Translations under genes and position numbers: made by a program | DNA from: an uncultured virus (IMG/VR IMGVR_UViG_3300002220_000771) | Lineage: Duplodnaviria > Heunggongvirae > Uroviricota > Caudoviricetes | Length of the DNA stretch: 64,000 nucleotides | Virus record (IMG/VR): IMGVR_UViG_3300002220_000771 | Strand: one strand, 5' to 3' | Part shown: positions 1 to 64,000 of the stretch, in pieces | Layout of the letters: each line of letters starts with the position of its first letter | Position numbering within the stretch: the first letter of the stretch is position 1 | The notes under the pieces: model-generated | The model's input: only the letters and a program-made list of their open reading frames with translations | Database searches by the model: none | Told to the model about the DNA's origin: nothing

Positions 1-48
1 GGCCTATGGTACAAAAGCTAACCCTTATCTGATTATATCCGGGTCCGG

Positions 49-119
49 TCCATATCTACCCAGACCTGTCCATATCTACCCAGACCTGCCCAGACCTGCC
101 CAGACCTGCCCAGACCTGA
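49..119. repeat. Tandem 10-bp repeats (CCAGACCTG(C/T) x5 interspersed with CCATATCTAC x2)
   Basis: Directly visible tandem units. Confidence 0.9.
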
Positions 120-383
120 CAAATCAAGTAGAACAGATTTTATTTTAAAATAATTATAGATGTAACTGATATTATTGAGGATTTTTATTCTGTAAGTGTT
201 CGGAATGATTATATTTTTAAGTAACTGATATTTTTTGTATTCTAAGTGTTCAGAATGATTATGAAAGATATTTCTTGACAAAAATCAAAATATGTGATAA
301 AATATTATGGATGAGTGGATTTTCGACACTCTATATAAGTCTTTGATTTTATTGTGATTTTATTAAAGTGGTCAGGTTTTTGC

Positions 384-848
384 TCAGGCCGGATAACTCG
401 CATATTTTATACTAGAACGCATCCTTTCTTCCTTACGTCTTTCATCTTGTTTTTCAATGTAGTAATCATTAAATGATGTTTTGAGTTCTTCTTTATATTT
501 CTCTATATTCGGCTTATAGAAGGGACTGAATTTATTGACCTTTTCAAGTAAGCTCTTATTATGTCGGGATATTAGAGTTTTAAGAATATTTAATTTTTCT
601 TCAATCATTTTAGTTACTTGGAAGCGTGAAACAGTCCATCCTTTATAAGATTTACGATTCTTATACTTGGTTGCTACCTGGTGTAGTGTACCTTTAGATA
701 GATGATTTCTATTAGCCCATAGAGATAAACTCTCTGAAATCATTAGAGAAGTTCCTTTACGAAATATCCATATATAATCTTGCTTAGAAAGCACCGTTTT
801 TCTTATCTTTTTTATTGTTGACCATTCATGTAATGTTCCTTTTTTCAT
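384..848 (-). CDS. Basic protein with a DNA-binding module resembling homing-endonuclease C-termini
   Basis: AGAGGT RBS before ATG at 848; TATAAATA at 880-887; SLSLWANRNHLSKGTLHQVA..KSYKGWTV segment. Confidence 0.5.
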   Translation of the reverse strand: MKKGTLHEWSTIKKIRKTVLSKQDYIWIFRKGTSLMISESLSLWANRNHLSKGTLHQVATKYKNRKSYKGWTVSRFQVTKMIEEKLNILKTLISRHNKSLLEKVNKFSPFYKPNIEKYKEELKTSFNDYYIEKQDERRKEERMRSSIKYASYPA

Positions 849-1097
849 ACACCCACCTCTACTTATAAGTATTCGTATATATTTATAATAACACATGCGA
901 ATTTTGTTGTAAATGTGAGAAAAATATACTCGTTTTCATCAATGATATCAATGGGTTGTAAAATGATGAAAAATAATTTTGGGAATGTCGTTTTCACTAA
1001 TAAAATCAGTGCCTTGTAAAGCTTCATGTACACTGTGTTTGGAATGTCGTTTTCAGCTCGGATATCAGTTACTTAGGGAGAGTGGGCGAGAAAAAGG

Positions 1098-1139
1098 CAA
1101 AAAGAAAACCAGATAAGATTCCGGAATCTTATCTGGTTT
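1098..1139 (-). terminator. Intrinsic terminator
   Basis: Perfect inverted repeat AAACCAGATAAGATT-CCGG-AATCTTATCTGGTTT followed by a T-rich run on the minus strand. Confidence 0.85.
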
Positions 1140-1741
1140 CTGGTCGTTGGTAACAAGGGTTGGCCAGTGACCCTTTTCGTCTCGTAAGACACTATTATCA
1201 TTTATTGATCGTAAATGATTGTTACCTTACAGCTTTTAAACGACCTTACTCTATAAAGATTGTGGTACCGGTTCACGTTACCGTGCCTGGAATTCATTTT
1301 GTTGAATATCAACACTATTTTAAGTTACCTACAGTTTTTTTACAATCTCTATGGAGTTTTTATAGGTTAATCGAGTATTTATCCGATGCCGAGAAGTTAT
1401 AATCTTCCGGGGATAACCAAGTTTAATTGATGAAGGAGTTGCACCTTCTACTCCCGTATAAGGGGGATTTTCCTACTTAAACTAATCAATTTTACAAGTT
1501 GTTACTTTTGATTAACCTTCAGAAACTCAAGAACAGAAAGAATTACTGCTTATAATTTGACTTATAAGACTATACAACTTTCGTATATTGAATTTCCTGA
1601 TTTCGGAAACTCAAGAGTAGTAAGATTTACCGCTTGAACTTTATTGACCATGTTATTTATCAATCAAGTTCAAGTCTTACAACTTTACTCACCCGGTGAG
1701 TTTCCTGACTAAAGAAATTAAGAACCCTGTCTCAATCTCTT
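1098..1741 (-). ncRNA. Candidate large highly structured ncRNA (about 640 nt)
   Basis: TTGACA-17-TATAAT promoter (1776-1748); no sense ORF; more than 15 hairpins; duplicated domain; paired ends; terminator. Confidence 0.75.
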
Positions 1742-1789
1742 TAATGTATTATAACACAACAAAATCAAATTGTCAAGAACTATTTTTTT

Positions 1790-2034
1790 GTAATGCTGTT
1801 TTACTGGATTCCTCAGTCGCCGCTTTCATCAGCTTGGAAGGACATCAAGTGGCAAATCCTTCTCCAACAACATTACTGTATGGTTGTGATCAACACAGTT
1901 GATTAATATAGGTATAGTCTATATTCCTTTTACAGTATTTTGGAGGCGCTTACTATACGTAGCCTCTTCATTCCCTGTTTTATAGGTGTGTCCATCCACA
2001 CTGCACAACCATATAACTATTGCACAGACATTTT
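1790..2034 (-). ncRNA. Candidate structured ncRNA with two multibranch domains
   Basis: TTGACA-17-TATATT promoter (2069-2041); closing helices 2004-2013/1879-1888 and 1866-1876/1790-1800; no sense ORF. Confidence 0.55.
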
Positions 2035-2086
2035 TCTTTTAATATATCATATGGATTTTAAATTGTCAAGAGCTATTTTTAAAAAA

Positions 2087-2341
2087 TTAAATAAAAAGTC
2101 TAATTATACCTATAATAGATAATACTGAGCCTGTAAGCATTAACAAGATTGAAAATGCCGATCCTAAAAAATATGATAATACTGAAAAAACACGTTTTGT
2201 ATGATCTGCTTTTTCTCCTGAAAAGGTTGAAAGTACATGCCTTTCTGCATTCTTATGTTCGGTATTTCCGAAAACATTAAATAATTTATATCCCACAACA
2301 AACAATAAGATACCTATTATGATTAAAAATATTGTAATCAT
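2087..2341 (-). CDS. Small two-TM membrane protein
   Basis: Two hydrophobic segments. Confidence 0.7.
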   Translation of the reverse strand: MITIFLIIIGILLFVVGYKLFNVFGNTEHKNAERHVLSTFSGEKADHTKRVFSVLSYFLGSAFSILLMLTGSVLSIIGIIRLFI

Positions 2342-2754
2342 TACTTATAATCCTTTTCTGAATAAAGCCAAATAAGGGATATTAATAGTGATAATACTAT
2401 TGCAGGAATAAAAAAGTATGATATTTTTAAAAGTGTTCCTGTTATTATCCACATATTTCTATTCTCTTTTTTCTTTTAGTATATCACATAGATTTTAGAT
2501 TGTCAAGTTTTTTGTTCATAAAAATATCATGTTCATTTTTTATGAACAAGGAGCTAATGTGAACATGAAGAGGAATGTCGTTTTCACTTGACATATCGGT
2601 TACTTACCAAGAGTGGTGAGGATTATACTCACCTTTTACCTTTCTTCATACAACCCTTACACAGTTTATTAGATACCATCTGTGAAGTAGGTTTTGAAGT
2701 ATTGCATGCCTTACATATCATATTTTTTATTTTTGCCATAATATCACCTACTTT

Positions 2755-3117
2755 TTATAAAAGATTTTTAAATTCTTTATCCCATAAGGAAATTAAATTA
2801 AGATGTGTAAATTGAAATATTTTGTTATGGTTCCATCCTGCATTATGGGCCATTTCATGAAGCACCGTACATACGTTATTTCCACCTGTTTTCTTATATA
2901 GAATAATTCTACGATCATTAACCCACACGGTTGCCCTACGTCTGGTAACCCTTTGTGAATTACTTATAGTAACTGTAAATTTGGGCCATTTCATTCTTTC
3001 AGAAATCATATCAGCTAACTTTTGAGCTTTGGATTCATCCAACATAATACCTTTAGTTTCATGATCTCTTATACTTTTTGATTCGCCAATAATTTTTTCT
3101 TTTTTATAATCAATCAT
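2755..3117 (-). CDS. SprT-like/HExxH metalloprotein
   Basis: VLHEMAH motif with a downstream H; own promoter and RBS. Confidence 0.55.
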   Translation of the reverse strand: MIDYKKEKIIGESKSIRDHETKGIMLDESKAQKLADMISERMKWPKFTVTISNSQRVTRRRATVWVNDRRIILYKKTGGNNVCTVLHEMAHNAGWNHNKIFQFTHLNLISLWDKEFKNLL

Positions 3118-3376
3118 GACAGTCTCCGTTTTTTCTTTTATACTAACAGAAATTGAGCATTAAGTCAAGTGAAAAATATTTCAATAATATCAAGGGATTG
3201 AAAGTCGTTTTCACTATCATACATATGACAAAACATACTCGTTTTCACTTGATATATTAAGACGTTATGGAGAGTGAGCGGGACAAATGGACAGGGCCAA
3301 CAAGGCAAAAAAAAGGAGCGGTGCCAGACACGCTGCTGGGATGCTCCTTATAGGGTGTTGATTTTATGAGGGAATA

Positions 3377-3613
3377 TTAATTCCCTTCTCTTTCCCTGAT
3401 ATGAAGGGTAGCCAGAACCTTGTAAGACCTATCAGAGAACGTGCCGGCTCTCATGAAATTCTGAATCTTATGAAGAACATCAAGGGCCTCTTTACGGGTA
3501 AGATATACCGTGAAAACTTCGTCCGAAAACTTCAAGGGATTACGATAAACTGGAGTATCATATACAACGTCAGTCAAAGGGGTTCCGTCTTTTCTTGCTA
3601 ATACGTAAGTCAT
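3377..3613 (-). CDS. Hypothetical protein, paralog of 5664..5915
   Basis: Shared NPL(K/R)F..EA...L..I..F pattern; AAGGAG RBS. Confidence 0.7.
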   Translation of the reverse strand: MTYVLARKDGTPLTDVVYDTPVYRNPLKFSDEVFTVYLTRKEALDVLHKIQNFMRAGTFSDRSYKVLATLHIREREGN

Positions 3614-3800
3614 TGTTTTATCTCCTTTATATTGTTAGTGGTTAGTTTTGATTGTTGTTTTCCTTACTGTTGAGCTTAGTATAACAGAGCCACATATTTT
3701 TGTCAAGAACTATTTTCTTCAATGTTATCAATGGGTTATCATTCACCCTAATAATTTCAATATGTTACCAATCTCGGACACTCCCCATAACCCCTTGATT

Positions 3801-3998
3801 TTATTCACCTGTATAGTCCATACACCACATATCAAAATCTCTTAAAAGTCTTTCAATATCCTTATCATTATCATATAGATATGGATCGTATTTTTCATAC
3901 AATTTCCTAACATCCTTCCTACCAAAATTCTCACAAATACCCGTTTTCACAAGTCTTTTCTTTATTCTTTCAATATCTTTAATGAGTTTTGTTTTCAT
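3801..3998 (-). CDS. Hypothetical protein
   Basis: ORF translationally coupled to the upstream ORF. Confidence 0.7.
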   Translation of the reverse strand: MKTKLIKDIERIKKRLVKTGICENFGRKDVRKLYEKYDPYLYDNDKDIERLLRDFDMWCMDYTGE

Positions 3999-4477
3999 TA
4001 GTATATTCTCCCTAATTCAGACCAGTCAAACATATAATTACATTCATATTTTCCCATTTCATTGTATAAAACTTTTGCTTGTTCCTTTATGTTATTGAAA
4101 TCACTTATCCATTTATCAATATCAATATCATGTAATATAGCATCATATTTTCCTATTCGTTCACCATTCAGAATATATCCTCTGTTATATTCAGTAAATT
4201 TATCAATATTGAATATAGGATTAGAATGATAACCTAACAGAACCCTCATATCAAATTCTTTTTGTTTAATATTGATATGATACATACCATAAGAATTATC
4301 ATACCATATATGGTATCCACTAGTAGTCAATTCATCATTTAAACTGGTTGCCATACGTTTCGTGATTTTTTTATCATGATATTTATTGAATATCGAAAGC
4401 ATGAAATTAATTAAATAAAAGGATTTATTTGCATAATCAAGTCTTTCCTGAACTTTTTGTATGAATTTTTCTTTCAT
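3998..4477 (-). CDS. Hypothetical protein
   Basis: ORF; start MKEKF chosen because it lies downstream of the promoter and AGGA RBS. Confidence 0.7.
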   Translation of the reverse strand: MKEKFIQKVQERLDYANKSFYLINFMLSIFNKYHDKKITKRMATSLNDELTTSGYHIWYDNSYGMYHINIKQKEFDMRVLLGYHSNPIFNIDKFTEYNRGYILNGERIGKYDAILHDIDIDKWISDFNNIKEQAKVLYNEMGKYECNYMFDWSELGRIY

Positions 4478-4659
4478 TTCAAATTTCCTTTTTTCTTTCA
4501 ATATAACATACTCGTTTTCATTAGTCAAGAGAAGAGTTTATCAGTAATTCCGAAGACTTATGGAGGGTGGGCAAAAATATAGGACAAGTCTTATCGCGGA
4601 CCTCCATCCTCATCCAAGGAACCCAGAGGTATTCGTCTTACTGCTTGTCCTATAAACTA

Positions 4660-5217
4660 TTAATCTATTCTGTTTTGAGCGTATGCCTTGATTCCATTGT
4701 CTCTTAACACCTGAGAAAATGCCCCTGCAAAAGCAATCTTTCTTTCAAGACTCTGGCCACCTTCACTAACCCAATAAGAATAACCACCACCATATGCTTT
4801 ATCCCACAAACCCTTACCTACAAGATCACTCTGTTTTAAACCTGTCAAGAATGCCCTGTTTTCAGGAGTATTTGCCTTGAACTGAATCCAAGCAAAACCA
4901 CATACACCACCTTCAACAAACCATTCCTTTGCTACCGGAGAAGAATCATCAAGCATATTAGTATGTTCTTGAACCACCATAGGAGTAGGCGTACACTTAT
5001 TCAAAGCTTCAAGCCCTGCCTTGACAGCATCATTATGAATTTGTAGGGCCTGATTAACTTTTTTGTCCTTTTTTTCCTTTCCAACATACCCGTTTTTTTC
5101 ATTTGCTTCCGCCAATAGTTTAGAAGCTTCATCATAGGTTAAATTTTTGTCTCTATAATCAATCTTTGTTGCACAGAACAAAGCCCAAGTTTGTCTCTGA
5201 GTCGCCATTTTTGTCAT
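4660..5217 (-). CDS. Hypothetical phage protein
   Basis: 185-aa ORF with promoter and RBS; GGVCGFAW motif. Confidence 0.8.
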   Translation of the reverse strand: MTKMATQRQTWALFCATKIDYRDKNLTYDEASKLLAEANEKNGYVGKEKKDKKVNQALQIHNDAVKAGLEALNKCTPTPMVVQEHTNMLDDSSPVAKEWFVEGGVCGFAWIQFKANTPENRAFLTGLKQSDLVGKGLWDKAYGGGYSYWVSEGGQSLERKIAFAGAFSQVLRDNGIKAYAQNRID

Positions 5218-5369
5218 ATCATTAATCCTTTCATGTCTAAAGGGTTGTTATTTCTCAATTACGGATACAGTATACCATACCCGTTTTCATTAGTCAAGAA
5301 GAAAGATCATCAGTAATTATAAGGGTTTAATGAGAGTGGTGCGATTACCGAATATACAAATTTATTGTA

Positions 5370-5597
5370 TTATTCGTTATTCTTTATCTTTTTATACCAT
5401 TGACCATCTTGATAAACAGAAGAGTAATAATCACAAATTCTATCAGGTTTTACCCAGTGAATTTTACCATTAATACCATAAGTATTTGTTATTGAATGAT
5501 GTCCACAATACATACCGAGTGCTGTTGATATAGAACTTGAAAGTATCATATGTTCACAATTCTTACATGACTGTACAAATCTATAATTCTTCAACAT
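5370..5597 (-). CDS. Small Cys-rich hypothetical protein
   Basis: CxxC..C..C pattern; own promoter. Confidence 0.65.
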   Translation of the reverse strand: MLKNYRFVQSCKNCEHMILSSSISTALGMYCGHHSITNTYGINGKIHWVKPDRICDYYSSVYQDGQWYKKIKNNE

Positions 5598-5663
5598 GTT
5601 TTTCCTTTTTCTTTTAGTCTATCATACTCGTTTTCATTAGTCAAGAAGAAAAATCATCAGTAA

Positions 5664-5915
5664 TTATAAAGACTTATCATCTATTCTATCAATATAAAGA
5701 CTTTTTACGGTCTTATATGCTTTGATGGCATAGTGTTTCTGTTTCACAAATTCCCTTATATTCTGAAGACATACCTCCGCTTCTTCATATGTATTAAACT
5801 TGGTAATCCTGAAATCTGTATTAGTGAAACGTAAAGGATTCTTTCCAGTCTCAACATCCTTCATATCCCAGAAACACTTACCAATATTATTTTTAATTAC
5901 ATAGTATGTTTTCAT
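5664..5915 (-). CDS. Hypothetical protein, paralog of 3377..3613
   Basis: ORF directly after a promoter. Confidence 0.7.
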   Translation of the reverse strand: MKTYYVIKNNIGKCFWDMKDVETGKNPLRFTNTDFRITKFNTYEEAEVCLQNIREFVKQKHYAIKAYKTVKSLYIDRIDDKSL

Positions 5916-5976
5916 ATATAGTATAGTATAACATACCCGTTTTCATATGTCAAGAGAAAAATATTTTTATTTTAAG

Positions 5977-6037
5977 TTTACAATTTCTGAAAGTATGATA
6001 TAATAGGACCAGCGTCCGGAGGACAGGATATGTACAA
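5977..6037 (+). repeat. About 61-bp promoter-containing dispersed element, copy 1
   Basis: Near-identical to the reverse complement of 50200-50261; TTTACA-16-TATAAT with an extended -10 TG. Confidence 0.9.
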
Positions 6038-6408
6038 TTTTGTACAGTACAAAATTATATAAGTGTTCTATATTATTATATATTTTATAAGTGTGATGTA
6101 TACCGTACTGGGGATAAAACCATATCATAAGTGTTCTATATTATTAATTTATTATTATATCTATAAAAAATGTAGTATTGAAATTTAAGAATATAAGAAT
6201 TTCATATTATGTTATATCCCACTGGGGAGAAAACACGACCCAAAAATTTATATCATCAAATTTTGTAGTAATAGTAACGAAAGGGCGGGGGCGTACAGAG
6301 GGGAGGCTGGGGCAGTACTGTACACATAGTATAAGTAAAGACAAGTAGGTAGGGTGTATGGTTGACCCAGAATGGGGCTGCTGTTACTCTTGGGGCTGCT
6401 TTTTTAAA

Positions 6409-6508
6409 AAAAATTTTTTTCCGGGCACCGTTTTTAACTTATGTACAGCTTTTTTTATATAAAAATTTTTTTTCCGGGCGCCGTTTTTAACTTATGTACA
6501 GCTTTTTT
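6409..6508. repeat. Direct tandem repeat of about 48 bp (x2)
   Basis: AAAAATTTTTTTCCGGGC(A/G)CCGTTTTTAACTTATGTACAGCTTTTTT twice. Confidence 0.9.
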
Positions 6509-6849
6509 AAATTTTTCCTATATAGGTCTTACTCCTTGATCATACAAGGCATACCATAATAATTTTCTCATTCTTGTCAAATCTTCTGATTCTTCAGGTA
6601 TCAACTCATTCTGAACAATTCCCATAAGCCAATTAGCATCATCTTCTGTCAATAAAATCATATATTTACATTTTATATATGTATTATCTTCCATTATTTC
6701 CTCTCTAAAAAATTTTTTTCGTGGCTATATTCATATTTTGTACAGTATTTTTATATATTATATATATTTTAAATAACATATACATTATTAAAACTATTAT
6801 AGTTATGTCTTCTAAAAAGCCCATTTCAGTCTCTATCATATTATATTTT

Positions 6850-7872
6850 TTATTCTTTTTCACCGGGTTGTCTTCCACAAACAGCACAAAATGGTAGATT
6901 TGTTCCATTCCAATGACCACAACCACAATTCCAGTTATTAAAATTTTCTAAAGCTAAATCAGTAAGCTTTTTCCATCCTTCAATTAACAATTTGATTTTG
7001 TCTTCTAAAACACTGTTTTGTTCTCTTAATATATCCATTATTTTTAAATCATCTTTATAAAAAATTTCCATGGTTTTAATTGTATTATTCAGTTTTACTA
7101 TTTCCTTATTTAAGATGGTGCCGTTTTGTAAAGTAAATGGTAGCCCCTTTGTTAAACTCCAGTCTTTCTTCGCAAGGGTGGCTTCAACATACTCTTTATG
7201 GGCTTCACACAGAGAGACGATATCCTCACCTTCTTTTTCGTCTGTGAATTTACAGCAACAGCCCGATGGATTTCTTCTTAGCACAGCTTCTCGACCTGCA
7301 TTAAATCCTCTGGCAAAATCTGGTGTTTTATCCTTCTCCAACGCCTCCTTTAGGTTTACGTACATATTTCCTATTTTGTGTATGTGATCTTCCATGCTAT
7401 GATTCTCACCCTCCAGTTTCCTGATGCGGGCAGTCAGGGATTCAAACAACGGAACTATTTGGCAATGGTCGAGTACACCTAAAGCATCGTTTATTTTTCC
7501 TTGTTCTGCTTCCAAAACGGAGATCTGTTTCTTTTTGTTTTCTATAATTCCTGTTCTTGCCGCGTTCCTTTGTTCTTCAAGTAATAGGGCAGCTTCCAGG
7601 GCGGCGATCTGCTGCTCCTGTTCATCTATTTTAGTTAAGACCGCCCAATCAAACACAACCTTATCATCGGCCTTGACATGGCAAGCAATCATTAACTGCC
7701 CATCCTTCTCCTCAAGGGCGGCTTCAATGGTAGCCTTGATAGTGCCGTCCTCAACGCCACGGTATCGGCAAACATTCCCTTCATATTTACAGACAGGTAA
7801 ATTATTAAAATCCCTGGCCGCATACTCACATTTCATGTATTCACAACCGCTTTGTTTGTTTATCTTACTCAT
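6850..7872 (-). CDS. Mosaic coiled-coil/Cys-cluster hypothetical protein
   Basis: 340-aa ORF; C-terminal WxCxCxxxN..CxxC zinc ribbon. Confidence 0.75.
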   Translation of the reverse strand: MSKINKQSGCEYMKCEYAARDFNNLPVCKYEGNVCRYRGVEDGTIKATIEAALEEKDGQLMIACHVKADDKVVFDWAVLTKIDEQEQQIAALEAALLLEEQRNAARTGIIENKKKQISVLEAEQGKINDALGVLDHCQIVPLFESLTARIRKLEGENHSMEDHIHKIGNMYVNLKEALEKDKTPDFARGFNAGREAVLRRNPSGCCCKFTDEKEGEDIVSLCEAHKEYVEATLAKKDWSLTKGLPFTLQNGTILNKEIVKLNNTIKTMEIFYKDDLKIMDILREQNSVLEDKIKLLIEGWKKLTDLALENFNNWNCGCGHWNGTNLPFCAVCGRQPGEKE

Positions 7873-7884
7873 TTTCTTCCTTCT

Positions 7885-8334
7885 TTAGCCTTCCTCGTAA
7901 AGATTCCATAAGTTTTCTTTCAATACCTTTTCAAATGGAGAACCAAGGTGTTCCTGTTGCAATCTTGGCCATTCATAAAGCTCAAAACTCCGCTTGTCAG
8001 CAAGGCGACTATATTCCCAAAACGCCTTATATTTTGCAAACTCGTCTTGCAGGTCGGTGATCTGCTGTAATGCCTGATCCCTTTGGATGATTACAGGGGC
8101 GGTTTGAAATATGACCTGTTGCGATCTCTTGCAAATTCCCTTGATCTCCTCATCGCTGGTCAGATGAAAGATTCTTTCAAATTCATCTACCGATAAATCA
8201 AGACGATCAATAAGAGAAGAAATGCGTTCCTCACGCTCCGCAAGGGTGGCAAGGTGGTCGGCTAAAAGGACAAACTCTGCGTCTGTTGGAGCCAGCCTAA
8301 TCAGTGGCATTGTATATCTCTGTATCTCAGTCAT
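7885..8334 (-). CDS. Hypothetical protein (EIQRY/DHLA module family)
   Basis: ORF with GGAGG RBS; modules shared with its neighbour. Confidence 0.75.
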   Translation of the reverse strand: MTEIQRYTMPLIRLAPTDAEFVLLADHLATLAEREERISSLIDRLDLSVDEFERIFHLTSDEEIKGICKRSQQVIFQTAPVIIQRDQALQQITDLQDEFAKYKAFWEYSRLADKRSFELYEWPRLQQEHLGSPFEKVLKENLWNLYEEG

Positions 8335-8987
8335 GGCCTCCCTCCTAATCTTACAGTTGCAGCGATTAAAGTTAAATCGTTTTCGATTACCACATCATGA
8401 TCTATTCCAGGCCATTCTCTTTTTCTCCACGACAAAAGGGACGATTTTAAAAATGCGACCTGTTTTTTGCTGATCTTGAGTTCTACTTCCAAGGCGGCGA
8501 TCTCATCTATACAACGATGCCATTCTTCAAGAGCAGTATTGTAGTTATCCTCCTTCTCCGCAAGGGCGGCAAGGTGGTCGGGAAATTCTTCTGAAAACCT
8601 GTTGTGATAAACAGCCAACGGAATCAGCCAGTAGAGATTTGTAATACAATTTCCAGGAAGATTATTTACGTCAGTTATGATAATTTCCTCATCTGTTTGG
8701 GTTGTACAATCTTGTATGTTGCAGATTGTATAAAAGAACGACACTTCCCAAAGGTTGCTTTGCAAAACCTGATACAATCGCCAATCATCGGCCTTTGTTT
8801 TTACTCCTGTTTCCTCCAAAAACTCACGCACCATTGCTTCGTTGGGATTTTCACCAAGCTCTATATGCCCCCCGATACCATTAAGTCTCCCGGCTTGCCA
8901 TTGAGGTCGGGACTTTTTCACCAACGCAACAAGTGAATGAGTGTAATTAAAAGCAAAGCCTGCAACATATCTTTGTATCTCACTCAT
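8331..8987 (-). CDS. NUDIX hydrolase with coiled-coil extension
   Basis: GGHIELGENPNEAMVREFLEETGV Nudix box. Confidence 0.9.
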   Translation of the reverse strand: MSEIQRYVAGFAFNYTHSLVALVKKSRPQWQAGRLNGIGGHIELGENPNEAMVREFLEETGVKTKADDWRLYQVLQSNLWEVSFFYTICNIQDCTTQTDEEIIITDVNNLPGNCITNLYWLIPLAVYHNRFSEEFPDHLAALAEKEDNYNTALEEWHRCIDEIAALEVELKISKKQVAFLKSSLLSWRKREWPGIDHDVVIENDLTLIAATVRLGGRP

Positions 8988-9381
8988 GGCCTACCTCCTT
9001 CCTCAGAAACTCCACCGCCGCCTGTGCGAGCCTCCCGGTGGTGTCTTTTAGGTAATCATAAGGCACATTATTATCCCAATCTATCGCCTCTGCTGTGTCG
9101 CCAACGTAAATCAATCGCACCATGAATAATGCAAGTTTGCCTTGCTGTTCCAGTATTCTTAATAGTTCTATCTTGCCGCTATCGGTGGTGAAGTCGGGAT
9201 ATGATAAGTTTGATGTTCCACATAAAACACAGTAGTGGTTCAAAAAATCTGGCTCATGCCAGCACATCTCAAACAACTCCACCAACTCTTTGTTGATGTC
9301 AGTCATCTTGAGATTTTTATATTTTATTTCAATAGATTCCACAACTTCTCCATATTCATTGTAGCTATAGTCATCATTCAT
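8980..9381 (-). CDS. Hypothetical phage protein
   Basis: ORF; CWHE..CxxC..PDFTTD. Confidence 0.7.
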   Translation of the reverse strand: MNDDYSYNEYGEVVESIEIKYKNLKMTDINKELVELFEMCWHEPDFLNHYCVLCGTSNLSYPDFTTDSGKIELLRILEQQGKLALFMVRLIYVGDTAEAIDWDNNVPYDYLKDTTGRLAQAAVEFLRKEVGHE

Positions 9382-9645
9382 TTTATCTTCTCCTTTTATA
9401 TAATAAAAATATTTTTTCTATATTTTGTGTTGCCCACATCATCAACACGTATGGGATAAACAGTACCATAAATATTAACCATTCATTCATAAATTATTCC
9501 ATTATTCTAATGTGAGCATTAATAACCCATAAAAGGCAGATTAAAATCCAATCATTAGGATTTCCTTGATAAATACTTACTGTATATGTTACTATACATA
9601 ATATAGCCATTACCATATCTATTAGCCATTGAATATTATTCATTA

Positions 9646-9948
9646 TTATTCCTTTCTATTAAAGATTTCTCGCATTCTTTTTTCTCTTTCTAACATTTCC
9701 TCAACATCCTTTGTTCGCAAGCCCCTAATAAGTGGAGTAGGAGCATGCCATCCATCACAATAGGGAATGTGTTGTAATACAAGAGGTTTCAATGTTTTTA
9801 CATAATAAAAAGCGTAACTATCAGCCATAGGAAATTTGATAACTTTATCGCCGAGTGTTTTTAATGATTTTTCCTGGTTTTCCATAGGATTTTTACCATC
9901 AGACCACTCCCAGTTTCCTGGAGCCGGTGTTTTCAATAATTTTACCAT
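9646..9948 (-). CDS. Hypothetical protein
   Basis: ORF with GAGG RBS. Confidence 0.7.
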   Translation of the reverse strand: MVKLLKTPAPGNWEWSDGKNPMENQEKSLKTLGDKVIKFPMADSYAFYYVKTLKPLVLQHIPYCDGWHAPTPLIRGLRTKDVEEMLEREKRMREIFNRKE

Positions 9949-10320
9949 TTTATTCCTCTTTTAAACTAATTTGTTTGTGATAATCTTTTTTAAAAACCCA
10001 TCGTAATGGATTATACCACTTTCTTATACCTATTTTTGTTACAGCAATTCCATAAAATATCATATCTTCAAATAAATTTTTAATTCTCATAAAGATTTTT
10101 TACATAAAATCCTTCATCAAGACCCTGAAAAGTACCCACGACATTGATGAAATCTGCGATAATAGCATCAATTTGATTTTGTTTTAAATAAAGAATGTCA
10201 AAGATTGTTGCTTGATGCATATGAGAATTACGTTCAAGACTAATTTTTGCCGTTTTAACATAATCCTTGGCAATATTTTCTAACATGTCCATTAATTCTC
10301 TTTTAGTCATTGTAACCTCC

Positions 10321-10719
10321 TTATATAACAAAATACTCATCACCATCAAATTCAATTACTGTATAATTATGTGATAAATCATTTGCAAGTTCATCCCAAT
10401 TAATATACATTGTAAGACCATTAGGAATGGTAGTACTATACATATCTTCGTAATTTTCTTTTAAATATTCTGTAAAATCATCAATTAGAATAAGATTATC
10501 ACCATTACGAACCATTGTGATTAAATCATTTTCAATCTCAAGTAGAGCTCTGTATCTAGGATCGTTAGATAAAATATCAATTTCATCTAAAATATCAGCT
10601 TTTAATTCATTAGTTAAATTATCGTTTTCAAGAGAATCTACTAAATTATCAATAGTATCTTTGATATCGTCTAATTCATATCCTAACTCATTTGCACTAA
10701 TAATATTATATTTTGCCAT
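10321..10719 (-). CDS. Acidic ArdA-like protein (possible antirestriction DNA mimic)
   Basis: Very D/E-rich; C-terminal YINWDELANDL..Y...F.G..Y resembles the ArdA C-terminus. Confidence 0.5.
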   Translation of the reverse strand: MAKYNIISANELGYELDDIKDTIDNLVDSLENDNLTNELKADILDEIDILSNDPRYRALLEIENDLITMVRNGDNLILIDDFTEYLKENYEDMYSTTIPNGLTMYINWDELANDLSHNYTVIEFDGDEYFVI

Positions 10720-12008
10720 TTTAATCACCCCACATATCAATAACCCAATATTTAAAGGTTGCCATATTACTATCTTTATTCATTGTTTCTGTCATTCTTT
10801 TTGCTTTATTTTTTGCTTTCCGTTCCGTATCAAAAATCATTTCGTTACCATTTTTATCTTTCAATACGGCTTCTCTTGTTCCAGTAACACCGCCAGACAC
10901 TCTACACATAATTTTATACATAGTATTATTCCTTTCTTACTCCATTTCAGGTGATTCGACTCTCATTGCGAGCCTATTTTTACACTTATTACATACAAAT
11001 GCCCTGGCACAGCATTCATACAGTCGATTACAATTAAAATCTTTCATTTCTTCTTTGGAACACTCAACCCGCTCATATATACCTCCACAGTCTTCGTGAA
11101 GGAATTCCGAAGCATATCTTGGCAATTCATTATATATGACCAAATATCTCATATTTTCCTCTCTTTCTTCTTTCATTTGAGATTTTTTAAGTTGGATAAA
11201 AATTGATGGTAAATATTTAAAAGCCTTGCCACCACCAAATTTTTTTATTATATCATATTCAGGAATAGGATATACATACGGATAAACGTAATATTCCCAA
11301 TTCCATCCTTTCTTATCAAATACGTGTCCGCCGATTTTTCCAATTTTTCCAAAGACTTCAACAGTATCTCCCCGCATATATTTCCTTGTAGGGATTGATA
11401 AACTGTGCATTATTTTATACATAGTATTATTCACTTTCATCTTCATCAATATCAACAGGATCATTTACAGGAAATTTATCCTGAATTTGCCCACAGTCCA
11501 AACAATATTTGAATGCAATATAATCACTTCCACCAATACCAATATCTTCTGGAACATAACCATCATACGATTTCCCTTTGAATGTATGATCGTAACAATC
11601 AGAGGTCTTTCCACTCAAATCCAAAATCCTATCACTTTTGCAACGAATACATTTTTCCATTTTTATTCCTTTGAAAGATGTTTTTGATAATTTAATAAAA
11701 ATTCTAATAAACTAGATGTTTGATCTTTTTCTCCGTTTAGTTCTTTTTTAATCCTTCAACATTTACACCAAATTCATGTGTGAAAACCGGTCTACCGAGA
11801 GTTTTTTCTATTGCTTCATGAAAAATTTCAAAAGGCATGCAGAGTTTATCTTCATAGAGTTGAAATTCAGCAATTTCTCTATGTGTCATATTCAACCAGA
11901 ATTTAGTTTTTGCTTTTTCAATTGCTTCATTTTCTGTCATTATTCAAATCCTCTAAATATCTTTCCTTGAATTTTAATATAACATAATATTTTTATTTTG
12001 TCAAAGAC

Positions 12009-12398
12009 TTATTTTTTTCTTTTTTCCTTATTTATTCTAACATTTTCCCAACATCGTTCTCTCCATACCTTAGCATATTCATTATCAGTAGGTGTTAGAA
12101 GTTTTAATATTTTTTCGGGACATTTACTTTCAACAGGACCACAATTTTCATCCATATCTTTATATCCAAAATTGTAAATGTCTTTAGGTCTGTAAGATAA
12201 CAAACAAATAATGGCAACTACAATTACACCCCCATCAGATTTATCTGTAATCTTATAAGCCAGATAAGCGGTTCTGAAGTTTTTTACACTACAGGCAATA
12301 ATTTCTCTTTTAGTATAATCATTTTCACCATTAAATCTTTCTTTGAAGAAATCTTCAATAGAGATTGATTTACTTTTATTTTCAAATGTCCATCCCAT
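12009..12398 (-). CDS. Conserved hypothetical protein (DUF6927-like)
   Basis: FGYKDMDENCGP..CP..IL..L...A..WR.RC motif. Confidence 0.6.
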   Translation of the reverse strand: MGWTFENKSKSISIEDFFKERFNGENDYTKREIIACSVKNFRTAYLAYKITDKSDGGVIVVAIICLLSYRPKDIYNFGYKDMDENCGPVESKCPEKILKLLTPTDNEYAKVWRERCWENVRINKEKRKK

Positions 12399-12782
12399 AT
12401 ATTACCTCTTGTTTTTCTTTTATTGTACAATAGAAAAATGATTTTGTCAAGAAAATTGTTAATAAACATTTATATTATTTTTACTATATAATTTTACCCT
12501 TCTTTAATCTTTTTTTAAGAACTTCATAAAGAAGATTCCATGCATTTTTTTCTGTTCTAGGAAATTTTTGAATTTTTGTAATATTATCTTTATTATCATT
12601 AAAAAATGCATTATAATTTCCCTCAAAAGTGTTTCCTGTTCCATTATTCACTATTTTTAATGTTCCAATATTTCTCTTTTTTTCTTCAAGTCCAAACGGC
12701 CATATTTCAATTTTTATTACAAGCATAACTTTTGCTCCTTTTCTTTTATTGTACAATAGAAAAATGATTTTGTCAAGAAAAT

Positions 12783-13664
12783 TTAATCTGAAATAATATT
12801 GTCAATTACATGAATTATTTTATCTGTAGGCATGTAACGTACACACATTGGATCATTTGAATTTAAAGCACATGTATTAATCCATTTTTCTGTTTTAGTA
12901 TAACAGTAGAGACAACCTATATCTGGGGAGAGTGGGTGACAATTAAACCCTAGTATTGAATTTCTAATTGGTAATAATCTTTTTGGATCGGCAATGGTAT
13001 AAATTCCTATTATTGGTATATTTGTAAGAGCGGCAAGATGTATGATACCACCATCAGCTGCTATAAGCATCTTTGCATTAGAAAAAATGTTGAGTAAATC
13101 TTCAAAACCAGTTTTGTTTATTAAGTTTAATCCTAAAGAATAATCAATTCTATAAAGAGAATTATTAATAGAATGATCTAAAAGATATTTTTTAGAGCCT
13201 ATAAACACAGGAATGAAATTTTTTTCTTTAATATAAGAAATAATTTTATTTAAAGAAATTTCTGATAATTTTCTTCGTATATCATGGTATGATGATGCTA
13301 TTATAATATGTTTTTTATTAATAAAATCATATGTTTTATTTTTCTTTATATATTTAGGATAGTTAAAATGTATTTTATCAATTTTTGTTAAATCGTTTGT
13401 AATACATAAAAAAGCATTTTCCACATAATGGTTTTCTTTTTTATCAGTATTATTTCCCCATGATGCAATTCTTATATTTTCATTCTTTGTAATATGACAT
13501 TTAATTTCATTATTTTCAAGACCAATAACTCGTAATAAACCAAATGAATTGTAATTGGTATAAATTTTTGAATTTTTATTTATATGATTAATATAATATA
13601 CTACTGCTGGGAGACTCATAATAGTGTCTCCCAGATTTGATAATGGAACATTAATATTTATCAT
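12783..13664 (-). CDS. Glycosyltransferase family 9 (heptosyltransferase-like)
   Basis: LGDTIMSLP, NLINKT and DGGIIHLAALTNIPIIGIY motifs. Confidence 0.85.
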   Translation of the reverse strand: MININVPLSNLGDTIMSLPAVVYYINHINKNSKIYTNYNSFGLLRVIGLENNEIKCHITKNENIRIASWGNNTDKKENHYVENAFLCITNDLTKIDKIHFNYPKYIKKNKTYDFINKKHIIIASSYHDIRRKLSEISLNKIISYIKEKNFIPVFIGSKKYLLDHSINNSLYRIDYSLGLNLINKTGFEDLLNIFSNAKMLIAADGGIIHLAALTNIPIIGIYTIADPKRLLPIRNSILGFNCHPLSPDIGCLYCYTKTEKWINTCALNSNDPMCVRYMPTDKIIHVIDNIISD

Positions 13665-13811
13665 ATTTTTTTATCATCAGGAAATATAATATGATCATAA
13701 TTTTTATATTCTAGTGTACATTTTTGTATAGCACCACAACGCATCCACAAGGGTAATATAATCTTAGGTTTAAATATTAAATCAAGTAATTGTTTTAACA
13801 TCTTATTCTCC

Positions 13812-14303
13812 TTATACATTCATTAATTTATCATATAATTTTAAAACTTTTTCAGCTTGTCTAATTCCTTCTTCTGGTGGATTATGACCCCATCCTTTAT
13901 ATAAACATATAGCTTTTAGAACATTTCCTTTAGTAATTGTAAGTTTTTCCCTCATAATTCGTGAACCAATCATTATATTTTCAGTAGGTTCATATAAAGC
14001 AAATGGAATTTGCATATAACCTTCATAATCTTTTGATGATTTAGCATATTTATTAAATGTAGATTCTGTAAATATGAGTGCAATAATAAATTCTGGTGTA
14101 AGATTATGTTGTTCTGATGCTATTTTTATTCCTTTTGCAATTTCAGTTGCATGTTTACCATGAACACCAACATAATTTAAACTTTCAATTATTTTTGTAT
14201 CATTTTGAATACTTATTGGTGTAAAAATATTCCACGTAAAAAATAATTGAATTCCAAATAATAATCCAATTACAGTTAATGTTATTGATTTCATTAAGTT
14301 CAT
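13812..14303 (-). CDS. Lytic transglycosylase (SLT) with N-terminal TM/signal
   Basis: ALIFTESTFN..A.S..GYMQI..NI..G motifs. Confidence 0.85.
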   Translation of the reverse strand: MNLMKSITLTVIGLLFGIQLFFTWNIFTPISIQNDTKIIESLNYVGVHGKHATEIAKGIKIASEQHNLTPEFIIALIFTESTFNKYAKSSKDYEGYMQIPFALYEPTENIMIGSRIMREKLTITKGNVLKAICLYKGWGHNPPEEGIRQAEKVLKLYDKLMNV

Positions 14304-14311
14304 ATAATCTC

Positions 14312-14524
14312 CTATGGCCTAAGCTTGAGATCATACACCTTATTATCAATAATTATACCTTGTAATTTTACAGCATCTTGTGCTCTAATATCATAAATTT
14401 TTGAGGCGATGTTGGCCCCTAATGACATACCAATAAGAATGAGAAATAAAACCCAAAAGCCTGCCTTCTGAAACTTAATTGATATTTGATGTAGAATCTC
14501 TTTTATTTTATTTTTATCTAACAT
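14312..14524 (-). CDS. Single-TM protein upstream of SLT
   Basis: Hydrophobic segment; adjacent to the SLT gene. Confidence 0.6.
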   Translation of the reverse strand: MLDKNKIKEILHQISIKFQKAGFWVLFLILIGMSLGANIASKIYDIRAQDAVKLQGIIIDNKVYDLKLRP

Positions 14525-15028
14525 TTTAAATCCTTTCTGAGTATTGAGGTCGTTTTCCATTTTTTCCATTTATAAGATATGTAATAATATCATTAACTAA
14601 TTTATCACATTCATCACATCTCATGGTGGTTTCTTTTCCTCTTATTTTTCTACAACCTATACATAATCCATCAATATCAAATTGTTTTCTATTTTTAATA
14701 TGTAACGGTTCCTGTAGCTTTATATTGGATGTAGTTTTTAGTAATTTTCTTTCTAATTTTTTAATTTGCTTATCTTTTTTCTTATCTTGTCTAATTCGTT
14801 TTCTTCTTAATTTTTGTAGCTTTTTTTGATTCAATATTTATTATCCTTGAAGCAAGTATGCTCGTAGTTATTTAGATATTTTTGTTAAAAACATCATGTG
14901 CAATTTGTGAAATTATAAGTCCTATAATAAGACCAGAGCCAAAAACCCCCCCAACCAATGAGATTTCATTGCTGCCGGTATTTGTAACACTAAACAAAGA
15001 AAATAAATTATGTATATAAGAAAGTTCG

Positions 15029-15310
15029 TCATTCTATATCACCTTCAATCTCAAAGATTTGACCTTTATATTCAACTTTTAATAGACCCTCAATAGGTAT
15101 CATTCTATATCCATCTTTATCAAGATCAAATGCAACAATTAAATTATGTTCTTTAGGAACAAATGGCAAACCTACTCCTTTAAGGTCTTTCTTGACACCT
15201 AATTGAGCACGCATTTCCCTTACTTCACCTGTCGTTCTTTTATTAAAAATACAGAAAAAAGGTTCATTATTGGTATTGAAAATTATGTTCGCTAAATCTC
15301 TTGAAGTCAT
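15029..15310 (-). CDS. SH3-like/WYL_2 (DUF2693-like) phage protein
   Basis: F.KRTTGEVREM..FDLDKDGYRMIP. Confidence 0.6.
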   Translation of the reverse strand: MTSRDLANIIFNTNNEPFFCIFNKRTTGEVREMRAQLGVKKDLKGVGLPFVPKEHNLIVAFDLDKDGYRMIPIEGLLKVEYKGQIFEIEGDIE

Positions 15311-15764
15311 ATTATTTTACTCCTTTTCTATTGAAACTGAAATCCACCAAAGACCCAAACCAACAGCCTCCCATGATATATAATGTGGATTGCCACCATA
15401 TTTGGATACAGAACCCAAAATTAACATTATTAATCCACCTAATATTAATGTATATCTATTTAATTTCATTGTTTTTCTTCTTTCTTATAAAGAAAAGAAC
15501 CCTGAATCAAGAATATCAAGAATATCAAGGAATTCTATTGGAAACCAACCGTGTTGAATACTTCTTGCATATAATTTGTTCGGGGATATTTCTACTATAA
15601 TAACTGCTTCTATTTCATTTGTTAGTGCATTAACTCTTATTCTATTAGAAAGATTTTTAACAAGATATCTTTTTCCAATTTCAATTTTTATTTCCATTAT
15701 CTTTCCCTAATTTTTCTTTAATATACCATAATTCATATTATTTGTCAAGGAAAAAATAAGCATA

Positions 15765-15803
15765 ATAATAGCGTGAAATAAAATCACGCTATTATTTTTT
15801 ATT
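15765..15803. terminator. Inverted repeat/terminator
   Basis: AATAATAGCGTGA-loop-TCACGCTATTATT downstream of 15805..16875. Confidence 0.65.
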
Positions 15804-15804
15804 T

Positions 15805-16860
15805 TTATACAACGTCATCAGAATGTAATAAAGAATCTAAATCTTGATATGTGGTAAATTCATCAGAAAAATCATATGAGTTATGATGTACTTTAGGATC
15901 GTTTATTGTATATGATGCATCGTTTTTTTCTTCCCATATAGTTCCAATAGAAACATCTATAATTTCAAATGTTAATGTTTCACCAGAATCAGGTATTGAA
16001 TCACTTATAGCATGAATCACAACATCAAACGGATTACCTTGTAAATTTACCTCTTTTCCTGAAATGTTTGTTAATGTTACAGTCAATAAATTATTTTCTA
16101 ATATCCAATCAGCAGTAAATTCATTTGATGGTTCGATTGCTGTGATATTGAAATCATTTTCTGTTGCTGTTCCAGTGATTTCCATTGTTACAGTAACTTT
16201 CCCACCATCATCAATCACTCCAGTATGTCCGAGAGGTTTATATTGTACATTAAATGTTATATCATTTCCTTCAATAATTGTTTTTCCAATTTGAGAAATA
16301 AACCACTGCCCTCCTTCAACTGGCGGCTCAACTGGCGGCTCAACTGGCGGCTCAACTGGCGGCTCAACAGGCGGCTCAACTGGCGGCTCAACTGGCGTGG
16401 TGGTTTCATCAATACCCGGTAATGTATCAACTGTATCAAATAAAAATCCTACAGTTTCCGCACCACTATGAGGAGTAACTTCTTCACCTGTTAATGCAAA
16501 TTTTACTATATCATGTGATCCTGCACCACCTGCACCACCTGCAGCAGTTGCTTCTAATTCTATATCTTCTCCAGATAAAAGAGAATCTTCGATTTGATCA
16601 ATATTTTCTTTTACTTCTAATATCATTGTTTTTGCAGACATAAAATCATTTTCATTTAAAACAGTTTCAGTAAATCTTCCAAGATGAAGTTGGCCTAATG
16701 ACACATCACTAAATTTAATTGTTGCCATTCCATCAACATCAGTAATAATTTTTTCACCCTCATAAACAAGATCATTTACACCCAATATCCTTTCAGTACC
16801 ATTAGGTAATAAAGCCTTTACTGTACCATATTTTATGATAACTTTTCCAATTACTTTCAT
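15805..16860 (-). CDS. Retention-module (LapA/RTX adhesin N-terminus-like) protein with PPVE linker and one Calx-beta-like domain
   Basis: IGKV...GTVKA..PNGTERIL..D.VY.GE.I.T N-terminus; LEATAAG; IIEG..TF.V..D...D.GETLT. Confidence 0.75.
   Translation of the reverse strand: MKVIGKVIIKYGTVKALLPNGTERILGVNDLVYEGEKIITDVDGMATIKFSDVSLGQLHLGRFTETVLNENDFMSAKTMILEVKENIDQIEDSLLSGEDIELEATAAGGAGGAGSHDIVKFALTGEEVTPHSGAETVGFLFDTVDTLPGIDETTTPVEPPVEPPVEPPVEPPVEPPVEPPVEGGQWFISQIGKTIIEGNDITFNVQYKPLGHTGVIDDGGKVTVTMEITGTATENDFNITAIEPSNEFTADWILENNLLTVTLTNISGKEVNLQGNPFDVVIHAISDSIPDSGETLTFEIIDVSIGTIWEEKNDASYTINDPKVHHNSYDFSDEFTTYQDLDSLLHSDDVV
16318..16397. repeat. 12-bp tandem repeat encoding (PPVE)n
   Basis: AACTGGCGGCTC units. 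Confidence 0.95.
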
Positions 16861-18670
16861 TTTTAATACCTCCAATGTTTTCTTTACTATTATTTATCAT
16901 AAAAAACATTGTCTGTCAATGGTATCTTAGTCCAATACTGGAGCGAGTGTTTAAGGGTATTCATGGAGAGTGTGAAAATTTTGAGGGTATTACAAGAATA
17001 TTTAGTTACCGTTTTCATCAGGTGGATTATCACCAGATAGTTCATTATTTTTTTCTACCATATGTAGTACATTATTAATAGCATCTTCGTAAGTATGGGC
17101 AGATTCTGCAAGACCATATCTTCTAATATAACCTTGAATTTTACATCCATTTATAAATGATGCTTTTTCATATTGAAATGACCATGCATCATTTTTTGCA
17201 ATTTTTTTCATAACATCACATGCTTCATTGAATGTCATTTTTATTCTCCTTTCTTTCTAATTTTGGATATTGTGCAAGATCTTTACATAATTCATTTATT
17301 TTTAATAAGAAATAATTTTTACAAAGTTTATGTGAATAACCAAATAATATTATTTTACCTTCATCGTTTGATACGTCATGTACATCTACTTGAAAAGGCA
17401 TATATGTTTTGCTATAAATTTCTTTACCGCAGAACATACATTTATTCCATACTATAGGATCATTATTAGCTTTCATCGTCTTGTTCCTATTCCTAAATAT
17501 AATAAAGTTAAAAATAATGATATTGTCATTCTTAACATATTATCAGTGAAAATACACCAAATAAAAGATATACCCGGTGTTAGTATTGTTGACCATATAT
17601 AATGCTCATTGAGCCACCAATTAATAAAATCCATATTATTACCACTTTCTCATTACATATTCAATAATTACATCTTGAAGAACCGATAAATCATCAACAT
17701 TTAAATTTGGTTCTTTATCCCATTCAAAGTTTAAAAATTCTTGAATATCCGCAAAACCATCATTTGAATGTATGGCGATATTAACTTCACCATCATATTC
17801 ATCATTTTCAATTAAAAATGTAAATGGTACATTATAATATGAAGTTTTACTATATTCATGAGAATTACCGATTTTTATTTTCTGTTCTATTATTTTTCTT
17901 TCCATATCATACCTTTTTTATATGTTTCCGCTTGTTGATAAGTTAAAAATTGTAAATCATTTCCTACATTATCTTTTACAACAGTTTGAGTATCATAATC
18001 CCAAATTACAAAAAATGATTTACCTTTATCTGGATTCACACATTCAATTATTGTTGATTTCATTATATTTTCACTCCATTTTTACTCCATGATAATCTAT
18101 AAGTTTATGTAATTCATTTCTCATATCTTCTAAAGCAGTTAAAATTTCTTCTGAATATTTTGGTGAATTATATTTGATCAAATTTCTTAAAATTTGATCA
18201 AAATCCCATACAATACAATACCAATTAGAAGCATTGATTGCTAATTGAAATTCATTTTGTTCCTCTGGTAATCTAAATTCTATTGTTGCTTTCATCCGTT
18301 TAACTCTATTTCTTCAATTATTTCATTGGTTATTAATTCTTCTAATTCTAACAATGTTTCTGGTTTCACATCCGGTAAATCTTCCCATCCAAAATCTGTC
18401 GGAACTAAATCATCATCTTCTTCATTATTTTTAATATATGTTATCCATCCACTAAATGTTTCGTCACCAATCATAACTTCAAATTCTACTCGTTGTTCTA
18501 TACTAATTGTTTCTGGTTTGCCTATTTTTATTTTCATATACACCCCTATAATTTTTTAATTTCAATCTCATTTTGTAGTATATCTTAACATAATAAAATT
18601 TGATTGTCAAGAAAAAAATAATCCTATACATATAAAAATATAGGATTATTTTTAATAATGAAAATTATTT

Positions 18671-18732
18671 TTATTTAATTTCAATTTTAGTTGTTTCTTT
18701 CTTTTCAGGTTTAATTACAATGTAAAGAACAC
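18671..18732 (-). pseudogene. C-terminal remnant of an Hsp20/alpha-crystallin gene
   Basis: Translates VLYIVIKPEKKETTKIEIK-stop (IxI tail); no intact 5' part. Confidence 0.5.
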
Positions 18733-19122
18733 TTTTTAAAATTTAGAATTTTTTAAAATTATTAAGTTTTAAGGTCTTTACTATCATCTAATACCCATTG
18801 TAATACATTAATTTGGGCTATTATATCCTTTTTTTTACTTAAACTATAATTCTTATTTTTGACATCTTGGATAAGTTCATCTATTTTATCCATAATTTCA
18901 TTTGCATTTCTCATATATTTCATTATCATTTCTCCATATTTAATATATTTAATATTTCATTCCTGAAAGAAGGATTTCTTTCAATACATATTACCTCATT
19001 ATTTTTACATGATAATATTCTACATGGAACATAATCATACATATGATAATCATAATGAGAACATTCAAAGTCTTCACATTCGCCTGATATTGCAGCTTCA
19101 CATTTTACAATTTTTGGTATTG

Positions 19123-19647
19123 TCATTTTTTCACCAAGTTAAAATTATCTGGCTTATTTTTCATTATTTCCTTTATCTGGTTAAATGATACAGGGTAGAA
19201 ATTATTATTATCCACTCCAATATCATACTGCTTTCCCATTATATTTAGATTGAGATTTCCATGTGAGTGACCATACAATTGCCATGAACCATAATGAGAT
19301 CTTGGCCAAGTTAGCATTGCATAATGACATACAACAACATATTGATCTTCAATTTGTTTAGCCCATCCAGAAAAGGAATCGCCTTTCATCCACTTGTCAT
19401 GACTACCTTTCAGAAATATATGCTCACCATTCAGTTGCTTTATATACTTATCAACCGGTAGTTTATTACGGAACGCAAAATCACCGGCATGAATTACTAT
19501 ATCACTATTAGATACAACCTCATTATGCCTTCTAATAATTTCCTGATCCATTTCATATATATTATCAAATGGTCTATTACAGAATTTGATTATACTTGAA
19601 TCCCCTTTTGCATGCCCATAATGTTCATCTGAAGTAAAAAAATACAT
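19123..19647 (-). CDS. Calcineurin-like metallophosphoesterase
   Basis: SDEHYGH, GDF, GSHD, GHSH motifs; start moved to MYFFTSD to avoid the tRNA. Confidence 0.9.
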   Translation of the reverse strand: MYFFTSDEHYGHAKGDSSIIKFCNRPFDNIYEMDQEIIRRHNEVVSNSDIVIHAGDFAFRNKLPVDKYIKQLNGEHIFLKGSHDKWMKGDSFSGWAKQIEDQYVVVCHYAMLTWPRSHYGSWQLYGHSHGNLNLNIMGKQYDIGVDNNNFYPVSFNQIKEIMKNKPDNFNLVKK

Positions 19648-19668
19648 ATTTTTTTTCCTTTTTAATAT

Positions 19669-19745
19669 TGGAGGGGCTAGGGGGATTCGAACCCACCATA
19701 TTACCTGTTTAGAAGACAGGTGCGTATCCATTACGCTATAGCCCC
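19669..19745 (-). tRNA. tRNA-Arg(TCT)
   Basis: Cloverleaf, encoded CCA. Confidence 0.95.
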
Positions 19746-19753
19746 TTATTTTA

Positions 19754-19841
19754 TGGCGGAGAGGACAGGTTACGCTCCTGCAAAGGTTTTATCCCCGGCT
19801 GCTTTCAAGGCAGTTTCCCACTCTATACTAGGCACCTCTCC
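19754..19841 (-). tRNA. tRNA-Ser(TGA)
   Basis: Cloverleaf with long variable arm, GCCA end. Confidence 0.85.
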
Positions 19842-19850
19842 ATATTTTTA

Positions 19851-20231
19851 TTAATTCATATTTCTTTCAATAAGACCCATCAATATTTTTTCAAAAACTG
19901 ATAAAGATGGCATATATGTAGATTTACAATAAAATTCATCATAAATTTTTGTTGGAATATCCCAATCAAATGATACATCTAACATATAATCCATTAAAGC
20001 ATCTGCTTCATATCGTTTAATATACATATCATTTTTTTTACTAAAAAGAGCTTTAATTGCCCTTTTTCTTGCTAACCGTCTTCCTTCTTTTTTTATAGGT
20101 ATATCAAGATCTGAACAAACAGAAATACCTCTTGAATACTCATCATTTTTTCTCATGATACATACAGTTACTATAGGACGGTATTTTCTATCTCTTAAAT
20201 AATAATAATATTCTTGATCCGGTTTAAACAT
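19851..20231 (-). CDS. Hypothetical phage protein
   Basis: RGISVCSDLD...K..GR..A..RA motif. Confidence 0.75.
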   Translation of the reverse strand: MFKPDQEYYYYLRDRKYRPIVTVCIMRKNDEYSRGISVCSDLDIPIKKEGRRLARKRAIKALFSKKNDMYIKRYEADALMDYMLDVSFDWDIPTKIYDEFYCKSTYMPSLSVFEKILMGLIERNMN

Positions 20232-20256
20232 AACATATTTTCCTTTCTTATTTATT

Positions 20257-20454
20257 TATTACTTTAGTACCCCTGATTTTGTTTTATGATTACATTCCTC
20301 TTGTGGCGTCCTACCCAGCCATCATTATACTGCTCACCTATTCCGGCTCTATTTGGACTCGCACCCTCTATAGTCAAAACGATTTTTCAATCTCCTATAT
20401 TAGAGCAGTGGTGTCAGGTGGTTCCTCTCCGTAGAGCGTAATCTCAAAGTAATA
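20257..20454 (-). ncRNA. rnpB: Minimal RNase P RNA-like gene
   Basis: P1 TATTACTTTG/TAAAGTAATA; P2 GATTAC/GTAATC; short P3; GAGGAAccaccTGA with ACAAAATCAGGGGTA forming a P4-like pseudoknot; own promoter. Confidence 0.7.
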
Positions 20455-20521
20455 TTGTATTATCTTTTAACCATTTTTTATAATATATCATATTTTATTT
20501 ATATTGTCAAGAAAAATATTT

Positions 20522-20609
20522 TGGTAGGGCGGATAGGATTTGAACCTATACGAATATAAAATCCATGAGGGCTTAAGCCTCATGCGGCTACCAATTACGC
20601 CACCGCCCC
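20522..20609 (-). tRNA. tRNA-Leu(TAA)
   Basis: Cloverleaf, variable arm, CCA. Confidence 0.95.
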
Positions 20610-20618
20610 ACTATGTTT

Positions 20619-20703
20619 TGGTGCCGATGGTAGGAGTTGAACCTACACGCCTTTAGGCAATAGTGTCTAAGACTATCGTGGCTTCCAATTACACCACACC
20701 GGC
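20619..20703 (-). tRNA. tRNA-Leu(TAG)
   Basis: Cloverleaf, variable arm, CCA. Confidence 0.95.
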
Positions 20704-20712
20704 AAATTGTTT

Positions 20713-20788
20713 TGGTGAGAGCGGGGGGAATTGAACCCTCCGATACCGACATTAAAAGTGTCGTGCCATACCACTTGGCTACGCTCCC
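20713..20788 (-). tRNA. tRNA-Lys(TTT)
   Basis: Cloverleaf, CCA. Confidence 0.95.
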
Positions 20789-20794
20789 ATGTTC

Positions 20795-20876
20795 TGGAGG
20801 CCCTGATGGGACTTGAACCCACATGCATCCATTACGGTTTATTGCAGAATTTAGGAAATTCATCCGTTACAGAGCC
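20795..20876 (-). tRNA. Atypical tRNA-Arg(CCT) with displaced D-arm
   Basis: 7-bp acceptor stem, T-arm, CCA and anticodon arm present; D-loop-like sequence lies 3' of the anticodon arm. Confidence 0.7.
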
Positions 20877-20880
20877 TCAA

Positions 20881-21015
20881 AGTAATGAGGAAAAGTCGAA
20901 AACAGAAATTTTAATTGCTCACCATGAGCTTCCTGCATTTCCACAGGAATATTGGAATCGAACCAATACCATTTCGTTTCAAGCGAAGTAACCGTTTTCT
21001 GTCGCCATCATTACT
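20881..21015 (-). ncRNA. tRNA-mimic RNA (Y-RNA-like candidate)
   Basis: Terminal helix AGTAATGA/TCATTACT; internal anticodon-like arm and T-arm ATTGG-TTCGATT-CCAAT; no acceptor CCA. Confidence 0.55.
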
Positions 21016-21020
21016 ATGTA

Positions 21021-21097
21021 TGGTCAGGATGGCTGGAATTGCACCAGCGGCCTTACGGGCCCAAACCGTATGCTCTCCTTAGCTGAGCTACATCCTG
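21021..21097 (-). tRNA. tRNA-Pro(TGG)
   Basis: Cloverleaf, CCA. Confidence 0.95.
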
Positions 21098-21105
21098 TTA
21101 TGTTT

Positions 21106-21182
21106 TGGCTGGCCTGGGAGGTTACGATCCTCCATATTCTTGGGTCAAAGCCAAGCGGGTTTACCAATTCCCCTACAAGCCA
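21106..21182 (-). tRNA. tRNA-Gln(TTG)
   Basis: Cloverleaf, GCCA. Confidence 0.95.
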
Positions 21183-21190
21183 ATATTTTA

Positions 21191-21265
21191 TGGTAGCCGG
21201 AGGAAGATTTGAACTTCCGTAGGACGATTATAAGTCGTCTATTCTATCCATTGAATTACCCGGCC
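21191..21265 (-). tRNA. tRNA-Ile(TAT)
   Basis: Cloverleaf; anticodon arm GACGA-CTTATAA-TCGTC; overlaps the HNH stop codon. Confidence 0.9.
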
Positions 21266-21804
21266 AATAAATTTCTTAATTCTTGATTACCACCATAATA
21301 AATTTTTGCTTGTTCATACATATTATTCCAATATTTTTCTGAATGTTTTATTCTATGACAATTAGAACATAACAATATACATTTATCAACTTCTTTTTTC
21401 ATTGATTCCCAACTTTTTATCCCATCACCTATTCCAAATTCTTTTTGATTTGGATCTGTATGATGAAATTCCATAACTGATATATTGCCTTCATTGCCTT
21501 CATATCCACAATTTTCACATTTACTTCCTTTATATTTTATAAGAGCTATTCTATATCTCAATCTATTAAGTTTTTGATGACAATATTGACAATAATAATC
21601 ACCATTATTTGTTTGCCTTTTACAAGAAACACATTCTATATTTTTTTCTCCTCCCGGTTCTCTGCCCCATCTTTTTTTATGTGTTTTCAAATCATATTTC
21701 TTCAACCAATGTCTAATTGAACCAAGTGACTTACTTGTAATTTTTGCAATATCTCTTATCGAATTACCTTCTTTTATATATTTTTCTAATATATCTCGTT
21801 CCAT
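21256..21804 (-). CDS. HNH homing endonuclease with N-terminal HTH
   Basis: CENCG..EFHH.DP..K..C.LLCSNCHR..H. Confidence 0.9.
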   Translation of the reverse strand: MERDILEKYIKEGNSIRDIAKITSKSLGSIRHWLKKYDLKTHKKRWGREPGGEKNIECVSCKRQTNNGDYYCQYCHQKLNRLRYRIALIKYKGSKCENCGYEGNEGNISVMEFHHTDPNQKEFGIGDGIKSWESMKKEVDKCILLCSNCHRIKHSEKYWNNMYEQAKIYYGGNQELRNLLAG

Positions 21805-21872
21805 GTTATATAAACTCCTATATTTTATAGTTATTTATATAATCTTAGCACAAATGTAAACTTATTTTTTTA

Positions 21873-21892
21873 TACCATTGAGCTACAGGACC
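21873..21892 (-). pseudogene. 5' tRNA remnant (probably Ile)
   Basis: GGTCCTGTAGCTCAATGGTA, then an abrupt AT-rich break. Confidence 0.7.
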
Positions 21893-21903
21893 ATTTCTTT
21901 TTA

Positions 21904-21979
21904 TGGTGCCGTGTCCCTGAATCGAACAGGATTCCGTGGTTCTTCAGACCACTGCAATCACCAGACTTGCTCACACGGC
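21904..21979 (-). tRNA. tRNA-Phe(GAA)
   Basis: Cloverleaf, CCA. Confidence 0.95.
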
Positions 21980-21987
21980 GTATGTTT

Positions 21988-22074
21988 TGGTGACGATGCT
22001 CGGAATCGAACCAAGTTGACCACAAAGGTGTATGATCTACAGTCATACCGGTCTCCATAGCCGTCTACATCGCC
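21988..22074 (-). tRNA. tRNA-Tyr(GTA)
   Basis: Cloverleaf, variable arm, CCA. Confidence 0.9.
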
Positions 22075-22091
22075 AAATATTCATATAAAAT

Positions 22092-22133
22092 AAAAAACCG
22101 CTTATCTCTTTTTACGGGGATAAGCGGTTTTTT
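22092..22133 (-). terminator. Attenuator terminator upstream of the tRNA array
   Basis: AACCGCTTATC-loop-GATAAGCGGTT plus T run. Confidence 0.9.
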
Positions 22134-22154
22134 GTCTTTTATGAATTACTATGC

Positions 22155-22247
22155 TTATTTTACTATATCCCCCTGTGCAGACCTATATTGATAGCCAAAT
22201 AACGGCCTGAGCGATATTTTGAATTGTGGTTTCTGTTTTAAGTTCAT
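22155..22247 (-). CDS. Leader peptide MNLKQKPQFKISLRPLFGYQYRSAQGDIVK (putative attenuator)
   Basis: GAGG RBS; lies between the promoter (TTGACA 22305-22300) and the terminator. Confidence 0.75.
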   Translation of the reverse strand: MNLKQKPQFKISLRPLFGYQYRSAQGDIVK

Positions 22248-22319
22248 TTCTATCTTCCTCTATGTTCTATTTATATAATTTATCATAAAATATTCAATTT
22301 GTCAAGTAAATAATTTAAA

Positions 22320-22565
22320 TTATTTTTCAGTTGTCCATACATCTTCTACATAAGGTTCTGTTTCTGTTTTTACATATGTATCAATTATATTTTGAATTTC
22401 ATATAAATATAATGCGGCACCATACGCATTACGCACATCTACTGGCATCTTTTTAAAAATAACTTCTGTAGTATATTTCTTTCTTTCTTCTAATGATAAA
22501 AACCACCATACAATTTTATTCCAAATTGAAAAGTAGTCTCTAAATCCCTTTTGTTTTGAAGACAT
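22320..22565 (-). CDS. Hypothetical protein
   Basis: ORF. Confidence 0.6.
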   Translation of the reverse strand: MSSKQKGFRDYFSIWNKIVWWFLSLEERKKYTTEVIFKKMPVDVRNAYGAALYLYEIQNIIDTYVKTETEPYVEDVWTTEK

Positions 22566-22769
22566 ATAAATTCTTTCTTTTTATTATTTATAAAATTTTT
22601 TCATTTACATAATTCCATACATCTTTACCATATAGTGTAGTCATTGTTGTTTCAAAAATATAATGTTCATAATCGTCATCTACATAACCATTTTCACAAT
22701 CATTTATATAGGATTCGCATAAATCTATTAATTCTTCTAATTTAATATTTTTTAATATTTTTGGTCTTT

Positions 22770-23309
22770 TCATAACATTTTTCCTTTTAACAGATTGGGG
22801 TGATCGCCGGAGCTTGAATCCGGTTTTTGGAGGCCTTTACAAGATGTATCTGTTTGTGAATGACAATTTGGACACAAAAATCTTATATTCTCTATTCTAT
22901 TATCATTACTTTTTCCGTTTATATGGTCTAATTCTAGTGTCATTTTCTTATTATTCCAAATACCTGTGTTTCCACATATTGAACACTTATATTCTAATAT
23001 TCCCTCTTTTATCAATCGTTTTTTTAGATGAAATCTACTAAAATGTGACTCTTCTACTAATATTTCAGCAATCGGTTTAGGTTTATTTATTTGAAGATTT
23101 TTACCTTTATTATGACCCGACCCTAGCTGAATATGACTGTAATCTATGTTATCTTCGTTCAATCTATTCTTCAAAATAAAAAAACTGCCGCCTTTTGTTG
23201 ACTTACCTATTTTAGTAGCAATTTCTTTTAAAGAAGATGATGATTTTACAATCTCTACCAATTCATCTTTTGGTGTAGTCCAGAATACACTCGTTCTTTT
23301 TCTTGCCAT
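22770..23309 (-). CDS. HNH homing endonuclease
   Basis: CSICG..LELDHING..NDNRIEN.RFLCPNCHSQT. Confidence 0.92.
   Translation of the reverse strand: MARKRTSVFWTTPKDELVEIVKSSSSLKEIATKIGKSTKGGSFFILKNRLNEDNIDYSHIQLGSGHNKGKNLQINKPKPIAEILVEESHFSRFHLKKRLIKEGILEYKCSICGNTGIWNNKKMTLELDHINGKSNDNRIENIRFLCPNCHSQTDTSCKGLQKPDSSSGDHPNLLKGKML
22796..22824 (-). pseudogene. 3' tRNA remnant (His-like) inside the HNH 3' end
   Basis: T-arm CCGGA-TTCAAGC-TCCGG then CGATCAC-C-CCA. Confidence 0.7.
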
Positions 23310-23383
23310 TTTATACCCTCCTAAATAGTATTATGTTCGTATGTTGTTATTTATATAATACTATTAAAAAGAGTATGCATTTT

Positions 23384-23459
23384 TGGGGTGTCCAGAGGAA
23401 GTCGAATCCTCTCTACGAAGGCCACAACTTCGTGTGCAAAACCGTTACACTTTGGACAC
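23384..23459 (-). tRNA. tRNA-His(GTG)
   Basis: Cloverleaf, C73 plus CCA; position -1 is T, not G. Confidence 0.92.
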
Positions 23460-23517
23460 AAAAATATTTAAGATATTTTTATCTTAAATATTTTTTTATC
23501 CAAAACAACTCCACGTA

Positions 23518-23790
23518 ATACCCATATACCACGACCACACTCTGATATCATCGGAGCAAACTCTACAATGATACGCTGTATTTGATGTCTAAGGTTTTAA
23601 TTCGTTTTACATATCGCTTCTATGGGATATAACCATCTATAATATATCGTCATACATTATAGTGACATCATATGCTGTATTTCCAATAGGAAAGGAATTG
23701 AACCTTTCTCCTCATATGACTTTATCGGTTACTAAAACTGGCTCATGTTCGTTTACCGTAAAGGAGCCTCATATAAGTACACACCAGTCT
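23518..23790 (-). ncRNA. Candidate multibranch ncRNA within the tRNA array
   Basis: Closing helix 23770-23780/23518-23528; several hairpins including a T-loop-like one; no sense ORF. Confidence 0.55.
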
Positions 23791-23796
23791 ATTTTT

Positions 23797-23870
23797 TGGC
23801 GGGCCTTGAAGGATTTGAACCCTCAATACTTGTTCTGGAGACAAGCGTGTTTCCGTTACACTAAAGACCC
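23797..23870 (-). tRNA. tRNA-Trp(CCA)
   Basis: Cloverleaf, GCCA. Confidence 0.95.
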
Positions 23871-23877
23871 AATTTTT

Positions 23878-24087
23878 CTATTTACGAGATTTTTTCAAAG
23901 CTTTTTTAGCCAGTATTTTTACAATACGTGCGTGTTTTTTGGCCTTGTTGATTTCTCTGCGACCTGCTGCACGATAACGAGCGCATTTGGTAAGATTTCT
24001 ACCATATTTTTTTGCGCCGGAACCCTTTTCTCTTCTCTTTTTCTTCCCACCTAATGAAGAGAGAACTTCTCGGACTGTTTTTCCCAT
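23878..24087 (-). CDS. Small very basic protein within the tRNA array
   Basis: Perfect AAGGAGGT RBS; K/R-rich. Confidence 0.8.
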   Translation of the reverse strand: MGKTVREVLSSLGGKKKRREKGSGAKKYGRNLTKCARYRAAGRREINKAKKHARIVKILAKKALKKSRK

Positions 24088-24170
24088 GATTTATCACCTC
24101 CTTATGTGTGTTTTGTCATGGGAAAACCTCCTTCAACAATATAATTCATAAAAATCTCCTTTTTATTTTA

Positions 24171-24244
24171 TGGTGGCTCTTACAGGTAATGATCCTGTTT
24201 CTATCGGTTATCGGCCGATTGCTCTACCTTTGAGCTAAAGAGCC
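24171..24244 (-). tRNA. tRNA-Ile(GAT)
   Basis: Cloverleaf, CCA. Confidence 0.92.
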
Positions 24245-24253
24245 ATTATGTTT

Positions 24254-24299
24254 TGGCTGCGGTAGCAGGATTCGAACCTGCAGTTAGATCTCCTTAACA
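24254..24299 (-). pseudogene. 3' half of a tRNA-Asn(GTT)
   Basis: Starts in the anticodon loop (TGTTAA); canonical T-arm and GCCA; 5' half absent. Confidence 0.85.
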
Positions 24300-24322
24300 T
24301 TTACATTACATCATTTATATTT

Positions 24323-24400
24323 TGGCTGTAGGAGTGGGGAACGATCCCACCTATTTCGGATTAACAGTCCGACCCGCCGCACCAAGCCCGGTGTCCTACA
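24323..24400 (-). tRNA. tRNA-Asn(GTT), divergent
   Basis: Cloverleaf, GCCA. Confidence 0.88.
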
Positions 24401-24445
24401 ATATCTTTTATGTATTTAACTTTTATTTTAAAAATATTCTTTTTC

Positions 24446-24517
24446 TGGTAGCGAGTCACAGTAACGATCTGTGCTATGGATAGTTATGAGCCATCCTTGG
24501 TCCCATGACCCCTCGCC
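24446..24517 (-). tRNA. tRNA-Met(CAT), elongator-like
   Basis: Cloverleaf with short D-loop. Confidence 0.8.
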
Positions 24518-24532
24518 ATATTTATTTTCAGT

Positions 24533-24654
24533 TGGTGGGGTGAGTATCTTATCGGTACAGAATTAATCTACTTTTTCACTCCATTATCTTATCCTACCTT
24601 CGTATATTACGTAATTCAAAAGGCTACTTTAGATAACTTCCCCGAAAACACCAC
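24533..24654 (-). ncRNA. CCA-terminated rod-like RNA candidate
   Basis: Spaced like a tRNA, ends ACCA, imperfect long terminal helix, no cloverleaf. Confidence 0.45.
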
Positions 24655-24660
24655 ATATTT

Positions 24661-24737
24661 TGGTAGCGGGTGGAGTTACCGCCACTCCTGATATCTACCT
24701 TATGAGAGTAGTGAGACACTTTTTCTCTATTCCCGCG
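24661..24737 (-). tRNA. tRNA-Met(CAT), initiator-like acceptor stem
   Basis: CGCGGG start with a 1:72 mismatch; lacks the GGG/CCC anticodon stem; odd T-loop. Confidence 0.75.
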
Positions 24738-24745
24738 ATATATTT

Positions 24746-24821
24746 TGGAGTGTCCGATGGGACTTGAACCCACATAAACCTATTTTGCAGACAGGCGCCT
24801 CTCCATTTCGGCAACGGACAC
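24746..24821 (-). tRNA. tRNA-Cys(GCA)
   Basis: Cloverleaf, U73, CCA. Confidence 0.95.
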
Positions 24822-24874
24822 TTACTTTCTATTATGTTTTATTTATATAATATTACCATATTTATTTTTATTTG

Positions 24875-26005
24875 TCAAGATATTTTTTTATTAATTTCTG
24901 GATATGGTGTTCTACTGATTAGAATTTCTTTACATCCTGTAACTTCTTTAATTTTCTCAATAAAATCATTTTCATTACCAAAATTTAAAATATTACCATT
25001 ATATGTAAGAGTATAACTGTTGAGTAAATCCAAGCATGTTATTGCTAATATAAAGTTATGATTTTTTATATACCCATCTTTATTTATAGCATATTTTATC
25101 AAATCTAAATCTAATATGGTTTTTCTAAATTCTCCTTGAATACCTGTATCAAAATTCTCCTCATATGGATTATTTTTTATATCATTTGGTATGTGCTCGT
25201 TAGTCATTGGGCCATTACCATGTCTTGTCTGATAAGCCCTTGTAACTAATATTATTTCAGGACTCTCTGTAAGTTCTAATATATTTTTTGTTCCAGTATT
25301 GGCCCTTGTAACATGAGGGAAAAATCCAAAATTTTGATCTAAAAGTAATCCTTGTGATCCTTCATAAATGTAATTATCATAAGTAAATTTATTATCGTTA
25401 TTCAGGAAATTATTTACAATTTTTATATTATCTATTTCTAATAAATGCTCACAAATATAAATGAAATCATTATGTATTGTATTATCTATTGTGATCCTTT
25501 TATTTTCATAATATTTTCGTATACAATTTAATTTTATTTTTAATATTGATGAGTGTAACAAATCAAATGCTGTTAAAGAATAATGATCTTCTTCTCGTTG
25601 AATTGTTTGACCTACACCAACTCCACAACTACCATGCTCTGTTTTAAAATCCAAAATTCTATTATAAATTTTTTCATATGGTGTTGTAATTGGACATTTA
25701 TCATCTATAATTAATTTAGGTATGGTATGGATTTTTCCTTCCAATACTGTTAATTCATTTATGATACCTACTGGATCAACTGTGCAGAATTTAGACCAGT
25801 ATGTGTCGCAACCATGAAGTGTTCCACTACCAAAATTAGAAAATACATGATCAATACCATTTTTTAAAACAACGTGGTGGCCAGCTTGTTGGCCACCACA
25901 AAATCGTATTATTAAATTTTTAGATGAATATGTAGATAAATAGCTTACAATTTTACCTTTACCTTCATCACCAAAACCACATCCTACAACTGCGACATGT
26001 TTCAT
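24875..26005 (-). CDS. purA: Adenylosuccinate synthetase-like protein
   Basis: GFGDEGKG, GGQQAGH, GSCGVG, EGSQG.LLD, TRAYQTRHGNGP. Confidence 0.85.
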   Translation of the reverse strand: MKHVAVVGCGFGDEGKGKIVSYLSTYSSKNLIIRFCGGQQAGHHVVLKNGIDHVFSNFGSGTLHGCDTYWSKFCTVDPVGIINELTVLEGKIHTIPKLIIDDKCPITTPYEKIYNRILDFKTEHGSCGVGVGQTIQREEDHYSLTAFDLLHSSILKIKLNCIRKYYENKRITIDNTIHNDFIYICEHLLEIDNIKIVNNFLNNDNKFTYDNYIYEGSQGLLLDQNFGFFPHVTRANTGTKNILELTESPEIILVTRAYQTRHGNGPMTNEHIPNDIKNNPYEENFDTGIQGEFRKTILDLDLIKYAINKDGYIKNHNFILAITCLDLLNSYTLTYNGNILNFGNENDFIEKIKEVTGCKEILISRTPYPEINKKIS

Positions 26006-26847
26006 AGCATCATCTCTTCTAATTCCTTGTTAAGTTTAATTGGCTTATTAATGGTATTTTTACATACGATATCAGAAATAATCTTAGATACATCTGTTTT
26101 TCTTTCAGCGACTATTAAGTTATCATGTAATAATTGTTTCCATCCATCAATGACTCTTTGACGACTTCCAGAAGCAGTTTCCTTAATATGGATATGATAA
26201 ACATTATATTTTTCAGATGCTTTTACTAATAAATCAGTTGCAGAAAAATCAGAATATTGACCTTCACCCATTAATTTCTCTAAAACTCTTTTTGGAACAG
26301 AGGGAAGAACGGGTTCATCACCTATAGTAAAAAGAAATCCTTTTTCTCCTCTTTTTTCAAAACAATCAATTTCTGTATGATAACCTGCGAAGTACCATGC
26401 TAACAAATAACTTTCACCATCATTACCGCCACCACATCCTTCAAGATAAATATCAGTTAGCCACTTATCAAGCAATTCATCACTTGATTCAAATTGCCCT
26501 ACTTGTAATGGCGAATTATCACATTCATGATCTCCAATTCCTAAAAATAAAACTTGTGGATCAGCAATACCATTTTTTATGATTGTATCCATAATAGATG
26601 GTAAACCTTCTTTAACAAGATAATGAGGAACTGAACCCATAGAGCCCGTTTCATCAAGAGCTATAATAATAGCTAATGAATTTGGATGTTCAGCAGAGTC
26701 TCTTGATTCTCTAATTCTTACACCAAATGGATTCATAGAACTATTAATATTTTTAGATCTAAAAATCTCAGAAGTCGAACCAGTAAAATATCCGGCAGTG
26801 GTTGCTCTAACATTTCTAGCGATAGAAGAATAACTTCCACTTCCCAT
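26002..26847 (-). CDS. vWA-like (MIDAS) protein
   Basis: DETGSMG, GIGD, GGGNDGESY, TIGDE. Confidence 0.8.
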   Translation of the reverse strand: MGSGSYSSIARNVRATTAGYFTGSTSEIFRSKNINSSMNPFGVRIRESRDSAEHPNSLAIIIALDETGSMGSVPHYLVKEGLPSIMDTIIKNGIADPQVLFLGIGDHECDNSPLQVGQFESSDELLDKWLTDIYLEGCGGGNDGESYLLAWYFAGYHTEIDCFEKRGEKGFLFTIGDEPVLPSVPKRVLEKLMGEGQYSDFSATDLLVKASEKYNVYHIHIKETASGSRQRVIDGWKQLLHDNLIVAERKTDVSKIISDIVCKNTINKPIKLNKELEEMML

Positions 26848-26848
26848 G

Positions 26849-27190
26849 TTATATACCCTCCCCAAATAAGTAGTTGTATCTTCTCTGCGCAATCTCTAAT
26901 TTAATAGATTCGTTACGAATTTTGACACCTAGATCAACATCTTTCTTTACATATTCAACGGGATCAAAATCGCTTGCAAGAGTAAGATTCATTGCGTTTG
27001 TAGGGGATAAATCGAGCATATTTTCCAAATCTCGCTCCATTCTTTTGATGGCCACCTGTAAATCTTCAATCTGTCTCTTATAAAGAAGCTGGGTGTCTTC
27101 TGCAATGGCGGTTGCACGATCATCACGAATTTGTTTATTATTTCTTTTTAAAGAAGTAATAAAAGCACCTCTATTTTCTACATTTTCCAT
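26849..27190 (-). CDS. Coiled-coil hypothetical protein, first gene of the vWA-PurA trio
   Basis: ORF with AAGGAG RBS and promoter. Confidence 0.8.
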   Translation of the reverse strand: MENVENRGAFITSLKRNNKQIRDDRATAIAEDTQLLYKRQIEDLQVAIKRMERDLENMLDLSPTNAMNLTLASDFDPVEYVKKDVDLGVKIRNESIKLEIAQRRYNYLFGEGI

Positions 27191-27426
27191 AACATTTTCT
27201 CCTTTTGTTATTTTTAATTATTATACAACATTTTTAGTTATTTGTCAAGTTTTTTGTAAATAATATATTTCCATTTATATGCCCATTATTATCAACTATT
27301 GGATCTCTATACCAACATTTTTCTATTTTATCTATTACTAAACAGGTTCTTTTAAAGATCCAGAATTTTTTTTTCATGTACGGACTATTACATTTACAAT
27401 TAGATTCTATATGTTTGCAATTTATT

Positions 27427-27783
27427 CTATATTTCATTTTGTATTATTTCCTCATTATCATCTATATTTTCATAACACATTTTTACACGATCCCATAAAA
27501 GTGAAAACTTAAATCCCCATTCATCTGCTGTCTTTGATACACCGACATCTGGATGATTTTCTGGATATGTTAAAGTGTATTTATGTTCATTATTTAGTTC
27601 AATATCTCCTTTTCCTAAAAATAAACAATATCCTGAATTATATTCATCAAATTTTTCATTGTCTATTTGGCATCTGTGTCTCCAAAATGGGCATGGAATT
27701 ATTTTATATCCTTGTCTACCATCATCAAGTTTACCGTCATATGTATAACAGTAATCACCAGAGGGTATTATACTTGCATCCAT
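27427..27783 (-). CDS. Cys-rich hypothetical phage protein
   Basis: IP.G.YCY..CP.W..GYC..L..LLWD.VK.C. Confidence 0.7.
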   Translation of the reverse strand: MDASIIPSGDYCYTYDGKLDDGRQGYKIIPCPFWRHRCQIDNEKFDEYNSGYCLFLGKGDIELNNEHKYTLTYPENHPDVGVSKTADEWGFKFSLLWDRVKMCYENIDDNEEIIQNEI

Positions 27784-27927
27784 TATTTTATTCTACCTCT
27801 TTTTTCCAATTTTTTTCACGTTTATAAGGTGAACCTTTACCTTTCTTAGCATCTTTTATTCTATTAGTTCTAAGTGGTATAGGAATTCTTCTTTTTATTG
27901 GATTTTCAAATTCTTCATATATCTTTT

Positions 27928-28200
27928 TCATATTTTTAATATTTTCTTAATTTCTTCATCAAATAAACTAATTTCATAACAATGATCTTTATTAACACAG
28001 CACTTTTCTGTAGGACCAGATATTATCAGATATACATCGTCATTATCAATAATTTTTTTAACTTCCAATATACCTAAAAAATCAGAATTATATGCACGTG
28101 AAGAATTTGGACGAGAACATATTGATGGAAATGATACCCATTCTCCAGTTGATCGTATAATAGCTTCTTCAATTCTTGGTAATAATCTTATCTTTTTCAT
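27928..28200 (-). CDS. Hypothetical protein, tandem duplicate
   Basis: Near-identical N-terminus to 28197..28463. Confidence 0.85.
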   Translation of the reverse strand: MKKIRLLPRIEEAIIRSTGEWVSFPSICSRPNSSRAYNSDFLGILEVKKIIDNDDVYLIISGPTEKCCVNKDHCYEISLFDEEIKKILKI

Positions 28201-28463
28201 ATTTTCAATATTTTCTTTATATCATCTTCAAATAAAGTTACTTCATAACAATGATCTTTATTAACAGTACAACCTCTTACAGGACCCGATAATATAAAGT
28301 ATTTATAATTATAATGTTTATCATTTTTAACTTCTAATATACCTAAAAAATCAGAATTATATGATTCTGATCCTACAATAGAATGGATCGATGGAAACGA
28401 TACCCATTCTCCAGTTGATCGTATAATAGCCTCTTCAATTCTTGGTAATAATCTTATTTTCAT
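28197..28463 (-). CDS. Hypothetical protein, tandem duplicate
   Basis: KIRLLPRIEEAIIRSTGEWVSFPSI shared. Confidence 0.85.
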   Translation of the reverse strand: MKIRLLPRIEEAIIRSTGEWVSFPSIHSIVGSESYNSDFLGILEVKNDKHYNYKYFILSGPVRGCTVNKDHCYEVTLFEDDIKKILKI

Positions 28464-30307
28464 TACTGTAGTAGTTCCATCAATTCATCATAAGAAATAA
28501 TTTTTGTTCCATATTTAGAAGCCTTTTCTAATTTTCCAGAACCACTATTTGGATCTTCACATACTAAATAATCAGTTGTTTTACTTACAGTTCCTACATT
28601 ACCGCCCTGTTCTTGAATCATTTTAATTAATTCATTACGTTTCATTGGTCCCTTTCCAGTCAATGCTATTGATTTTCCCGATAATGTTCCCATTTCTCTC
28701 TCCTCAAATTTTAATCCTTTAGAAAGTAAAAAGTTATATAAGTTTTCGTATTTTCCAATACCGTTTAAAAATTTTTCAGTTGTTTTTGGACCTACAACAT
28801 TTCTTAAATCAGTTAATTTAAACAACTCTCCGAAATCACTTACCAATCCTATGATTTGAGTACTTACTGTTTCACCAATACCATCAATAGAAAATGCTGC
28901 TAAAAGTTTAATAGGTGTTGTATTTAATGTTTTTTGAATTTCATATACAATTTGTTCAGCTTTTTTTATTCCAAAGCCATCAATTTCCGAAATTATCAAT
29001 TCGTCTAATTCATATGCTTCTTCAATACTACTAATACCCAAATTTTTTATGGTGGTTTCTGTAATATATTCAGAACCTAATTTTTTGAAAAAATATGCTG
29101 TTCTTTTTATGTTAGAATCAATACAATCATTAGGATTTGCACATACAAGATCAACACCCTTCCACATTACCTTTCCTTCACAAGATGGGCATAGAGTAAT
29201 ATTATGAGGAATTGTAGATGGTGTAAAAATTTCTGTAATATAAGGAATAACATCTCCAGCTTTTACTAAACCTATAACAGCCCCTGTATTAATATCATTA
29301 TCTAAAATAAATTCGGCATTAAATCCTGTTGTTCTTGATATTGTAGAACCAGAAATATCTGTTGGTTCTATAAGAACAGTTGGTATCAATTTACCACCTT
29401 TACTCACGTTCCATTCAACTCCGGTAACAGTTACCGGAACTGCTTCTTCATTAACTTTATATGCTATTTTATTAGATGGTATCATAACATCCTGACGTTC
29501 AGAATTGTTTATAGTTAATACGAAACCATCAATATCATACTCGCCAGTTTCTTTTATACTTCTCATCATTTTATTCATAAGAGTAATTAATAATTTTGGA
29601 TTTTCTACGGTAATATAATAAGGTGTTTGTAATTTTAATGTAGATCTAATATATTCATGTCTTGAATTTTCATTATTTAATGAGACTGGAGCTTCTAATA
29701 TTTCATAAAAAATTACTTTTATTTTCTTCACATCTTCTTGATTAAAATCTTCTCTATTTAATAACCCTGCAACGCCGTTACGGCGATTTTTCATACCAAG
29801 TTCTTTATGAGAATTACCTGTTAATAATGCTTCTCCTCTTAATATTACTGTTTCTTTTATTGGAATATCGGGAATAAAATGTTTAGCTTTTTCTGTAATA
29901 TTTTGACCTACTTTACCATCCCCTCTTGTAGTGGCAAATTCAATTTCACCATCTTTCCATTTTACAAGAATGGATGCACCATCTAATTTTTCTGTTGCAT
30001 ATACGTCATTTCCATTCTTTATTATCCATTCTTCAACTTTATCAGGACCTACTTTATCAAGAGAACCCATAATATATGGTAATACTATTTTTTTTGCGAA
30101 TACTGGACTACCTACATTTTTGAAATATTTATGATTAGGAAAGTGTTTTTTTAGAGTGGATTTTATTATATCATATTCAGTATCAGATACAATTCTTTTA
30201 CCTATTCCATGATATGCTGTATCATATGATTCTAAATATTCAAATAATATTTCAAGTTCTTTTTTTAATCCTCTATCTAAAATGTTTTTTATTTTATTAT
30301 ATTCCAT
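28463..30307 (-). CDS. ligA: NAD-dependent DNA ligase
   Basis: EKLDGAS, TRGDG, DIDG.V, IAYK, AGDVIP and C-terminal BRCT. Confidence 0.95.
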   Translation of the reverse strand: MEYNKIKNILDRGLKKELEILFEYLESYDTAYHGIGKRIVSDTEYDIIKSTLKKHFPNHKYFKNVGSPVFAKKIVLPYIMGSLDKVGPDKVEEWIIKNGNDVYATEKLDGASILVKWKDGEIEFATTRGDGKVGQNITEKAKHFIPDIPIKETVILRGEALLTGNSHKELGMKNRRNGVAGLLNREDFNQEDVKKIKVIFYEILEAPVSLNNENSRHEYIRSTLKLQTPYYITVENPKLLITLMNKMMRSIKETGEYDIDGFVLTINNSERQDVMIPSNKIAYKVNEEAVPVTVTGVEWNVSKGGKLIPTVLIEPTDISGSTISRTTGFNAEFILDNDINTGAVIGLVKAGDVIPYITEIFTPSTIPHNITLCPSCEGKVMWKGVDLVCANPNDCIDSNIKRTAYFFKKLGSEYITETTIKNLGISSIEEAYELDELIISEIDGFGIKKAEQIVYEIQKTLNTTPIKLLAAFSIDGIGETVSTQIIGLVSDFGELFKLTDLRNVVGPKTTEKFLNGIGKYENLYNFLLSKGLKFEEREMGTLSGKSIALTGKGPMKRNELIKMIQEQGGNVGTVSKTTDYLVCEDPNSGSGKLEKASKYGTKIISYDELMELLQ

Positions 30308-30417
30308 AAAGTTTTCCCCTCATTATTTTTGATACTATATCATAAAATAATTTATTTGTCAATATATTTTAAGCAAAAAAATACTATATTCTCTTTTTAA
30401 ATATAGTATTTTTTATT

Positions 30418-30618
30418 TTATTCTTTAGTAAGTGTAGCAATCATAATTTCACCAATATTTCTTTTATAAAGTTTTGATAATTCAGATATCATCTTAACAT
30501 TTAAAATAAGATCACCATTTTCTATCATTTTTACTTTTTCTTCAGAAATATTTAGATGATTTGCAACATCTTCCAATGAAAAATTTGCTAATTCTCTTAA
30601 TTCTCTTAATGTTTTCAT
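30418..30618 (-). CDS. XRE-family HTH protein
   Basis: LRELRE..S.EDVA..L.IS......IENG. Confidence 0.85.
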   Translation of the reverse strand: MKTLRELRELANFSLEDVANHLNISEEKVKMIENGDLILNVKMISELSKLYKRNIGEIMIATLTKE

Positions 30619-30696
30619 TTTATCTTTCTTTTAAAGTGGAACATGGGAATAGAATGGGAATTCCCATGTTCCAGAAAACAAACAACACATATTTGT

Positions 30697-31014
30697 TTAC
30701 ACATCATTCTCCGCATCATCTGCATCATCCACTTCAGATGTATCATTAAAGTATTCTTTGAGTGTTGCCGATGGTTTAAATTTAGGAACTACCTTTGCTG
30801 GAACGTCAACTGGTTCTCCTGTTTTCGGATTACGTGCAGTTCTTGCATCTCTATTTACAAGAACAAACGAACCAAATCCTGCTAATGTTACCTTACCATC
30901 ATTTGCGAGTCCTTCAATAACACCGGTTATAACCGCATCAACCATCTGTTTTGCTTCCCTTTTTGTAACACTTGAAAATTCTGCCAAAAAATTTACTAAT
31001 TCTGCCTTATTCAT
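30697..31014 (-). CDS. hup: HU/IHF DNA-binding protein with acidic tail
   Basis: MNKAELV..GFGSF..R.ARNPKTGE..PKFKP. Confidence 0.95.
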   Translation of the reverse strand: MNKAELVNFLAEFSSVTKREAKQMVDAVITGVIEGLANDGKVTLAGFGSFVLVNRDARTARNPKTGEPVDVPAKVVPKFKPSATLKEYFNDTSEVDDADDAENDV

Positions 31015-31077
31015 AACAAATTTCCTCCACTTTTTAATTTAATTATATACCCTCTGTTTTAATTTGTAAACAGATTT

Positions 31078-31341
31078 TTATTCATCATTAACATTATTAT
31101 CAAGATTAGTTTCTGCCATTAGGGTAACGGCTTCAGTAATGACATTTTGTAACCAAATCATTTCGTCTAAATTAAGTCTCCCTGCTTTCATGACAGATAT
31201 TTCACCATTTTTCTTTATATATGAACGAGGACCAACTTGAAACTTTTTTTCTCCTTCATTATATTGATAAAGTCCAGCTTGTAAGCCATTCTTATTATCC
31301 CATGATTTTAATATAATATCTTTTGTTGCATCATATGCCAT
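31078..31341 (-). CDS. PC4/YdbC-like small protein
   Basis: YQYNEGEKKFQVGPR..KAGRL pattern. Confidence 0.45.
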   Translation of the reverse strand: MAYDATKDIILKSWDNKNGLQAGLYQYNEGEKKFQVGPRSYIKKNGEISVMKAGRLNLDEMIWLQNVITEAVTLMAETNLDNNVNDE

Positions 31342-31390
31342 AATATTTTCCCCTCTTTTTCTTTTACTATAACATCTATTATTTTATTTG

Positions 31391-32320
31391 TCAAGTAAAA
31401 AGTTTCTTTCTAAAATAAAAAATTGTTTTTGATAATCCTTCTACTAAAGAAGTAGTCGGCTCCCAATTCAATAATTTTATTGCCTTTTCTATATTTGGTT
31501 TTCTTCTAATAGGATCGTCTTTTGGTAAAGATTTATGTATTATAGTTGATTTACTTTTAGTCAATCTAATAATAACTGATACTAATTCAAGCATAGTAAA
31601 TTCAACATCATTACCAATATTAATAGGCCCTATTATTTCATTATTCATCATTTTAATTAAACCATCTATCATATCATCTACATAACAAAAACATCTTGTT
31701 TGTAATCCTGTACCATATATAGTAATAGGTTCATTCTTTAATGCTTGAATTATAAAATTGCTCACAACCCTTCCATCATCAAATGCCATATTTGGACCAT
31801 AAGTGTTGAATATTCTTGCAATTCTTATATCAACATTATTTTGTCTGTGATAATCCATCGTCAACGACTCAGCAATTCTTTTACCCTCATCATAACAAGA
31901 TCTGATACCTATAGGATTTACGTTTCCCCAGTATTCTTCTACCTGTGGATGTTCTAATGGATCACCATATACTTCAGATGTCGATGCTAATAAAACTTTA
32001 GCTTTTACTCTTTTTGCAATACCTAAAGCATTGAGTGTACCAATAACATTAGTCTTTATTGTTTTGATAGAATTATATTGATAATGAATAGGTGATGCGG
32101 GGCACGCCAGATGATATATTTCATCTACCTCTAAATATATCGGATTGATAATATCATGCCTTATCAATTCAAAATTTTTGTTATCCATAAATTCGATAAT
32201 ATTTTCTTTATTACCTGTAAAGAAATTATCTAAACAAATTATATAATTATCATCTATAAGACTTTTACATAGGTGTGAGCCTAAAAATCCAGCACCCCCA
32301 GTAATCAAAATTGTTTTCAT
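31391..32320 (-). CDS. UDP-glucuronate decarboxylase (UDP-xylose synthase family SDR)
   Basis: [39 protein letters not shown]. Confidence 0.95.
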
Positions 32321-32330
32321 TCCTTTTCCT

Positions 32331-33173
32331 TTAACAGAAATTAAACCCCAATTCTAATTTTGTTTTTCTTTTATTTTCCTCATTAAAATCAATTCCTAAT
32401 TTGTCAAAAACATAACCATATCTAATAGGTTTATCAAGGGTTTTAAAAAACTGTTCATTTACATTATAATATTCTGCAAATTTATAAACATTTTGAAAAA
32501 TATTACCTTTATGATCAAATACTGGATTTATCACCCTTAATGGTTGTTTTCTATTTTTAAACACTTCCTTTAATTTTATTATATGCTCTAATGTTTTTTT
32601 CTTACCCTTTAACGCTTTAGATATTTTTAATCCAAACCCAATAGGTTTTGGTTTTCGCATTTTCTTTTTTGTTTCATCTGATACAATATTTTCTGTATGT
32701 GATAAAATGACAGCATTTCTATATTTCTTATCATTTTCCCAACGATCTTTTAAATACTGACTATGTTCTTTTTTTCTTTCATCAGACCATTTCTTTTTAC
32801 TTAATTGTTTCCTTCTAAATTCATCATTTTTCCAATTATTTTTTGATCTTAATGACATTTCTAATAATACTTGTTGACTAAAAAGACCAAATCCTTTTCT
32901 ATTATAGAATGAAACCCTATTTAATATTTTTGGATTAGAAAAATTATCATTTATTATTTGTTGTTCTGTATTATATGCTTCGGTTTTATTGAAGCTTTCA
33001 AATAATATTAGACCAATATATTTTTCATTATTTTTTATTTTTTTCTTTACTACCTTAGAAGATGTAAAGTATTTTATTAAAAAATCATCCGATATTTTTT
33101 TCTTTGTTCCTCTATATCCAATATAGAAATAACCATCATCAAAAATTATTTTATACACATACCAATTTTTCAT
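32331..33173 (-). CDS. GIY-YIG (Seg-like) homing endonuclease
   Basis: YVYKI..YIGY..YFTSS..E..LN; basic NUMOD-like repeats. Confidence 0.85.
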
Positions 33174-33231
33174 ATCTACTCCTAAAACTCTTTGATATAT
33201 GTATTTATAATAATAATTTTTTAATCAAAGA

Positions 33232-33960
33232 TTATGATGATTCCCTTAACAGGTATACATTATTAATAACCTTAAAACTCATTCTACCATTAATTGTTTC
33301 ACTATATTTTTCTATTACAGGTCTAATAACAATTCCTTCTCTATGATTTTTTGTATTGTGATATTTTCCTTTAGCCATTTCTAATAATTCATCAATAGAA
33401 TGATTAAATTCAAATACATCAATAATAGGAACCAGTTTCATTCCTGTAGCATCTCTAAACATTTTTAATTCTTCAAAATTAGCATATTCTTTTTTGTTAA
33501 TATCATAAATATTGAATATATACATATCAACTTCTTTTAGTCCAAGCTTGTTTCCTTGAATACCGGGACCAACAATTTCACCTTGAATAGCAATATTACC
33601 GATTTGTTCTAATTTATTTTTTATATCATATTTTTCAGATATTTTAATATAAATGTTATCAGCATTATCATCAATTAATTTCATAGATAAATTTCTACTG
33701 CAAACATGATAATCACTATTAGCATTTATAAATGTTGCACTCGTTCCATCAAGTTTAACAGTAGAATAAACTATTTCACCCTTTAATTCATTAATGACTT
33801 CTGGAACATTTTGTATTCTTATTTCATCTGTTTTTGGAACAAGATTAGATGGGAAAGTACCTCTAACTTTACCTGATAATTGTACTGGAACAGGTTTTTC
33901 ATAATGTCGTATATTTAACAATTCGCTTAAATCTAATCCAATATCAAGATGTATAATCAT
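33232..33960 (-). CDS. RNA ligase (DRB0094/Rnl2-like), catalytic C-terminal fragment
   Basis: PKTDE.RIQN, KLDGTS, SRN, QGEIVGPGIQGN, REGIV, SFKVI. Confidence 0.9.
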   Translation of the reverse strand: MIIHLDIGLDLSELLNIRHYEKPVPVQLSGKVRGTFPSNLVPKTDEIRIQNVPEVINELKGEIVYSTVKLDGTSATFINANSDYHVCSRNLSMKLIDDNADNIYIKISEKYDIKNKLEQIGNIAIQGEIVGPGIQGNKLGLKEVDMYIFNIYDINKKEYANFEELKMFRDATGMKLVPIIDVFEFNHSIDELLEMAKGKYHNTKNHREGIVIRPVIEKYSETINGRMSFKVINNVYLLRESS

Positions 33961-34924
33961 AAAAATTCTCCAATATTTTTTGTTTTCTTTTTATATAAAT
34001 TGTTGCATCATTATACATAAAATTATATAATTTTTCTATTTCAGATTTTTTACCATATTTTAAATGAAACATTTTTTTTGTTGATATATCTTGATATAAT
34101 TTATTTGATTTTATGTCTAAGTACTTATCAATCATATCAGTTAAAAATGTTAAAAAATCAAATGTTCCAATAAATGCCATTCTAATATATCCTGTTTTTA
34201 CAAGAAAAACGGCCCCATCACCATCAAAAAATCCTCTTAAAAAATGCCTAAATGTATCTCTTGTAAATAAAACATTAGGCCCCATACATATTAAAGATTT
34301 TTTTGGTACAATACCTATCTCATTTAATCTTTTAGTAATATGATGGTCACATATTACTAAACTATATTGATTTTTATATGTTTCTTTTTCATTACGTTCA
34401 ATAAAATACAATGGTCTTTCATTTAAAAATAAAGATTTTGAAAATATTTCTAATATATCTTTATCATCTTCATTTAATGTAATTTTTATATTATGTCCTG
34501 TATTACAACCATCAGCAAATAATAATCCCAAAAAATATGCTGATATTTCATTATCAATATTATCAAAAAACTCTTCTCTAATTTTATATTTTTTAGTTTC
34601 TATACTATTACTTCTAATACAAATATTATTATAACGAAGTATTTTTATAATTTGACTTCTACTTAAATTAAAAATATGTATTAATTCGGTAATTGTTTTT
34701 ATTTTATATTGTTTTATAATATTTTTTTGTGTTTCTTCATTAACAATATCAATAATCTTATTATTTGTTGTAATATATCTACCAACCACAACACCACAAT
34801 ATTTTAAAATTCTTGATATTGTTATTCTATTGACATTATATATTTTAGATATTTTTGTGGTTGACATATTTTGACATTCATACATATCAATAATATTATC
34901 ATATTGTGATGGATCTATTTTCAT
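33944..34924 (-). CDS. LAGLIDADG homing endonuclease inserted in the RNA ligase gene
   Basis: AYFLGLLFADG and FLRGFFDGDG motifs. Confidence 0.92.
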   Translation of the reverse strand: MKIDPSQYDNIIDMYECQNMSTTKISKIYNVNRITISRILKYCGVVVGRYITTNNKIIDIVNEETQKNIIKQYKIKTITELIHIFNLSRSQIIKILRYNNICIRSNSIETKKYKIREEFFDNIDNEISAYFLGLLFADGCNTGHNIKITLNEDDKDILEIFSKSLFLNERPLYFIERNEKETYKNQYSLVICDHHITKRLNEIGIVPKKSLICMGPNVLFTRDTFRHFLRGFFDGDGAVFLVKTGYIRMAFIGTFDFLTFLTDMIDKYLDIKSNKLYQDISTKKMFHLKYGKKSEIEKLYNFMYNDATIYIKRKQKILENFYDYTS

Positions 34925-34957
34925 TTAAATCATCCTAATGTTTTCTTCCTGTTATAT

Positions 34958-35296
34958 TTATAAAACATCAGGAACATTTATATAAAAATTATTGTCTTTT
35001 TTAAAAATTTTTCCCCCTGTTATTTTTTCTAAAATTGATAGAGGCAATACTAATCCCTGACTGATTTCACCCCTCAGTTTGATAGTTTTTACTTTGAACC
35101 CTCTTGGGCGTAAAAATTCATATTCAGGTAATTCAGGCGTCTGGCTATCAATTTCAACATAAACAACTGTATCACCTATATTGAATTCACCTTTCTTTAC
35201 AACGCATTGCCAGCCTAAGACACCTGCCAGTTCTATAGCATCAGCGTTTTCGATAGGTTTTATCCATTCTATTTTTTGAATAGTTGCTGGTGGCAT
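34958..35296 (-). CDS. RNA ligase (DRB0094-like), N-terminal fragment
   Basis: ATIQKI..IKPIENADAIE..GWQCVVKKGEF..VY.EIDS..KTIKLRGEISQGL. Confidence 0.88.
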   Translation of the reverse strand: MPPATIQKIEWIKPIENADAIELAGVLGWQCVVKKGEFNIGDTVVYVEIDSQTPELPEYEFLRPRGFKVKTIKLRGEISQGLVLPLSILEKITGGKIFKKDNNFYINVPDVL

Positions 35297-38035
35297 AAAA
35301 ACACTCCATATTTTTCTTTTTATAATATCAAATATGGAGTGTTTTGTCAAGATAATTTTTTAATTTTTTTCTTATCATTCTTGAAATATCTTTTTGTCTA
35401 TTTTTTCCTTTATTTTTCTTCATATGTTTTTATTCAAAATCTGTAAATGTAAGCCTGTTACCATTTTCATCAAATAAATTTAAATCATAATTATTATCTT
35501 CATCACTATCTTCATCACTATCTTGATACATATTTTCTTTTAATAAATATTTACTAAAATTCAGTGATATGGATTGCTTTAAAAAATCAACGGCATCTGC
35601 ACCACGATATATAGCATATAATAGTATTATAAGAATATGTGATAATGAATAAATTTCTTTTCTATTTAATCTTTTAGCTTCTGTTAAAAGAATTTTATAA
35701 GTTCTTAATATTTCATTATATGTTTCCTTTTCAAGATCGGACATTTCAATAATATTATTAGCAAATTCATGTTCAAGTTTTGTTAGTATATTTTTTAAAT
35801 CTTTAAATACTCTATCAGTAATCATTATATTTTCTCCTTTTCTGATGCTTTTTTTATTGAAATTTCATATTCTTCCACATCATTTGAATTAAAGCCAATT
35901 TTATTTTTAATAGTTCTATTAATAAGCCATGCCATATCATACATTTCATTTAATAAAGGTTGTCCTTTTGGATGAAAATCAACACAATTAGTTATAGGAT
36001 CAATTTTATTTGGTAAAATTCTTTTTTGATCCCAATCTTCCCTACACCAACCATATTCATTACCATATCTTGTTGAACGTAATCTAAAAAATCTACATTT
36101 TGAACATAAGCCATAATTACTTTTATTAGGCGAACTTATCGTATCTGCTAAAATATTACATTTTGCATCATAAATATCATCCATGTTCATCCTTTCATTG
36201 ATTCCTTTTAAATTTAAATACATATTAATCCACTTTAAGAACATACCATACCCAATCCATTCCTAAATCTTTAGGTTTTTTATCAATATATAATAATGTA
36301 AAATTTCTTATTTTACCATTTTTCATTATTATTATTCCTGATTGGCCTTCTTTTATCGTATCTAATGACGGTATGATTTTATCAGTTTTAATATTTTTAC
36401 TATTTACTCTAACGTAACATGGTATTCTATCTTTTTCAAGACCTTTTTTTATAAACCATCTTTTAATCTTTTCAATAATATTCATATAATATCTCCTAAA
36501 GATGATTTATATTCTTTGAAGAATATCTATTATTTAGAGTTTTTATTCATTATCATCCTCACATTCATCATATCCCATAGGATCTTCATCTAAATAATCT
36601 TCTTCTACAAATATATCAGAACTTAAAAGTTTTTCTAATTTAAGTAGATTATTTCTGTGGAAATATCCTTCTTTAATAAATTCATTTAAAAGTCTTTTTA
36701 ATGAAGTTACTGTTGAATTTGGTAAACATTTTTTTGCTTCTTTTGGTATACCAGATAATTTCATATCTGTTATGAAATATATTGCATGATTTGTGTTTGC
36801 TATTTTAGGTTCTTTATTATTTTTTTTCCCACCAGATAAGCAAATAGTTTTGGTATAATTTCCAGAATATACTAACCATTTAAATCCTTTTTGCTTATCT
36901 TCTGTAATTGTTGAAAATATAAGTTTATTACCATTCTCAAATTCAATATAAGGAACACCCGTTATTGAATAGCATAATTTCATTTTGGTTTAAGCCTCTC
37001 TAATCTTTAAGATATTGGATAGGGTATCTTCATATATTATTTCATATTTTTTTCCAACTATTAGTTTTTTATGATAAATAAAGTGTATTCTCCCCTTATC
37101 ACAATTTTTAGTTTCAAAAATTACATCACCAACAATATAATAGTTTCTATCACCGTCTAAACTGTTAGTAATTTCATTTATTTCAACTAAGATAGTGTCT
37201 TTCATTTATATTCTCATTATTTTATTATTTTTATCAAGGTAAGCTATTTCCTTTTCCCAAATTCTTGATGACCAAGATTTTGTCTGGTTGATAAATTTTC
37301 CAATAGGAACTTTTAGATTTAATGGAACATGACCGTCTTCTATATGATTATGTTCCATTAAATCTGTTTCTAAATTTAAACGCTTCCAAATAGTTATTTT
37401 TTTCATTTTCATTTATATATCCTTTTAAGAAGTAATTTTTATATTTGTAAAATTTCATTTATTTCCTTTTTAGCCCTATGACTATCAATTTTATTTAAAA
37501 GAATTTGATAATGTTCTTTATTTTCAGCACCAACATGCCATTCATTAATCTCATTCGGATCAGTTACATCATAATTTTTCCAATCATAAATACTAATACA
37601 ACTTAGATTATCATCAATGTTTAATTCCCATTCCCATCTAACTTTATTATCAGCAGATGGTGTATCATATGTTGGTTTACCGAACATACTAACTAAGTCC
37701 TCATATGTTATATGTAAGTATCCTACTAAATGTCCCATATTCTTCTCCTTTTATTCACCATCGTCTTTGTATAGAATGATGGAATCATTATCTATCAAAA
37801 CGGGGCCAAATTCTTTTATCAAATACTGTAAATCTTCTAATGTCTCAATCGTATAATTTATATCCGACTCTTCTACTACAGAAAATATTGAATGCCTATA
37901 TATTTTATGAGAGAAAGTAAAACCCAACTTTTCTAATTTCTCTATTTTTTTACTATCTGTGTAAACATGAATATCTGTAAATAATTTATATACCATTTCA
38001 TTTTACCTTTTTGTTTTAATATACCATAAATTGTA

Positions 38036-38452
38036 TTATTTGTCAAAGTTTATTTTTTCAATATTACCGGCTGGCCAAATTATTATTATAGGTTTTTTTA
38101 TTTTTCTTGCATATCTTAATGCATGCCAAGTTCCACTTCTGATTACTTCGTATTCTTTACATGGTATTCCTATAACAATATCAGAATTATTAATAATGTC
38201 ACAATTTCGTATTTTATATTCTTTTTCTGATAAAAGTTTATTAGCTTTACAAAAAGCTCTATATTTAGGATTGATGGGTGGATGAATTATAATATCACAA
38301 TATCCACTAACTATATTATGAGCATCCATATCTGCCCCAATACAGTCTCCATGATGAAATTCTGCAACATTTAAAGAATATATTATTTCTTTAAATGTTG
38401 CAGCTTGTGCTTCAGTCATACCTTGTCGTGTTCCAGTAAATCCTATTTTCAT
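38036..38452 (-). CDS. SLOG/DprA-like nucleotide-binding protein
   Basis: IGFTGTR, HHGDCIGAD, RN..I, SGTW...RYA. Confidence 0.75.
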   Translation of the reverse strand: MKIGFTGTRQGMTEAQAATFKEIIYSLNVAEFHHGDCIGADMDAHNIVSGYCDIIIHPPINPKYRAFCKANKLLSEKEYKIRNCDIINNSDIVIGIPCKEYEVIRSGTWHALRYARKIKKPIIIIWPAGNIEKINFDK

Positions 38453-38696
38453 AATCTTAAAATATTATCAATTTCTTCTTTAAATGGTGATATTTTCATA
38501 AAAGACATAGCATAAAACATAACATCGGCAAGTTCATAAGCTTCAGTATAACTTAAATTTAATCTTTCCTTTATAGATCTTGCAAACATAATATGATTAT
38601 TATTTTTTAAATATTCATGTTCATATGATGTTAGTGATTCTATCAAACTAGGAATAATTATTTTCATAATATTATATAAATTATTTTAATAAGAAA

Positions 38697-39005
38697 AATA
38701 AAAGGGTGTGGGATATAACATCACACACCCCAAATAATGGGTTCTAATGTATTTCAACATTAGACAGGCTCAGAAAAATGAATTAAGAGATTGGTGTGTC
38801 TCTCATTTCTTCAACGCCCCACAATAAAATCTAATTTCACAGTCACCACACTGGATTTCAATATTATTGAGGTATCAGAAAGGTATTATCTGATATACCC
38901 ATATAAGAAAATTAGGATTTATTGCAGGATGCCTGTCTTATCACCCAATTTTCTAAATCAGTTCCGGCCCATCTTTTTGGGAACTTACAGATATTCCTGA
39001 TTTCT
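38697..39005 (-). ncRNA. Candidate pseudoknotted ncRNA (about 310 nt)
   Basis: TTGACT-17-TATAAT promoter; multiple stems; 8-bp loop pairing; terminator 38704-38730. Confidence 0.65.
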
Positions 39006-39175
39006 AAAAGAATTATAACATATAATAAATTAAAAGTCAAGAATTTTTTATATAATAAAGGCATCCTTTTACTATTGTTTCATTTTACAACCGGATGCCT
39101 TTGGTGACGGCTCTTTTATTAGACCGAGCCACCCTATATTTATTTATAAAAAATAATATATTATAAATTATTTTA

Positions 39176-39526
39176 TTAATATCCACCATCACCATACAGT
39201 ACTTTTATATTTTCTTTAAAATCAGACTGTATTATTCCTCTTTCACACAACATTCTATTTATAGAATCATCGTCATCAGTTGAAACATCTATAATATAAA
39301 TAATACCACCATTTTCAATATATTTTAAACTTTCAAGGACAATTTCTTCATCATACCAATCATCAAAATATTTTTTTGCTTCCTCAATATTTCTTAAAAT
39401 ATTTGAAACATATGGATATAAATCAATTTCTAGTGTCATGGTCAATTTTTGATTACCAATTCTTGAATCACCTATAATGAATGATGTACTTGAACTATTA
39501 GTAATAAAATCACTTTTTATTTTCAT
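39176..39526 (-). CDS. MKxRxDFVTNSSSxS-family acidic protein
   Basis: MKIKSDFITNSSSTS N-terminus. Confidence 0.85.
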   Translation of the reverse strand: MKIKSDFITNSSSTSFIIGDSRIGNQKLTMTLEIDLYPYVSNILRNIEEAKKYFDDWYDEEIVLESLKYIENGGIIYIIDVSTDDDDSINRMLCERGIIQSDFKENIKVLYGDGGY

Positions 39527-39547
39527 TATTTTATTCCTTTTTATAAA

Positions 39548-39889
39548 TTATCCATCATAATATTCACCATATTCTAAATTAATTTCATTATACGTAACAT
39601 CAATACCAATTTTTTTCAACTGTTCTGCGGTATACATTTTAAATTCTTTAAGTGTTTGATTTTCTTTCATTTTATCAGGAGAAACGCCGACTATAATAGA
39701 ATCATCAAGATCCATTACTTCTATTTCTTTATCTAATTCATATATAAAATCAGTTATATAAAAATCATCATCTTCTTCATTAAGATTTACTCTTAACATT
39801 TCTTTTAATTCATCTTTATCAAAACATTTACCATACATACAATAACTTGTACTACTTGAATTTGTTACAAAATCACATTTAATTTTCAT
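39548..39889 (-). CDS. MKxRxDFVTNSSSxS-family acidic protein
   Basis: MKIKCDFVTNSSSTS N-terminus. Confidence 0.85.
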   Translation of the reverse strand: MKIKCDFVTNSSSTSYCMYGKCFDKDELKEMLRVNLNEEDDDFYITDFIYELDKEIEVMDLDDSIIVGVSPDKMKENQTLKEFKMYTAEQLKKIGIDVTYNEINLEYGEYYDG

Positions 39890-39890
39890 T

Positions 39891-40070
39891 TTAATTATCT
39901 CCTTCTGTTATTTTTAATTTACTTTTAAATCTAAAAGGATATGCTTTTCCTTTTTTATTTCTCCATTTAGAAGCTTGTCTGGTAGTAGGTTCTATACCTG
40001 CAATTTTACAAGCTTCCTGAAAAATTGGTTCATTTACAAATTCCCTATTTATAATATCATATTTTTTCAT
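39891..40070 (-). CDS. 59-aa hypothetical protein (not in the ORF track)
   Basis: AAGGA RBS; F..AC..AGI.PT.RQASKWR..KG.A. Confidence 0.7.
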   Translation of the reverse strand: MKKYDIINREFVNEPIFQEACKIAGIEPTTRQASKWRNKKGKAYPFRFKSKLKITEGDN

Positions 40071-40238
40071 TATAATATTTCCTTATATTATTTCCTTTTG
40101 ATTACTATTATATCTTAATTTGATATAATTGTAAATACATTAAAAAAGAAATAATTCAATTATTTAAAAAAATAAATTAAATATTTTAGGGAATTTACGG
40201 AGAGTGGCGAAAAATAAGTAAAAAATAAAAAATAAAAC

Positions 40239-40267
40239 TTGACAATTTTTTAACAATATGTTATAAA
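40239..40267 (+). promoter_or_regulatory. Sigma70-type promoter overlapping TATAAATA, driving the right tRNA array
   Basis: TTGACA-17-TATAAA. Confidence 0.85.
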
Positions 40268-40274
40268 TATATAC

Positions 40275-40334
40275 ATGAAGATAAGAAAACGATTTATAAA
40301 AGTTGAGAGTACAGAAGGTACCAAATTTAGGTAA
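40275..40334 (+). CDS. Leaderless leader peptide MKIRKRFIKVESTEGTKFR (putative attenuator)
   Basis: ATG at the predicted +1; stop codon lies inside the antiterminator strand. Confidence 0.7.
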   Translation: MKIRKRFIKVESTEGTKFR

Positions 40335-40355
40335 CGGGGGAAGTGTCTGCGAAAG

Positions 40356-40387
40356 ACCCTGTTACCAGTAGGTAACAGGGTTTTTTT
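40356..40387 (+). terminator. Attenuator terminator upstream of the tRNA array
   Basis: CCCTGTTACC-AGTA-GGTAACAGGG-TTTTTTT. Confidence 0.95.
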
Positions 40388-40402
40388 ATTATTGAAAAAT
40401 AT

Positions 40403-40476
40403 AGTGCATTAGTTTAGTGATAGAACCAAAGACTTTCAATCTTTAGGCACCGGTTTGATTCCGGTATGCACTACCA
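40403..40476 (+). tRNA. tRNA-Glu(TTC)
   Basis: Cloverleaf, CCA. Confidence 0.88.
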
Positions 40477-40483
40477 AATATTA

Positions 40484-40558
40484 GCCGATGTAGTTTAGCA
40501 GGTAAAACATATCTTTGGTAAGGATAAAATATGGGTTCAAGTCCCATCGTTGGCTCCA
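40484..40558 (+). tRNA. tRNA-Thr(GGT)
   Basis: Cloverleaf, CCA. Confidence 0.93.
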
Positions 40559-40574
40559 GAATATAGAGGTTAAA

Positions 40575-41258
40575 ATGATTATAGTAATTGGTGATATACA
40601 TGGAGATTTTGGGTATGTGAATAAGTTTTTAAACTCACATAATGAAGTTACAACTGTATTACAGTGTGGTGATTTCGGATATTGGCCTAAACAACATAAT
40701 AAATCTTATTTAAATGAATGTGGAAAAATAAAACATTGGGATCAATATTCATTATATAATAAGGATGTAAAATTTCATTGGTGTGATGGAAATCATGAGG
40801 ATTTTCAATCACTTAAAGAATGTAATTATAAACCTGATATGAAAAATGATAATATTATATATCAGTCAAGAGGTTCATATATAACACTTTTAAATGGCAA
40901 AAACGTATTATTTATAGGTGGGGCATGTTCTGTAGATAAAAAATATAGAACACAAAATATTGATTGGTTTCCAGAAGAAATAATTACACAATATGATATT
41001 AATAATTTACCTAATGTTAATATTGATATTGTTATAAGTCATACCGCTCCAATGGAGTTTCAGGTATTTGATGATAATAAATTTCTTCACGATCCATCTA
41101 GAGATGTTTTATCGGTTATATTAAATAAATATAAACCTATGAAATGGTATTTTGGGCACTTCCATACTTATAAAAAAGGTAGAGCATATGGTTGTGAATG
41201 GGTATCATTAGCATATGCTGGAAGTGGATTAAGATGGTGGATTGAATTAGGAAAATAA
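40575..41258 (+). CDS. Calcineurin-like metallophosphoesterase
   Basis: GDIHG, GDFG, GNHE, SH, GHFH. Confidence 0.92.
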   Translation: MIIVIGDIHGDFGYVNKFLNSHNEVTTVLQCGDFGYWPKQHNKSYLNECGKIKHWDQYSLYNKDVKFHWCDGNHEDFQSLKECNYKPDMKNDNIIYQSRGSYITLLNGKNVLFIGGACSVDKKYRTQNIDWFPEEIITQYDINNLPNVNIDIVISHTAPMEFQVFDDNKFLHDPSRDVLSVILNKYKPMKWYFGHFHTYKKGRAYGCEWVSLAYAGSGLRWWIELGK

Positions 41259-41451
41259 TTTACTTGACATATAAATATAAATGTGTTAATATAAATATAT
41301 GAAGAAAAAGAAAAAAATTTTTTATTGTGGTTGTGGAAAATTATTTTATAGTGGTCGTTCAATACCGTTAAAAGAATGTATGTATTGTTGTGATCATAAG
41401 AAAGAATTTCATAATTGTTATGATTTTCTTGAACATAGAGAATGTAATTTA

Positions 41452-41533
41452 ATCCCTGTATCGGAAGTGGCTACGAACCACCGCATTAAACCGTAATGGA
41501 CGCATGAGAGTTCAAGTCTCTCCAGGGATTCCA
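41452..41533 (+). tRNA. Atypical tRNA-Arg(ACG) with displaced D-arm
   Basis: Same architecture and conserved TAAACCGTAATGGA segment as 20795..20876. Confidence 0.7.
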
Positions 41534-41545
41534 ATATAAGATACA

Positions 41546-41575
41546 GCCGGTTAGTTCAATGGGAGAACATTGGTT
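41546..41575 (+). pseudogene. 5' tRNA remnant (probably Val)
   Basis: GCCGGTT-AGTTCAATGGGAGAAC-ATTGGTT, breaks at the anticodon loop. Confidence 0.75.
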
Positions 41576-41643
41576 AAAATATTTTTAAAATTTCTCATAA
41601 AATCTGATTGCTTCTTTATAAATAATATTATAAGGAGATAATT

Positions 41644-42252
41644 ATGAGAAATATTAGTGAAGAATCAAAAGAAAAAATTAAACTCGGCGCATTAAAGGGT
41701 ATAGAGAGCCAAAAAAGGAAACGATTAGATGAGTATAATAAATTTTTGAAGTATTGTTTAGAATGTGAAAATGTATTGCCTTATAAGAAACGGCATAATA
41801 AATTTTGCAATCATTCATGTTCTGCTGATTTCAATAATAGAGAAAAAGGCAAAATTGTCAATCCAAAAAGTAGTGTTTGTAGATATTGTGAGCAAGCGAT
41901 TTCCGGTAGGAAAAAATATTGTAACAGTAAATGTCAAAATGAATATGAATATATAGAGTACATCAAAAAATGGTTATCAAATGATTTTTCTGGTGTGAGA
42001 GGAAAATATGATATTTCTCGTTATGTAAAACGATATATATTTGAAAAATTTGATAATAAATGTGTTAAATGTGGTTGGAATAAAATTAATTTGAAGACAA
42101 ATAAAACTCCTTTACATATACATCATATTGATGGCTGTTATAAAAATTGTTCGGAAGATAATTTAATTTTATTATGTCCTAATTGTCATTCATTGACAGA
42201 TAATTATGGTTCATTAAATAAAGGTAATGGTAGAGAGTATAATATATTATAA
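41644..42252 (+). CDS. HNH homing endonuclease with zinc-finger repeats
   Basis: KFC..SC repeats; LHIHHIDG..N...NL.LLCPNCHSLT. Confidence 0.92.
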   Translation: MRNISEESKEKIKLGALKGIESQKRKRLDEYNKFLKYCLECENVLPYKKRHNKFCNHSCSADFNNREKGKIVNPKSSVCRYCEQAISGRKKYCNSKCQNEYEYIEYIKKWLSNDFSGVRGKYDISRYVKRYIFEKFDNKCVKCGWNKINLKTNKTPLHIHHIDGCYKNCSEDNLILLCPNCHSLTDNYGSLNKGNGREYNIL

Positions 42253-42255
42253 TTT

Positions 42256-42329
42256 GGGGAATTGGACTAAAAGTAAGGCGTTACGTTTACACCGTAAAGA
42301 AAGAGGAGCATTACCTCTATTCCCTACCA
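42256..42329 (+). tRNA. tRNA-Val(TAC), divergent
   Basis: Cloverleaf, non-canonical D and T loops, CCA. Confidence 0.85.
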
Positions 42330-42342
42330 TAAAATAATACAA

Positions 42343-42417
42343 GCGGGTATGGTGTAAATGGTAGCATGTGAGCCTTCCAAGCTTTTGGTGTCGGTTCAAG
42401 TCCGACTATCCGCTCCA
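42343..42417 (+). tRNA. tRNA-Gly(TCC)
   Basis: Cloverleaf, CCA. Confidence 0.93.
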
Positions 42418-42425
42418 AAACATAA

Positions 42426-42500
42426 GCCGGTATGGCAGAATGATTATGCAATGCTCTTGTAAGGCATCTTATGTGGGTTTAATTCCTACTACCGGCTCCA
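42426..42500 (+). tRNA. tRNA-Thr(TGT)
   Basis: Cloverleaf, CCA. Confidence 0.92.
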
Positions 42501-42509
42501 AAAATATAT

Positions 42510-42586
42510 GGTGCCATAGTTTAACGGTAAAATTCTCGGCTGTCAACCGAGAGATACGGAGGGTTCAACTCCCCCTGGCACCGCCA
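42510..42586 (+). tRNA. tRNA-Asp(GTC)
   Basis: Cloverleaf, GCCA. Confidence 0.95.
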
Positions 42587-42594
42587 AAACATGT

Positions 42595-42668
42595 GGGGGC
42601 TTGATGAAATGGGATCATAAATGACTTGCACTCATTTTTTATCGGTTCAAATCCGATAGCTTCCACCA
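42595..42668 (+). tRNA. tRNA-Ala(TGC)
   Basis: Cloverleaf, G3:U70, CCA. Confidence 0.92.
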
Positions 42669-42674
42669 AATATA

Positions 42675-42748
42675 GCGAATGTAGTATAATGGAAGTACAC
42701 TTGGTTGCCAGCCAGGAAGAGTGGGATCGTTACCCATCATTCGCTCCA
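42675..42748 (+). tRNA. tRNA-Gly(GCC)
   Basis: Cloverleaf, CCA. Confidence 0.92.
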
Positions 42749-42967
42749 AAATTTCATTTGACAAAATTATATTTTTATGTTATATTAAAAATAAAGAGAA
42801 TTGATTATGGAAGTTATAAAAATTATATGTGGAGTGTTAAGTATATTATTAATAGTATTAATGATATATGGAATAGTAATAATAATACTATCGCCATTAA
42901 TTTTTATAAAAAAGTTAATAGAATGTTTTATATATAAACCTGATGAAAACAAGGAAATTTAATTTAC

Positions 42968-43186
42968 ATGAATATTATTAAAAGATTATTAACTTTTATA
43001 TTTGATTTATTTACAATTATAGGTACTGTATTATTAGGTACTATTGGTTTAGTATTTCTGATGCTTTTTTATCCTTTTATATTTATTGTACTAACTATAT
43101 TATTATTGTTAAGTGGAATAATATCAATTTTATTATTACCAATTAATCTTATAAAATTTTTATTTAAGAGTAAAAAAGATGCATAA
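42968..43186 (+). CDS. Small membrane protein
   Basis: Long hydrophobic stretch. Confidence 0.65.
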   Translation: MNIIKRLLTFIFDLFTIIGTVLLGTIGLVFLMLFYPFIFIVLTILLLLSGIISILLLPINLIKFLFKSKKDA

Positions 43187-43630
43187 CACAAATATAAAGA
43201 TGAAGGATGGTCGTATATTTTGTGCGCCAATTTATCAATTTAATATTAGACTTGGTTTTATTCAACTTTTTGGTGTTGATGAAAAATTATATTTTGAAAA
43301 TATGATATATGCTATTACAGAAAATCAAAGAGTTGGAATTAATACTATCAATACAGTTGATGAAATTCAAAGGTATTTAAAGTTAAAAGGGGATTTAAAA
43401 TGATTTTTAGAAAAATTCACATCCGTGATAAAATATATAATTGGAAATTTATTAAAAACAGGATACTTATTTTTGATCCTGATGGTAAAAAATTTATTCC
43501 TACGTTATCAGAATTAACTGGTTTGTCTAATAATGATATTGAACGTGGACAGCGAAGACGATATTTTTCTGTTTTACCTTCACAGGTTAAAGAATATATT
43601 GTAAAAAATATAATAGAGAAGAGATAAAAA

Positions 43631-43921
43631 ATGAAATGTATTACACTAAAATTTGGTAAAGAATGTGCATTTATGGGTAGACAGAAATGTACGTTTCCTG
43701 GTTCTTGCCATCCTATTGATATTAAATGTGAAGGATGTAAAAATATAGAAATATATAATGATATTACTTATTGTATATCGTATCCATATCCATATGCTAA
43801 ATGGAATTCTGGTGGGTGTGGCCTGGCTACACATATCGTAAAAGTAAAAGAAGATATAAAAAAGTTAAATCCTTTGAAGGCATCTAAGAAAGCTGCTAAA
43901 AAAAGAAAAGCATCAAAATAA
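43631..43921 (+). CDS. PxxKW-family cysteine-rich protein
   Basis: C..G.EC.FM..C..C.P..CEGC..C..YP.P.AKW..C.LATH..NPLKASK. Confidence 0.8.
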   Translation: MKCITLKFGKECAFMGRQKCTFPGSCHPIDIKCEGCKNIEIYNDITYCISYPYPYAKWNSGGCGLATHIVKVKEDIKKLNPLKASKKAAKKRKASK

Positions 43922-43939
43922 ATTTCTAAAATTAAGAAT

Positions 43940-44031
43940 GGAGAAAAGGTAAATATTGGTTAGTTACGGTGCTCTGCTAAAGCATTGGCCTGAAATACGG
44001 TCTGAGGGTTCGATTCCCTTTTTCTCCGCCA
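43940..44031 (+). tRNA. tRNA-Ser(GCT)
   Basis: Cloverleaf, long variable arm, GCCA. Confidence 0.92.
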
Positions 44032-44042
44032 TAAAATATTTT

Positions 44043-44118
44043 GCTGACATAGTTCAAAAGGGAGAACGCTACCTTCGTACAGTAGCATATGTAGGTTCGA
44101 GCCCTACTGTCAGCTCCA
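44043..44118 (+). tRNA. tRNA-Thr(CGT)
   Basis: Cloverleaf, CCA. Confidence 0.9.
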
Positions 44119-44140
44119 AAAAATTAATAAAGGAGAAAAA

Positions 44141-44830
44141 ATGTTTACATTAATATTTAAGAAAGATGGTGATATTTATAAGAAATCATGGTGCTATGAT
44201 AAAGTTAAAAATGATGGTTATTATGAGGAAACTCTTTTAAGTGAAAATATTAATGTACTTTCAATGTTATCTATTACTGTAGACTTGGAAGATGGTTATA
44301 CATTACGAGATTATTTTAAAACAATTTTAAAATATTATCAATTTCAATTACTTGATAATTATTTTAATACCTTTATTACTGAATATGTTTCTTGTCCTAA
44401 TTTTAATTGTGTTTGTGATGATGTAAAAGAGATTGTTATTAAAAAAATTATTACATTTACAGATTCTTTTAAAACATCAATAGAAATTAATGCTGAAATA
44501 GAAGAAGCCATTCATGTATATGGTAATTCTAATGATATGAATACTACATATTCTTTATCATTTATTCCTCTTAAAGAATTATTAGATCTTCCAATAAAAT
44601 TTAAAGATGCTATTTATTGTTATGAAAATTTTAAAAATGGGTTTAAATCAGCAGAATATAAACAATATGAAGGAAAATATTCTTACACATTATTTGATTT
44701 TATTACAAGTATTATTTATGAATTATCATTTTGGGGCTCACCTGAAGAACAAGAGAGAAAAAAGAATAAAATATTAAATATAACAAAAGACATTACAATA
44801 AATTTTACAAAGGAATTAGAAAATGAATAA
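44141..44830 (+). CDS. Hypothetical protein
   Basis: ORF with RBS; YSLSFIPL.EL..P and ELSFWGSPE motifs. Confidence 0.8.
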   Translation: MFTLIFKKDGDIYKKSWCYDKVKNDGYYEETLLSENINVLSMLSITVDLEDGYTLRDYFKTILKYYQFQLLDNYFNTFITEYVSCPNFNCVCDDVKEIVIKKIITFTDSFKTSIEINAEIEEAIHVYGNSNDMNTTYSLSFIPLKELLDLPIKFKDAIYCYENFKNGFKSAEYKQYEGKYSYTLFDFITSIIYELSFWGSPEEQERKKNKILNITKDITINFTKELENE

Positions 44831-45152
44831 TTGTGATGTTATATATCTGAATAGAGAATCATTTGAAGAGTTGAAAGAACGTCTTTATGATATATTTCCA
44901 GTTTTTAATAGATATGAGAAATATGCTTTTACTATAATAATAAACAATAAATCAGCCATACTTGTAAATGCTGATGCTAAACTATCTTATGATGAAATGG
45001 AGATTGTTATTCAACATGAGAAAGCACATTCTAAAGGAATAGAAGATGAAGAAATTGCTGATATATGGGCATTAGGAAGTTTAAATGAAAATCAGAAAAA
45101 AATTTTAATAAGTAATTGGAAAAAAAGACATGGGCATGAATTTACATGGTGA
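44823..45152 (+). CDS. Small HExxH protein
   Basis: QHEKAH..E..AD..A. Confidence 0.6.
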   Translation: MNNCDVIYLNRESFEELKERLYDIFPVFNRYEKYAFTIIINNKSAILVNADAKLSYDEMEIVIQHEKAHSKGIEDEEIADIWALGSLNENQKKILISNWKKRHGHEFTW

Positions 45153-45202
45153 TTTACAATTAGTTTCAACAATGATATAATAAAAAGTAAAAAGGATGTT
45201 AT

Positions 45203-46096
45203 GTGATGAATACAACTATATGGACTTTTAAATATGAACCACAAAGTCTTGATGATATGATTATACATCAAGATATAAAACCTATTTTAGAAAAATCTTT
45301 AAAAGAAATTCCAAATTTAATGTTAATAGGTCCACCGGGAGTAGGTAAAGGAACATTCACTAATATTTATCTGAAAGAAACAGGTCTTGATTATCTTAAA
45401 ATTAATTGTTCAGATGAAACTGGTATTGATAATTTAAGAACTAAAGTTAAGTCATTCGCAACAGCACTCGGAATAACTAAATTAAAAATTGTCGTAATGA
45501 ATGAAAGTGATTTTCTTAGTTTACCAGCACAAGCTATGCTTAGAGATTTGATTGAACAAGTGCAATCAATTACACGATTTATTTTTCAATGTAATTATGG
45601 CCATAAAATGATGGAAGAATTACTGTCAAGATGCCAAGTTATTGGATTGAATAACCCACCAGCAAAGAAAATCTATGAACATTGTTTAAATATTCTTAAT
45701 AAAGAAAAAATTAAATTTAAAAATCAAGCGGCACTTGTTAATGTTATTAAGAGATTATATCCAGATATTAGAAGAATAGTTAATACTTTACAAATGAGTG
45801 TTATTGATGGTGAATTAGATGTCATAAAATATGAATCTTCTGTTGATGTATATGGGCAGATTTTACAATTTATGAAATCTAAAGATGTTGATGGAATACG
45901 AAAAGCTATAAGAAGTAATATTATAAATTATCCTGAATTATATCAATATTTATTTGATGAAGTAGGGCAATTTAAAAGTGCCGGTGATATGATTATTCTA
46001 ATTGGAGAATATTTATATAGAGACTCAATTATTGCCATCAAAGAAATTGGATTTATGTCAATGATAGTAAAGGGAATAAAAGAAGGGTATATATAA
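45203..46096 (+). CDS. Clamp loader large subunit (gp44/RFC-like AAA+)
   Basis: W..KY.P, GPPGVGK, AQ..LR..IE, SRC, PDIRR. Confidence 0.95.
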   Translation: MMNTTIWTFKYEPQSLDDMIIHQDIKPILEKSLKEIPNLMLIGPPGVGKGTFTNIYLKETGLDYLKINCSDETGIDNLRTKVKSFATALGITKLKIVVMNESDFLSLPAQAMLRDLIEQVQSITRFIFQCNYGHKMMEELLSRCQVIGLNNPPAKKIYEHCLNILNKEKIKFKNQAALVNVIKRLYPDIRRIVNTLQMSVIDGELDVIKYESSVDVYGQILQFMKSKDVDGIRKAIRSNIINYPELYQYLFDEVGQFKSAGDMIILIGEYLYRDSIIAIKEIGFMSMIVKGIKEGYI

Positions 46097-46512
46097 TGGC
46101 AATAAAAACTGGTGAAGTTACAATTTTTACATTTCTTGATAATCTCTTCTATAAAAAAGATTTGATTTATGATAAAAAGGTTGCGCCAGCATATCTTTTA
46201 TCGTTGTGGTTATCTCATGATTCTGGTCTCATAAATATAGTCAATAAAATTAACGAATTGCATTTCAATATATCAGATGATTTGATTTATAAGTATTATT
46301 TTCATAAGATTCCAAGAGGTAAACGGTATTTGAAATGGATAAAAAAAGATGAAAAGGATAAAAAAATAAAAGATAAAATAGATAAATTTAGAGAAGAATA
46401 TCAGATTTCAAAAAAAGAAGCTGGAAACTATATCTGGTATGTAAATAAACATGAATTTACAAGTAATAAAAAAAGTAGTAAAATAAAAACAAAAGTATTT
46501 TTTAAGGAGTAA
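46096..46512 (+). CDS. Clamp loader small subunit (gp62-like)
   Basis: Synteny; IP.GKRY.KW.K motif. Confidence 0.8.
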   Translation: MAIKTGEVTIFTFLDNLFYKKDLIYDKKVAPAYLLSLWLSHDSGLINIVNKINELHFNISDDLIYKYYFHKIPRGKRYLKWIKKDEKDKKIKDKIDKFREEYQISKKEAGNYIWYVNKHEFTSNKKSSKIKTKVFFKE

Positions 46513-46514
46513 TT

Positions 46515-47258
46515 ATGAATTTAAATGTTGAAAATTTTAAAGATATTTTACGTAAGGCAACTGTAAATTATCTTATAGAGAGTGTTCAATTAAAGGTTAC
46601 TGAGGATACTGTGAAATCAAAAATGATTTCACAGAGTAATGATTGTATTTCAATTCTTGATATTGAAAACGAATTTATTACTAATATGAATAAAATTAAT
46701 GAATATGAATTTAATTTTCTTGAACCAGCACAAACAATAATACCATATTTAAATCTTATAGATACCGAGAGAGAAACTACAATAAAAATTATGGATGAAA
46801 AAATAACATTAATTACAGGAAATCAGAAATCAAATATATTTTTCTGTTCGCCAAGGGTAGTAAATGTTTTTACAGCTGATTCATTAAGAGATGATATTGA
46901 ATATTTTACAAATATTTTAATTGATGATAATTTTATAGGAATTTTTAATAAAATAAAGAAAATCGCACCAAGATTCGGTAAAATTTATTTTGATGTTACT
47001 GATAAAATCTTTTCAATAGAAACGACTGATAAACAAAATAGTTTTTCTAATGGTGTTAAATTTGATTTAGGAAGTGTTGATAATGATAATATATCACTCT
47101 GTTTTAATTATAAGAATATTGCGGGTATTATGAGTATTATTGATAATACTTTTTCGGCTGGTTTTGCATATTCAGTAGAACAAGAAATGGGGATGATTTA
47201 TTTTACAAAAGAAGAAAATACAGAAAAATATTATTTAATGAGTAATATTGATAGATAA
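46515..47258 (+). CDS. Sliding clamp (gp45/PCNA-like)
   Basis: Size, beta-rich two-domain pattern, synteny, C-terminal KYYL. Confidence 0.7.
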   Translation: MNLNVENFKDILRKATVNYLIESVQLKVTEDTVKSKMISQSNDCISILDIENEFITNMNKINEYEFNFLEPAQTIIPYLNLIDTERETTIKIMDEKITLITGNQKSNIFFCSPRVVNVFTADSLRDDIEYFTNILIDDNFIGIFNKIKKIAPRFGKIYFDVTDKIFSIETTDKQNSFSNGVKFDLGSVDNDNISLCFNYKNIAGIMSIIDNTFSAGFAYSVEQEMGMIYFTKEENTEKYYLMSNIDR

Positions 47259-47339
47259 AAAACTTGACAAATAAAAAATATTATGTTATTATATTTTTAA
47301 ATAGATGAAAAATAAATATTAAAAATTGGAGGAAATATC

Positions 47340-47630
47340 ATGGACGAAGAAAGAAATGAAGTTTGGGGAAGAACAGAAGATAGGTTTGAGTATAATCTTA
47401 ATGAGGGTGGAACTTTTATCCTTATTAACGGTGCACAAATTCCTGTTGAGCCTGGTTCAAATTTTAGAACTGTTGTTGGTGAAAACGCTTTAAATGCTGG
47501 TTTCAATAAATATCGTGTCTTTTTGAACGGAGAAGAAATACGGCCATCACTAGCACCAGAGAATTTTAATCTTAATGATAGGGTTGAAATTCGTGCATAT
47601 GATAATGCAGGAAATGTAGTTCTTGTATAA
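47340..47630 (+). CDS. Ubiquitin-like beta-grasp protein
   Basis: FILING..YRVFLNGEEI..DRVEIRAYDNAG plus a 5-aa tail; GGAGG RBS; first gene of the cassette. Confidence 0.75.
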   Translation: MDEERNEVWGRTEDRFEYNLNEGGTFILINGAQIPVEPGSNFRTVVGENALNAGFNKYRVFLNGEEIRPSLAPENFNLNDRVEIRAYDNAGNVVLV

Positions 47631-47788
47631 TAAAAGAACATTGAATATATAATGAACATTTTATAGAAAATAAAGTGTTCATTATATTTTTCTATATAAT
47701 ATTCTAGCATTATTAAATTTAAATTTTATTTGACAATATTGTTTTTTTGTGTTATATTATTTTTATAAAAATAATGAAAGGTATAAAA

Positions 47789-48652
47789 ATGGCGGATATT
47801 AAAAATAATTTGAATGAATTAAAAAATAATATAACTAATAAAATAGAATCTACAATATTAAATTGTAATTCTATTACGACTAGTGGAGTATCTTTACGAA
47901 TTGGTAATAAGATTGTACGATTTAAAACTGAAGAAGTAGTACAATCAGTAGAAGAAGAAATTCGTGAAGAATTAATGCATGAATTAAAAGATAAATTAAA
48001 AGAATTATCAAATTATGTTGATAAAAAACTTAATGAGGCACATTCTACAGTAGTAACTATTACTGATGAATATCAAAGAAAAGAAAAAATTCTAAATGAT
48101 AAATTAGCAAATTCTAAACCTATGCCTTATATTTCATGGGAACAAGCAAAAAGAGGATTGTCAGTTATTCCAGAATCAAGTACAGGAATAGCATGGCTTG
48201 TAAGAAAAGTTTATTGGCCTAAATTTGTTGATAATTCTTTAATTGAACCTAAATATCAGAAAAAAATGATAACACCTGTAATAATTTATATTGTTGTAGA
48301 AAAAGATATTATAAAGAGAATAGATATTAAAACAATAAATTTAGAAAATTTTGATCATTATCACGCGGGATGTTGGGGAAATTGGTTATGGTCTAAAATA
48401 CGAATAAAAAATGCAGAAGATATTCTTAATGTAGCAGATGAAGCAATAGCAGTTCTAGAAAAAATTAATACTATGTCTATTGCTCGTAGAACGCCCAGTG
48501 GATTACCAAGACTTGAAACTCTTATGAGAAATTTAGTGAATAGAAGTGTTGATGATGTGGTAACTGATAATATTGTTTCGAGAAATTTGGAGAGAACTGG
48601 TGTTTCATTAGGGACTGATGGTGATGTTTGGTCAGTAACGGCAACAGGATAA
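47789..48652 (+). CDS. Coiled-coil plus E2-like (UBC-fold) protein
   Basis: FDHYHAGCWG resembles the E2 HPN..G..C.G active site; position between Ubl and E1. Confidence 0.6.
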   Translation: MADIKNNLNELKNNITNKIESTILNCNSITTSGVSLRIGNKIVRFKTEEVVQSVEEEIREELMHELKDKLKELSNYVDKKLNEAHSTVVTITDEYQRKEKILNDKLANSKPMPYISWEQAKRGLSVIPESSTGIAWLVRKVYWPKFVDNSLIEPKYQKKMITPVIIYIVVEKDIIKRIDIKTINLENFDHYHAGCWGNWLWSKIRIKNAEDILNVADEAIAVLEKINTMSIARRTPSGLPRLETLMRNLVNRSVDDVVTDNIVSRNLERTGVSLGTDGDVWSVTATG

Positions 48653-48665
48653 GGAGTATAGAATT

Positions 48666-49244
48666 ATGAATCTTTATAATAGACAACAATATATGAATTT
48701 AAATAAAAATATATCAATATTAGTTTGTGGTTGTGGTGGTATAGGATATTGGGTGGCTAAATTTGCAGCTATGTCCGGAATTGAAAAAATTTATTTATAT
48801 GATCCCGATGTAATTGAAGAACATAATTTAAATAGACTTGATTTACCATTAAATGCTATTGGAAAGAATAAGGCACAGATTACGGGAATTATTATTAATG
48901 AATTACGACCATTAATAAGTGTTTATACGTTTCCTTTTAAATATATTGAAACATCACCTGTAAAAGCAGATTGGTTTATTGATTGTACAGATGATTATAA
49001 ATCACAATTATATAATCAATCATCATCACGAAAGAATGGAATGAGATATGTTAAAGCAGGTTATAATGGTGAACATATTTCAATTAATGATGAAGTTGCA
49101 GAATGGGGAATAGAAACTGATGGATATACAATCATTCCATCTTGGGTTGTTCCCGCAACAGTAATAGCAGCACTTACAGTAGCCAAAGTAATGAAATATT
49201 ATGATTTTGAAATTTCAACACAAATTAAAAATATTTTTAATTAA
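48666..49244 (+). CDS. ThiF/E1-family adenylyltransferase
   Basis: GCGGIG, D.D.IE.HNLNR, G..KA, DCTD. Confidence 0.93.
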   Translation: MNLYNRQQYMNLNKNISILVCGCGGIGYWVAKFAAMSGIEKIYLYDPDVIEEHNLNRLDLPLNAIGKNKAQITGIIINELRPLISVYTFPFKYIETSPVKADWFIDCTDDYKSQLYNQSSSRKNGMRYVKAGYNGEHISINDEVAEWGIETDGYTIIPSWVVPATVIAALTVAKVMKYYDFEISTQIKNIFN

Positions 49245-49260
49245 TAAATGGAGAATATTA

Positions 49261-50088
49261 ATGAAAAAAGTTATAGATAAAAGATTGATAAAAGATTTTA
49301 ATTTTCAAAAGTATAAAGAAAAGGAAGAAACAAAAATATTTAATAATACTGAGCCTGATATTTGGACATCAAATATTAATATGATTACTGAATGTTCTAA
49401 AGCACCAGAATCTGTAAAGGTAAAAATTCATCGTCTTGTATCAGAAAAAATATCAATATTAATGGATTTATTTCCTACTACAGAATGGTTAGGGTATCTT
49501 ACTGGTATGAATGAAAATGATATTATTATTGTAAATGATATATTAATTCCTACACAGACTGCTAGTAGTGGTTCTGTTACAAATATTGATTTTTCAGTTC
49601 CTAATGGTATAAGTATAATAGGTGTAATACATTCTCATCATGGTATTGGGGCATTTTTTTCTGGAACAGATAATGAATGGATAAATCAAAATCATAATTT
49701 ATCTATTGTAGTATCTAAAGATAAAATGCTCGGACAAGTAAGATGGAAAACACCATGTAATGGATTAAAAATTATTAATGCAGATATTTCTATTGATTTT
49801 GGATTAAATTGGGATAGAGAAGGGTTTATTAAAAATACAAAAGAATTAATTACTCAACCAGTAAATAATTTTATAAGATGGTATGATATGGAAGAGCATA
49901 AGATAATACCATATGAAAAAAGAAAAGATATTCCAATTCCTAAAGAATTATGTGGTGTAAATAGAGATATTAAAATTATTTCCGATGATTATGGTATTTG
50001 TGAAGATCTTGAAGATAATTTAACATTTGAAGAGGAAATAAAAAGACTTGAAAGTGGTGGGATGTTATCAATTAAAAAATATGAATAA
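49261..50088 (+). CDS. JAB/MPN+ metallopeptidase (deconjugase)
   Basis: EWLGYL...HSHHGIGAFFSGTD (E..HxH-x7-S-xx-D). Confidence 0.92.
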   Translation: MKKVIDKRLIKDFNFQKYKEKEETKIFNNTEPDIWTSNINMITECSKAPESVKVKIHRLVSEKISILMDLFPTTEWLGYLTGMNENDIIIVNDILIPTQTASSGSVTNIDFSVPNGISIIGVIHSHHGIGAFFSGTDNEWINQNHNLSIVVSKDKMLGQVRWKTPCNGLKIINADISIDFGLNWDREGFIKNTKELITQPVNNFIRWYDMEEHKIIPYEKRKDIPIPKELCGVNRDIKIISDDYGICEDLEDNLTFEEEIKRLESGGMLSIKKYE

Positions 50089-50099
50089 AATTAATATAA

Positions 50100-50131
50100 A
50101 ATACCTTATAGCTTTATAAGGTATTTTTTTT
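50100..50131 (+). terminator. Intrinsic terminator closing the Ubl cassette
   Basis: AATACCTTATA-GCTT-TATAAGGTATT plus T run. Confidence 0.85.
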
Positions 50132-50199
50132 GCCTAAAACCTTTATATAAATATAAATACTTATGTTATTAGAATATTTTTATTTCTGGATATTATATT

Positions 50200-50261
50200 T
50201 TGTACATATCCTATCCTCCGGACGGCTGGTCCTATTATATCATATATTCAGAAATTGTAAA
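50200..50261 (-). repeat. About 61-bp promoter-containing dispersed element, copy 2
   Basis: Reverse complement of 5977-6037 with few changes. Confidence 0.9.
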
Positions 50262-50278
50262 TTAAAAAAGGAATATTT

Positions 50279-51028
50279 ATGAGATTAGAAAAAAATATTA
50301 ATGATAAGAACGTATTGTTATTAGAATCAATTCTCGATAGAGGTATCTTCAAGGCAGTTTTTCTTGGAGGAATTGCAGGAGCTGGAAAAAGTTATGTATC
50401 TAGTAGAGTGAAGTCTGGGTTGATTGAACCGAGAGTTGTGAATACTGATACATGGGTTGAATATTATATGCGTGTTAAAAAGGGATTGATTAAGTCAGAT
50501 CTTATTAATCCACATGATTTATGGTGTGATACATCTAAAAAATTAGTTTCAAGTCAATTAACACAATATTTAAATTCTATGTTACCACTTTTATGTGATC
50601 AAACATCAACAAGAGCATCAACCGTAGTACGAAGAAATGGTATTCTTGAAAGAATGGGTTATGATACAGCAATGATTTATGTGAATACAACACTAGAAAC
50701 AGCTATAGAAAGAGTTAATAGACGAGAAAGGAAGGTTCCAGTAGAACAGGTTATAGAATATTATGAAAATGCTAAAAAAATAAAACCATATTTAAAAGCT
50801 AAATTTCCTATATTTCTTGAAATAAAAAATGATGATGGTGAATTAACTGATGATGTTATTTTAAATGCATTTAAAAGAATGTTATTTTTTTATGATAATC
50901 CGGTTTCTAATCCGATAGGTGTTGATATTATGTATACAATGAAAGAAAAAGGTTGGAAATATTTGGCACCTAACATATATACTATGAGTGAAATAAAATC
51001 TATAGCAGGAGATTGGTATAGAAAATGA
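50279..51028 (+). CDS. P-loop kinase (zeta-toxin/AAA_33-like)
   Basis: KAVFLGGIAGAGKS; A.ER...R.R.V. Confidence 0.85.
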   Translation: MRLEKNINDKNVLLLESILDRGIFKAVFLGGIAGAGKSYVSSRVKSGLIEPRVVNTDTWVEYYMRVKKGLIKSDLINPHDLWCDTSKKLVSSQLTQYLNSMLPLLCDQTSTRASTVVRRNGILERMGYDTAMIYVNTTLETAIERVNRRERKVPVEQVIEYYENAKKIKPYLKAKFPIFLEIKNDDGELTDDVILNAFKRMLFFYDNPVSNPIGVDIMYTMKEKGWKYLAPNIYTMSEIKSIAGDWYRK

Positions 51029-51594
51029 GGTTAAAAAGTTATATAATAGAAAAAAAAATTATGCCTTATGAAGATGCTATAGATTTTATAGCAAATGAAG
51101 TAGATAAAAGCTTTATAAACGAACTTAAAAAAGCTGGTGATATGTTATATAGGGGGTATGAAAAAGTTATTAAAGATTATGAGGAAATTTATTCACGTGA
51201 TGATAGACTTCCAAAAGGTATGAATATAAAAGTGTTTAAAGAATTAAATAAATTTTTTAAAGAAAAATTTGGTTGGGAGGTAAGAGGAGGTGTGTTTACT
51301 ACTGGAAATATATTTGAAGTAGAAACACATGGATTGGAATATTTATTTTTTCCACTTGGTAAGTATAAATTTTGTTGGTCAGAAAAAATAGAGGATTTAA
51401 ATTATTATTTTTCTGATAATAATTTAGTGGGTGATAATATAGAATATTTTGATATAGTTGAATCTTATCGAGATGATAATTTATCAAGAGCTATTAAAAG
51501 TGGCTGTGAAATAAGTTTTAAATGTGTTTCATATGTTTTAGTATCATTGAAATATGAAGCAGATATTAAAAGAACATTTAGAATAGGAGTATAA
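51025..51594 (+). CDS. Putative ADP-ribosyltransferase-fold protein, paralog of 53149..54000
   Basis: LYRG..DRLPK..FGW..R.GVF.T..FP..WS..EI. Confidence 0.5.
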   Translation: MRLKSYIIEKKIMPYEDAIDFIANEVDKSFINELKKAGDMLYRGYEKVIKDYEEIYSRDDRLPKGMNIKVFKELNKFFKEKFGWEVRGGVFTTGNIFEVETHGLEYLFFPLGKYKFCWSEKIEDLNYYFSDNNLVGDNIEYFDIVESYRDDNLSRAIKSGCEISFKCVSYVLVSLKYEADIKRTFRIGV

Positions 51595-51597
51595 TAT

Positions 51598-51978
51598 ATG
51601 AGTAGAAAAATGAAACGATTTTTTGAAAAACCGTTAAGAAGGTCAGAAAATAATGATATTGATGAAATAGACGTATCTAAATATCTGATTGAGGGTATAA
51701 AAATTGATAATAATGATATGAGTATGGTAAATACTTATATTAAGAATCCGAAATTTGGTTCATTTGTTCTCAAATCATATGCTAATAATTATACTGAGGA
51801 TGAAAGAGAAGTTGATATCAATATTAGTAACGGAAGGAGAACAATAACATTTGAATTCAATAGAGATTTTGATGAATTTTTAATGGCAATAATAGATTAT
51901 TGTGATGAGAATGGATTGACATTCAAGGATGGCACAGAAAGAAATATAAACACAACATGGATAGCAGTGTATAGATAA
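51598..51978 (+). CDS. Hypothetical protein
   Basis: ORF with AGGAG RBS. Confidence 0.75.
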   Translation: MSRKMKRFFEKPLRRSENNDIDEIDVSKYLIEGIKIDNNDMSMVNTYIKNPKFGSFVLKSYANNYTEDEREVDINISNGRRTITFEFNRDFDEFLMAIIDYCDENGLTFKDGTERNINTTWIAVYR

Positions 51979-52704
51979 ATGAGACTTGAAGAATATAATA
52001 GAACATTATCAGTTACTTATGAAGAATATTGTATAGTTCTTGATAATCTATATATGGTAAATGATAGTATAGACTTATTGAAACCTTTACGTAATTTTTC
52101 AGAATTAATAAAGATAACAATATTAGAAATAGCTAAAAATTTTAAAGTTGGTATTGATGTTATTATAAAGGCTTTTAAAGATAGACATATATTTGGTATA
52201 TTAAAGGCATTTGGTTTTGATTTTATACTTATATTAAAGTCTATTAGATCATTTACTGGATTAATTTCTGGAGGATTAAGGGCCGTAGCAACAGAAATTG
52301 TAAAAACTGGAATAATAAAAGATATTAAAAATGGTGTGATAATACTTGATGATTTATTAGATAAACATCCAATATTGAAAAGATTAGTAGGTTTACCTTT
52401 AGCTGGATTATTATTTTATGTTTCTCTTCATATACCTTGTATTGGTGATTTGGATTTTGATTTTGATTTTCAAGAAGTACATGATGCTCTTAAAGGTCGT
52501 TATAAATTAGATGATTTATTTTTATCTACTGAAAGTTTCATTAATGCTATGTTATTAATAGCCGGTACATGGACTTCTATAAATTTTCCTTGGTTATCAA
52601 AAGATATTTATACGATTTTAGTAGGTATTATTTATACTGGTTTTAAAAATTCAGAATTATCTAATTTAGCTTTATTATTTGAACCTTTTATTGATTGGGT
52701 ATAA
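51979..52704 (+). CDS. Hydrophobic hypothetical protein
   Basis: ORF; several amphipathic/hydrophobic helices. Confidence 0.75.
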   Translation: MRLEEYNRTLSVTYEEYCIVLDNLYMVNDSIDLLKPLRNFSELIKITILEIAKNFKVGIDVIIKAFKDRHIFGILKAFGFDFILILKSIRSFTGLISGGLRAVATEIVKTGIIKDIKNGVIILDDLLDKHPILKRLVGLPLAGLLFYVSLHIPCIGDLDFDFDFQEVHDALKGRYKLDDLFLSTESFINAMLLIAGTWTSINFPWLSKDIYTILVGIIYTGFKNSELSNLALLFEPFIDWV

Positions 52705-52708
52705 AACT

Positions 52709-53146
52709 ATGAAATTATTAAACTTTTTAAAGGAAGAAAAGATTGTCAGTTGTGGATTGGTACTAACTGATAATATTAAATTTTTAGCAGTTCATCCGAC
52801 TTTTGGTACTAAATGGGATATTCCTAAAGGAATGCATGAAGGTGGAAGCTATATAGATACTGTTCTCAGAGAGGTTAGAGAAGAAGTTGGTATAGATTTT
52901 TCAAAATATAAAAGTAAAATAGAGTATAAAGGTAGATATAAGTATTCGGAATATAAAGACTTACAGATTTTTTTATTAGTAATTGATGACCTTCCCCAGA
53001 CTTCATTAATGAGTTGCTCATCAACATTTAATGCCGGTAATAATCGTAGATTACCTGAAGTAGATGATTATAAGTATTTAAAAATAGGAAACTTTTCATT
53101 TTTTAATTTTTCAATGAAAAAAATTTTAGAAGATGTTTTGAGGTAA
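52709..53146 (+). CDS. NUDIX hydrolase
   Basis: WDIPKG.....S...T.LREVREEVGI. Confidence 0.9.
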   Translation: MKLLNFLKEEKIVSCGLVLTDNIKFLAVHPTFGTKWDIPKGMHEGGSYIDTVLREVREEVGIDFSKYKSKIEYKGRYKYSEYKDLQIFLLVIDDLPQTSLMSCSSTFNAGNNRRLPEVDDYKYLKIGNFSFFNFSMKKILEDVLR

Positions 53147-53148
53147 GA

Positions 53149-54000
53149 GTGAGTAGATTAAAAGAATATCTTATAGAAAGTTCTGAACGGGATAAAGGGA
53201 TTTTAAGAAATATATCAAAAGAATGCTCAGAAATAATTGAAATTTATAGAGATATTGAAGTATATCTTTATAGAGGAATTAATAATATTAGTGGTGAAAT
53301 GGGTTTTCGTATACCGAGAAGGGATAGACTTCCTAAAGATACGCCTATAGAGATACAAGAGAAATTAGATATAGAATTTAAGAAAAAGTTTGGTTGGAAA
53401 GCTAGAAGTGAGGGGGTGTTTGTAACACCTAGATATAATACAGCATCAACATATGGTACTGGATATCCTGTTGTTGTGTTTCCAGTAAATGGTTTTAAAT
53501 ATTTATGGTCACCAGTTTATAAAGATTTATATGCTGATGAAATACAGCCATATATTGGTTCAGAAAGCGATTTGTATGGTGAATGGGAAGCAAAGTTTGG
53601 TGTTAATCGTAATGGTTCTTGGGAAGATGAAAATCATAAAAAATATAATAGTATAGAAGATATACCAAATTACCATAAACATGAACATCCTTATGACGGT
53701 ATTGCAGAGGTTGCCTTAGTAGATGATAATGGTATATCACTTATAAATGTTACGTGGATTCCAAGGATTTCTTGGGAGGAATATAATGAAAGAAAAATAA
53801 ATGATAATATAAAAAGTTGGGTAAGTACATATAAATATACTGATTTAATAAAGGCTATTAAACGTAATGAAAATGAAATAATGATAAAATGTGAAAAATA
53901 TTATTGGATGACAGTTGTAATGGTAGAAAAAAGTGGAATATGTAGTTATAAGTATAAAGATTCTGGATTAAATCCTAATCAATTATCTCTTGAATTTTAG
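53149..54000 (+). CDS. Putative ADP-ribosyltransferase-fold protein, paralog of 51025..51594
   Basis: LYRG..DRLPKD..FGW..RS.GVFVT..YG..FP..WS..EIM. Confidence 0.5.
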   Translation: MSRLKEYLIESSERDKGILRNISKECSEIIEIYRDIEVYLYRGINNISGEMGFRIPRRDRLPKDTPIEIQEKLDIEFKKKFGWKARSEGVFVTPRYNTASTYGTGYPVVVFPVNGFKYLWSPVYKDLYADEIQPYIGSESDLYGEWEAKFGVNRNGSWEDENHKKYNSIEDIPNYHKHEHPYDGIAEVALVDDNGISLINVTWIPRISWEEYNERKINDNIKSWVSTYKYTDLIKAIKRNENEIMIKCEKYYWMTVVMVEKSGICSYKYKDSGLNPNQLSLEF

Positions 54001-55396
54001 ATTCTTCTACGGTAAATCCTTCACTATCATAATATCTAATTCTTTTATCAGCATGATCTTTTAGGAATTTTACATTATCAACAATATCATATATTATACT
54101 TCCTTCGGTTTTATCTTCATGTATTCTAAGGCTTCTACCGATACTTTGCAAAATTCTAATTTTACTTTTGAATGGGCTTGCGAAAAGAATATATTTTAAG
54201 CTGGGAATATTGACACCGACACTAAGAATACCATAGGTTGCTATCAGAACAATGTTTTTTCTCTTTTCACATTCTTTTCTCCAGAATTCTCGTTCTTTTA
54301 CATCACTATCACCCCATAAGAATACAATTTCTTTATTGTTTAATTGTTTAGATTTATCAAAATAATCTTTTAGAATTTTACCTTCTTTTTCAACTTTCCC
54401 TACTAATATAAGAATATTACTATCTACTTGAAATGCAATATCTTCTAACAATTTCATTCTAAAGGAATTATTAAATATATCATCTTTAATTTCATTATAG
54501 TCACCTTCATATTCTTTATGATAATTAATTTGTATCATATTAACTTTACATTTACTAATATATCCTTTTTCAGCTAGTTCACCAGCACCATAATCTCTAA
54601 GAACAGGACCTAAAAAGGATTTAATGTTCCACATATCTAATTTAGAATTTGGAAGTGTTCCAGTAAATCCAATACGATAATTTGCATTTGAACATTTTTC
54701 TAGAATTTTCTTTACATCATGAGCACGAGCACTATGTACCTCATCACATATTACACAATCGTATAAGTGGAGTTTATCATGATTTCGGCTTAATGATTGC
54801 CATGTTGATATTACAATTTCTTTATTGAATTCTTTACTTTTAGCATGAACTTGCCCAATTTTATTTTTATTTATACCATAATCTATGAGGTCATTATAGA
54901 ATTGTTCGGTAAGTGAAATAGTAGGAACAATGATAAGAGAACGATTGATATTATTAGTTTCTTTAAGAATATTAATAATATAAGCAATAATAAGACTTTT
55001 TCCTGATGCCGTACTTGATCTTATAATACCTTTTTTGAATTTTAAAGATGCTTCAATACAATCCATTTGATAATCTCTAGGAATTTTACTTAAAGAGGGT
55101 TCTATATCATATTCACTTCCATTAAACATACTAGAAACATCTTTTGATATATTAAGTTTTTGAGTTGGATATTCTTTTTTAACAAATTTTATAAGATCTA
55201 TAAGAAGTCCATATGGTAGAGTATTATTATTTTTCATAACACATATTTTACCATTCCATTGACCTGCACGATAAGTAGGCATGTGTCTAAATCCATCAAC
55301 ATAATCTGTAAAATAATTTTTAAGATCACGTATAAAGAGGTAATCATCAGTGTCTATTTTTATATATAATTCACTATGTTTTGTTATTTCAATCAT
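53975..55396 (-). CDS. uvsW: UvsW-like SF2 DNA helicase
   Basis: RDYQ, TASGKS, STWQS, DEVH, GFTGT, QSIGRSLR. Confidence 0.93.
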   Translation of the reverse strand: MIEITKHSELYIKIDTDDYLFIRDLKNYFTDYVDGFRHMPTYRAGQWNGKICVMKNNNTLPYGLLIDLIKFVKKEYPTQKLNISKDVSSMFNGSEYDIEPSLSKIPRDYQMDCIEASLKFKKGIIRSSTASGKSLIIAYIINILKETNNINRSLIIVPTISLTEQFYNDLIDYGINKNKIGQVHAKSKEFNKEIVISTWQSLSRNHDKLHLYDCVICDEVHSARAHDVKKILEKCSNANYRIGFTGTLPNSKLDMWNIKSFLGPVLRDYGAGELAEKGYISKCKVNMIQINYHKEYEGDYNEIKDDIFNNSFRMKLLEDIAFQVDSNILILVGKVEKEGKILKDYFDKSKQLNNKEIVFLWGDSDVKEREFWRKECEKRKNIVLIATYGILSVGVNIPSLKYILFASPFKSKIRILQSIGRSLRIHEDKTEGSIIYDIVDNVKFLKDHADKRIRYYDSEGFTVEESKIQEIID

Positions 55397-55745
55397 TTAT
55401 TAATCTTTTATAAATATTTGATGTTAAATCTTTTGGTGATATATACCATTGGTTTATTAAATAATCAGCATATTTTACTAATTTTTTTTGATGATATATT
55501 TTTATATTACAATCATCTTTTGTTCTGTATTCAATATAATATGATATTGGTGAATATATTCGCCATTTTTCATTATTAGGAATGTAAGTATTTTCAATTA
55601 TTATATTATTAAATTCAATATATGGTCCTCGTTGTCCAATAACTATTCTGTTGTATCCATTAGCAATTTCTAATCCGGAAAATGTTGTAAATATTATTGT
55701 AAAATCGGGAGGATATATTGGATATTCTGGTAAAATTAGTTTCAT
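55389..55745 (-). CDS. Conserved hypothetical protein
   Basis: GYNRIVIGQRGPYIE..YHQKK.V.YADY. Confidence 0.75.
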   Translation of the reverse strand: MKLILPEYPIYPPDFTIIFTTFSGLEIANGYNRIVIGQRGPYIEFNNIIIENTYIPNNEKWRIYSPISYYIEYRTKDDCNIKIYHQKKLVKYADYLINQWYISPKDLTSNIYKRLIND

Positions 55746-56161
55746 CTTCCCATCTTTATATTATCATTGAAATTTTTCATATTCCATTGTACTTTATCTA
55801 TAGCTTTTACGCACATAGAAAAAAATTCTACACGCCATTGTTGTTGTCTAATGATTTTATTAATTTTTATTATTTTTTCATCTTTAGGAAGATAATATTT
55901 TTCAATTTCACTTTGTCTTAATTCTTTATCATAATTAAAACGGTAAAAATCATATCTCATACCAATAATTTTATCTTTAAGTGCCATAATTCTATTTAGT
56001 TCTTCTGCCTCTTTTTGATAAAGCTCCGTAAATTTAGTAAGTTGCCATGTGTTTTCCATAAGTTTTTCTGAAATATTGAATTCAGAAAATTTAACTATTT
56101 CGTCAATAGGAAACTGTTCTTTAAGTTCCATCCAAACATCATCCATTGTTTTTTCTGTCAT
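55742..56161 (-). CDS. uvsY: UvsY-like recombination mediator
   Basis: Helical 139-aa protein, Y..Y, YL..DE, W..KN; near uvsW. Confidence 0.75.
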   Translation of the reverse strand: MTEKTMDDVWMELKEQFPIDEIVKFSEFNISEKLMENTWQLTKFTELYQKEAEELNRIMALKDKIIGMRYDFYRFNYDKELRQSEIEKYYLPKDEKIIKINKIIRQQQWRVEFFSMCVKAIDKVQWNMKNFNDNIKMGR

Positions 56162-56293
56162 ATATTATTTCCTTATAATATGATTTTAAATTATTATAAC
56201 AAAATGTATGTTAGATGTAAATGAAAAATAATACTATTTACAATCAGTTTCACATAATGTATAATATTAATATTCAATTAGAAAGGAAATAAA

Positions 56294-56674
56294 ATGGATG
56301 TTTTTAGAGGTAAGAATATTGCATTTAAAATAGGCTCTAAGTGGTTTTTAGGAAAAGCTTTAAAGTCTTCATTTAAAAAAATAAAACAAGTTAAAAAATT
56401 GTCAGATGTTGAAAATATTAAAGAATTTATTACACTTAATCAATTTCTTAAAATTAATAATATAAGTTTAGAAGAAAAAGATAATATACTTAAAAAATAT
56501 AAAGTAGATAATATTTATATCTTAAATGAAACAGAAGAATTAATGCCAGAAAATGATATTAAAGCATTTGAAAAATGGTGGTGGTCAGTAATTAATAAAG
56601 ATTGTATTAAATGTAGTAAAATTTGTAAACAATCATCAAAAGTTGATATTATATCATGTCAAAGGACAAAATAA
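56294..56674 (+). CDS. Hypothetical protein with C-terminal Cys cluster
   Basis: CxxCxxxCKQS. Confidence 0.75.
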   Translation: MDVFRGKNIAFKIGSKWFLGKALKSSFKKIKQVKKLSDVENIKEFITLNQFLKINNISLEEKDNILKKYKVDNIYILNETEELMPENDIKAFEKWWWSVINKDCIKCSKICKQSSKVDIISCQRTK

Positions 56675-58021
56675 ATGGAACCAGAAGTAATAGAAAAAAT
56701 AATAATAAAATCAGCATTTATTGATAAAAAGTTTACAGCTCTTATTTCAAGTGTATTTGAAAAGGATTATTTTGATAATGATACTGCTGCAAATATATTT
56801 GAATTAATAAGCACACATTTTCAACAATATGGTAATATTATACCAAGAGATACTATAACTGTTGAGGATGCCAATGAATTTTTTCAAGAAATAGATGCTA
56901 TAGATTTTGATGTTTCAAAAAATTATAAATATTTGTTAAATGTTACTAATGAATATTTAAAAGAAAAAGCTGTAAAAAAAGCAATTTTAGAATCAGTAAC
57001 AGTAATAAATTCTAAAAAAGAAACCGTAAAAATAAAAAGTCTTATTGAAGAAGCATTATGTAAAGATTTGAATGTTGATTTAGGACTTGATTATTTTAAT
57101 ACATTGGGTGATAGATTACGAAAAATATTATCCGCTGAAACAATTAGAATACCAACTTATTTTCCACAATTTGATGAATTTATAAATGGGGGATTTCCAC
57201 CTTATACATTATCAATCATAACAGCAGCAATACATTCTCATAAATCTTCAACAATAGCAAATTTTTCAGCACGGCAAGTTTTACATGGTGAAAATGTTGC
57301 AATTTTGACACTAGAAATGTCAGAGGATGCATATGCACAAAGATATGATGCTATATTTTCTAAATTAGATATTAATAAATTATATTTAAAGTCATATATT
57401 TCAAAATTATCAAATTCATTAAAACAAATAAAAAATGATGAAAAAATAGGATCTTTATTTATAAAACAATTTCCCACAGGGCAGGGTACCATTATAGATT
57501 TTACAAGATATCTTAGAGAACTACGTATGAGAGATATTGTAATATCAATTATATATTGTGATTATATAAATCTTATGAAACCCTCGTATAAGACTAAATC
57601 TGATATGTATTCTGATGTGAAAAATATTGCAGAAGAATTAAGAGCATTATCATTTGAATTTAAAGCACCAGTTGTTTCAGTAACTCAATTAAATAGGGAA
57701 GGTTCACAATTATCGTTTAGTGATGTTGATTTTACATATACATCAGAATGTCTTGATCCATCAACATTAGTTAAACATGTATCCGGTGATATTAGAATTG
57801 ATGAATTAAAAATAGGTGATATGATACAAGGCAGTAGTGGGTTGGTAGAGGTTAAACGGGTTTTTGATAAAAAGATGAAACATAAATTTTTAATAAAAAC
57901 AAAAAATGGTAAAAAAATTATAGGTAGTAGAGACCATGTGTACCCTACATCACAGGGATTAAAATCCATTGAAAGTGGATTAAAAGTAGGTGATAAAATA
58001 CAAAGTTTTATAAATATATGA
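56675..58021 (+). CDS. dnaB: Replicative helicase gp41/DnaB N-fragment fused to a split intein N-half
   Basis: TLEM, DYINL, IAEELRAL, TQLNR; then TSE|CLDPSTLV (intein C1 at 57749) and SRDHVY. Confidence 0.93.
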   Translation: MEPEVIEKIIIKSAFIDKKFTALISSVFEKDYFDNDTAANIFELISTHFQQYGNIIPRDTITVEDANEFFQEIDAIDFDVSKNYKYLLNVTNEYLKEKAVKKAILESVTVINSKKETVKIKSLIEEALCKDLNVDLGLDYFNTLGDRLRKILSAETIRIPTYFPQFDEFINGGFPPYTLSIITAAIHSHKSSTIANFSARQVLHGENVAILTLEMSEDAYAQRYDAIFSKLDINKLYLKSYISKLSNSLKQIKNDEKIGSLFIKQFPTGQGTIIDFTRYLRELRMRDIVISIIYCDYINLMKPSYKTKSDMYSDVKNIAEELRALSFEFKAPVVSVTQLNREGSQLSFSDVDFTYTSECLDPSTLVKHVSGDIRIDELKIGDMIQGSSGLVEVKRVFDKKMKHKFLIKTKNGKKIIGSRDHVYPTSQGLKSIESGLKVGDKIQSFINI

Positions 58022-58042
58022 AAACAGTAGTCATAGATAAGG

Positions 58043-59326
58043 ATGAATGGGATGAAAAGTCATATAGTTAATAAAAATAGTCATCAGTTGCAAGATAAAC
58101 AAAAATTAATGAAAAAGTTGTTACGAAGTAAGGATTGGCGGGAGTTGTACACTAAAAATGAATTATCAGTAGATAAAGAAAATGTAATAAAGAAAATGTT
58201 AAATACATTGACTCAATTAACAATTCCAAACATTAGACAAATAGCATCATTATGTAATAATATTGATGATATACAACAAATATTTAATTATTTTTTACAA
58301 TATAATAAATTAACCCCAAATGAAAAACGAGCACGAACAGAACACAATTTTATATTATTTTATGGAGATGTTGTTGGTAAAGAATTGTGGAAGCAATATA
58401 ATAATAAATTATCAAAAATGACATCAGAAAGTGGATATATAGAAAGATTTGGTGAAAATGATGGTAAACATAGATGGATAGAGTATAAGAAGAGGTTATC
58501 TGAATCTGGTATAAAACGTGTTGCACGTGAGGGAAAGATACTACAAAGGGAAAGAAGTCAATTTTGTATTGAATATTGGTTAAAGAAGGGGGTTTCCTAC
58601 GATGATGCAAAGGAAAAAATACATGAGATTCAAAAGGCAAATAATGTAAGAGCAGTAAAAACAAAAAAGTTAAATCCTATTAAAATTAATCCTTATGACG
58701 TTGGTCATTGGGTTAGTAAGGGTTATTGTGATGAAGATGCGAAAATAAAAGTCGAACAATTATTATTTAAGACAAATGTTTCATTACCATCAATGATAGC
58801 ACGGCATGGAGAAGAAATCGGAACAAAAATATATAATGAATCAAAAATAAAAAGACAAGAAACATATATTAAGAAACTTAAAAACGGTGACTATGATGGG
58901 TTGTATAAGAACGCTTCAAAAGAGTCATTGAAATATTTTATACCTCTTTATAAACTACTTAGAACACAACACGGTATTGAGCGAGATGATATTTATTTTG
59001 GTATATCAGGATCAAAGGAATTTTATTTAGCATCAGGAACAAAATACTATTTTTTATATGATTTTACAATTAGGTCAAAGAAGATTATAATAGAATATAA
59101 TAATGTTAGATGGCATCCACACCCAGATATGTTTTCAGAAGATGAATGGCGAGATTGGAGATTATTTAATCTAACAGCTCAAGAAAAATATGATAATGAT
59201 TCATTTAAGATAGATATAGCAAAGAAATTAGGGTATAAATGTTTAATTATATGGAATCTTGATTCATATGATGATAATATGAAAAAAATATTGGAGTTTA
59301 TAGGGGAGAACATAGATGGACATTGA
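58043..59326 (+). CDS. Free-standing endonuclease (Vsr/PD-(D/E)xK-like C-terminus) between the split intein halves
   Basis: Repeated (Y/F/H)G...G...(W/Y) units; YDF...KIIIEYN..WH..D..K..A...GY....IW. Confidence 0.8.
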   Translation: MNGMKSHIVNKNSHQLQDKQKLMKKLLRSKDWRELYTKNELSVDKENVIKKMLNTLTQLTIPNIRQIASLCNNIDDIQQIFNYFLQYNKLTPNEKRARTEHNFILFYGDVVGKELWKQYNNKLSKMTSESGYIERFGENDGKHRWIEYKKRLSESGIKRVAREGKILQRERSQFCIEYWLKKGVSYDDAKEKIHEIQKANNVRAVKTKKLNPIKINPYDVGHWVSKGYCDEDAKIKVEQLLFKTNVSLPSMIARHGEEIGTKIYNESKIKRQETYIKKLKNGDYDGLYKNASKESLKYFIPLYKLLRTQHGIERDDIYFGISGSKEFYLASGTKYYFLYDFTIRSKKIIIEYNNVRWHPHPDMFSEDEWRDWRLFNLTAQEKYDNDSFKIDIAKKLGYKCLIIWNLDSYDDNMKKILEFIGENIDGH

Positions 59327-59732
59327 GTTTAATGATGAAATTATTGAAATTATAGATTTGGGTGAAGAAGGTGAAATGATTGATATAGAAGTATCTGGTG
59401 ATCATTTATTTTTTGCAAATGATATATTAACAAAAAATTCAATGGGTGTTCCTGCAACAGCAGATTTTCAGATGATTTTTGGAAAAGATGTAGAAAAGGC
59501 AGTATATGAAAGTGAAATACAATATAAAATTGTAAAGAATAGATTGGGTGGTAGAGTAGGTGAAACGAGTAAATTTTATTTTGATGCAAGAACATTAAAA
59601 ATGTATGATAGTCTTGAACTTGAAATGTGGTTAGATGATGCACAAATTACAGGAGATGAAAGAGTAACTGCACCAGTTTCAGATAATATTCAACAAATAA
59701 GAGGAAGTAAAAGTAAAAGGAGGGAAAGATGA
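59316..59732 (+). CDS. dnaB: Split intein C-half (41 aa) plus helicase C-fragment
   Basis: MIDIEVSGDHLFFANDILTKN|SMGVPATADF..KNRLGG. Confidence 0.93.
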   Translation: MDIEFNDEIIEIIDLGEEGEMIDIEVSGDHLFFANDILTKNSMGVPATADFQMIFGKDVEKAVYESEIQYKIVKNRLGGRVGETSKFYFDARTLKMYDSLELEMWLDDAQITGDERVTAPVSDNIQQIRGSKSKRRER

Positions 59733-60178
59733 ATGAAGATGTAGTAGAAAGTAAAATATTAACTTTTGCAAGAATTGAATTTGAAGCATTAGGTTATGAT
59801 CTTAATCAAATGGAGGAAGATCCAAATAAATGGATATGTGAAAATGTTTTAGAATTGTTAGATGTTTTTGCCAAACAAGGGCATTCTGGTTCATCAGCAC
59901 CATATTGTGTTAATTATTTTTCAAACTTAGCATTATTTAAACCATTATCACCATTAAATGGAAATGATAATGAATGGGGTGAAGTATCTGATGGTTTATG
60001 GCAGAATAAAAGAGCATTTAGTGTTTTTAAAGGAAGGGATAATAAAGCATATGATATTAATGGTAAAGTATTTGTAGAACCTAATGGTTGTGCATATATA
60101 AATGAGAATAGTAAGGTGTATATTGAATTTCCATATATACCAAAAACAGAATATGTTCATGTTGAAGGAGACGAATAA
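59729..60178 (+). CDS. Conserved hypothetical phage protein
   Basis: F..QGHSG.SA..PLSPL.G...EW..QNKR. Confidence 0.8.
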   Translation: MNEDVVESKILTFARIEFEALGYDLNQMEEDPNKWICENVLELLDVFAKQGHSGSSAPYCVNYFSNLALFKPLSPLNGNDNEWGEVSDGLWQNKRAFSVFKGRDNKAYDINGKVFVEPNGCAYINENSKVYIEFPYIPKTEYVHVEGDE

Positions 60179-60615
60179 TGGAAGAATTCGTTATTGAAAG
60201 AATGAATGATGATGCAATAATACCGACAAAGGCATATGAAACAGATGCTGGATTTGATTTATATTTATCAGAAGATCTTGTTATATGGCCATTAGAAGGT
60301 GAATTAGGAAAAACTGGAATAAAAATTTCTTTAAAATCTGGATATGAGGCTCAGATAAGACCAAGAAGCGGATTTTCAATAAAAAATAAAATACTAATTA
60401 TTAATTCACCCGGTACAATAGATCCTGAATATAGAGGAGAAATAATGATAGCTTTATATAATCTTAGTAATGTAAGAAGGATATTTAAAAAAGGAACAAA
60501 GATTGCACAAATGATAATAAATAAAATACCCAATGTGAAGTTAATAGAAGGTAAAGTAGATAGTAATACTGATAGAGGATTGAAGGGTTTTGGATCGACA
60601 GGAGATAATATATGA
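60178..60615 (+). CDS. dut: Trimeric dUTPase
   Basis: AGFDL, RPRSG, GTID..YRGE, IAQ, RG..GFGST. Confidence 0.97.
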   Translation: MEEFVIERMNDDAIIPTKAYETDAGFDLYLSEDLVIWPLEGELGKTGIKISLKSGYEAQIRPRSGFSIKNKILIINSPGTIDPEYRGEIMIALYNLSNVRRIFKKGTKIAQMIINKIPNVKLIEGKVDSNTDRGLKGFGSTGDNI

Positions 60616-60914
60616 ATATTGTGACACCAGAAGAAGTTCATAGATATGCTGTAGATAAAGGTTGGTGGGAAAATGAAAGACCGGTTCCAGAATTGTTATG
60701 TTTATTACATTCAGAGGTATCTGAGGCATTAGAAGCGTATAGAAATAATATAATGTCAGGAGAGCCGGGATGTCTTGAAGAAGAATTGGCCGATCTTGTA
60801 ATTAGAATATGGGATATGTGTGGTGCATTTCATATTGATATTGCTGAGGAAGTAAATAAGAAACATCAAATTAATTTACAAAGACCCTATAGACATGGTA
60901 ATAAAAAGTGTTAA
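60612..60914 (+). CDS. MazG-like nucleotide pyrophosphohydrolase
   Basis: LHSEVSEALE..EEELAD..IR..D..K...N..R. Confidence 0.9.
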   Translation: MNIVTPEEVHRYAVDKGWWENERPVPELLCLLHSEVSEALEAYRNNIMSGEPGCLEEELADLVIRIWDMCGAFHIDIAEEVNKKHQINLQRPYRHGNKKC

Positions 60915-60917
60915 TAT

Positions 60918-61484
60918 ATGAGTATACTTAGTGATAAGCAAATGAAATTATTGTGTTTGTTAGATACACAAATTTCATCATGTAGAGAATGTAATTTATA
61001 TGAAAATGGGAGAGCACATCCTTATTGGACACCTAATTCAGAATATGTGATTATAGGAGAAGCACCCGGTTTAGATGAAGTAGAACAACAAACACCCTTT
61101 ATTGGTAGAGCCGGAAGGATATTGTGGGAGATGATGAAAAAATTTGAACTATATAGGGAACAGTTTTTAATAATTAATTCTGTAAACTGTAGACCAGTAG
61201 ATGGAAAAAAGAATGGTAAACCAAAAGATGAAGAAATGCAATTATGTAAAAAATGGATACGAAAATATGTCAAAGTTATAAATCCGGAAAAAATATTACT
61301 TTTAGGTTCTTATGCTATACGAACAACTACTGGATTAGATGAAAGTGTAATAAAAAATAATTCACAGCTTACAATATATGAAAATTTTAAAGCAGTAAAG
61401 TCTGTACATCCTGCGTTTACGATTTACAGTAAAGGTGGTATAGTGTTATTAGAAGAGAGTATAAAACAATTCAAATTATTATAA
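60918..61484 (+). CDS. Uracil-DNA glycosylase family 4
   Basis: C..C.L, GEAPG..E, PF.G.AG, N...CRP, HPA. Confidence 0.93.
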   Translation: MSILSDKQMKLLCLLDTQISSCRECNLYENGRAHPYWTPNSEYVIIGEAPGLDEVEQQTPFIGRAGRILWEMMKKFELYREQFLIINSVNCRPVDGKKNGKPKDEEMQLCKKWIRKYVKVINPEKILLLGSYAIRTTTGLDESVIKNNSQLTIYENFKAVKSVHPAFTIYSKGGIVLLEESIKQFKLL

Positions 61485-61722
61485 GAGGTATCATTATGTT
61501 ATCGGAACATGAGTTTGTAGTCGCAATAAGGGACAGAATTTATCCAAAAATAGTAGAGATTGAAAGAGAATGTATTCAATTATATAATAAAAAATATTAT
61601 CCGGGTATTGGACCTACTGGGTTTTCCTGTTCATGTATAAATGAATACGATTATAGTATTCAACTTTTAGAATCAATAATGAGTTTATTACAGAAATTAG
61701 ATTATAAGAAAGGAATAATGTA

Positions 61723-62073
61723 ATGGCAACAAGAGATTTGGTTGATGTTTATATAGGGAGTAAAAAATGTGAAAGTGTGGAAAGAAAAGAATTATTTGGA
61801 TATATTGTTGGTTTATGTATGCCTCATATACAGTTTATGTCAAAAGATGCCATAATAGAATGGATAGAAGAATCGTGTTTTTTACTTGAAGAAACATTGG
61901 AATGGGCTAAAAATCCTTCTCTTAAAAGGAAAATAACATATGTAAGAGATTATATATTTAGAAAAAGAGATATATTGTCAAGAGAAAGAACTATAATGTT
62001 TTTAACGAATATTGTATTATCTAGTCAAGGTTTAGGAACTATTCCTGGTCTAACAATTAAAAAGAGAAATTAA
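61723..62073 (+). CDS. Hypothetical protein
   Basis: ORF within the operon. Confidence 0.7.
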   Translation: MATRDLVDVYIGSKKCESVERKELFGYIVGLCMPHIQFMSKDAIIEWIEESCFLLEETLEWAKNPSLKRKITYVRDYIFRKRDILSRERTIMFLTNIVLSSQGLGTIPGLTIKKRN

Positions 62074-63198
62074 ATGAAAGAAATAACTAAATTATTAAAA
62101 GAAGATCTTGATAAAATGAGTAAGATGGGTGTAGAAGAATATACACTTTATCGTAAATGGGAAGAACTTAATGAAAAAGAATGGTCTAAAAAAGAACTTA
62201 ATGAAATTTATTTTATTAAAAAATCTATTTGGATACCTAAAAATCCTGAAGATTATTTGAAATTGAAGCCAGTTATTGTGCTTGCAGATGATGTAAGAAA
62301 AAGCTTTATCTGGACAGTTCTTAGAATGTTTACATCAACAATGCATTGGAATGCTAGTCCTGGACGGCTTCTTCGGTTTTATGTTATGGATAGTATAACT
62401 AATACCTATCTTGGTGTAATATCATTAGCATCGGATTTCTTAGCATTAGGTGGAAGAGATAGTTATATAGGATGGACAAGAGATCAGAGAATAACGGGGC
62501 ATATGATAAATCACACTGGAATGGGATCATCAATAGTTCCTACACAACCATTAGGTTATAATTATACCGGTGGTAAATTAATGTCATTACTTATATTATC
62601 AGATGTTGTAGAAAAAACTTGGAATGATAAATATGGTGATGTATTAGCTGGAATAACAACCACAAGTCTTTATGGTGGTTTATCTCAATATAATAGATTA
62701 AAATATTGGCATAAATGTAGTAGTACAGAGGGTAAAATACCAATAGAACCATCTAATGAAGTATATTTAAAAGTCCGAGATTGGGTAAAAGAAAATTGTA
62801 AAGAAGAATTTGATATATTACAAGAGAAGAAAATATCATCAAAAACAGGCAAGTCACAACCTAAATCACATCCTAAATCAAGAATATTATTTCTGGCTAA
62901 TAATAAATTAAAAGTAAAAGTGATTGAAAATGAATTTTCACGTGGAGTATATTTTGCTAACTTATATGATAATACCAGAGAATTTTTAAGTAAAAAAAGT
63001 GATAAATTAGGAAATAAATTATTTGATAATTCAGTAGAAGCATTAACAGAGTTATGGAAAGAAAGATATGCTAATAATAGATTGAAAAATATAAAAGAAA
63101 AAGGAACTTATAATACTAATATTTTATTTTATGATGATATGATAAAAATGAGTTGGGATGATGCTAAAAAACAATATTTAAGTGAGGTGGGTAGATAA
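62074..63198 (+). CDS. DruA/DUF4338-like protein
   Basis: PGR.LRF.V.D..LG.I.L.S..RD.YIGW; VPTQPLGYNY.GGKL; TTSLYG..SQY. Confidence 0.75.
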   Translation: MKEITKLLKEDLDKMSKMGVEEYTLYRKWEELNEKEWSKKELNEIYFIKKSIWIPKNPEDYLKLKPVIVLADDVRKSFIWTVLRMFTSTMHWNASPGRLLRFYVMDSITNTYLGVISLASDFLALGGRDSYIGWTRDQRITGHMINHTGMGSSIVPTQPLGYNYTGGKLMSLLILSDVVEKTWNDKYGDVLAGITTTSLYGGLSQYNRLKYWHKCSSTEGKIPIEPSNEVYLKVRDWVKENCKEEFDILQEKKISSKTGKSQPKSHPKSRILFLANNKLKVKVIENEFSRGVYFANLYDNTREFLSKKSDKLGNKLFDNSVEALTELWKERYANNRLKNIKEKGTYNTNILFYDDMIKMSWDDAKKQYLSEVGR

Positions 63199-63371
63199 TG
63201 ATATGCTATAGTTGTAAATATTATGAAATGTCTGATCATATGAGAGGGTTTTGTCATAGATATCCTCCAGATAATGGAATTACAAAAGTAAGGGGTGATT
63301 GGTGGTGTGGTGAATATGAAAGATATTTAGAAAGAATTACAATAGAAGGAGAAGGTGAAAATTTAAGCTAA
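63198..63371 (+). CDS. 57-aa Cys-rich protein (not in the ORF track)
   Basis: CxxC..G.C.RYPP..WCGE; GAGG RBS. Confidence 0.75.
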   Translation: MICYSCKYYEMSDHMRGFCHRYPPDNGITKVRGDWWCGEYERYLERITIEGEGENLS

Positions 63372-63434
63372 TTAGTAGATAATATAAAAATTATTAGATT
63401 TATATAAATACTATAAAGAAGATTGAGGTGATTT

Positions 63435-64000
63435 ATGGGAATTGTATATAAAGCTAAATGTTTGATAAATGGTAAATCATATGTTGGTAAAACGATATTA
63501 TCATTGAATGAAAGAATAAGAGGTCATATAAAACATTCTAAAAAAACAACATCAAGAGGTTTATTTCCTCGTTCTCTTATAAAGTATGGTTTTGATAATT
63601 TTGAATGGACCATTCTTTGTGAGTGTGATACTCCTGAAATTTTAAATATAATGGAAACATTTTATATTATAGTTTATAAAACCCATATAAATGAAGGAGG
63701 ATATAATATTACATGGGGTGGTGATGGTGGTGATACATTTACTAATAGTAAGAAAAAAGAAGAAACAAGAGAAAAAAATCGTATAAGAAATATTGGTAGA
63801 CGTTTTAGTTGGGGTGATGATACACAGGCTGGTCGTGATAGATTACGAGAATGTAGAATGGGTAAAAAACAATCAAAAGAAACTATTGAAAAACGATCAC
63901 AATCAATGAAAGGAAAAAATACAAAACCAAAAACATCTGAGCATAGGAAACATATTAGTAGTTCACTTATTGGTAGAAAGTTGTCAAATGAACACATAGA
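63435..64000 (+). CDS. GIY-YIG homing endonuclease (runs off the window)
   Basis: MGIVYKAKCLINGKSYVGKT..R...H..KYG..NF..E..GYN.T.GG; NUMOD3-like repeats. Confidence 0.9.
   Translation, partial: MGIVYKAKCLINGKSYVGKTILSLNERIRGHIKHSKKTTSRGLFPRSLIKYGFDNFEWTILCECDTPEILNIMETFYIIVYKTHINEGGYNITWGGDGGDTFTNSKKKEETREKNRIRNIGRRFSWGDDTQAGRDRLRECRMGKKQSKETIEKRSQSMKGKNTKPKTSEHRKHISSSLIGRKLSNEHI

What the first reader, a model, noticed from the sequence alone, without database searches (positions are those of the whole stretch)
21191..42329. HNH endonucleases travel with a replacement tRNA and leave a broken tRNA remnant
Seen three times. (a) 5' remnant 21873-21892, HNH, then complete Ile-TAT overlapping the HNH stop. 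(b) Complete His 23384-23459, HNH, then a His-like 3' remnant 22796-22824 absorbed into the ORF end. (c) 5' remnant 41546-41575 broken at the anticodon loop, HNH, then a divergent Val-TAC 3 nt after the stop. Established: free-standing homing endonucleases occur in T-even tRNA regions (SegB). Inference: these are intron-less mobile cassettes that cut a tRNA gene and restore function with a sequence-diverged, cleavage-immune copy. Remnant identities for Ile and Val are inferred from body sequence only.
Basis: partly seen in the sequence, partly recalled or inferred. Interest (0 to 1): 0.8.

Follow-up and report, generated by a model that had tools for sequence, protein, structure and literature searches.

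The report
Homing nucleases carrying spare tRNA genes
In this phage three selfish HNH nuclease genes sit inside broken tRNA genes, each beside an intact tRNA gene of the same kind, which suggests a way for such elements to invade a useful gene without an intron.

Summary

- **Setting.** The window is an AT-rich (28.8% GC) phage contig with two tRNA arrays.
- **The three genes.** Three intact-looking HNH endonuclease genes lie in the arrays. Each is flanked by a truncated tRNA and a complete tRNA of the same isotype.
- **Case b is decisive.** A 669-bp block (22836-23504) sits exactly between anticodon positions 35 and 36 of a resident tRNA-His gene. The block holds a hairpin, a second tRNA-His and the HNH gene. 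The two orphan halves (23505-23538 and 22796-22835) join in silico to a perfect 74-nt tRNA-His. A related metagenome contig has that gene uninterrupted, with the same upstream flank.
- **Cases a and c.** Each keeps only a 5' fragment. By exact matches in other viral contigs these are Ile-type and Val(TAC)-type, the same isotypes as the tRNAs downstream of the HNH genes.
- **Elsewhere.** The same layout recurs in other viral contigs (L018, L079, L037). No group I or II intron signal was found in the case b insert.
- **Known and new.** HNH and GIY-YIG nucleases in phage tRNA clusters are known (T5 F-Tfl, T4 SegB). My searches found no description of a spare-gene cassette inside a split target.
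- **Untested.** Whether the nucleases cut the old alleles and spare the new ones.

New variant of a known kind; interest about 0.65.

The parts
21873..21892 (-). case a: 5' fragment (acceptor strand plus D-arm start, 20 nt) of a former tRNA, Ile-type
   Evidence: Read. Exact 20-mer in 8 IMG/VR contigs: Ile-TAT x3, Ile-GAT, Met/CAT, Phe, and 2 fragments. With its 5' flank it matches the start of L028's tRNA-Ile(TAT) at 27 of 30.
21832..21839 (-). TATAAATA motif 28 nt upstream of the HNH(a) start (promoter-like; inference)
   Evidence: The motif is not enriched window-wide (37 seen, 28.2 +/- 5.5 expected).
21256..21804 (-). HNH(a), 182 aa, N-terminal HTH-like region and C-terminal HNH core
   Evidence: Pfam PF01844 23.7 bits against a cut-off of 21.4. 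phrog_2255 E 2.5e-25.
21191..21265 (-). case a: complete tRNA-Ile(TAT); its first 10 nt hold the HNH(a) stop codon
   Evidence: ARAGORN. Rfam tRNA 62.1 bits.
23505..23538 (-). case b: 5' half of the resident tRNA-His, positions 1-35, ending GT of anticodon GTG
   Evidence: Homologous to L028's intact tRNA-His and its upstream flank (87.5% over 56 nt).
22836..23504 (-). case b: the 669-bp inserted block
   Evidence: coordinates. ARAGORN -i reports the same 669-nt interruption.
23462..23493 (-). 13-bp AT-rich hairpin followed by a T run, at the left end of the block
   Evidence: Read. Hairpin-type weak Rfam hits only.
23384..23459 (-). case b: complete second tRNA-His(GTG) inside the block
   Evidence: ARAGORN. 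Not listed by Rfam at E up to 10.
23348..23355 (-). TATAAATA motif 39 nt upstream of the HNH(b) start
22770..23309 (-). HNH(b), 179 aa. The last 21 codons and the stop are read from the old tRNA's 3' half and 26 nt beyond it
   Evidence: Pfam HNH 29.4 bits. phrog_10822 E 1.8e-47. 48% identity over 77 aa to the TflIV-like HNH of T4-like phage ACG-C40.
22796..22835 (-). case b: 3' half of the resident tRNA-His, positions 36-76 with CCA
   Evidence: Its last 11 nt (acceptor 3' strand, discriminator, CCA) are identical to L028's tRNA-His.
41546..41575 (+). case c: 5' fragment (acceptor, D-arm, anticodon-stem 5' strand, first loop base) of a former tRNA, probably Val(TAC)
   Evidence: The first 23 nt equal the 5' end of tRNA-Val(TAC) in L022. 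The same tRNA was found again in a MAG contig, which is not independent. Panel ranking: Val-TAC, Val-GAC, Trp.
41617..41624 (+). TATAAATA motif 20 nt upstream of the HNH(c) start
41644..42252 (+). HNH(c), 202 aa, zinc-ribbon-rich N-terminal part and C-terminal HNH core
   Evidence: Pfam HNH 18.0 bits, below the cut-off of 21.4. phrog_1271 E 2.7e-18. 46% identity to the L028 homologue. 125 relatives in IMG/VR.
42256..42329 (+). case c: divergent tRNA-Val(TAC) with non-canonical D- and T-loops
   Evidence: Rfam tRNA 43.4 bits. ARAGORN calls it only at -ps95.

Best explanation
Three free-standing HNH homing-endonuclease cassettes have invaded resident tRNA genes of the phage's tRNA arrays. Each cassette travels with a complete tRNA gene of the same isotype but a different sequence.

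**Proposed mechanism**
1. During co-infection the nuclease cuts the cassette-free allele of its cognate tRNA gene, near the anticodon loop (b, c) or the D-loop (a).
2. The break is repaired from the cassette-bearing genome. This copies in the nuclease gene together with its spare tRNA.
3. The resident gene is destroyed. The spare copy keeps the isoacceptor available. Because it differs in the stems around the cut site, it is not a target.

**How the three footprints arise**
- In case b both repair junctions lay in the tRNA halves, so the old gene survives as two exact halves.
- In cases a and c only the upstream junction lies in the old gene. The downstream part was replaced or lost.

**Shown:** the anatomy, the isotype match, the uninterrupted allele in a relative, and the absence of intron signatures.
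**Inferred:** cleavage specificity, immunity of the spare allele, the repair route, and function of the spare tRNAs.
For: **Case b**
- The 34-nt and 40-nt orphan halves lie 669 bp apart. They join to a 74-nt tRNA-His(GTG) with full cloverleaf. ARAGORN -i finds the same split as the only long-interruption call in the window.
- The block contains a complete tRNA-His and the HNH ORF.
- Metagenome contig L028 has the uninterrupted gene. It shares the acceptor 3' end and an upstream flank 87.5% identical over 56 nt, and neighbouring Phe at 88.5% and Gln at 79%.

**Isotype match**
- His/His in case b.
- The fragment of (a) is Ile-type and the downstream tRNA is Ile(TAT).
- The fragment of (c) is best matched by Val(TAC) and the downstream tRNA is Val(TAC).

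**Same layout elsewhere**
- L018: an Ile(TAT) 5' fragment up to the anticodon loop, a non-HNH nuclease-like ORF, then Ile(TAT).
- L079: a Val(GAC)-like 5' fragment, HNH, then Val(GAC).
- L037: a 5' fragment 21 of 26 identical to the downstream Thr(GGT).

**Family behaviour**
- In the HNH(c) family, 53 of 59 clusters have a tRNA within 1.2 kb. In 30 of 59 a tRNA abuts the stop codon.
- HNH(a) relatives: 5 of 5 loci lie in tRNA arrays.
- HNH(b) homologues lie in tRNA arrays of ACG-C40, Bop, GodonK and mistaenkt.
- Enterococcus phage iF6 is the only one of 31 Schiekvirus records with the HNH between Phe and Thr. Its adjoining Thr allele differs from EFDG1's.

**Nuclease integrity**
- All three keep the two CxxC pairs and the H..N..H residues (read).

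**Precedent**
- SegB cuts tRNA genes and co-converts neighbours (PMC2330249, passages).
Against: - No enzymology, and no read-level evidence of presence/absence polymorphism of the cassettes.
- Only one relative (L028) shows the uninterrupted His gene.
- The Val identity of (c) rests on one distinct tRNA sequence.
- The 20-mer of (a) also starts a Phe and a CAT-anticodon tRNA.
- In the HNH(c) family survey, 58 of 59 clusters showed no 5' fragment by the automatic test. Remnants are therefore the exception.
- tRNA decay and replacement also occur with no nuclease present: window 24250-24314 next to Asn, and L015, where a fragment is followed by Ile(TAT) with no ORF between them.
- L028's own fragment upstream of its HNH(c)-like gene cannot be assigned to the downstream Thr(GGT).
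- The new tRNA-His is not reported by the Rfam tRNA model. The new Val has aberrant D- and T-loops, so function of the spare copies is unproven.
Confidence: 0.6

Rival explanations
1. General turnover of tRNA genes in the arrays (duplication, recombination between phages, decay) produced the fragments and the second copies. The HNH genes merely settle in inter-tRNA spacers and are bystanders.
For: - A decayed tRNA lies at 24250-24314 directly after tRNA-Asn with no HNH.
- L015 has a 5' fragment followed after 20 nt by a full Ile(TAT), with no ORF between them.
- Most HNH(c)-family members sit cleanly between tRNAs without fragments.
- Further odd tRNA-like elements occur in the arrays.
Against: - In case b the HNH gene and the second His lie together inside one block that interrupts the old gene at a single point with no base lost.
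- In cases a and c the fragment ends where the AT-rich leader of the HNH gene begins.
- The isotype matches in all three cases and in L018 and L079.
Confidence: 0.2
2. Case b is an intron. The 669-nt block is spliced out of the tRNA-His precursor, so the split gene is still functional and the internal tRNA is incidental.
For: - The insertion is exact and lies in the anticodon loop, the classical site of bacterial tRNA group I introns.
- The 5' part ends in U.
- Relatives of HNH(c) lie about 50 nt downstream of tRNA genes that do carry group I introns: L096, L103 and L104 at 64.6-64.9 bits, L086 at 55 bits, RF00028.
Against: - No RF00028 or group II hit in the block at E up to 10, in a 5.5-kb search and in an 811-nt search.
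- The last base of the block is A, not the terminal G of group I introns (read; the rule is recalled).
- The block holds a full tRNA gene, and its ORF runs across the 3' junction.
Confidence: 0.07
3. Assembly artefact: a chimeric metagenome contig joined tRNA-containing reads wrongly.
For: - The window derives from a metagenome.
- tRNA arrays are repeat-like.
Against: - An IMG/VR record is 100% identical over both regions.
- The same architecture is seen in independent contigs (L018, L079, L037).
Confidence: 0.03

Closest known systems
T4 SegB (GIY-YIG free-standing homing endonuclease in the tRNA gene cluster)
   Same: - A free-standing nuclease gene inside a phage tRNA array.
- It cuts within tRNA genes of relatives that lack it and is inherited together with flanking tRNA genes (PMC2330249, abstract and passages).
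- It drives rearrangement of tRNA loci (PMC13096335, passages).
   Different: - A different nuclease fold.
- It recognises the T-psi-C motif rather than the anticodon or D region.
- It lies between genes. No split target and no dedicated same-isotype spare copy are described in the passages I read.
T5 F-TflI / F-TflII / F-TflIV HNH endonucleases and TflIV-like genes of T4-like phages
   Same: - HNH enzymes encoded in the tRNA gene region (PMC2330249 and PMC10644984 passages).
- HNH(b) shares 48% identity over its HNH core with a gene annotated as TflIV-like, next to the tRNA array of phage ACG-C40.
   Different: - Domain order differs. The HNH core is C-terminal in the window's protein and N-terminal in the ACG-C40 protein.
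- I could not read the original 2004 paper, so I do not know their cleavage sites.
- No insertion inside a tRNA gene with a spare copy was found in print by my searches.
Group I introns in bacterial and phage tRNA anticodon loops, with intron-encoded or neighbouring homing endonucleases (collaborative homing; recalled)
   Same: - The same insertion site class (anticodon loop).
- The same problem is solved: keeping the invaded gene's function.
- HNH(c) relatives lie beside intron-bearing tRNA genes.
   Different: - No ribozyme is present here.
- Function would be kept by a second gene copy, not by splicing.
Integrase-borne elements that insert into tRNA genes and carry a replacement 3' segment (recalled)
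   Same: - They target a tRNA gene.
- They restore it with element-borne sequence and leave a displaced remnant.
   Different: - They use a tyrosine recombinase and att sites, and replace only the 3' part.
- Here a nuclease and a whole extra gene are involved, and no integrase lies nearby.
Mitochondrial free-standing endonuclease ORFs that insert into a gene and bring a replacement gene end, leaving the old end as a pseudogene (recalled, e.g. Allomyces atp6)
   Same: An endonuclease gene plus a replacement copy of the disrupted sequence, with the displaced remnant left behind.
   Different: - Protein-coding targets and in-frame fusions, in organelles.
- Here the targets are whole tRNA genes in phage arrays.

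Membership tests
HNH (His-Me finger) endonuclease | Match to the HNH profile above the curated cut-off | tested here: met
   (a) scores 23.7 bits and (b) 29.4 bits against a cut-off of 21.4. (c) scores 18.0 bits, below the cut-off. All three hit PHROG HNH families at E 2.5e-25, 1.8e-47 and 2.7e-18.
HNH (His-Me finger) endonuclease | Catalytic H..N..H residues and the two CxxC zinc pairs are present | tested here: met
   Read from the alignments. The roles assigned to the residues are recalled knowledge.
Homing endonuclease gene (mobile) | Present in some genomes and absent in others that are otherwise homologous at the locus | tested here: met
   The case b block is absent from the homologous tRNA-His of L028, which is a single relative. 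The HNH(c)-like gene is present in 1 of 31 Schiekvirus records at the Phe/Thr site.
Homing endonuclease gene (mobile) | The enzyme cuts the empty allele at or near the insertion site and not the occupied or immune allele | not testable with these tools
   Needs protein and DNA substrates.
Group I intron | Match to the catalytic core model RF00028 | tested here: not met
   No hit at E up to 10. The same model scores 55-65 bits on L086, L096, L103 and L104.
Group I intron | Terminal G of the intron and U at the end of the 5' exon (recalled rule) | tested here: not met
   The 5' part ends in T, but the block ends in A. The boundaries cannot be shifted (read).
tRNA (the three spare copies) | Cloverleaf recognised by tRNA finders | tested here: inconclusive
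   - Ile: ARAGORN and Rfam 62.1 bits.
- Val: Rfam 43.4 bits; ARAGORN only at a relaxed threshold.
- His: ARAGORN yes, Rfam no hit.

tRNA (the three spare copies) | Expressed, processed and aminoacylated | not testable with these tools
   No RNA data were laid.

The most novel reading that the evidence does not exclude
A general strategy that could be called spare-part homing.

- Free-standing nucleases colonise short, useful RNA genes by carrying a cleavage-resistant replacement gene instead of an intron.
- tRNA genes of large phages would be the main arena.
- The process would be a major driver of tRNA allele replacement and of the odd D- and T-loops seen in these arrays.
- Three states would be alternative outcomes of one arms race around the anticodon loop: a nuclease beside a resistant allele, a nuclease plus spare gene inside a split target, and a nuclease beside an intron-bearing tRNA.
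Probability: 0.4. Interest if true: 0.8.

Novelty: new variant of a known kind. Interest (0 to 1): 0.65.

Why it matters
- **A third route for homing elements.** Homing endonuclease genes are thought to survive inside genes only when an intron or intein removes them from the product. A cassette that instead brings a spare copy of a 75-nt gene would be a third solution.
- **Phage tRNA arrays.** It would explain why these arrays are mosaics of diverged alleles and fragments.
- **Testable pairs.** It gives three natural nuclease/target/immune-allele trios that can be tested directly in vitro.
- **Annotation.** Split tRNA genes and unannotated nuclease ORFs in tRNA arrays are easily missed, as in phage iF6.

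Tried and rejected
- **Close relatives of the phage.** Single-protein scans with the metallophosphatase and an 81-aa ORF found none.
- **Exact scans.** A 20-mer from the 3' half of case b and a 19-mer from the His 5' half with its flank each found nothing in IMG/VR.
- **Phage collection.** blastn of both arrays against the phage collection gave only short tRNA or HNH matches.
- **Reads.** Whether the cassettes are polymorphic in the samples therefore stays open. The run listing alone is not evidence.
- **Bacterial and archaeal genomes.** The scan with part of fragment (c) only re-found the L022 sequence in a MAG, which is not independent.
- **ARAGORN long-intron calls.** Most calls in the other loci are chimeras of neighbouring tRNAs. 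The drawings for L098, L037 and L048 are poor. I use L037 only through direct alignment. L039, L048 and L098 are leads only.
- **TATAAATA.** As a promoter it is suggestive only, because the motif is not enriched in the window.
- **Earlier notes.** Earlier notes of this scan held nothing for this genome.


Full report
**What the window is.** The window has 28.8% G+C. It is 100% identical to a 61-kb IMG/VR fragment over both regions studied. PHROG matches include NAD-dependent DNA ligase, RNA ligase, clamp loader and helicases, so it is part of a large phage genome. ARAGORN finds 23 tRNA genes in two arrays: 19669-24821 on the minus strand and 40403-44118 on the plus strand. All encode CCA, and within runs they are 6-13 nt apart. 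Rfam adds a tRNA at 42256-42326 at 43.4 bits.

**The three nuclease genes.** The ORFs are 21256-21804(-), 22770-23309(-) and 41644-42252(+).
- On Pfam HNH they score 23.7, 29.4 and 18.0 bits against a cut-off of 21.4.
- They match PHROG HNH families at E 2.5e-25, 1.8e-47 and 2.7e-18.
- Each has its HNH core at the C-terminal end with the zinc cysteines and H..N..H residues in place.
- A TATAAATA motif lies 20-39 nt upstream of each start. The motif is not enriched in the window as a whole: 37 seen against 28.2 +/- 5.5 expected.

**Case b.** Comparison with a metagenome contig fetched through the tRNA-Phe sequence (L028) changed the picture.
- L028 has an intact tRNA-His directly upstream of its Phe.
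- The window holds the first 34 nt of a homologous gene at 23538-23505(-), with the same upstream flank (87.5% over 56 nt). It holds the last 40 nt at 22835-22796(-), whose last 11 nt are identical to L028's.
- Joined by coordinates in a script, the two pieces give a 74-nt sequence that ARAGORN calls tRNA-His(GTG). All four stems pair and the anticodon loop has 7 nt.
- ARAGORN run with long interruptions allowed finds the same split. It is the only such call in the window.
- The interruption is 669 bp (22836-23504), between anticodon positions 35 and 36, with no base lost.
- In order it contains a 13-bp hairpin with a T run, a complete second tRNA-His (23384-23459), an AT-rich leader and the HNH gene. 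The reading frame continues for 21 codons through the old 3' half.
- The old and new genes share the anticodon loop but differ in 3 of 5 anticodon-stem pairs and elsewhere.
- No group I or group II intron model matches the block at E up to 10, in a 5.5-kb search or in an 811-nt search. The block ends in A, not G.

I therefore read it as an insertion that inactivates the old gene, not as an intron.

**Case a.**
- The 20-nt fragment 21873-21892(-) begins 11 nt after tRNA-Phe, where the next tRNA of the array should begin. It stops in the D-loop.
- The exact 20-mer occurs in 8 IMG/VR contigs. In 6 it is the 5' end of a called tRNA: Ile(TAT) three times, Ile(GAT), a CAT-anticodon tRNA and Phe.
- With 7 nt of flank it matches the start of L028's Ile(TAT) at 27 of 30.
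- The isotype is therefore Ile-type, most likely Ile(TAT), but not proven.
- The HNH gene follows, and its stop codon lies inside the complete tRNA-Ile(TAT) 21191-21265.

**Case c.**
- The fragment 41546-41575 begins 12 nt after a tRNA-like element and ends after the first base of the anticodon loop.
- Its first 23 nt have one exact IMG/VR hit, the 5' end of a tRNA-Val(TAC). A scan of bacterial and archaeal genomes only re-found that same sequence.
- In a panel of 397 distinct tRNAs from all loci fetched, the best matches are Val(TAC), then Val(GAC) and Trp.
- The HNH gene follows. Three nt after its stop comes a tRNA-Val(TAC) with unusual D- and T-loops.

**Divergence of old and new copies.** In both a and c the fragment resembles its own downstream tRNA poorly, at ranks 126 and 319 of about 397. 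The two copies share the isotype but not a recent duplication.

**The same layout elsewhere.**
- Two of the eight contigs holding the 20-mer of case a carry it as a fragment again.
  - L018 has the fragment up to the anticodon loop, a 223-aa ORF with weak PHROG endonuclease matches and no HNH, then tRNA-Ile(TAT).
  - L015 has the fragment followed after 20 nt by a full Ile(TAT) and no ORF.
- A profile scan for HNH(c) relatives returned 80 loci. Three were dropped: L051 has no stop in the locus, and the ORF call failed for L104 and L105. The remaining 77 ORFs form 59 clusters at 90% identity.
  - 53 of 59 have a tRNA within 1.2 kb.
  - 30 of 59 have a tRNA abutting the stop codon (-20 to +12 nt), 16 on the same strand.
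  - An automatic search for 5' fragments upstream found one clear case, L079: a Val(GAC)-like fragment, HNH, then Val(GAC).
  - Reading L037 added another: a 5' fragment 21 of 26 identical to the downstream Thr(GGT) over its first 26 positions.
  - L039, L048 and L098 are unverified leads.
  - Remnants are thus uncommon in the family.
- L028 itself has an HNH(a)-like gene between Phe and Gln. It also has a generic 5' fragment before an HNH(c)-like gene and Thr(GGT). The isotype of that fragment cannot be assigned.
- Cultured phages show the same tight association.
  - An unannotated HNH(c)-like ORF in Enterococcus phage iF6 lies between Phe and Thr(TGT), with its stop inside the tRNA. It is the only one of 31 matching Schiekvirus records to hold the whole stretch.
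  - The iF6 Thr allele differs from EFDG1's throughout the D-arm, anticodon stem and T-arm, while the downstream flank is identical. It equals EFP01's.
  - HNH(b) homologues sit in the tRNA arrays of ACG-C40, Bop, GodonK and mistaenkt.
- In 2 of 59 HNH(c) clusters (L096 with its near-copies, and L086) the gene lies about 50 nt downstream of a tRNA that carries a group I intron, RF00028 at 55-65 bits. None of the other 57 representatives had such a hit.

**Mechanism.**
- The anatomy fits homing. The nuclease cuts the empty allele in or near the anticodon or D region, and repair from the occupied genome copies the cassette.
- In case b both flanks of the cassette are the halves of the target. 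Ordinary homologous repair would therefore reproduce exactly this structure in a recipient such as L028.
- In cases a and c the upstream junction is in the old gene, but the downstream part of the old gene is gone. This fits repair that used homology further downstream, or later deletion.
- All of this is inference. So is the idea that the spare alleles escape cutting because their stems differ.

**Counter-evidence.** It is listed under the best explanation. The main items are the lack of any enzymology or read-level polymorphism, the single relative, the rarity of remnants in the family, tRNA decay without nucleases in the same window (24250-24314), and doubts about the spare His and Val genes.

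**What is known.**
- SegB of T4 is a free-standing GIY-YIG nuclease in the tRNA cluster. It cuts tRNA genes at the T-psi-C motif and is co-inherited with neighbouring tRNA genes (PMC2330249, abstract and passages). A 2026 paper shows that it drives amplification of a tRNA-Tyr/segB unit (PMC13096335, passages).
- T5 encodes the HNH enzymes F-TflI, II and IV in its tRNA region (mentioned in PMC2330249 and PMC10644984). I could not see the original 2004 paper.
- HNH genes next to long bacterial tRNA arrays are noted in PMC8421152 (passages).
- Five full-text searches and passages of PMC10448857 and PMC3185647 turned up no description of a nuclease-plus-spare-tRNA cassette inside a split tRNA gene. 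The library covers only open-licence PMC and bioRxiv texts.
- The parallels with tRNA group I introns, collaborative homing, tRNA-targeting integrases and mitochondrial endonuclease insertions that bring a replacement gene end are recalled, not taken from calls.

**Verdict.** It is a new variant of a known kind, namely free-standing homing endonucleases of phage tRNA clusters.

Noticed in passing
window 20257-20454 (-): An RNase P RNA-like element between tRNA-Arg and tRNA-Leu. It matches Rfam RF00373 at 39.9 bits in the 5.5-kb search and at 29.5 bits (E 5.9e-07) in a 331-nt search. Both are far below the gathering score of 84. The alignment keeps several conserved-region-like stretches.
   Followed up: partly
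window 41452-41533 (+) and 20795-20876 (-): Two paralogous 82-nt tRNA-like elements (82% identity over 51 nt). Each has a good acceptor stem, T-arm and CCA but an aberrant core. Neither tRNA finder calls them. The first overlaps the end of ORF 41299-41496.
   Followed up: partly
window 24250-24314 (-): A decayed tRNA directly after tRNA-Asn. The T-arm and acceptor 3' strand are intact and the 5' acceptor strand is lost. No nuclease gene lies nearby. The isotype is ambiguous, Asn or Met-like.
   Followed up: partly
window 24445-24526 (-) and 24660-24735 (-); also 20878-21016 (-), 23670-23796 (-), 24533-24657 (-): Cloverleaf-like sequences with CAT anticodon loops, and longer structured stretches, that neither ARAGORN nor Rfam reports. 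The arrays hold more tRNA-like genes than the 24 called.
   Followed up: no
window tRNAs Gln 21106-21182, Ile-GAT 24171-24244, Asn 24323-24400, Gly-GCC 42675-42748; L028 Glu, Gln, His: T-loops read ATCGTAA, ATCATTA or ATCGTTC instead of the usual TTCRANY. Positions 54 and 58 look swapped. This would remove the motif that SegB is reported to recognise (PMC2330249 passages).
   Followed up: no
L019, L020, L021, L018, L015, L039: tRNA-Ile(TAT) genes of 93-96 nt with a long variable arm occur in several viral contigs.
   Followed up: no
L096 858-1052, L103 890-1084, L104 975-1169, L086 816-1021: Group I introns (RF00028, 55-65 bits) inside tRNA-Arg(TCT) or tRNA-Gln(TTG) genes, immediately upstream of HNH(c)-family ORFs.
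   Followed up: partly
L039 826-1970: Nested tRNA fragments surround a tRNA-Ile(TAT) and an antisense HNH(c)-family gene. The outer fragments have a perfect 7-bp acceptor pairing across 1074 nt, but the anticodon loop they form is odd.
   Followed up: partly
window 24875-26005 (-): ORF matching phrog_1211, an adenylosuccinate-synthetase-like family (E 1.4e-55). It could bear on whether the phage modifies its purines.
   Followed up: no
L023 (Enterococcus phage iF6, MT909815.1 39630-43106): The record leaves a 182-aa HNH ORF unannotated. It lists its tRNAs on the strand opposite to the one ARAGORN calls.
   Followed up: yes
L015 1210-1368 (-); L033, L034, L067, L071, L072, L077, L080: A skipping-rope RNA match lies next to the Ile(TAT) of L015. 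tmRNA genes lie close to several HNH(c)-family genes.
   Followed up: no

What the first reader, a model, noticed from the sequence alone, without database searches (positions are those of the whole stretch)
22074..22305. Second, independent attenuator whose leader codons mirror the left tRNA array
Seen: a promoter, a GAGG RBS and a 30-aa ORF, then a terminator (22092-22133) just before tRNA-Tyr. GGGGATA in the final codons can pair with TATCCCC in the terminator 5' arm/loop. 21 of 30 codons are L, K, Q, P, F, I, R or Y, exactly the eight amino acids of the tRNAs at 20522-22074, each present at least twice. Both Ile codons are ATA (the array has Ile-TAT) and both Arg codons are AGG (the array has Arg-CCT). 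The sequence is unrelated to the 40.3-kb leader but the logic is the same. Inference: each leader acts as a codon index of its own array.
Basis: partly seen in the sequence, partly recalled or inferred. Interest (0 to 1): 0.92.

Follow-up and report, generated by a model that had tools for sequence, protein, structure and literature searches.

The report
Leader-peptide attenuator before phage tRNA genes
A short translated leader and a transcription stop signal sit directly in front of a phage's tRNA gene cluster, and probably let the phage make more of those tRNAs only when ribosomes run short of them.

Summary
The anatomy is real, on the minus strand. It comprises a promoter (22305-22277), a GAGG ribosome-binding site, a 30-codon ORF (22247-22155), a 15-bp terminator (22133-22092), and tRNA-Tyr 17 nt further on. 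Predicted folds give the classic three-helix attenuator: 1:2 at -15.6, 2:3 at -11.7 and 3:4 at -18.3 kcal/mol.

Against random short ORFs of this AT-rich window it gives p of about 0.08-0.17. The "Arg-CCT tRNA" is a degenerate tRNA-like element.

The idea holds as a family. I found the same layout nine times in four unrelated uncultured phages: a short ORF whose last codons carry a copy of the terminator's 3' arm, then a terminator, then the first tRNA. Examples are HQQPRPR before Pro-Gln-His-Arg and NNNNDDN before Asp-Asn.

- Pairing each leader with its own array beats all 362,879 other pairings.
- Each leader's 3' end pairs with its own terminator better than in any of 200,000 shuffled pairings.
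- Two diverged homologues of one leader keep the H/Q/P/R codons while the terminator stems differ completely.
- A tenth case turned up out of sample.

Best reading: ribosome-mediated attenuation giving demand-driven feedback on phage tRNA synthesis. Seven literature searches found no report of it. There is no expression evidence.

The parts
22277..22305 (-). Promoter: -35 TTGACA (22305-22300), 17-nt spacer, extended -10 TG (22285-22284) plus TAAATT (22282-22277). The transcription start is predicted near 22270.
   Evidence: It belongs to a 20-copy class against 0.09 expected by chance, and the copies are co-oriented with the genes.
22257..22260 (-). Shine-Dalgarno GAGG, 9 nt upstream of the leader ATG.
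   Evidence: 48 of 68 long ATG ORFs of the window carry GGAG/GAGG/AGGA at -18..-5, against 4.7% of random 14-mers.
22155..22247 (-). Leader ORF of 30 codons plus stop: MNLKQKPQFKISLRPLFGYQYRSAQGDIVK. The best-matching stretch is codons 3-21, where 16 of 19 are amino acids of the array.
   Evidence: The in-frame score is 3.6, against 0.7 and 0.7 in the other two frames.
22204..22217 (-). Region 1 (AUAUCGCUCAGGCC, codons 11-15). It pairs with region 2 when no ribosome is present. It holds four of the phage's rarest codons: UCG, CUC, AGG and CCG, at 2.4-5.3 per thousand.
   Evidence: Minimum-free-energy folds; codon usage.
22165..22183 (-). Region 2 (GGUCUGCACAGGGGGAUAU, codons 22-28). It is the 3' strand of helix 1:2 and the 5' strand of the antiterminator 2:3. 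It ends 4 nt before the stop codon.
   Evidence: The duplex with the terminator's 5' arm and loop is -15.5 kcal/mol, against a shuffle mean of -9.2; 2.3% of 300 shuffles do as well.
22092..22133 (-). Intrinsic terminator: 15-bp stem AAAAAACCGCUUAUC / GAUAAGCGGUUUUUU, a 12-nt loop and a U-tract. UAUCCCC (22122-22116) in the upper arm and loop is region 3.
   Evidence: Helix 3:4 is -18.3 kcal/mol.
20522..22074 (-). Regulated tRNA array: Tyr-GTA, Phe-GAA, an HNH endonuclease ORF (21256-21804), Ile-TAT, Gln-TTG, Pro-TGG, two degenerate tRNA-like elements (Ser-TGA-like 20942-21014 and Arg-CCT-like 20799-20892), Lys-TTT, Leu-TAG and Leu-TAA. No promoter of the phage class lies inside the array; the next one is at 20510.
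40239..40402 (+). Sister unit in the same window. It has -35 TTGACA at 40239-40244 and -10 TATAAA at 40262-40267. A 19-codon ORF (40275-40334, MKIRKRFIKVESTEGTKFR) starts 8 nt after the -10 and has no ribosome-binding site. The antiterminator strand AGGUAACGGGGG (40329-40340) overlaps the stop codon. The terminator is at 40351-40387 and tRNA-Glu starts at 40403.
   Evidence: The duplex is -19.0 kcal/mol; 1% of shuffles do as well. ESTEGT gives 6 of 6, empirical p 0.009.

Best explanation
The element is a ribosome-mediated (leader-peptide) transcription attenuator that gates a phage tRNA array.

Proposed mechanism:
1. Transcripts start at the 22305 promoter, or arrive from upstream genes, and carry a 30-codon ORF.
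2. If the ribosome reads through to the stop codon, it covers region 2 (GGGGGAUAU). The 15-bp terminator then forms and transcription stops 17 nt before tRNA-Tyr.
3. If the ribosome stalls anywhere in codons 5-21, because tRNAs for those codons are scarce, region 2 stays free. It pairs with UAUCCCC in the terminator's 5' arm and loop, the terminator cannot form, and the polymerase runs into the array.
4. With no ribosome at all, helix 1:2 holds region 2 and termination occurs.

The leader codons are largely those read by the array's own tRNAs, so the products of the array switch their own synthesis off. This is a demand-driven feedback.

Shown here: the sequence anatomy, the predicted alternative folds, and the family-wide statistics. 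Inferred: that the ORF is translated, that termination is conditional, and that the array's tRNAs are what is sensed.
For: Anatomy and folds of this leader:
- Helices 1:2, 2:3 and 3:4 are -15.6, -11.7 and -18.3 kcal/mol.
- Masking a ribosome footprint at codons 5, 8, 11, 14, 17 or 21 makes 2:3 the minimum-free-energy fold of the nascent RNA. Masking at the stop codon gives the terminator.
- The promoter class is real and Shine-Dalgarno use is real.
- No room for a promoter is evident by eye in the 17 nt between the terminator and tRNA-Tyr.

Family:
- Among 269 unique tRNA upstream regions in the window and 160 PurZ-anchored loci, 9 have a strong terminator ending within 45 nt upstream.
- Eight of those 9, plus one more fetched from the same contig as L068, have a short ORF ending 16-30 nt before the terminator.
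- Examples:
  - VKQFATHQQPRPRSNPAVQLL before Pro, Gln, His, Arg-ACG
  - ...EFNNNNDDNP before Asp, Asn
  - MIAILHIQHLLPQSSQRRSSSLCLPREYSPGN before Ser, Gln, Cys, His, Gln, Leu, Pro...
  - MRVQLTHNHINRNWQRNCQISNGMSNWIPRK before Gln, Gln, Ser, Trp, Asn, His...

Statistics on the nine leaders:
- In the leader-by-array permutation, the true pairing is the unique best of 362,880, and the own array ranks first for 8 of 9 leaders, including this one.
- The result holds with a random-short-ORF background and without the two window leaders (1 of 5,040).
- In codon families only partly covered by the array, 49 of 65 leader codons are cognate against 38.8 expected, p = 0.004.
- In the own-versus-cross antiterminator test on 11 leaders, own pairs sum to -150.6 kcal/mol against a mean of -101.4 for permuted pairings. 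None of 200,000 permutations does as well.
- The best antiterminator strand ends within 18 nt of the stop codon in 9 of 9 leaders.
- The open frame scores best in 9 of 9.

Conservation and replication:
- Two diverged homologues of one leader (L247 and L243) keep the start-codon column (GTG/ATG/GTG) and the H-Q-x-P-x-R codons, while the three terminator stems share no sequence.
- Out of sample, L228 has FNAFNQEQGWA before Phe, Trp, Ala, Asn, Tyr, Glu, Lys, His, Gln. Its last codons AGUUCGAG copy the terminator's 3' arm.
Against: - This leader is the weakest member. Its empirical p against random short ORFs of the window is 0.083. The plain fraction test gives 0.17, or 0.11 with Arg.
- Its array set (F, I, K, L, P, Q, Y) is what AT-rich DNA encodes anyway: a mean of 54% in random short ORFs.
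- No diverged relative of this phage was found to test conservation. The only near record is 100% identical over the leader, and searches found nothing.
- The 2:3 helix has only about 7 contiguous pairs.
- The Arg-CCT-like and Ser-TGA-like elements, which would match AGG and UCG in region 1, are not canonical tRNAs.
- Most tRNA arrays have no such leader. Without the terminator criterion, 4 of 130 arrays score 4 or more, against 11 of 650 controls. At least 5 of 10 further terminator-preceded tRNAs show no signal.
- The ORFs used in the structure and frame tests, and the array limits used in all the tests, were partly my choices.
- The host is unknown. From memory, transcription-translation coupling is loose in some low-GC Gram-positive bacteria.
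Confidence: 0.65

Rival explanations
1. It is a translation-sensing attenuator, but not a codon index. The leader and the alternative helices work as described, yet this leader reports general ribosome supply or speed, or rare-codon reading by host tRNAs. Its resemblance to the array's amino-acid set comes from AT-rich composition.
For: - The structural evidence is the same as for the main reading.
- The codon match of this leader alone is not significant against random short ORFs (0.083; 0.11-0.17).
- The four rare GC-rich codons of region 1 are also needed to build helix 1:2.
Against: - The own array still ranks first of nine for this leader under both backgrounds.
- Sister leaders with the same architecture match their arrays through rare amino acids (H, Q, P, R, W, C, N, D) that composition cannot explain.
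Confidence: 0.17
2. The element is a promoter-proximal terminator overcome by a factor, or simply leaky, in the style of lambda pR'-tR'/Q or N-nut. A phage protein or a cis-acting RNA would make the polymerase terminator-resistant at a set time of infection. The short ORF would be incidental.
For: - A strong promoter followed by a terminator about 180 nt downstream, ahead of the real cargo, is the layout of Q-type late control (recalled, not tested).
- The layout occurs twice in the window.
- No expression data exist.
Against: - It does not explain why the open frame tracks the downstream tRNA set (1 of 362,880; 9 of 9 in frame).
- It does not explain why a copy of each terminator's 3' arm sits at the end of each ORF.
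- It does not explain why the H/Q/P/R codons persist in diverged homologues.
- The two window leaders were noted to share only a short GGGGGA run (by eye; they were not aligned). They were not searched for a shared nut- or qut-like motif.
Confidence: 0.1
3. It is a stand-alone small gene or small RNA. The promoter, ORF and terminator would make a 30-aa peptide, or a roughly 180-nt RNA, with a function of its own. The tRNAs would be fed by upstream transcription that leaks through.
For: - It is a complete transcription unit with a ribosome-binding site.
- Released attenuator RNAs can act in trans; rnTrpL in Sinorhizobium is an example (abstract of PMC6614838, seen in the listing).
Against: - Apart from codons matching the arrays, the leader peptides show no shared motif by eye across the family; only the three G2a homologues were aligned.
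- The peptide is hydrophilic and was not searched against any protein family.
- This reading does not exclude attenuation; it could be an added role.
Confidence: 0.05

Closest known systems
Leader-peptide attenuators of enterobacterial amino-acid operons (trpL, hisL, pheL, leuL; the multivalent thrL and ilvL/ivbL)
   Same: - A promoter-proximal short ORF rich in regulatory codons.
- Mutually exclusive 1:2, 2:3 and 3:4 helices, with 3:4 an intrinsic terminator.
- The stop codon is placed so that a finishing ribosome masks region 2.
- Several amino acids are sensed at once, as in thr and ilv.
- The helix energies here (-15.6, -11.7, -18.3) are of the order I recall for trp.
   Different: - The regulated genes are tRNA genes, not biosynthetic enzymes, so the sensed molecule is the product itself.
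- Up to 11 different amino acids are represented in one leader.
- The element is carried by phages.
- There is no sequence relation: none of the Rfam leader families scored E <= 1 in 19000-25500.
- Some members lack a Shine-Dalgarno site or may be leaderless.
pheST (pheM leader) attenuator of E. coli phenylalanyl-tRNA synthetase (recalled)
   Same: Leader-peptide attenuation applied to a gene of the translation apparatus, so that shortage of one charged tRNA raises the capacity to supply it.
   Different: It controls a synthetase and one amino acid. Here the tRNA genes themselves are controlled, for many amino acids at once.
T-box riboswitches
   Same: They have the same regulatory goal: to sense tRNA status and switch between a terminator and an antiterminator upstream of translation-supply genes.
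   Different: - A T-box binds uncharged tRNA directly through a specifier codon and the conserved T-box sequence, and needs no translation.
- There is no T-box (RF00230) hit at E <= 1.
- The leaders here are open reading frames, and the signal is frame-specific.
Lambda pR'-tR' with Q antitermination
   Same: A strong promoter, a short terminated transcript, and then the cargo genes.
   Different: Q acts on the polymerase at a DNA site and needs no ORF. It would not predict the codon-array matching or the terminator-arm copies at the ORF ends.

Membership tests
Ribosome-mediated (leader-peptide) transcription attenuator | A short ORF with a credible start signal, close to the promoter and upstream of the regulated genes | tested here: met
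   ATG at 22247, with GAGG 9 nt upstream. Shine-Dalgarno sites are used by 48 of 68 genes of this phage. The promoter class has 20 copies against 0.09 expected.
Ribosome-mediated (leader-peptide) transcription attenuator | An intrinsic terminator between the leader ORF and the regulated genes | tested here: met
   A 15-bp stem plus U-tract at 22133-22092, 17 nt before tRNA-Tyr.
Ribosome-mediated (leader-peptide) transcription attenuator | An antiterminator helix that excludes the terminator, with its 5' strand placed where a ribosome at the stop codon masks it | tested here: met
   - GGGGGAUAU ends 4 nt before the stop codon. Its duplex is -15.5 kcal/mol against -9.2 for shuffles.
- Constrained folds switch as predicted.
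- Family-wide, own terminators pair better than cross terminators; 0 of 200,000 permutations do as well.
Ribosome-mediated (leader-peptide) transcription attenuator | Regulatory codons enriched in the leader and cognate to what the operon supplies | tested here: inconclusive
   - For this leader: p = 0.005 against coding composition, but 0.083-0.17 against random short ORFs. The own array ranks first of nine.
- For the family the feature is met: 1 of 362,880.
Ribosome-mediated (leader-peptide) transcription attenuator | A 1:2 helix that sequesters region 2 when the leader is not translated | tested here: met
   It is predicted in the unconstrained minimum-free-energy fold (-15.6 kcal/mol). Its conservation could not be tested because no diverged relative was found.
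Ribosome-mediated (leader-peptide) transcription attenuator | Read-through depends on translation and on tRNA supply | not testable with these tools
   No sequencing run on record as RNA holds this DNA. The test needs reporters, Term-seq or ribosome profiling.
T-box riboswitch | Stem I with a specifier loop, and the conserved T-box sequence in the antiterminator | tested here: not met
   There is no RF00230 match at E <= 1 in 19000-25500 with permissive filters.
Known Rfam leader families (Trp, His, Leu, Thr and similar) | A match to a curated covariance model | tested here: not met
   Only tRNA, an RNase P-like hit and sub-threshold noise were reported.

The most novel reading that the evidence does not exclude
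Some large phages run each tRNA array as a self-tuning unit. A leader peptide spells out, codon by codon, the tRNAs encoded behind it. Any shortfall in those tRNAs then derepresses exactly the array that can repair it. The shortfall could come from a codon-usage mismatch with the host, from decay of host tRNAs during infection, or from host defence nucleases that cleave tRNAs. This would be the first attenuator whose sensed molecule is its own RNA product, and it would amount to an inducible counter-defence.
Probability: 0.45. Interest if true: 0.92.

Novelty: new variant of a known kind. Interest (0 to 1): 0.85.

Why it matters
Why phages carry tRNAs, and how they control them, is an open and active question; codon compensation, loss of host tRNAs and escape from tRNA-cleaving defences are all in play.

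A leader that lists the array's codons would show that these phages measure tRNA demand directly and regulate supply one array at a time. It extends textbook attenuation to genes whose product is the sensed molecule.

It also gives a simple sequence rule (short ORF, copy of the terminator arm, terminator, tRNA) for predicting which tRNAs are limiting for an uncultured phage. The short, self-contained leaders can be tested with synthetic reporters even though none of these phages is in culture.

Tried and rejected
- **Close relatives of the window phage.** I wanted them to test conservation of this leader. None was found by blastn against GenBank phages, by protein-anchored scans with the 81-aa neighbour and with PurZ, by the exact terminator pattern, or by a tRNA-Tyr pattern. 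The only near record, G001, is 100% identical over the leader.
- **Expression.** No RNA holder is listed among 7 runs, all DNA. I did not lay reads.
- **Rfam.** There is no T-box or known leader family at E <= 1.
- **T5.** Its tRNA region has small ORFs and promoters between tRNAs, but I saw no terminator-leader unit in the five stretches I read. T5.070 (6 Cys in 42 aa, in CxxC pairs) before tRNA-Cys looks like a zinc ribbon.
- **General scan without the terminator criterion.** In 130 arrays there is no excess: 4 of 130 score 4 or more, against 11 of 650 controls. The signal is confined to terminator-bearing units.
- **Rows dropped from the nine-leader test.**
  - L012 4323: an atypical hairpin with no leader-like ORF; later scored, share 0.56.
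  - L068 19520 and 19626: a Lys array with K-rich ORFs, but a hairpin without a U-tract.
  - L054 11466 and L067 7135: terminators that follow ordinary genes.
- **Further loci that added no member.** These were L166-L224 and L263-L289. Among L226-L262, the terminators before tRNA-Cys follow a 92-aa ordinary-looking ORF and show no signal.
- **Pfam.** There is no family for the 69-, 81-, 61- and 126-aa neighbouring ORFs.
- **Literature.** Seven full-text searches returned no paper on attenuators or leader peptides in front of phage tRNA genes. I saw listings and abstracts only, except passages of PMC5331693, which were irrelevant.
Full report
**What is there**

The window is a low-GC (about 28%) stretch of a large uncultured phage. 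It encodes a PurZ-type adenylosuccinate synthetase, an NAD-dependent ligase and T4-like replication proteins. It has no close GenBank relative: PurZ is at most 36% identical.

Long ORFs lie almost all on the minus strand below about 40 kb and on the plus strand above it, so the finding must be read on the minus strand. Read that way the region contains, in order:
- -35 TTGACA at 22305-22300, a 17-nt spacer containing TG, and -10 TAAATT at 22282-22277.
- GAGG at 22260-22257.
- A 30-codon ORF at 22247-22155, MNLKQKPQFKISLRPLFGYQYRSAQGDIVK.
- A terminator with a 15-bp stem (22133-22119 and 22106-22092), a 12-nt loop and a U-tract.
- tRNA-Tyr, starting at 22074, 17 nt after the terminator.

The array then runs Tyr, Phe, an HNH endonuclease ORF, Ile-TAT, Gln, Pro, about 230 nt of degenerate tRNA-like sequence, Lys, Leu-TAG and Leu-TAA.

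**Is it more than chance?**

The promoter is one of 20 copies of TTGACA-N14-TGnTAnnnT in the window, against 0.09 expected. Nineteen of the 20 copies point the way the genes do. No other copy lies inside the array; the next is at 20510.

The phage uses Shine-Dalgarno sites: 48 of 68 long ATG ORFs have one, against 4.7% of random 14-mers.

My hairpin scan found only about fifteen terminator-like sites in 64 kb, and few of them are long stems. Only two such hairpins end within 60 nt upstream of a tRNA: this one, and one at 40351-40387 that lies 16 nt before tRNA-Glu.

The counts are right: 21 of 30 codons, each of the eight amino acids at least twice, ATA twice and AGG twice. Two corrections are needed.

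First, standard detection gives seven amino acids in the array, not eight. The 'Arg-CCT tRNA' is found only at a relaxed ARAGORN threshold, at 20799-20892. It has a good acceptor stem, T arm, CCA end and a CCU anticodon loop. However, it lacks the D stem and carries a 23-nt insertion compared with canonical Arg-CCT genes of relatives. A Ser-TGA-like remnant at 20942-21014 is similar.

Second, the significance depends on the null.
- Against coding composition (84 ORFs, 14,984 codons) the set frequency is 0.468. Then 21 of 29 gives p = 0.005, AGG twice gives p = 0.01, and ATA twice gives p = 0.40.
- Against 514 random short ORFs in all six frames of this AT-rich window, the seven-amino-acid set already averages 54%. 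The leader's fraction is reached by 17% of them, or 11% with Arg. 'Each amino acid at least twice' occurs in 6 of 514, or 4 of 514 with Arg.

**Structure of this leader**

The unconstrained fold has a hairpin inside the ORF, followed by the terminator. In that hairpin, region 1 (AUAUCGCUCAGGCC, codons 11-15) pairs with region 2 (GGUCUG...GGGGGAUAU, codons 22-28). The fold beats all 200 shuffles, z = -4.2.

Evaluated separately, 1:2 is -15.6, 2:3 is -11.7 and 3:4 is -18.3 kcal/mol.

I then masked a ribosome footprint at codon 5, 8, 11, 14, 17 or 21 and folded the RNA up to the terminator loop. In every case the minimum-free-energy structure is the 2:3 antiterminator. With the ribosome at the stop codon, region 2 is masked and the terminator forms. 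This is the layout of the classical trp-type attenuator.

**The sister unit at 40.3 kb**

The sister unit has -35 TTGACA, a 17-nt spacer and -10 TATAAA. A 19-codon ORF starts 8 nt after the -10, without a ribosome-binding site, so it may be leaderless. It reads MKIRKRFIKVESTEGTKFR.

The strand AGGUAACGGGGG overlaps the stop codon and pairs over 10 bp with the terminator's 5' arm: -19.0 kcal/mol, reached by 1% of shuffles. ESTEGT matches the Glu, Ser-GCT, Thr and Gly tRNAs downstream.

**Relatives**

PurZ has thousands of relatives in metagenomes at 50-61% identity. I fetched 80 IMG/VR loci and 80 metagenome loci around it.

Among 269 unique tRNA upstream regions, nine have a strong terminator ending within 45 nt of the tRNA. 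Eight of the nine show the same unit. They are the two in the window, four in one complete 77.6-kb phage (L065), one in a 236-kb contig (L068) and one in L140/L141. A second unit on the L068 contig was fetched deliberately.

The leaders and their arrays are as follows:

| Leader peptide | tRNA array behind it |
|---|---|
| VKQFATHQQPRPRSNPAVQLL | Pro, Gln, His, Arg-ACG |
| MFKVRNTEKTWCTDGGMAIAVINTGSGG | Trp, Thr, Met, Ile, Glu, Gly, Ala, Val, Lys, Arg |
| a 60-aa ORF ending EFNNNNDDNP | Asp, Asn |
| MIKNLLCLSFSYSLTTAGGHALLDH | Leu, Leu, Phe, Cys, Tyr |
| MNAICNILPLFKSPKVKPLFYLVPKVCVVSS | Leu, Leu, Tyr, Leu, Val, Pro, Phe |
| MRVQLTHNHINRNWQRNCQISNGMSNWIPRK | Gln, Gln, Ser, Trp, Asn, His, (Ile), Cys |
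| MIAILHIQHLLPQSSQRRSSSLCLPREYSPGN | Ser, Gln, Cys, His, Gln, Leu, Pro, ... Arg, Met, Leu, Arg |

**Statistics on the family**

For each leader I took all ORFs of at least 12 codons ending near the terminator and scored them against each of the nine arrays.
- With a whole-ORF binomial score, 3 of 362,880 permutations reach the true pairing.
- With a best-window score, only the true pairing does. The own array ranks first for 8 of 9 leaders and second for the ninth. Without the two window leaders the result is 1 of 5,040.
- With amino-acid frequencies taken from random short ORFs of each locus, the result is unchanged at 1 of 362,880.
- Each leader's share of random short ORFs from its own locus scoring at least as high:

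| Leader | Share scoring at least as high |
|---|---|
| this leader (W1) | 0.083 |
| sister leader at 40.3 kb | 0.009 |
| L065, before Pro | 0.005 |
| L065, before Trp | 0.013 |
| L065, before Asp | 0.0025 |
| L065, before Leu | 0.04 |
| L068 | 0.0056 |
| second unit on the L068 contig | 0.0098 |
| L141 | 0.0037 |

- In codon families that the array covers only partly, 49 of 65 leader codons are cognate under conservative wobble rules, against 38.8 expected, p = 0.004.
- The open frame scores better than both other frames in 9 of 9 leaders.

**Antiterminators**

In all nine leaders, the strand that best pairs with the terminator's 5' arm ends within 18 nt of the leader's stop codon. In four it overlaps the stop, and in one it lies just after it. 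It is usually a near copy of the terminator's 3' arm.

Across 11 leaders, own leader-terminator duplexes sum to -150.6 kcal/mol, against a mean of -101.4 for permuted pairings. None of 200,000 permutations does as well. This leader's own terminator is the best partner in its row.

**Homologues and an out-of-sample case**

A tRNA-Pro pattern brought in 37 more loci. Two of them carry diverged homologues of the Pro-Gln-His-Arg leader:
- L247: MNFTNLHQLPQRLEINRGGTGM.
- L243: VKMIFTHTQLPQQLRPISVERDWYM. In L243 the array also holds Leu-TAG, and the leader holds Leu codons.

The start-codon column is GTG/ATG/GTG and the H-Q-x-P-x-R codons persist. Five of the six Arg codons are ones that Arg-ACG can read. 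The three terminator stems share no sequence yet all pair.

An unrelated 127-kb contig (L228) has a 44-codon ORF containing FNAFNQEQGWA before Phe, Trp, Ala, Asn, Tyr, Glu, Lys, His, Gln. That stretch gives 10 of 11 matches, and the share of random short ORFs scoring as high is 0.014. Its last codons AGUUCGAG copy the terminator's 3' arm.

**Limits**
- The unit is rare. Of ten further terminator-preceded tRNAs, five show no signal; these are terminators after ordinary genes or weak hairpins. Two more are uninformative.
- Arrays in general show no excess without the terminator criterion.
- Array limits were partly my choice. So were the addition of three tRNAs seen only by Rfam or relaxed ARAGORN and the ORFs used in the structural and frame tests.
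- No RNA data exist.
- This leader has no diverged relative.

**Interpretation**

The best reading is ribosome-mediated attenuation of tRNA-array transcription. Stalling on codons served by the array's tRNAs frees the antiterminator. Smooth translation to the stop codon masks it, and the terminator fires. The tRNAs made would then shut the unit off.

For this particular leader the attenuator anatomy is well supported. Its codon specificity rests on analogy with stronger family members.

The rivals are a general translation sensor, factor-dependent antitermination, and a stand-alone small gene. They explain the layout but not the frame-specific, array-specific codon content, nor the terminator-arm copies at the ORF ends.

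**Novelty**

The mechanism is textbook. Its target (tRNA genes), its many-amino-acid leaders and its presence in phages were not found in seven full-text searches. Subscription-only literature was not searchable, including the older work on T5 tRNA genes.

Noticed in passing
window 20257-20454 (-), promoter 20510-20482: A 198-nt RNase P RNA-like gene lies directly after the last tRNA of the array and has its own consensus promoter. Rfam RNaseP_arch matches over the whole model with large deletions: 39.9 bits (E 7e-9) in one run and 29.5 bits in another, both below the gathering score of 84. Core strings (GAGGAA, AGGACGC, GAAUG, AACAAAA) align. It may be a minimal phage-encoded RNase P RNA that processes the arrays.
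   Followed up: partly
window 20799-20892 and 20942-21014 (-): Two degenerate tRNA-like elements sit inside the array. One is Arg-CCT-like, with a good acceptor stem, T arm and CCA end but no D stem and a 23-nt insertion. The other is a weak Ser-TGA-like element. Their anticodons would read AGG and UCG, two of the rare codons in region 1 of the leader.
   Followed up: partly
window 24875-26005 (-): A PurZ-type adenylosuccinate synthetase (PHROG 'aminooxy adenylosuccinate synthetase', E 1e-55) suggests a 2-aminoadenine (Z) genome. Relatives at 50-61% identity occur on contigs of up to 306 kb.
   Followed up: partly
window, 20 sites (for example 1748, 2041, 15720, 24850, 30334, 38018, 41264, 42758, 47264): There is one highly uniform promoter class, TTGACA-N14-TGnTAnnnT. 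It has 20 exact matches against 0.09 expected, and all but one are oriented with the genes. The copy at 24878 sits directly before tRNA-Cys with no leader.
   Followed up: partly
window 21256-21804, 22770-23309 (-); 32331-33173 (-): Homing-endonuclease ORFs (HNH type) are inserted within and beside the tRNA arrays, as in phage T5.
   Followed up: no
window 23878-24087 (-): A very basic 69-aa ORF lies between tRNA-Ile-GAT and tRNA-Trp. It has no Pfam match.
   Followed up: partly
L068 19300-19630: An array of three tRNA-Lys genes is preceded by an ORF ending KVKQNGKEKKLKKLR and by a 13-codon ORF, MKKINNIKRKRKQ. A hairpin without a U-tract follows. This may be a variant of the same logic that lacks a canonical terminator.
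   Followed up: no
L019 8221; L012 16766; L054 13829; L204 6373 and 6502; L208 9948; L215 10063; L165 1271: Several PurZ-phage relatives carry suppressor-type tRNAs with anticodons TTA or CTA. This hints at stop-codon reassignment in parts of this phage group.
   Followed up: no
L225 (phage T5) 10628-10756: T5.070, a 42-aa ORF with six Cys in CxxC pairs, sits directly before tRNA-Cys with no terminator between them. It is more likely a zinc ribbon than a leader.
   Followed up: partly

Follow-up and report, generated by a model that had tools for sequence, protein, structure and literature searches.

A possible leader-peptide-type transcription attenuator in front of tRNA genes of an uncultured large phage

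A short element at 40239-40402 in the 64-kb window, the whole stretch of phage DNA that was analyzed here, combines an early promoter, a 19-codon open reading frame, an antiterminator, and an intrinsic terminator immediately ahead of a tRNA gene. We see an even chance that this element, hereafter the right unit, acts as a ribosome-dependent transcription attenuator of the leader-peptide type at the head of a rightward early transcription unit. The idea gains credibility as a class because the same phage carries a second and clearer unit, hereafter unit 2, and because similar units were found in unrelated phages from IMG/VR. The window belongs to an uncultured large phage with a GC content of about 28%. 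Besides 24 tRNA genes, 23 of which were called by ARAGORN and one by Rfam, it encodes T4-type clamp-loader proteins, an NAD ligase, helicases, an RNA ligase, and three HNH endonucleases. The right unit is located in a 330-nt divergent gap that separates the leftward from the rightward gene blocks.

The promoter of the right unit (40239-40267, plus strand) consists of a -35 element TTGACA (40239-40244), a 17-nt spacer, and a -10 element TATAAA (40262-40267), and is a member of a family of 22 near-identical early promoters in the 64-kb window. A TG in the spacer (40259-40260, plus strand) provides an extended -10, and a T4-late-like octamer, TATAAATA, overlaps the promoter at 40262-40269 on the same strand. 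Judged by inspection, an A-tract-rich stretch immediately 5' of the -35 (40214-40238, plus strand) may represent an UP element. The leader frame with its stop codon spans 40275-40334 on the plus strand, from the predicted start at ATG 40275-40277 to the stop at 40332-40334. The A of this ATG is the eighth base after the -10 and is preceded by C, and such an A preceded by C is the start position favored by established promoter rules. From this promoter geometry, transcription is predicted to start at or next to ATG 40275, which would make the frame leaderless. The first-pass annotation had placed the ATG of the 19-codon frame at about +1, and its coordinates and letters are as claimed, the start itself being a prediction from geometry.

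A Shine-Dalgarno sequence is absent ahead of ATG 40275. The position of the ATG at +1 is possibly due to chance, because the same offset (6 to 7 from the -10) occurs at 3 of the 22 family promoters, where our base-composition estimate predicts about one. Leaders of the other family promoters are mostly 10 to 64 nt long. Promoter 41264 likewise sets an ATG at the predicted +1, that of a 65-codon Cys-rich frame, and so does promoter 20510. We rejected both as support: the frame of promoter 41264 overlaps a tRNA-like stretch and that of promoter 20510 has only 4 codons, and therefore they provide no evidence for leaderless translation. A leaderless start of the 19-codon frame is plausible rather than established, and we infer that the frame is translated.

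The intrinsic terminator of the right unit (40352-40387, plus strand) has a 15-bp stem, a 4-nt loop (40367-40370), and a run of seven U (40381-40387). With tRNA-Glu starting 15 nt past the U run, it is indeed the perfect terminator, about 15 nt before the first tRNA, that had been described at first sight. Its folding energy is -22.1 kcal/mol, and 0 of 200 shuffles folded as well. A third copy of the stem arm lies upstream, at 40330-40339, and holds the stop codon 40332-40334. This copy is the 5' arm of a predicted antiterminator hairpin (40330-40366, plus strand), which comprises a 17-nt loop and a 3' arm at 40357-40366, with 10 bp, including one G-U pair, and -16.9 kcal/mol. Thus, the earlier observation that the last codon and stop can pair over 10 bp with the 5' arm of the terminator is correct, one of these pairs being G-U, and folding of both conformers, proposed at the same time, yielded the two energies given here. 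The 5' arm of the terminator is common to both hairpins, which are mutually exclusive. Nascent RNA extending to 40366-40375 folds as the antiterminator, and the terminator wins only once its 3' arm has been made.

Complementarity of the arms amounts to -17.7 kcal/mol versus a shuffle mean of -9.3, and only 1 of 2,000 dinucleotide shuffles of the leader was as good. The alternative between terminator and antiterminator is real and non-random. Strong terminators are, moreover, scarce in the 64 kb (6 hairpin rows, corresponding to about five distinct sites), and two of these roughly five are positioned 17 to 20 nt before tRNAs. An ordinary promoter and hairpin with a coincidental complementarity and a coincidental open frame would be compatible with the finding that, in this AT-rich window, one-third of the ATGs begin frames of at least 19 codons, as well as with a codon pattern that was spotted after the fact. 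However, given the rarity of such an arm and of such a terminator among the shuffles, and two of about five strong terminators within 20 nt of tRNAs, chance is barely credible as the explanation.

In the mechanism that we propose, host RNA polymerase would start at or next to ATG 40275, and the antiterminator (40330-40339 with 40357-40366) would form first in the nascent RNA. Because the antiterminator holds the 5' arm of the terminator, polymerase would then run on into tRNA-Glu, tRNA-Thr, and a phosphoesterase gene. During fast translation, a ribosome would reach the stop codon 40332-40334 and cover the antiterminator arm; with the arm covered, the terminator (40352-40387) would form and transcription would stop some 15 nt short of the tRNA. 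Slow decoding at codons 2 to 15, in particular within the run of codons 10 to 15, would leave the arm free and result in read-through. The position of the ribosome would thereby decide the fold, and the signal would be a shortage of tRNA or of decoding.

Masked folding, in which the assumed footprint of the ribosome reached from -15 to +12 nt relative to the A site, is consistent with this proposal. A ribosome at the stop codon abolished the antiterminator. With stalls at codons 10 to 15 the antiterminator kept its full -16.9 kcal/mol, and with a stall at codon 16 it was trimmed to -8.9 kcal/mol. The run of codons 10 to 16 that match downstream tRNAs thus ends where the model predicts. The first reading of this locus had held that a ribosome at the stop masks the antiterminator, with stalling allowing read-through; the geometry of that claim is borne out in the masked folds, while its codon matching rests on a run chosen post hoc. 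Folds of the right-unit leader contained no convincing pause or anti-antiterminator (1:2) hairpin. The sole candidates of this type were one hairpin of 4 bp (40309-40321) and a weak, AU-rich pairing between 40290-40297 and 40331-40336. As a clear hairpin of this kind is missing, the default of the untranslated RNA would be read-through, and a leaderless frame that is poorly translated would therefore regulate little.

The alternative pairing is significant by itself, and a factor distinct from the ribosome might set the same switch by sequestering 40330-40339, for example an RNA-binding protein of the phage or its host, a small RNA, a tRNA, or a metabolite; the frame would then be incidental. 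The missing Shine-Dalgarno sequence, the ATG at +1 that may be fortuitous (3 of 22 promoters), and a peptide that as a whole is unenriched in right-array amino acids would all agree with such a factor. Searches for known RNA families point the other way. Rfam 15 returned no match to the leader at the gathering threshold and no T-box or riboswitch at E values up to 10, the sub-threshold hits being driven by the terminator (SpF36, 26.9 bits with a gathering threshold of 48; PyrR, 23.8 bits with a gathering threshold of 54). The leader ahead of the arm is only about 55 nt long and is devoid of a stable aptamer-like fold. A factor-set switch would also leave unexplained why the stop codon lies inside the arm and why codons match tRNAs in unit 2 and in the survey leaders described below. 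We regard it as unlikely, and continue with the ribosome as the proposed selector.

Codons 10 to 16 of the leader frame (40302-40322, plus strand) read V-E-S-T-E-G-T (GTT GAG AGT ACA GAA GGT ACC), and a plus-strand tRNA for each of them was confirmed, as had been noticed initially. The tRNA for Val (42256-42326) was called by Rfam only and missed by ARAGORN, and its anticodon was read from the sequence. For a matching run of seven codons, P values lie between 0.007 and 0.01 (0.007 in comparison with 18-codon windows from the phage's own genes and 0.0099 at the amino-acid level), this run statistic having been picked post hoc with the data already seen. The peptide encoded by the whole 19-codon frame is unenriched for amino acids of the right array (7 of 18 versus a background of 0.39; P = 0.60), and the best 12-residue window of the right-unit leader gave P = 0.30. 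Left-array tRNAs own 10 of the 18 leader codons. The codon argument for the right unit is weak.

The first gene behind the terminator encodes tRNA-Glu(TTC) (40403-40476), followed by tRNA-Thr(GGT) (40484-40558) and a conserved gene for a calcineurin-type metallophosphoesterase (40575-41258) with its own Shine-Dalgarno sequence and without a promoter of its own, all three on the plus strand. Past the terminator, inspection of the sequence and a scan for the promoter family detected no promoter ahead of any of these three genes. In the absence of another promoter, expression of these three genes would require read-through. Further to the right, the array is broken up by protein genes, and more promoters are present at 41264 and 42758. 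The suggestion that the phage makes tRNAs on demand captured that the terminator precedes tRNAs; it was nevertheless overstated, as the phosphoesterase is gated too and later tRNAs have their own promoters. The reach of the right unit is confined to the first part of the rightward early unit, with two tRNAs and the phosphoesterase.

A complete unit from promoter to terminator could also constitute a stand-alone small gene, whose product, either a small RNA about 110 nt long or a peptide of 19 residues, would be unrelated to tRNA expression, and the tRNA regions of T5 and T4 are known to carry small stable RNAs. The T5 annotation (NC_005859) lists several of them in the tRNA region. Nonetheless, such a gene would leave tRNA-Glu, tRNA-Thr, and the phosphoesterase gene promoterless, the same layout recurs before tRNA-Tyr, and in T5 itself 0 of 23 tRNAs have a terminator within 80 nt upstream. 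We consider a stand-alone gene highly improbable.

A strong promoter and a strong terminator that bound a transcript of about 110 nt also bring to mind a constitutive, partly leaky terminator, or one that processive antitermination overcomes, as happens at lambda PR'-tR'. Such a terminator would damp or time the rightward unit and yield the short transcript as a by-product, and the T4-late-like octamer overlapping the promoter may hint at temporal control. Processive antitermination has no need of a competing hairpin, however, and yet the third copy of the arm is non-random. No antiterminator protein was found among the scanned ORFs (63 ORFs searched with Pfam and 14, partly the same, with PHROGs). 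The terminators are, furthermore, placed specifically before tRNAs. Among the 22 family promoters, the right unit and unit 2 are the only cases with a terminator within 200 nt downstream. We therefore judge this alternative to be distinctly unlikely and turn to the evidence from further units that bears on attenuation by a translated leader.

Unit 2 was found via the other tRNA-adjacent terminator of the window. It extends from 22305 to 22075 on the minus strand and consists of a promoter of the early family, a clear Shine-Dalgarno sequence, a 30-codon frame, and a terminator, with tRNA-Tyr following. Promoter and Shine-Dalgarno sequence occupy 22254-22305 on the minus strand, with the -35 at 22305-22300, TATAAATA at 22275-22268, and the Shine-Dalgarno sequence at 22260-22254. 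The leader frame of 30 codons plus stop is located at 22155-22247, and the terminator at 22086-22133, both on the minus strand; the latter has a stem of about 15 bp, a 12-nt loop, and a U run (-19.1 kcal/mol), and lies 17 to 20 nt before tRNA-Tyr (22074-21988). After tRNA-Tyr come tRNAs for Phe, Ile(TAT), Gln, Pro, Lys, Leu, Leu, and Arg(TCT).

Among the 29 post-start codons of unit 2, 21 have a cognate tRNA in this minus-strand set of nine, compared with a mean of 12.2 in 29-codon windows from the phage's own genes (P = 0.0016). At the amino-acid level the match has a binomial P of 0.005, and all nine downstream tRNAs are represented in the leader (P = 0.025). Matching codons cluster in codons 2 to 22, which, by our footprint arithmetic, roughly coincides with the stretch where stalling would keep the frame's 3' end uncovered by the ribosome. 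A candidate antiterminator, formed by 22174-22162 with 22125-22114, is weak and overlaps the last codons of the frame; 217 of 2,000 shuffles were as good. A sequence comparison of the right unit with unit 2 revealed no homology beyond AT-richness. On the attenuator reading, unit 2 would be the clearer and typical member of the class, and the right unit, with its predicted leaderless frame and its mixed codons, an atypical and weaker one.

Searches for relatives of the right unit retrieved little that could be compared directly. In INPHARED, blastn of 40100-40600 hit nothing beyond tRNA matches of 59 nt, from 27 records of Vibrio phages, and the RNA ligase protein is at most 31% identical to those of cultured phages. 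The sole near relatives are identical copies; contigs from four DNA runs do not differ over the leader, and thus offer no variants, and no RNA run was found to contain the locus. Relatives of the phosphoesterase were detected at 8 IMG/VR loci with 28 to 51% identity and at 71 metagenome loci with at most 54% identity over any segment and at most 53% over the full length, all of them non-syntenic. Two large related records (G002 and G003) contained no such leaders, the extra 8 kb of record G001 contained no tRNA, and an exact scan for the terminator palindrome returned 0 loci. The look into related phages for a leader and terminator before tRNA arrays, proposed with the first reading, gave no syntenic relative, only analogous and non-homologous units.

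Because close relatives were lacking, we drew our own sample from IMG/VR by scanning for a T run located 17 to 32 nt before a common tRNA D-arm motif, which gave 80 loci among the matches listed; the sample is biased by this search pattern and is no measure of how common such units are. Among these listed matches, 19 of the 80 loci had a terminator hairpin at most 35 nt before the tRNA, and 13 of the 19 head blocks of at least three tRNAs. As leader we took the longest ATG frame of 10 to 60 codons ending 40 to 130 nt before the tRNA. By this rule, 2 of the 13 multi-tRNA loci among the matches listed have no short frame, and the other 11 collapse to seven distinct leaders.

For these seven leaders from the listed matches, P values for a match of the whole peptide with the downstream tRNAs were 0.044, 0.011, 0.002, 0.07, 0.08, 0.65, and 0.015. 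Four of the seven are therefore spelled in the amino acids of their downstream tRNAs with P < 0.05. The best 12-residue window reached P values of at most 0.011 in four of the seven, and for two of these four, a related pair, 0 of about 8,900 background windows were as good, again among the matches listed. One leader (L165) from this sample showed no codon match. Considering the listed matches together with the two units of the window, the mean z score of the leaders was 1.8 against their own tRNA set versus 0.18 against the sets of other units.

In four of the seven leaders among the matches listed, the terminator 5' arm pairs best with a segment 0 to 20 nt before the stop codon, with 6, 43, 55, and 69 of 1,000 shuffles giving a pairing as good. 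This placement of the arm is the geometry of the right unit. By the same simple measure, the two leaders of the related pair from the listed matches, in which the codons match best, are without an antiterminator (726 and 820 of 1,000 shuffles as good). Five single-tRNA loci among the matches listed served as a control: three have a frame (P = 0.75, 0.22, and 0.04) and two have none. From their positions, the control frames look like the final parts of ordinary genes with the terminators of those genes behind them.

Phage tRNA arrays are currently discussed in terms of matching codon usage and of surviving the depletion or cleavage of host tRNAs. In the openly searchable full-text literature, there was no description of attenuation of phage tRNA genes, in line with the first-pass annotation, which knew of none. 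An attenuator-like leader of E. coli pheV was considered as a precedent and rejected, as the sequence contains a promoter only. This kind of control is known for amino-acid genes and has apparently not been described for tRNA genes. Besides the RNA ligase, the phage encodes a P-loop kinase and two metallophosphoesterases, an equipment that would fit pressure from tRNA-cleaving defenses.

We tentatively propose, and grant the proposal somewhat less than an even chance, that unrelated large phages gate blocks of tRNA genes by attenuators written in the codons of those same tRNAs. Such phages would raise the tRNA set and the linked RNA-repair enzymes only when ribosomes stall at these codons, for instance upon depletion of host tRNAs or cleavage by an anticodon nuclease. 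The phage studied here would then possess two sensors, unit 2 for Lys, Leu, Ile, Phe, Tyr, Gln, Pro, and Arg, and the right unit for Glu, Thr, Val, Gly, and Ser. If true, a ribosome-sensing attenuator before tRNA genes would constitute direct feedback from decoding speed to tRNA supply.

Comparison with known systems places the right unit among several partial counterparts. Late control by Q in lambda involves the PR' promoter, the 6S RNA, and tR', a strong promoter with a short terminated transcript and downstream genes needing read-through. The right unit resembles this arrangement in its strong promoter, its short terminated transcript, and its read-through-dependent genes. Unlike lambda PR'/tR', it has a cis-acting antiterminator hairpin with a frame ending inside it, and no Q-like gene or site was seen. 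The tRNA region of T5 (NC_005859) is similar in that promoters and tiny ORFs lie in between its tRNA and HNH endonuclease genes; in contrast to the right unit, no terminator stands between small ORFs and tRNAs there (0 of 23 tRNAs within 80 nt upstream). T-box riboswitches, which sense tRNA ahead of aminoacyl-tRNA synthetase genes, share the choice between terminator and antiterminator, tied to tRNA status before a gene of the translation apparatus, whereas the right-unit leader has no Stem I, specifier loop, or T-box motif and is far too short.

The closest likeness is to the textbook leader-peptide transcription attenuators of the amino-acid operons trp, his, leu, thr, ilv, and pheA, and of pheST. 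Leader-peptide attenuation is treated in PMC2965389. As in these attenuators, the right unit has a short frame, an intrinsic terminator, and an antiterminator that uses the 5' arm of the terminator, with the position of the ribosome as the proposed selector, and its candidate control codons likewise occupy the frame's last third. It differs from them in being located on a phage, where it would regulate tRNAs and a phosphoesterase, and in a frame that is predicted to be leaderless and is without a Shine-Dalgarno sequence. Its control codons specify mixed amino acids instead of repeats of a single residue, and it is without a clear 1:2 pause or anti-antiterminator hairpin. What it would sense is decoding capacity or the supply of tRNA, in place of the supply of amino acids. 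If this holds true, a simple and testable cis element would extend classical attenuation from the supply of amino acids to the supply of tRNAs.

Among the IMG/VR loci sampled, the clearest case of a codon-matched leader is that of L105/L157 and L166, whose mutually related leaders lie about 160 to 70 nt 5' of a tRNA-Phe gene. Each contains an unbroken run of 11 to 12 residues, all of them either Phe, Glu, Asp, or Ala, for which tRNAs are encoded downstream, and none of about 8,900 background windows equalled these runs. The loci probably derive from Bacteroidota phages, with a promoter motif of the TAnnTTTG type recognized by eye.

In the window itself, the 22 early promoters are highly uniform, comprising TTGACA followed by A-rich sequence, a spacer of 17 nt with TG at its 3' end, and TATAnT. 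Many of them have the T4-late-like octamer TATAAATA close by. At the heads of both unit 2, the second leader-plus-terminator unit, and the tRNA-Cys block, this octamer starts 25 nt past the -35 element, which suggests that early and late starts are arranged in tandem there.

Immediately 3' of early promoter 20510, within the left tRNA array, positions 20257-20454 (minus strand) could be aligned to the full length of the archaeal RNase P RNA model, CR-I-like and CR-V-like motifs included. In a search of 5.5 kb the match reached 39.9 bits (E = 5.7e-9), and with the segment searched by itself 30.4 bits, both below the gathering score of 84 for this model. This segment of about 200 nt may encode a minimal RNase P-like RNA of the phage.

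Further tRNA-like stretches, for which neither ARAGORN nor Rfam returned a tRNA call, were found on the minus strand at about 24745-24400, 23790-23690, 21015-20795, and 19850-19760 and on the plus strand at 41440-41535. They show acceptor-like ends closed by CCA, the T-arm-like motif GTTCAAnTC, and long extra arms; the stretch beside the Arg gene resembles, by eye, the Ser(UGA) type. The tRNA complement of the phage may exceed the 24 called genes or include unusual tRNAs. Flanked by tRNA-Ile and tRNA-Trp, a very basic 69-residue ORF with a Shine-Dalgarno sequence (23878-24087, minus strand) is reminiscent by eye of ribosomal protein bS21; it had no Pfam match at E <= 0.01.

A possible RNA-repair toolkit comprises an RNA ligase domain (33235-33960), a PHA02142 OB-fold ORF (34961-35296), an AAA_33/zeta-toxin-like P-loop kinase (50279-51025), and two calcineurin-type phosphoesterases adjoining tRNA genes (40575-41258 and 19123-19731). 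In many distant relatives, too, the phosphoesterase gene adjoins tRNAs. A LAGLIDADG/HTH ORF (33947-34924) either adjoins or apparently interrupts the ligase domain.

Two ORFs are candidate anti-defence genes: that at 59729-60175 (plus strand) strongly matches the Thoeris inhibitor Tad3 (E = 2e-35), and that at 10324-10719 (minus strand) has a weak match to the antirestriction protein ArdA (E = 6.8e-5), short of the Pfam cut-off. An adenylosuccinate-synthetase homolog is encoded at 24875-26005 on the minus strand (Pfam E = 1.2e-44), and the family of its top PHROG match (E = 1.4e-55) is labeled as the PurZ type, the enzyme associated with 2-aminoadenine genomes.
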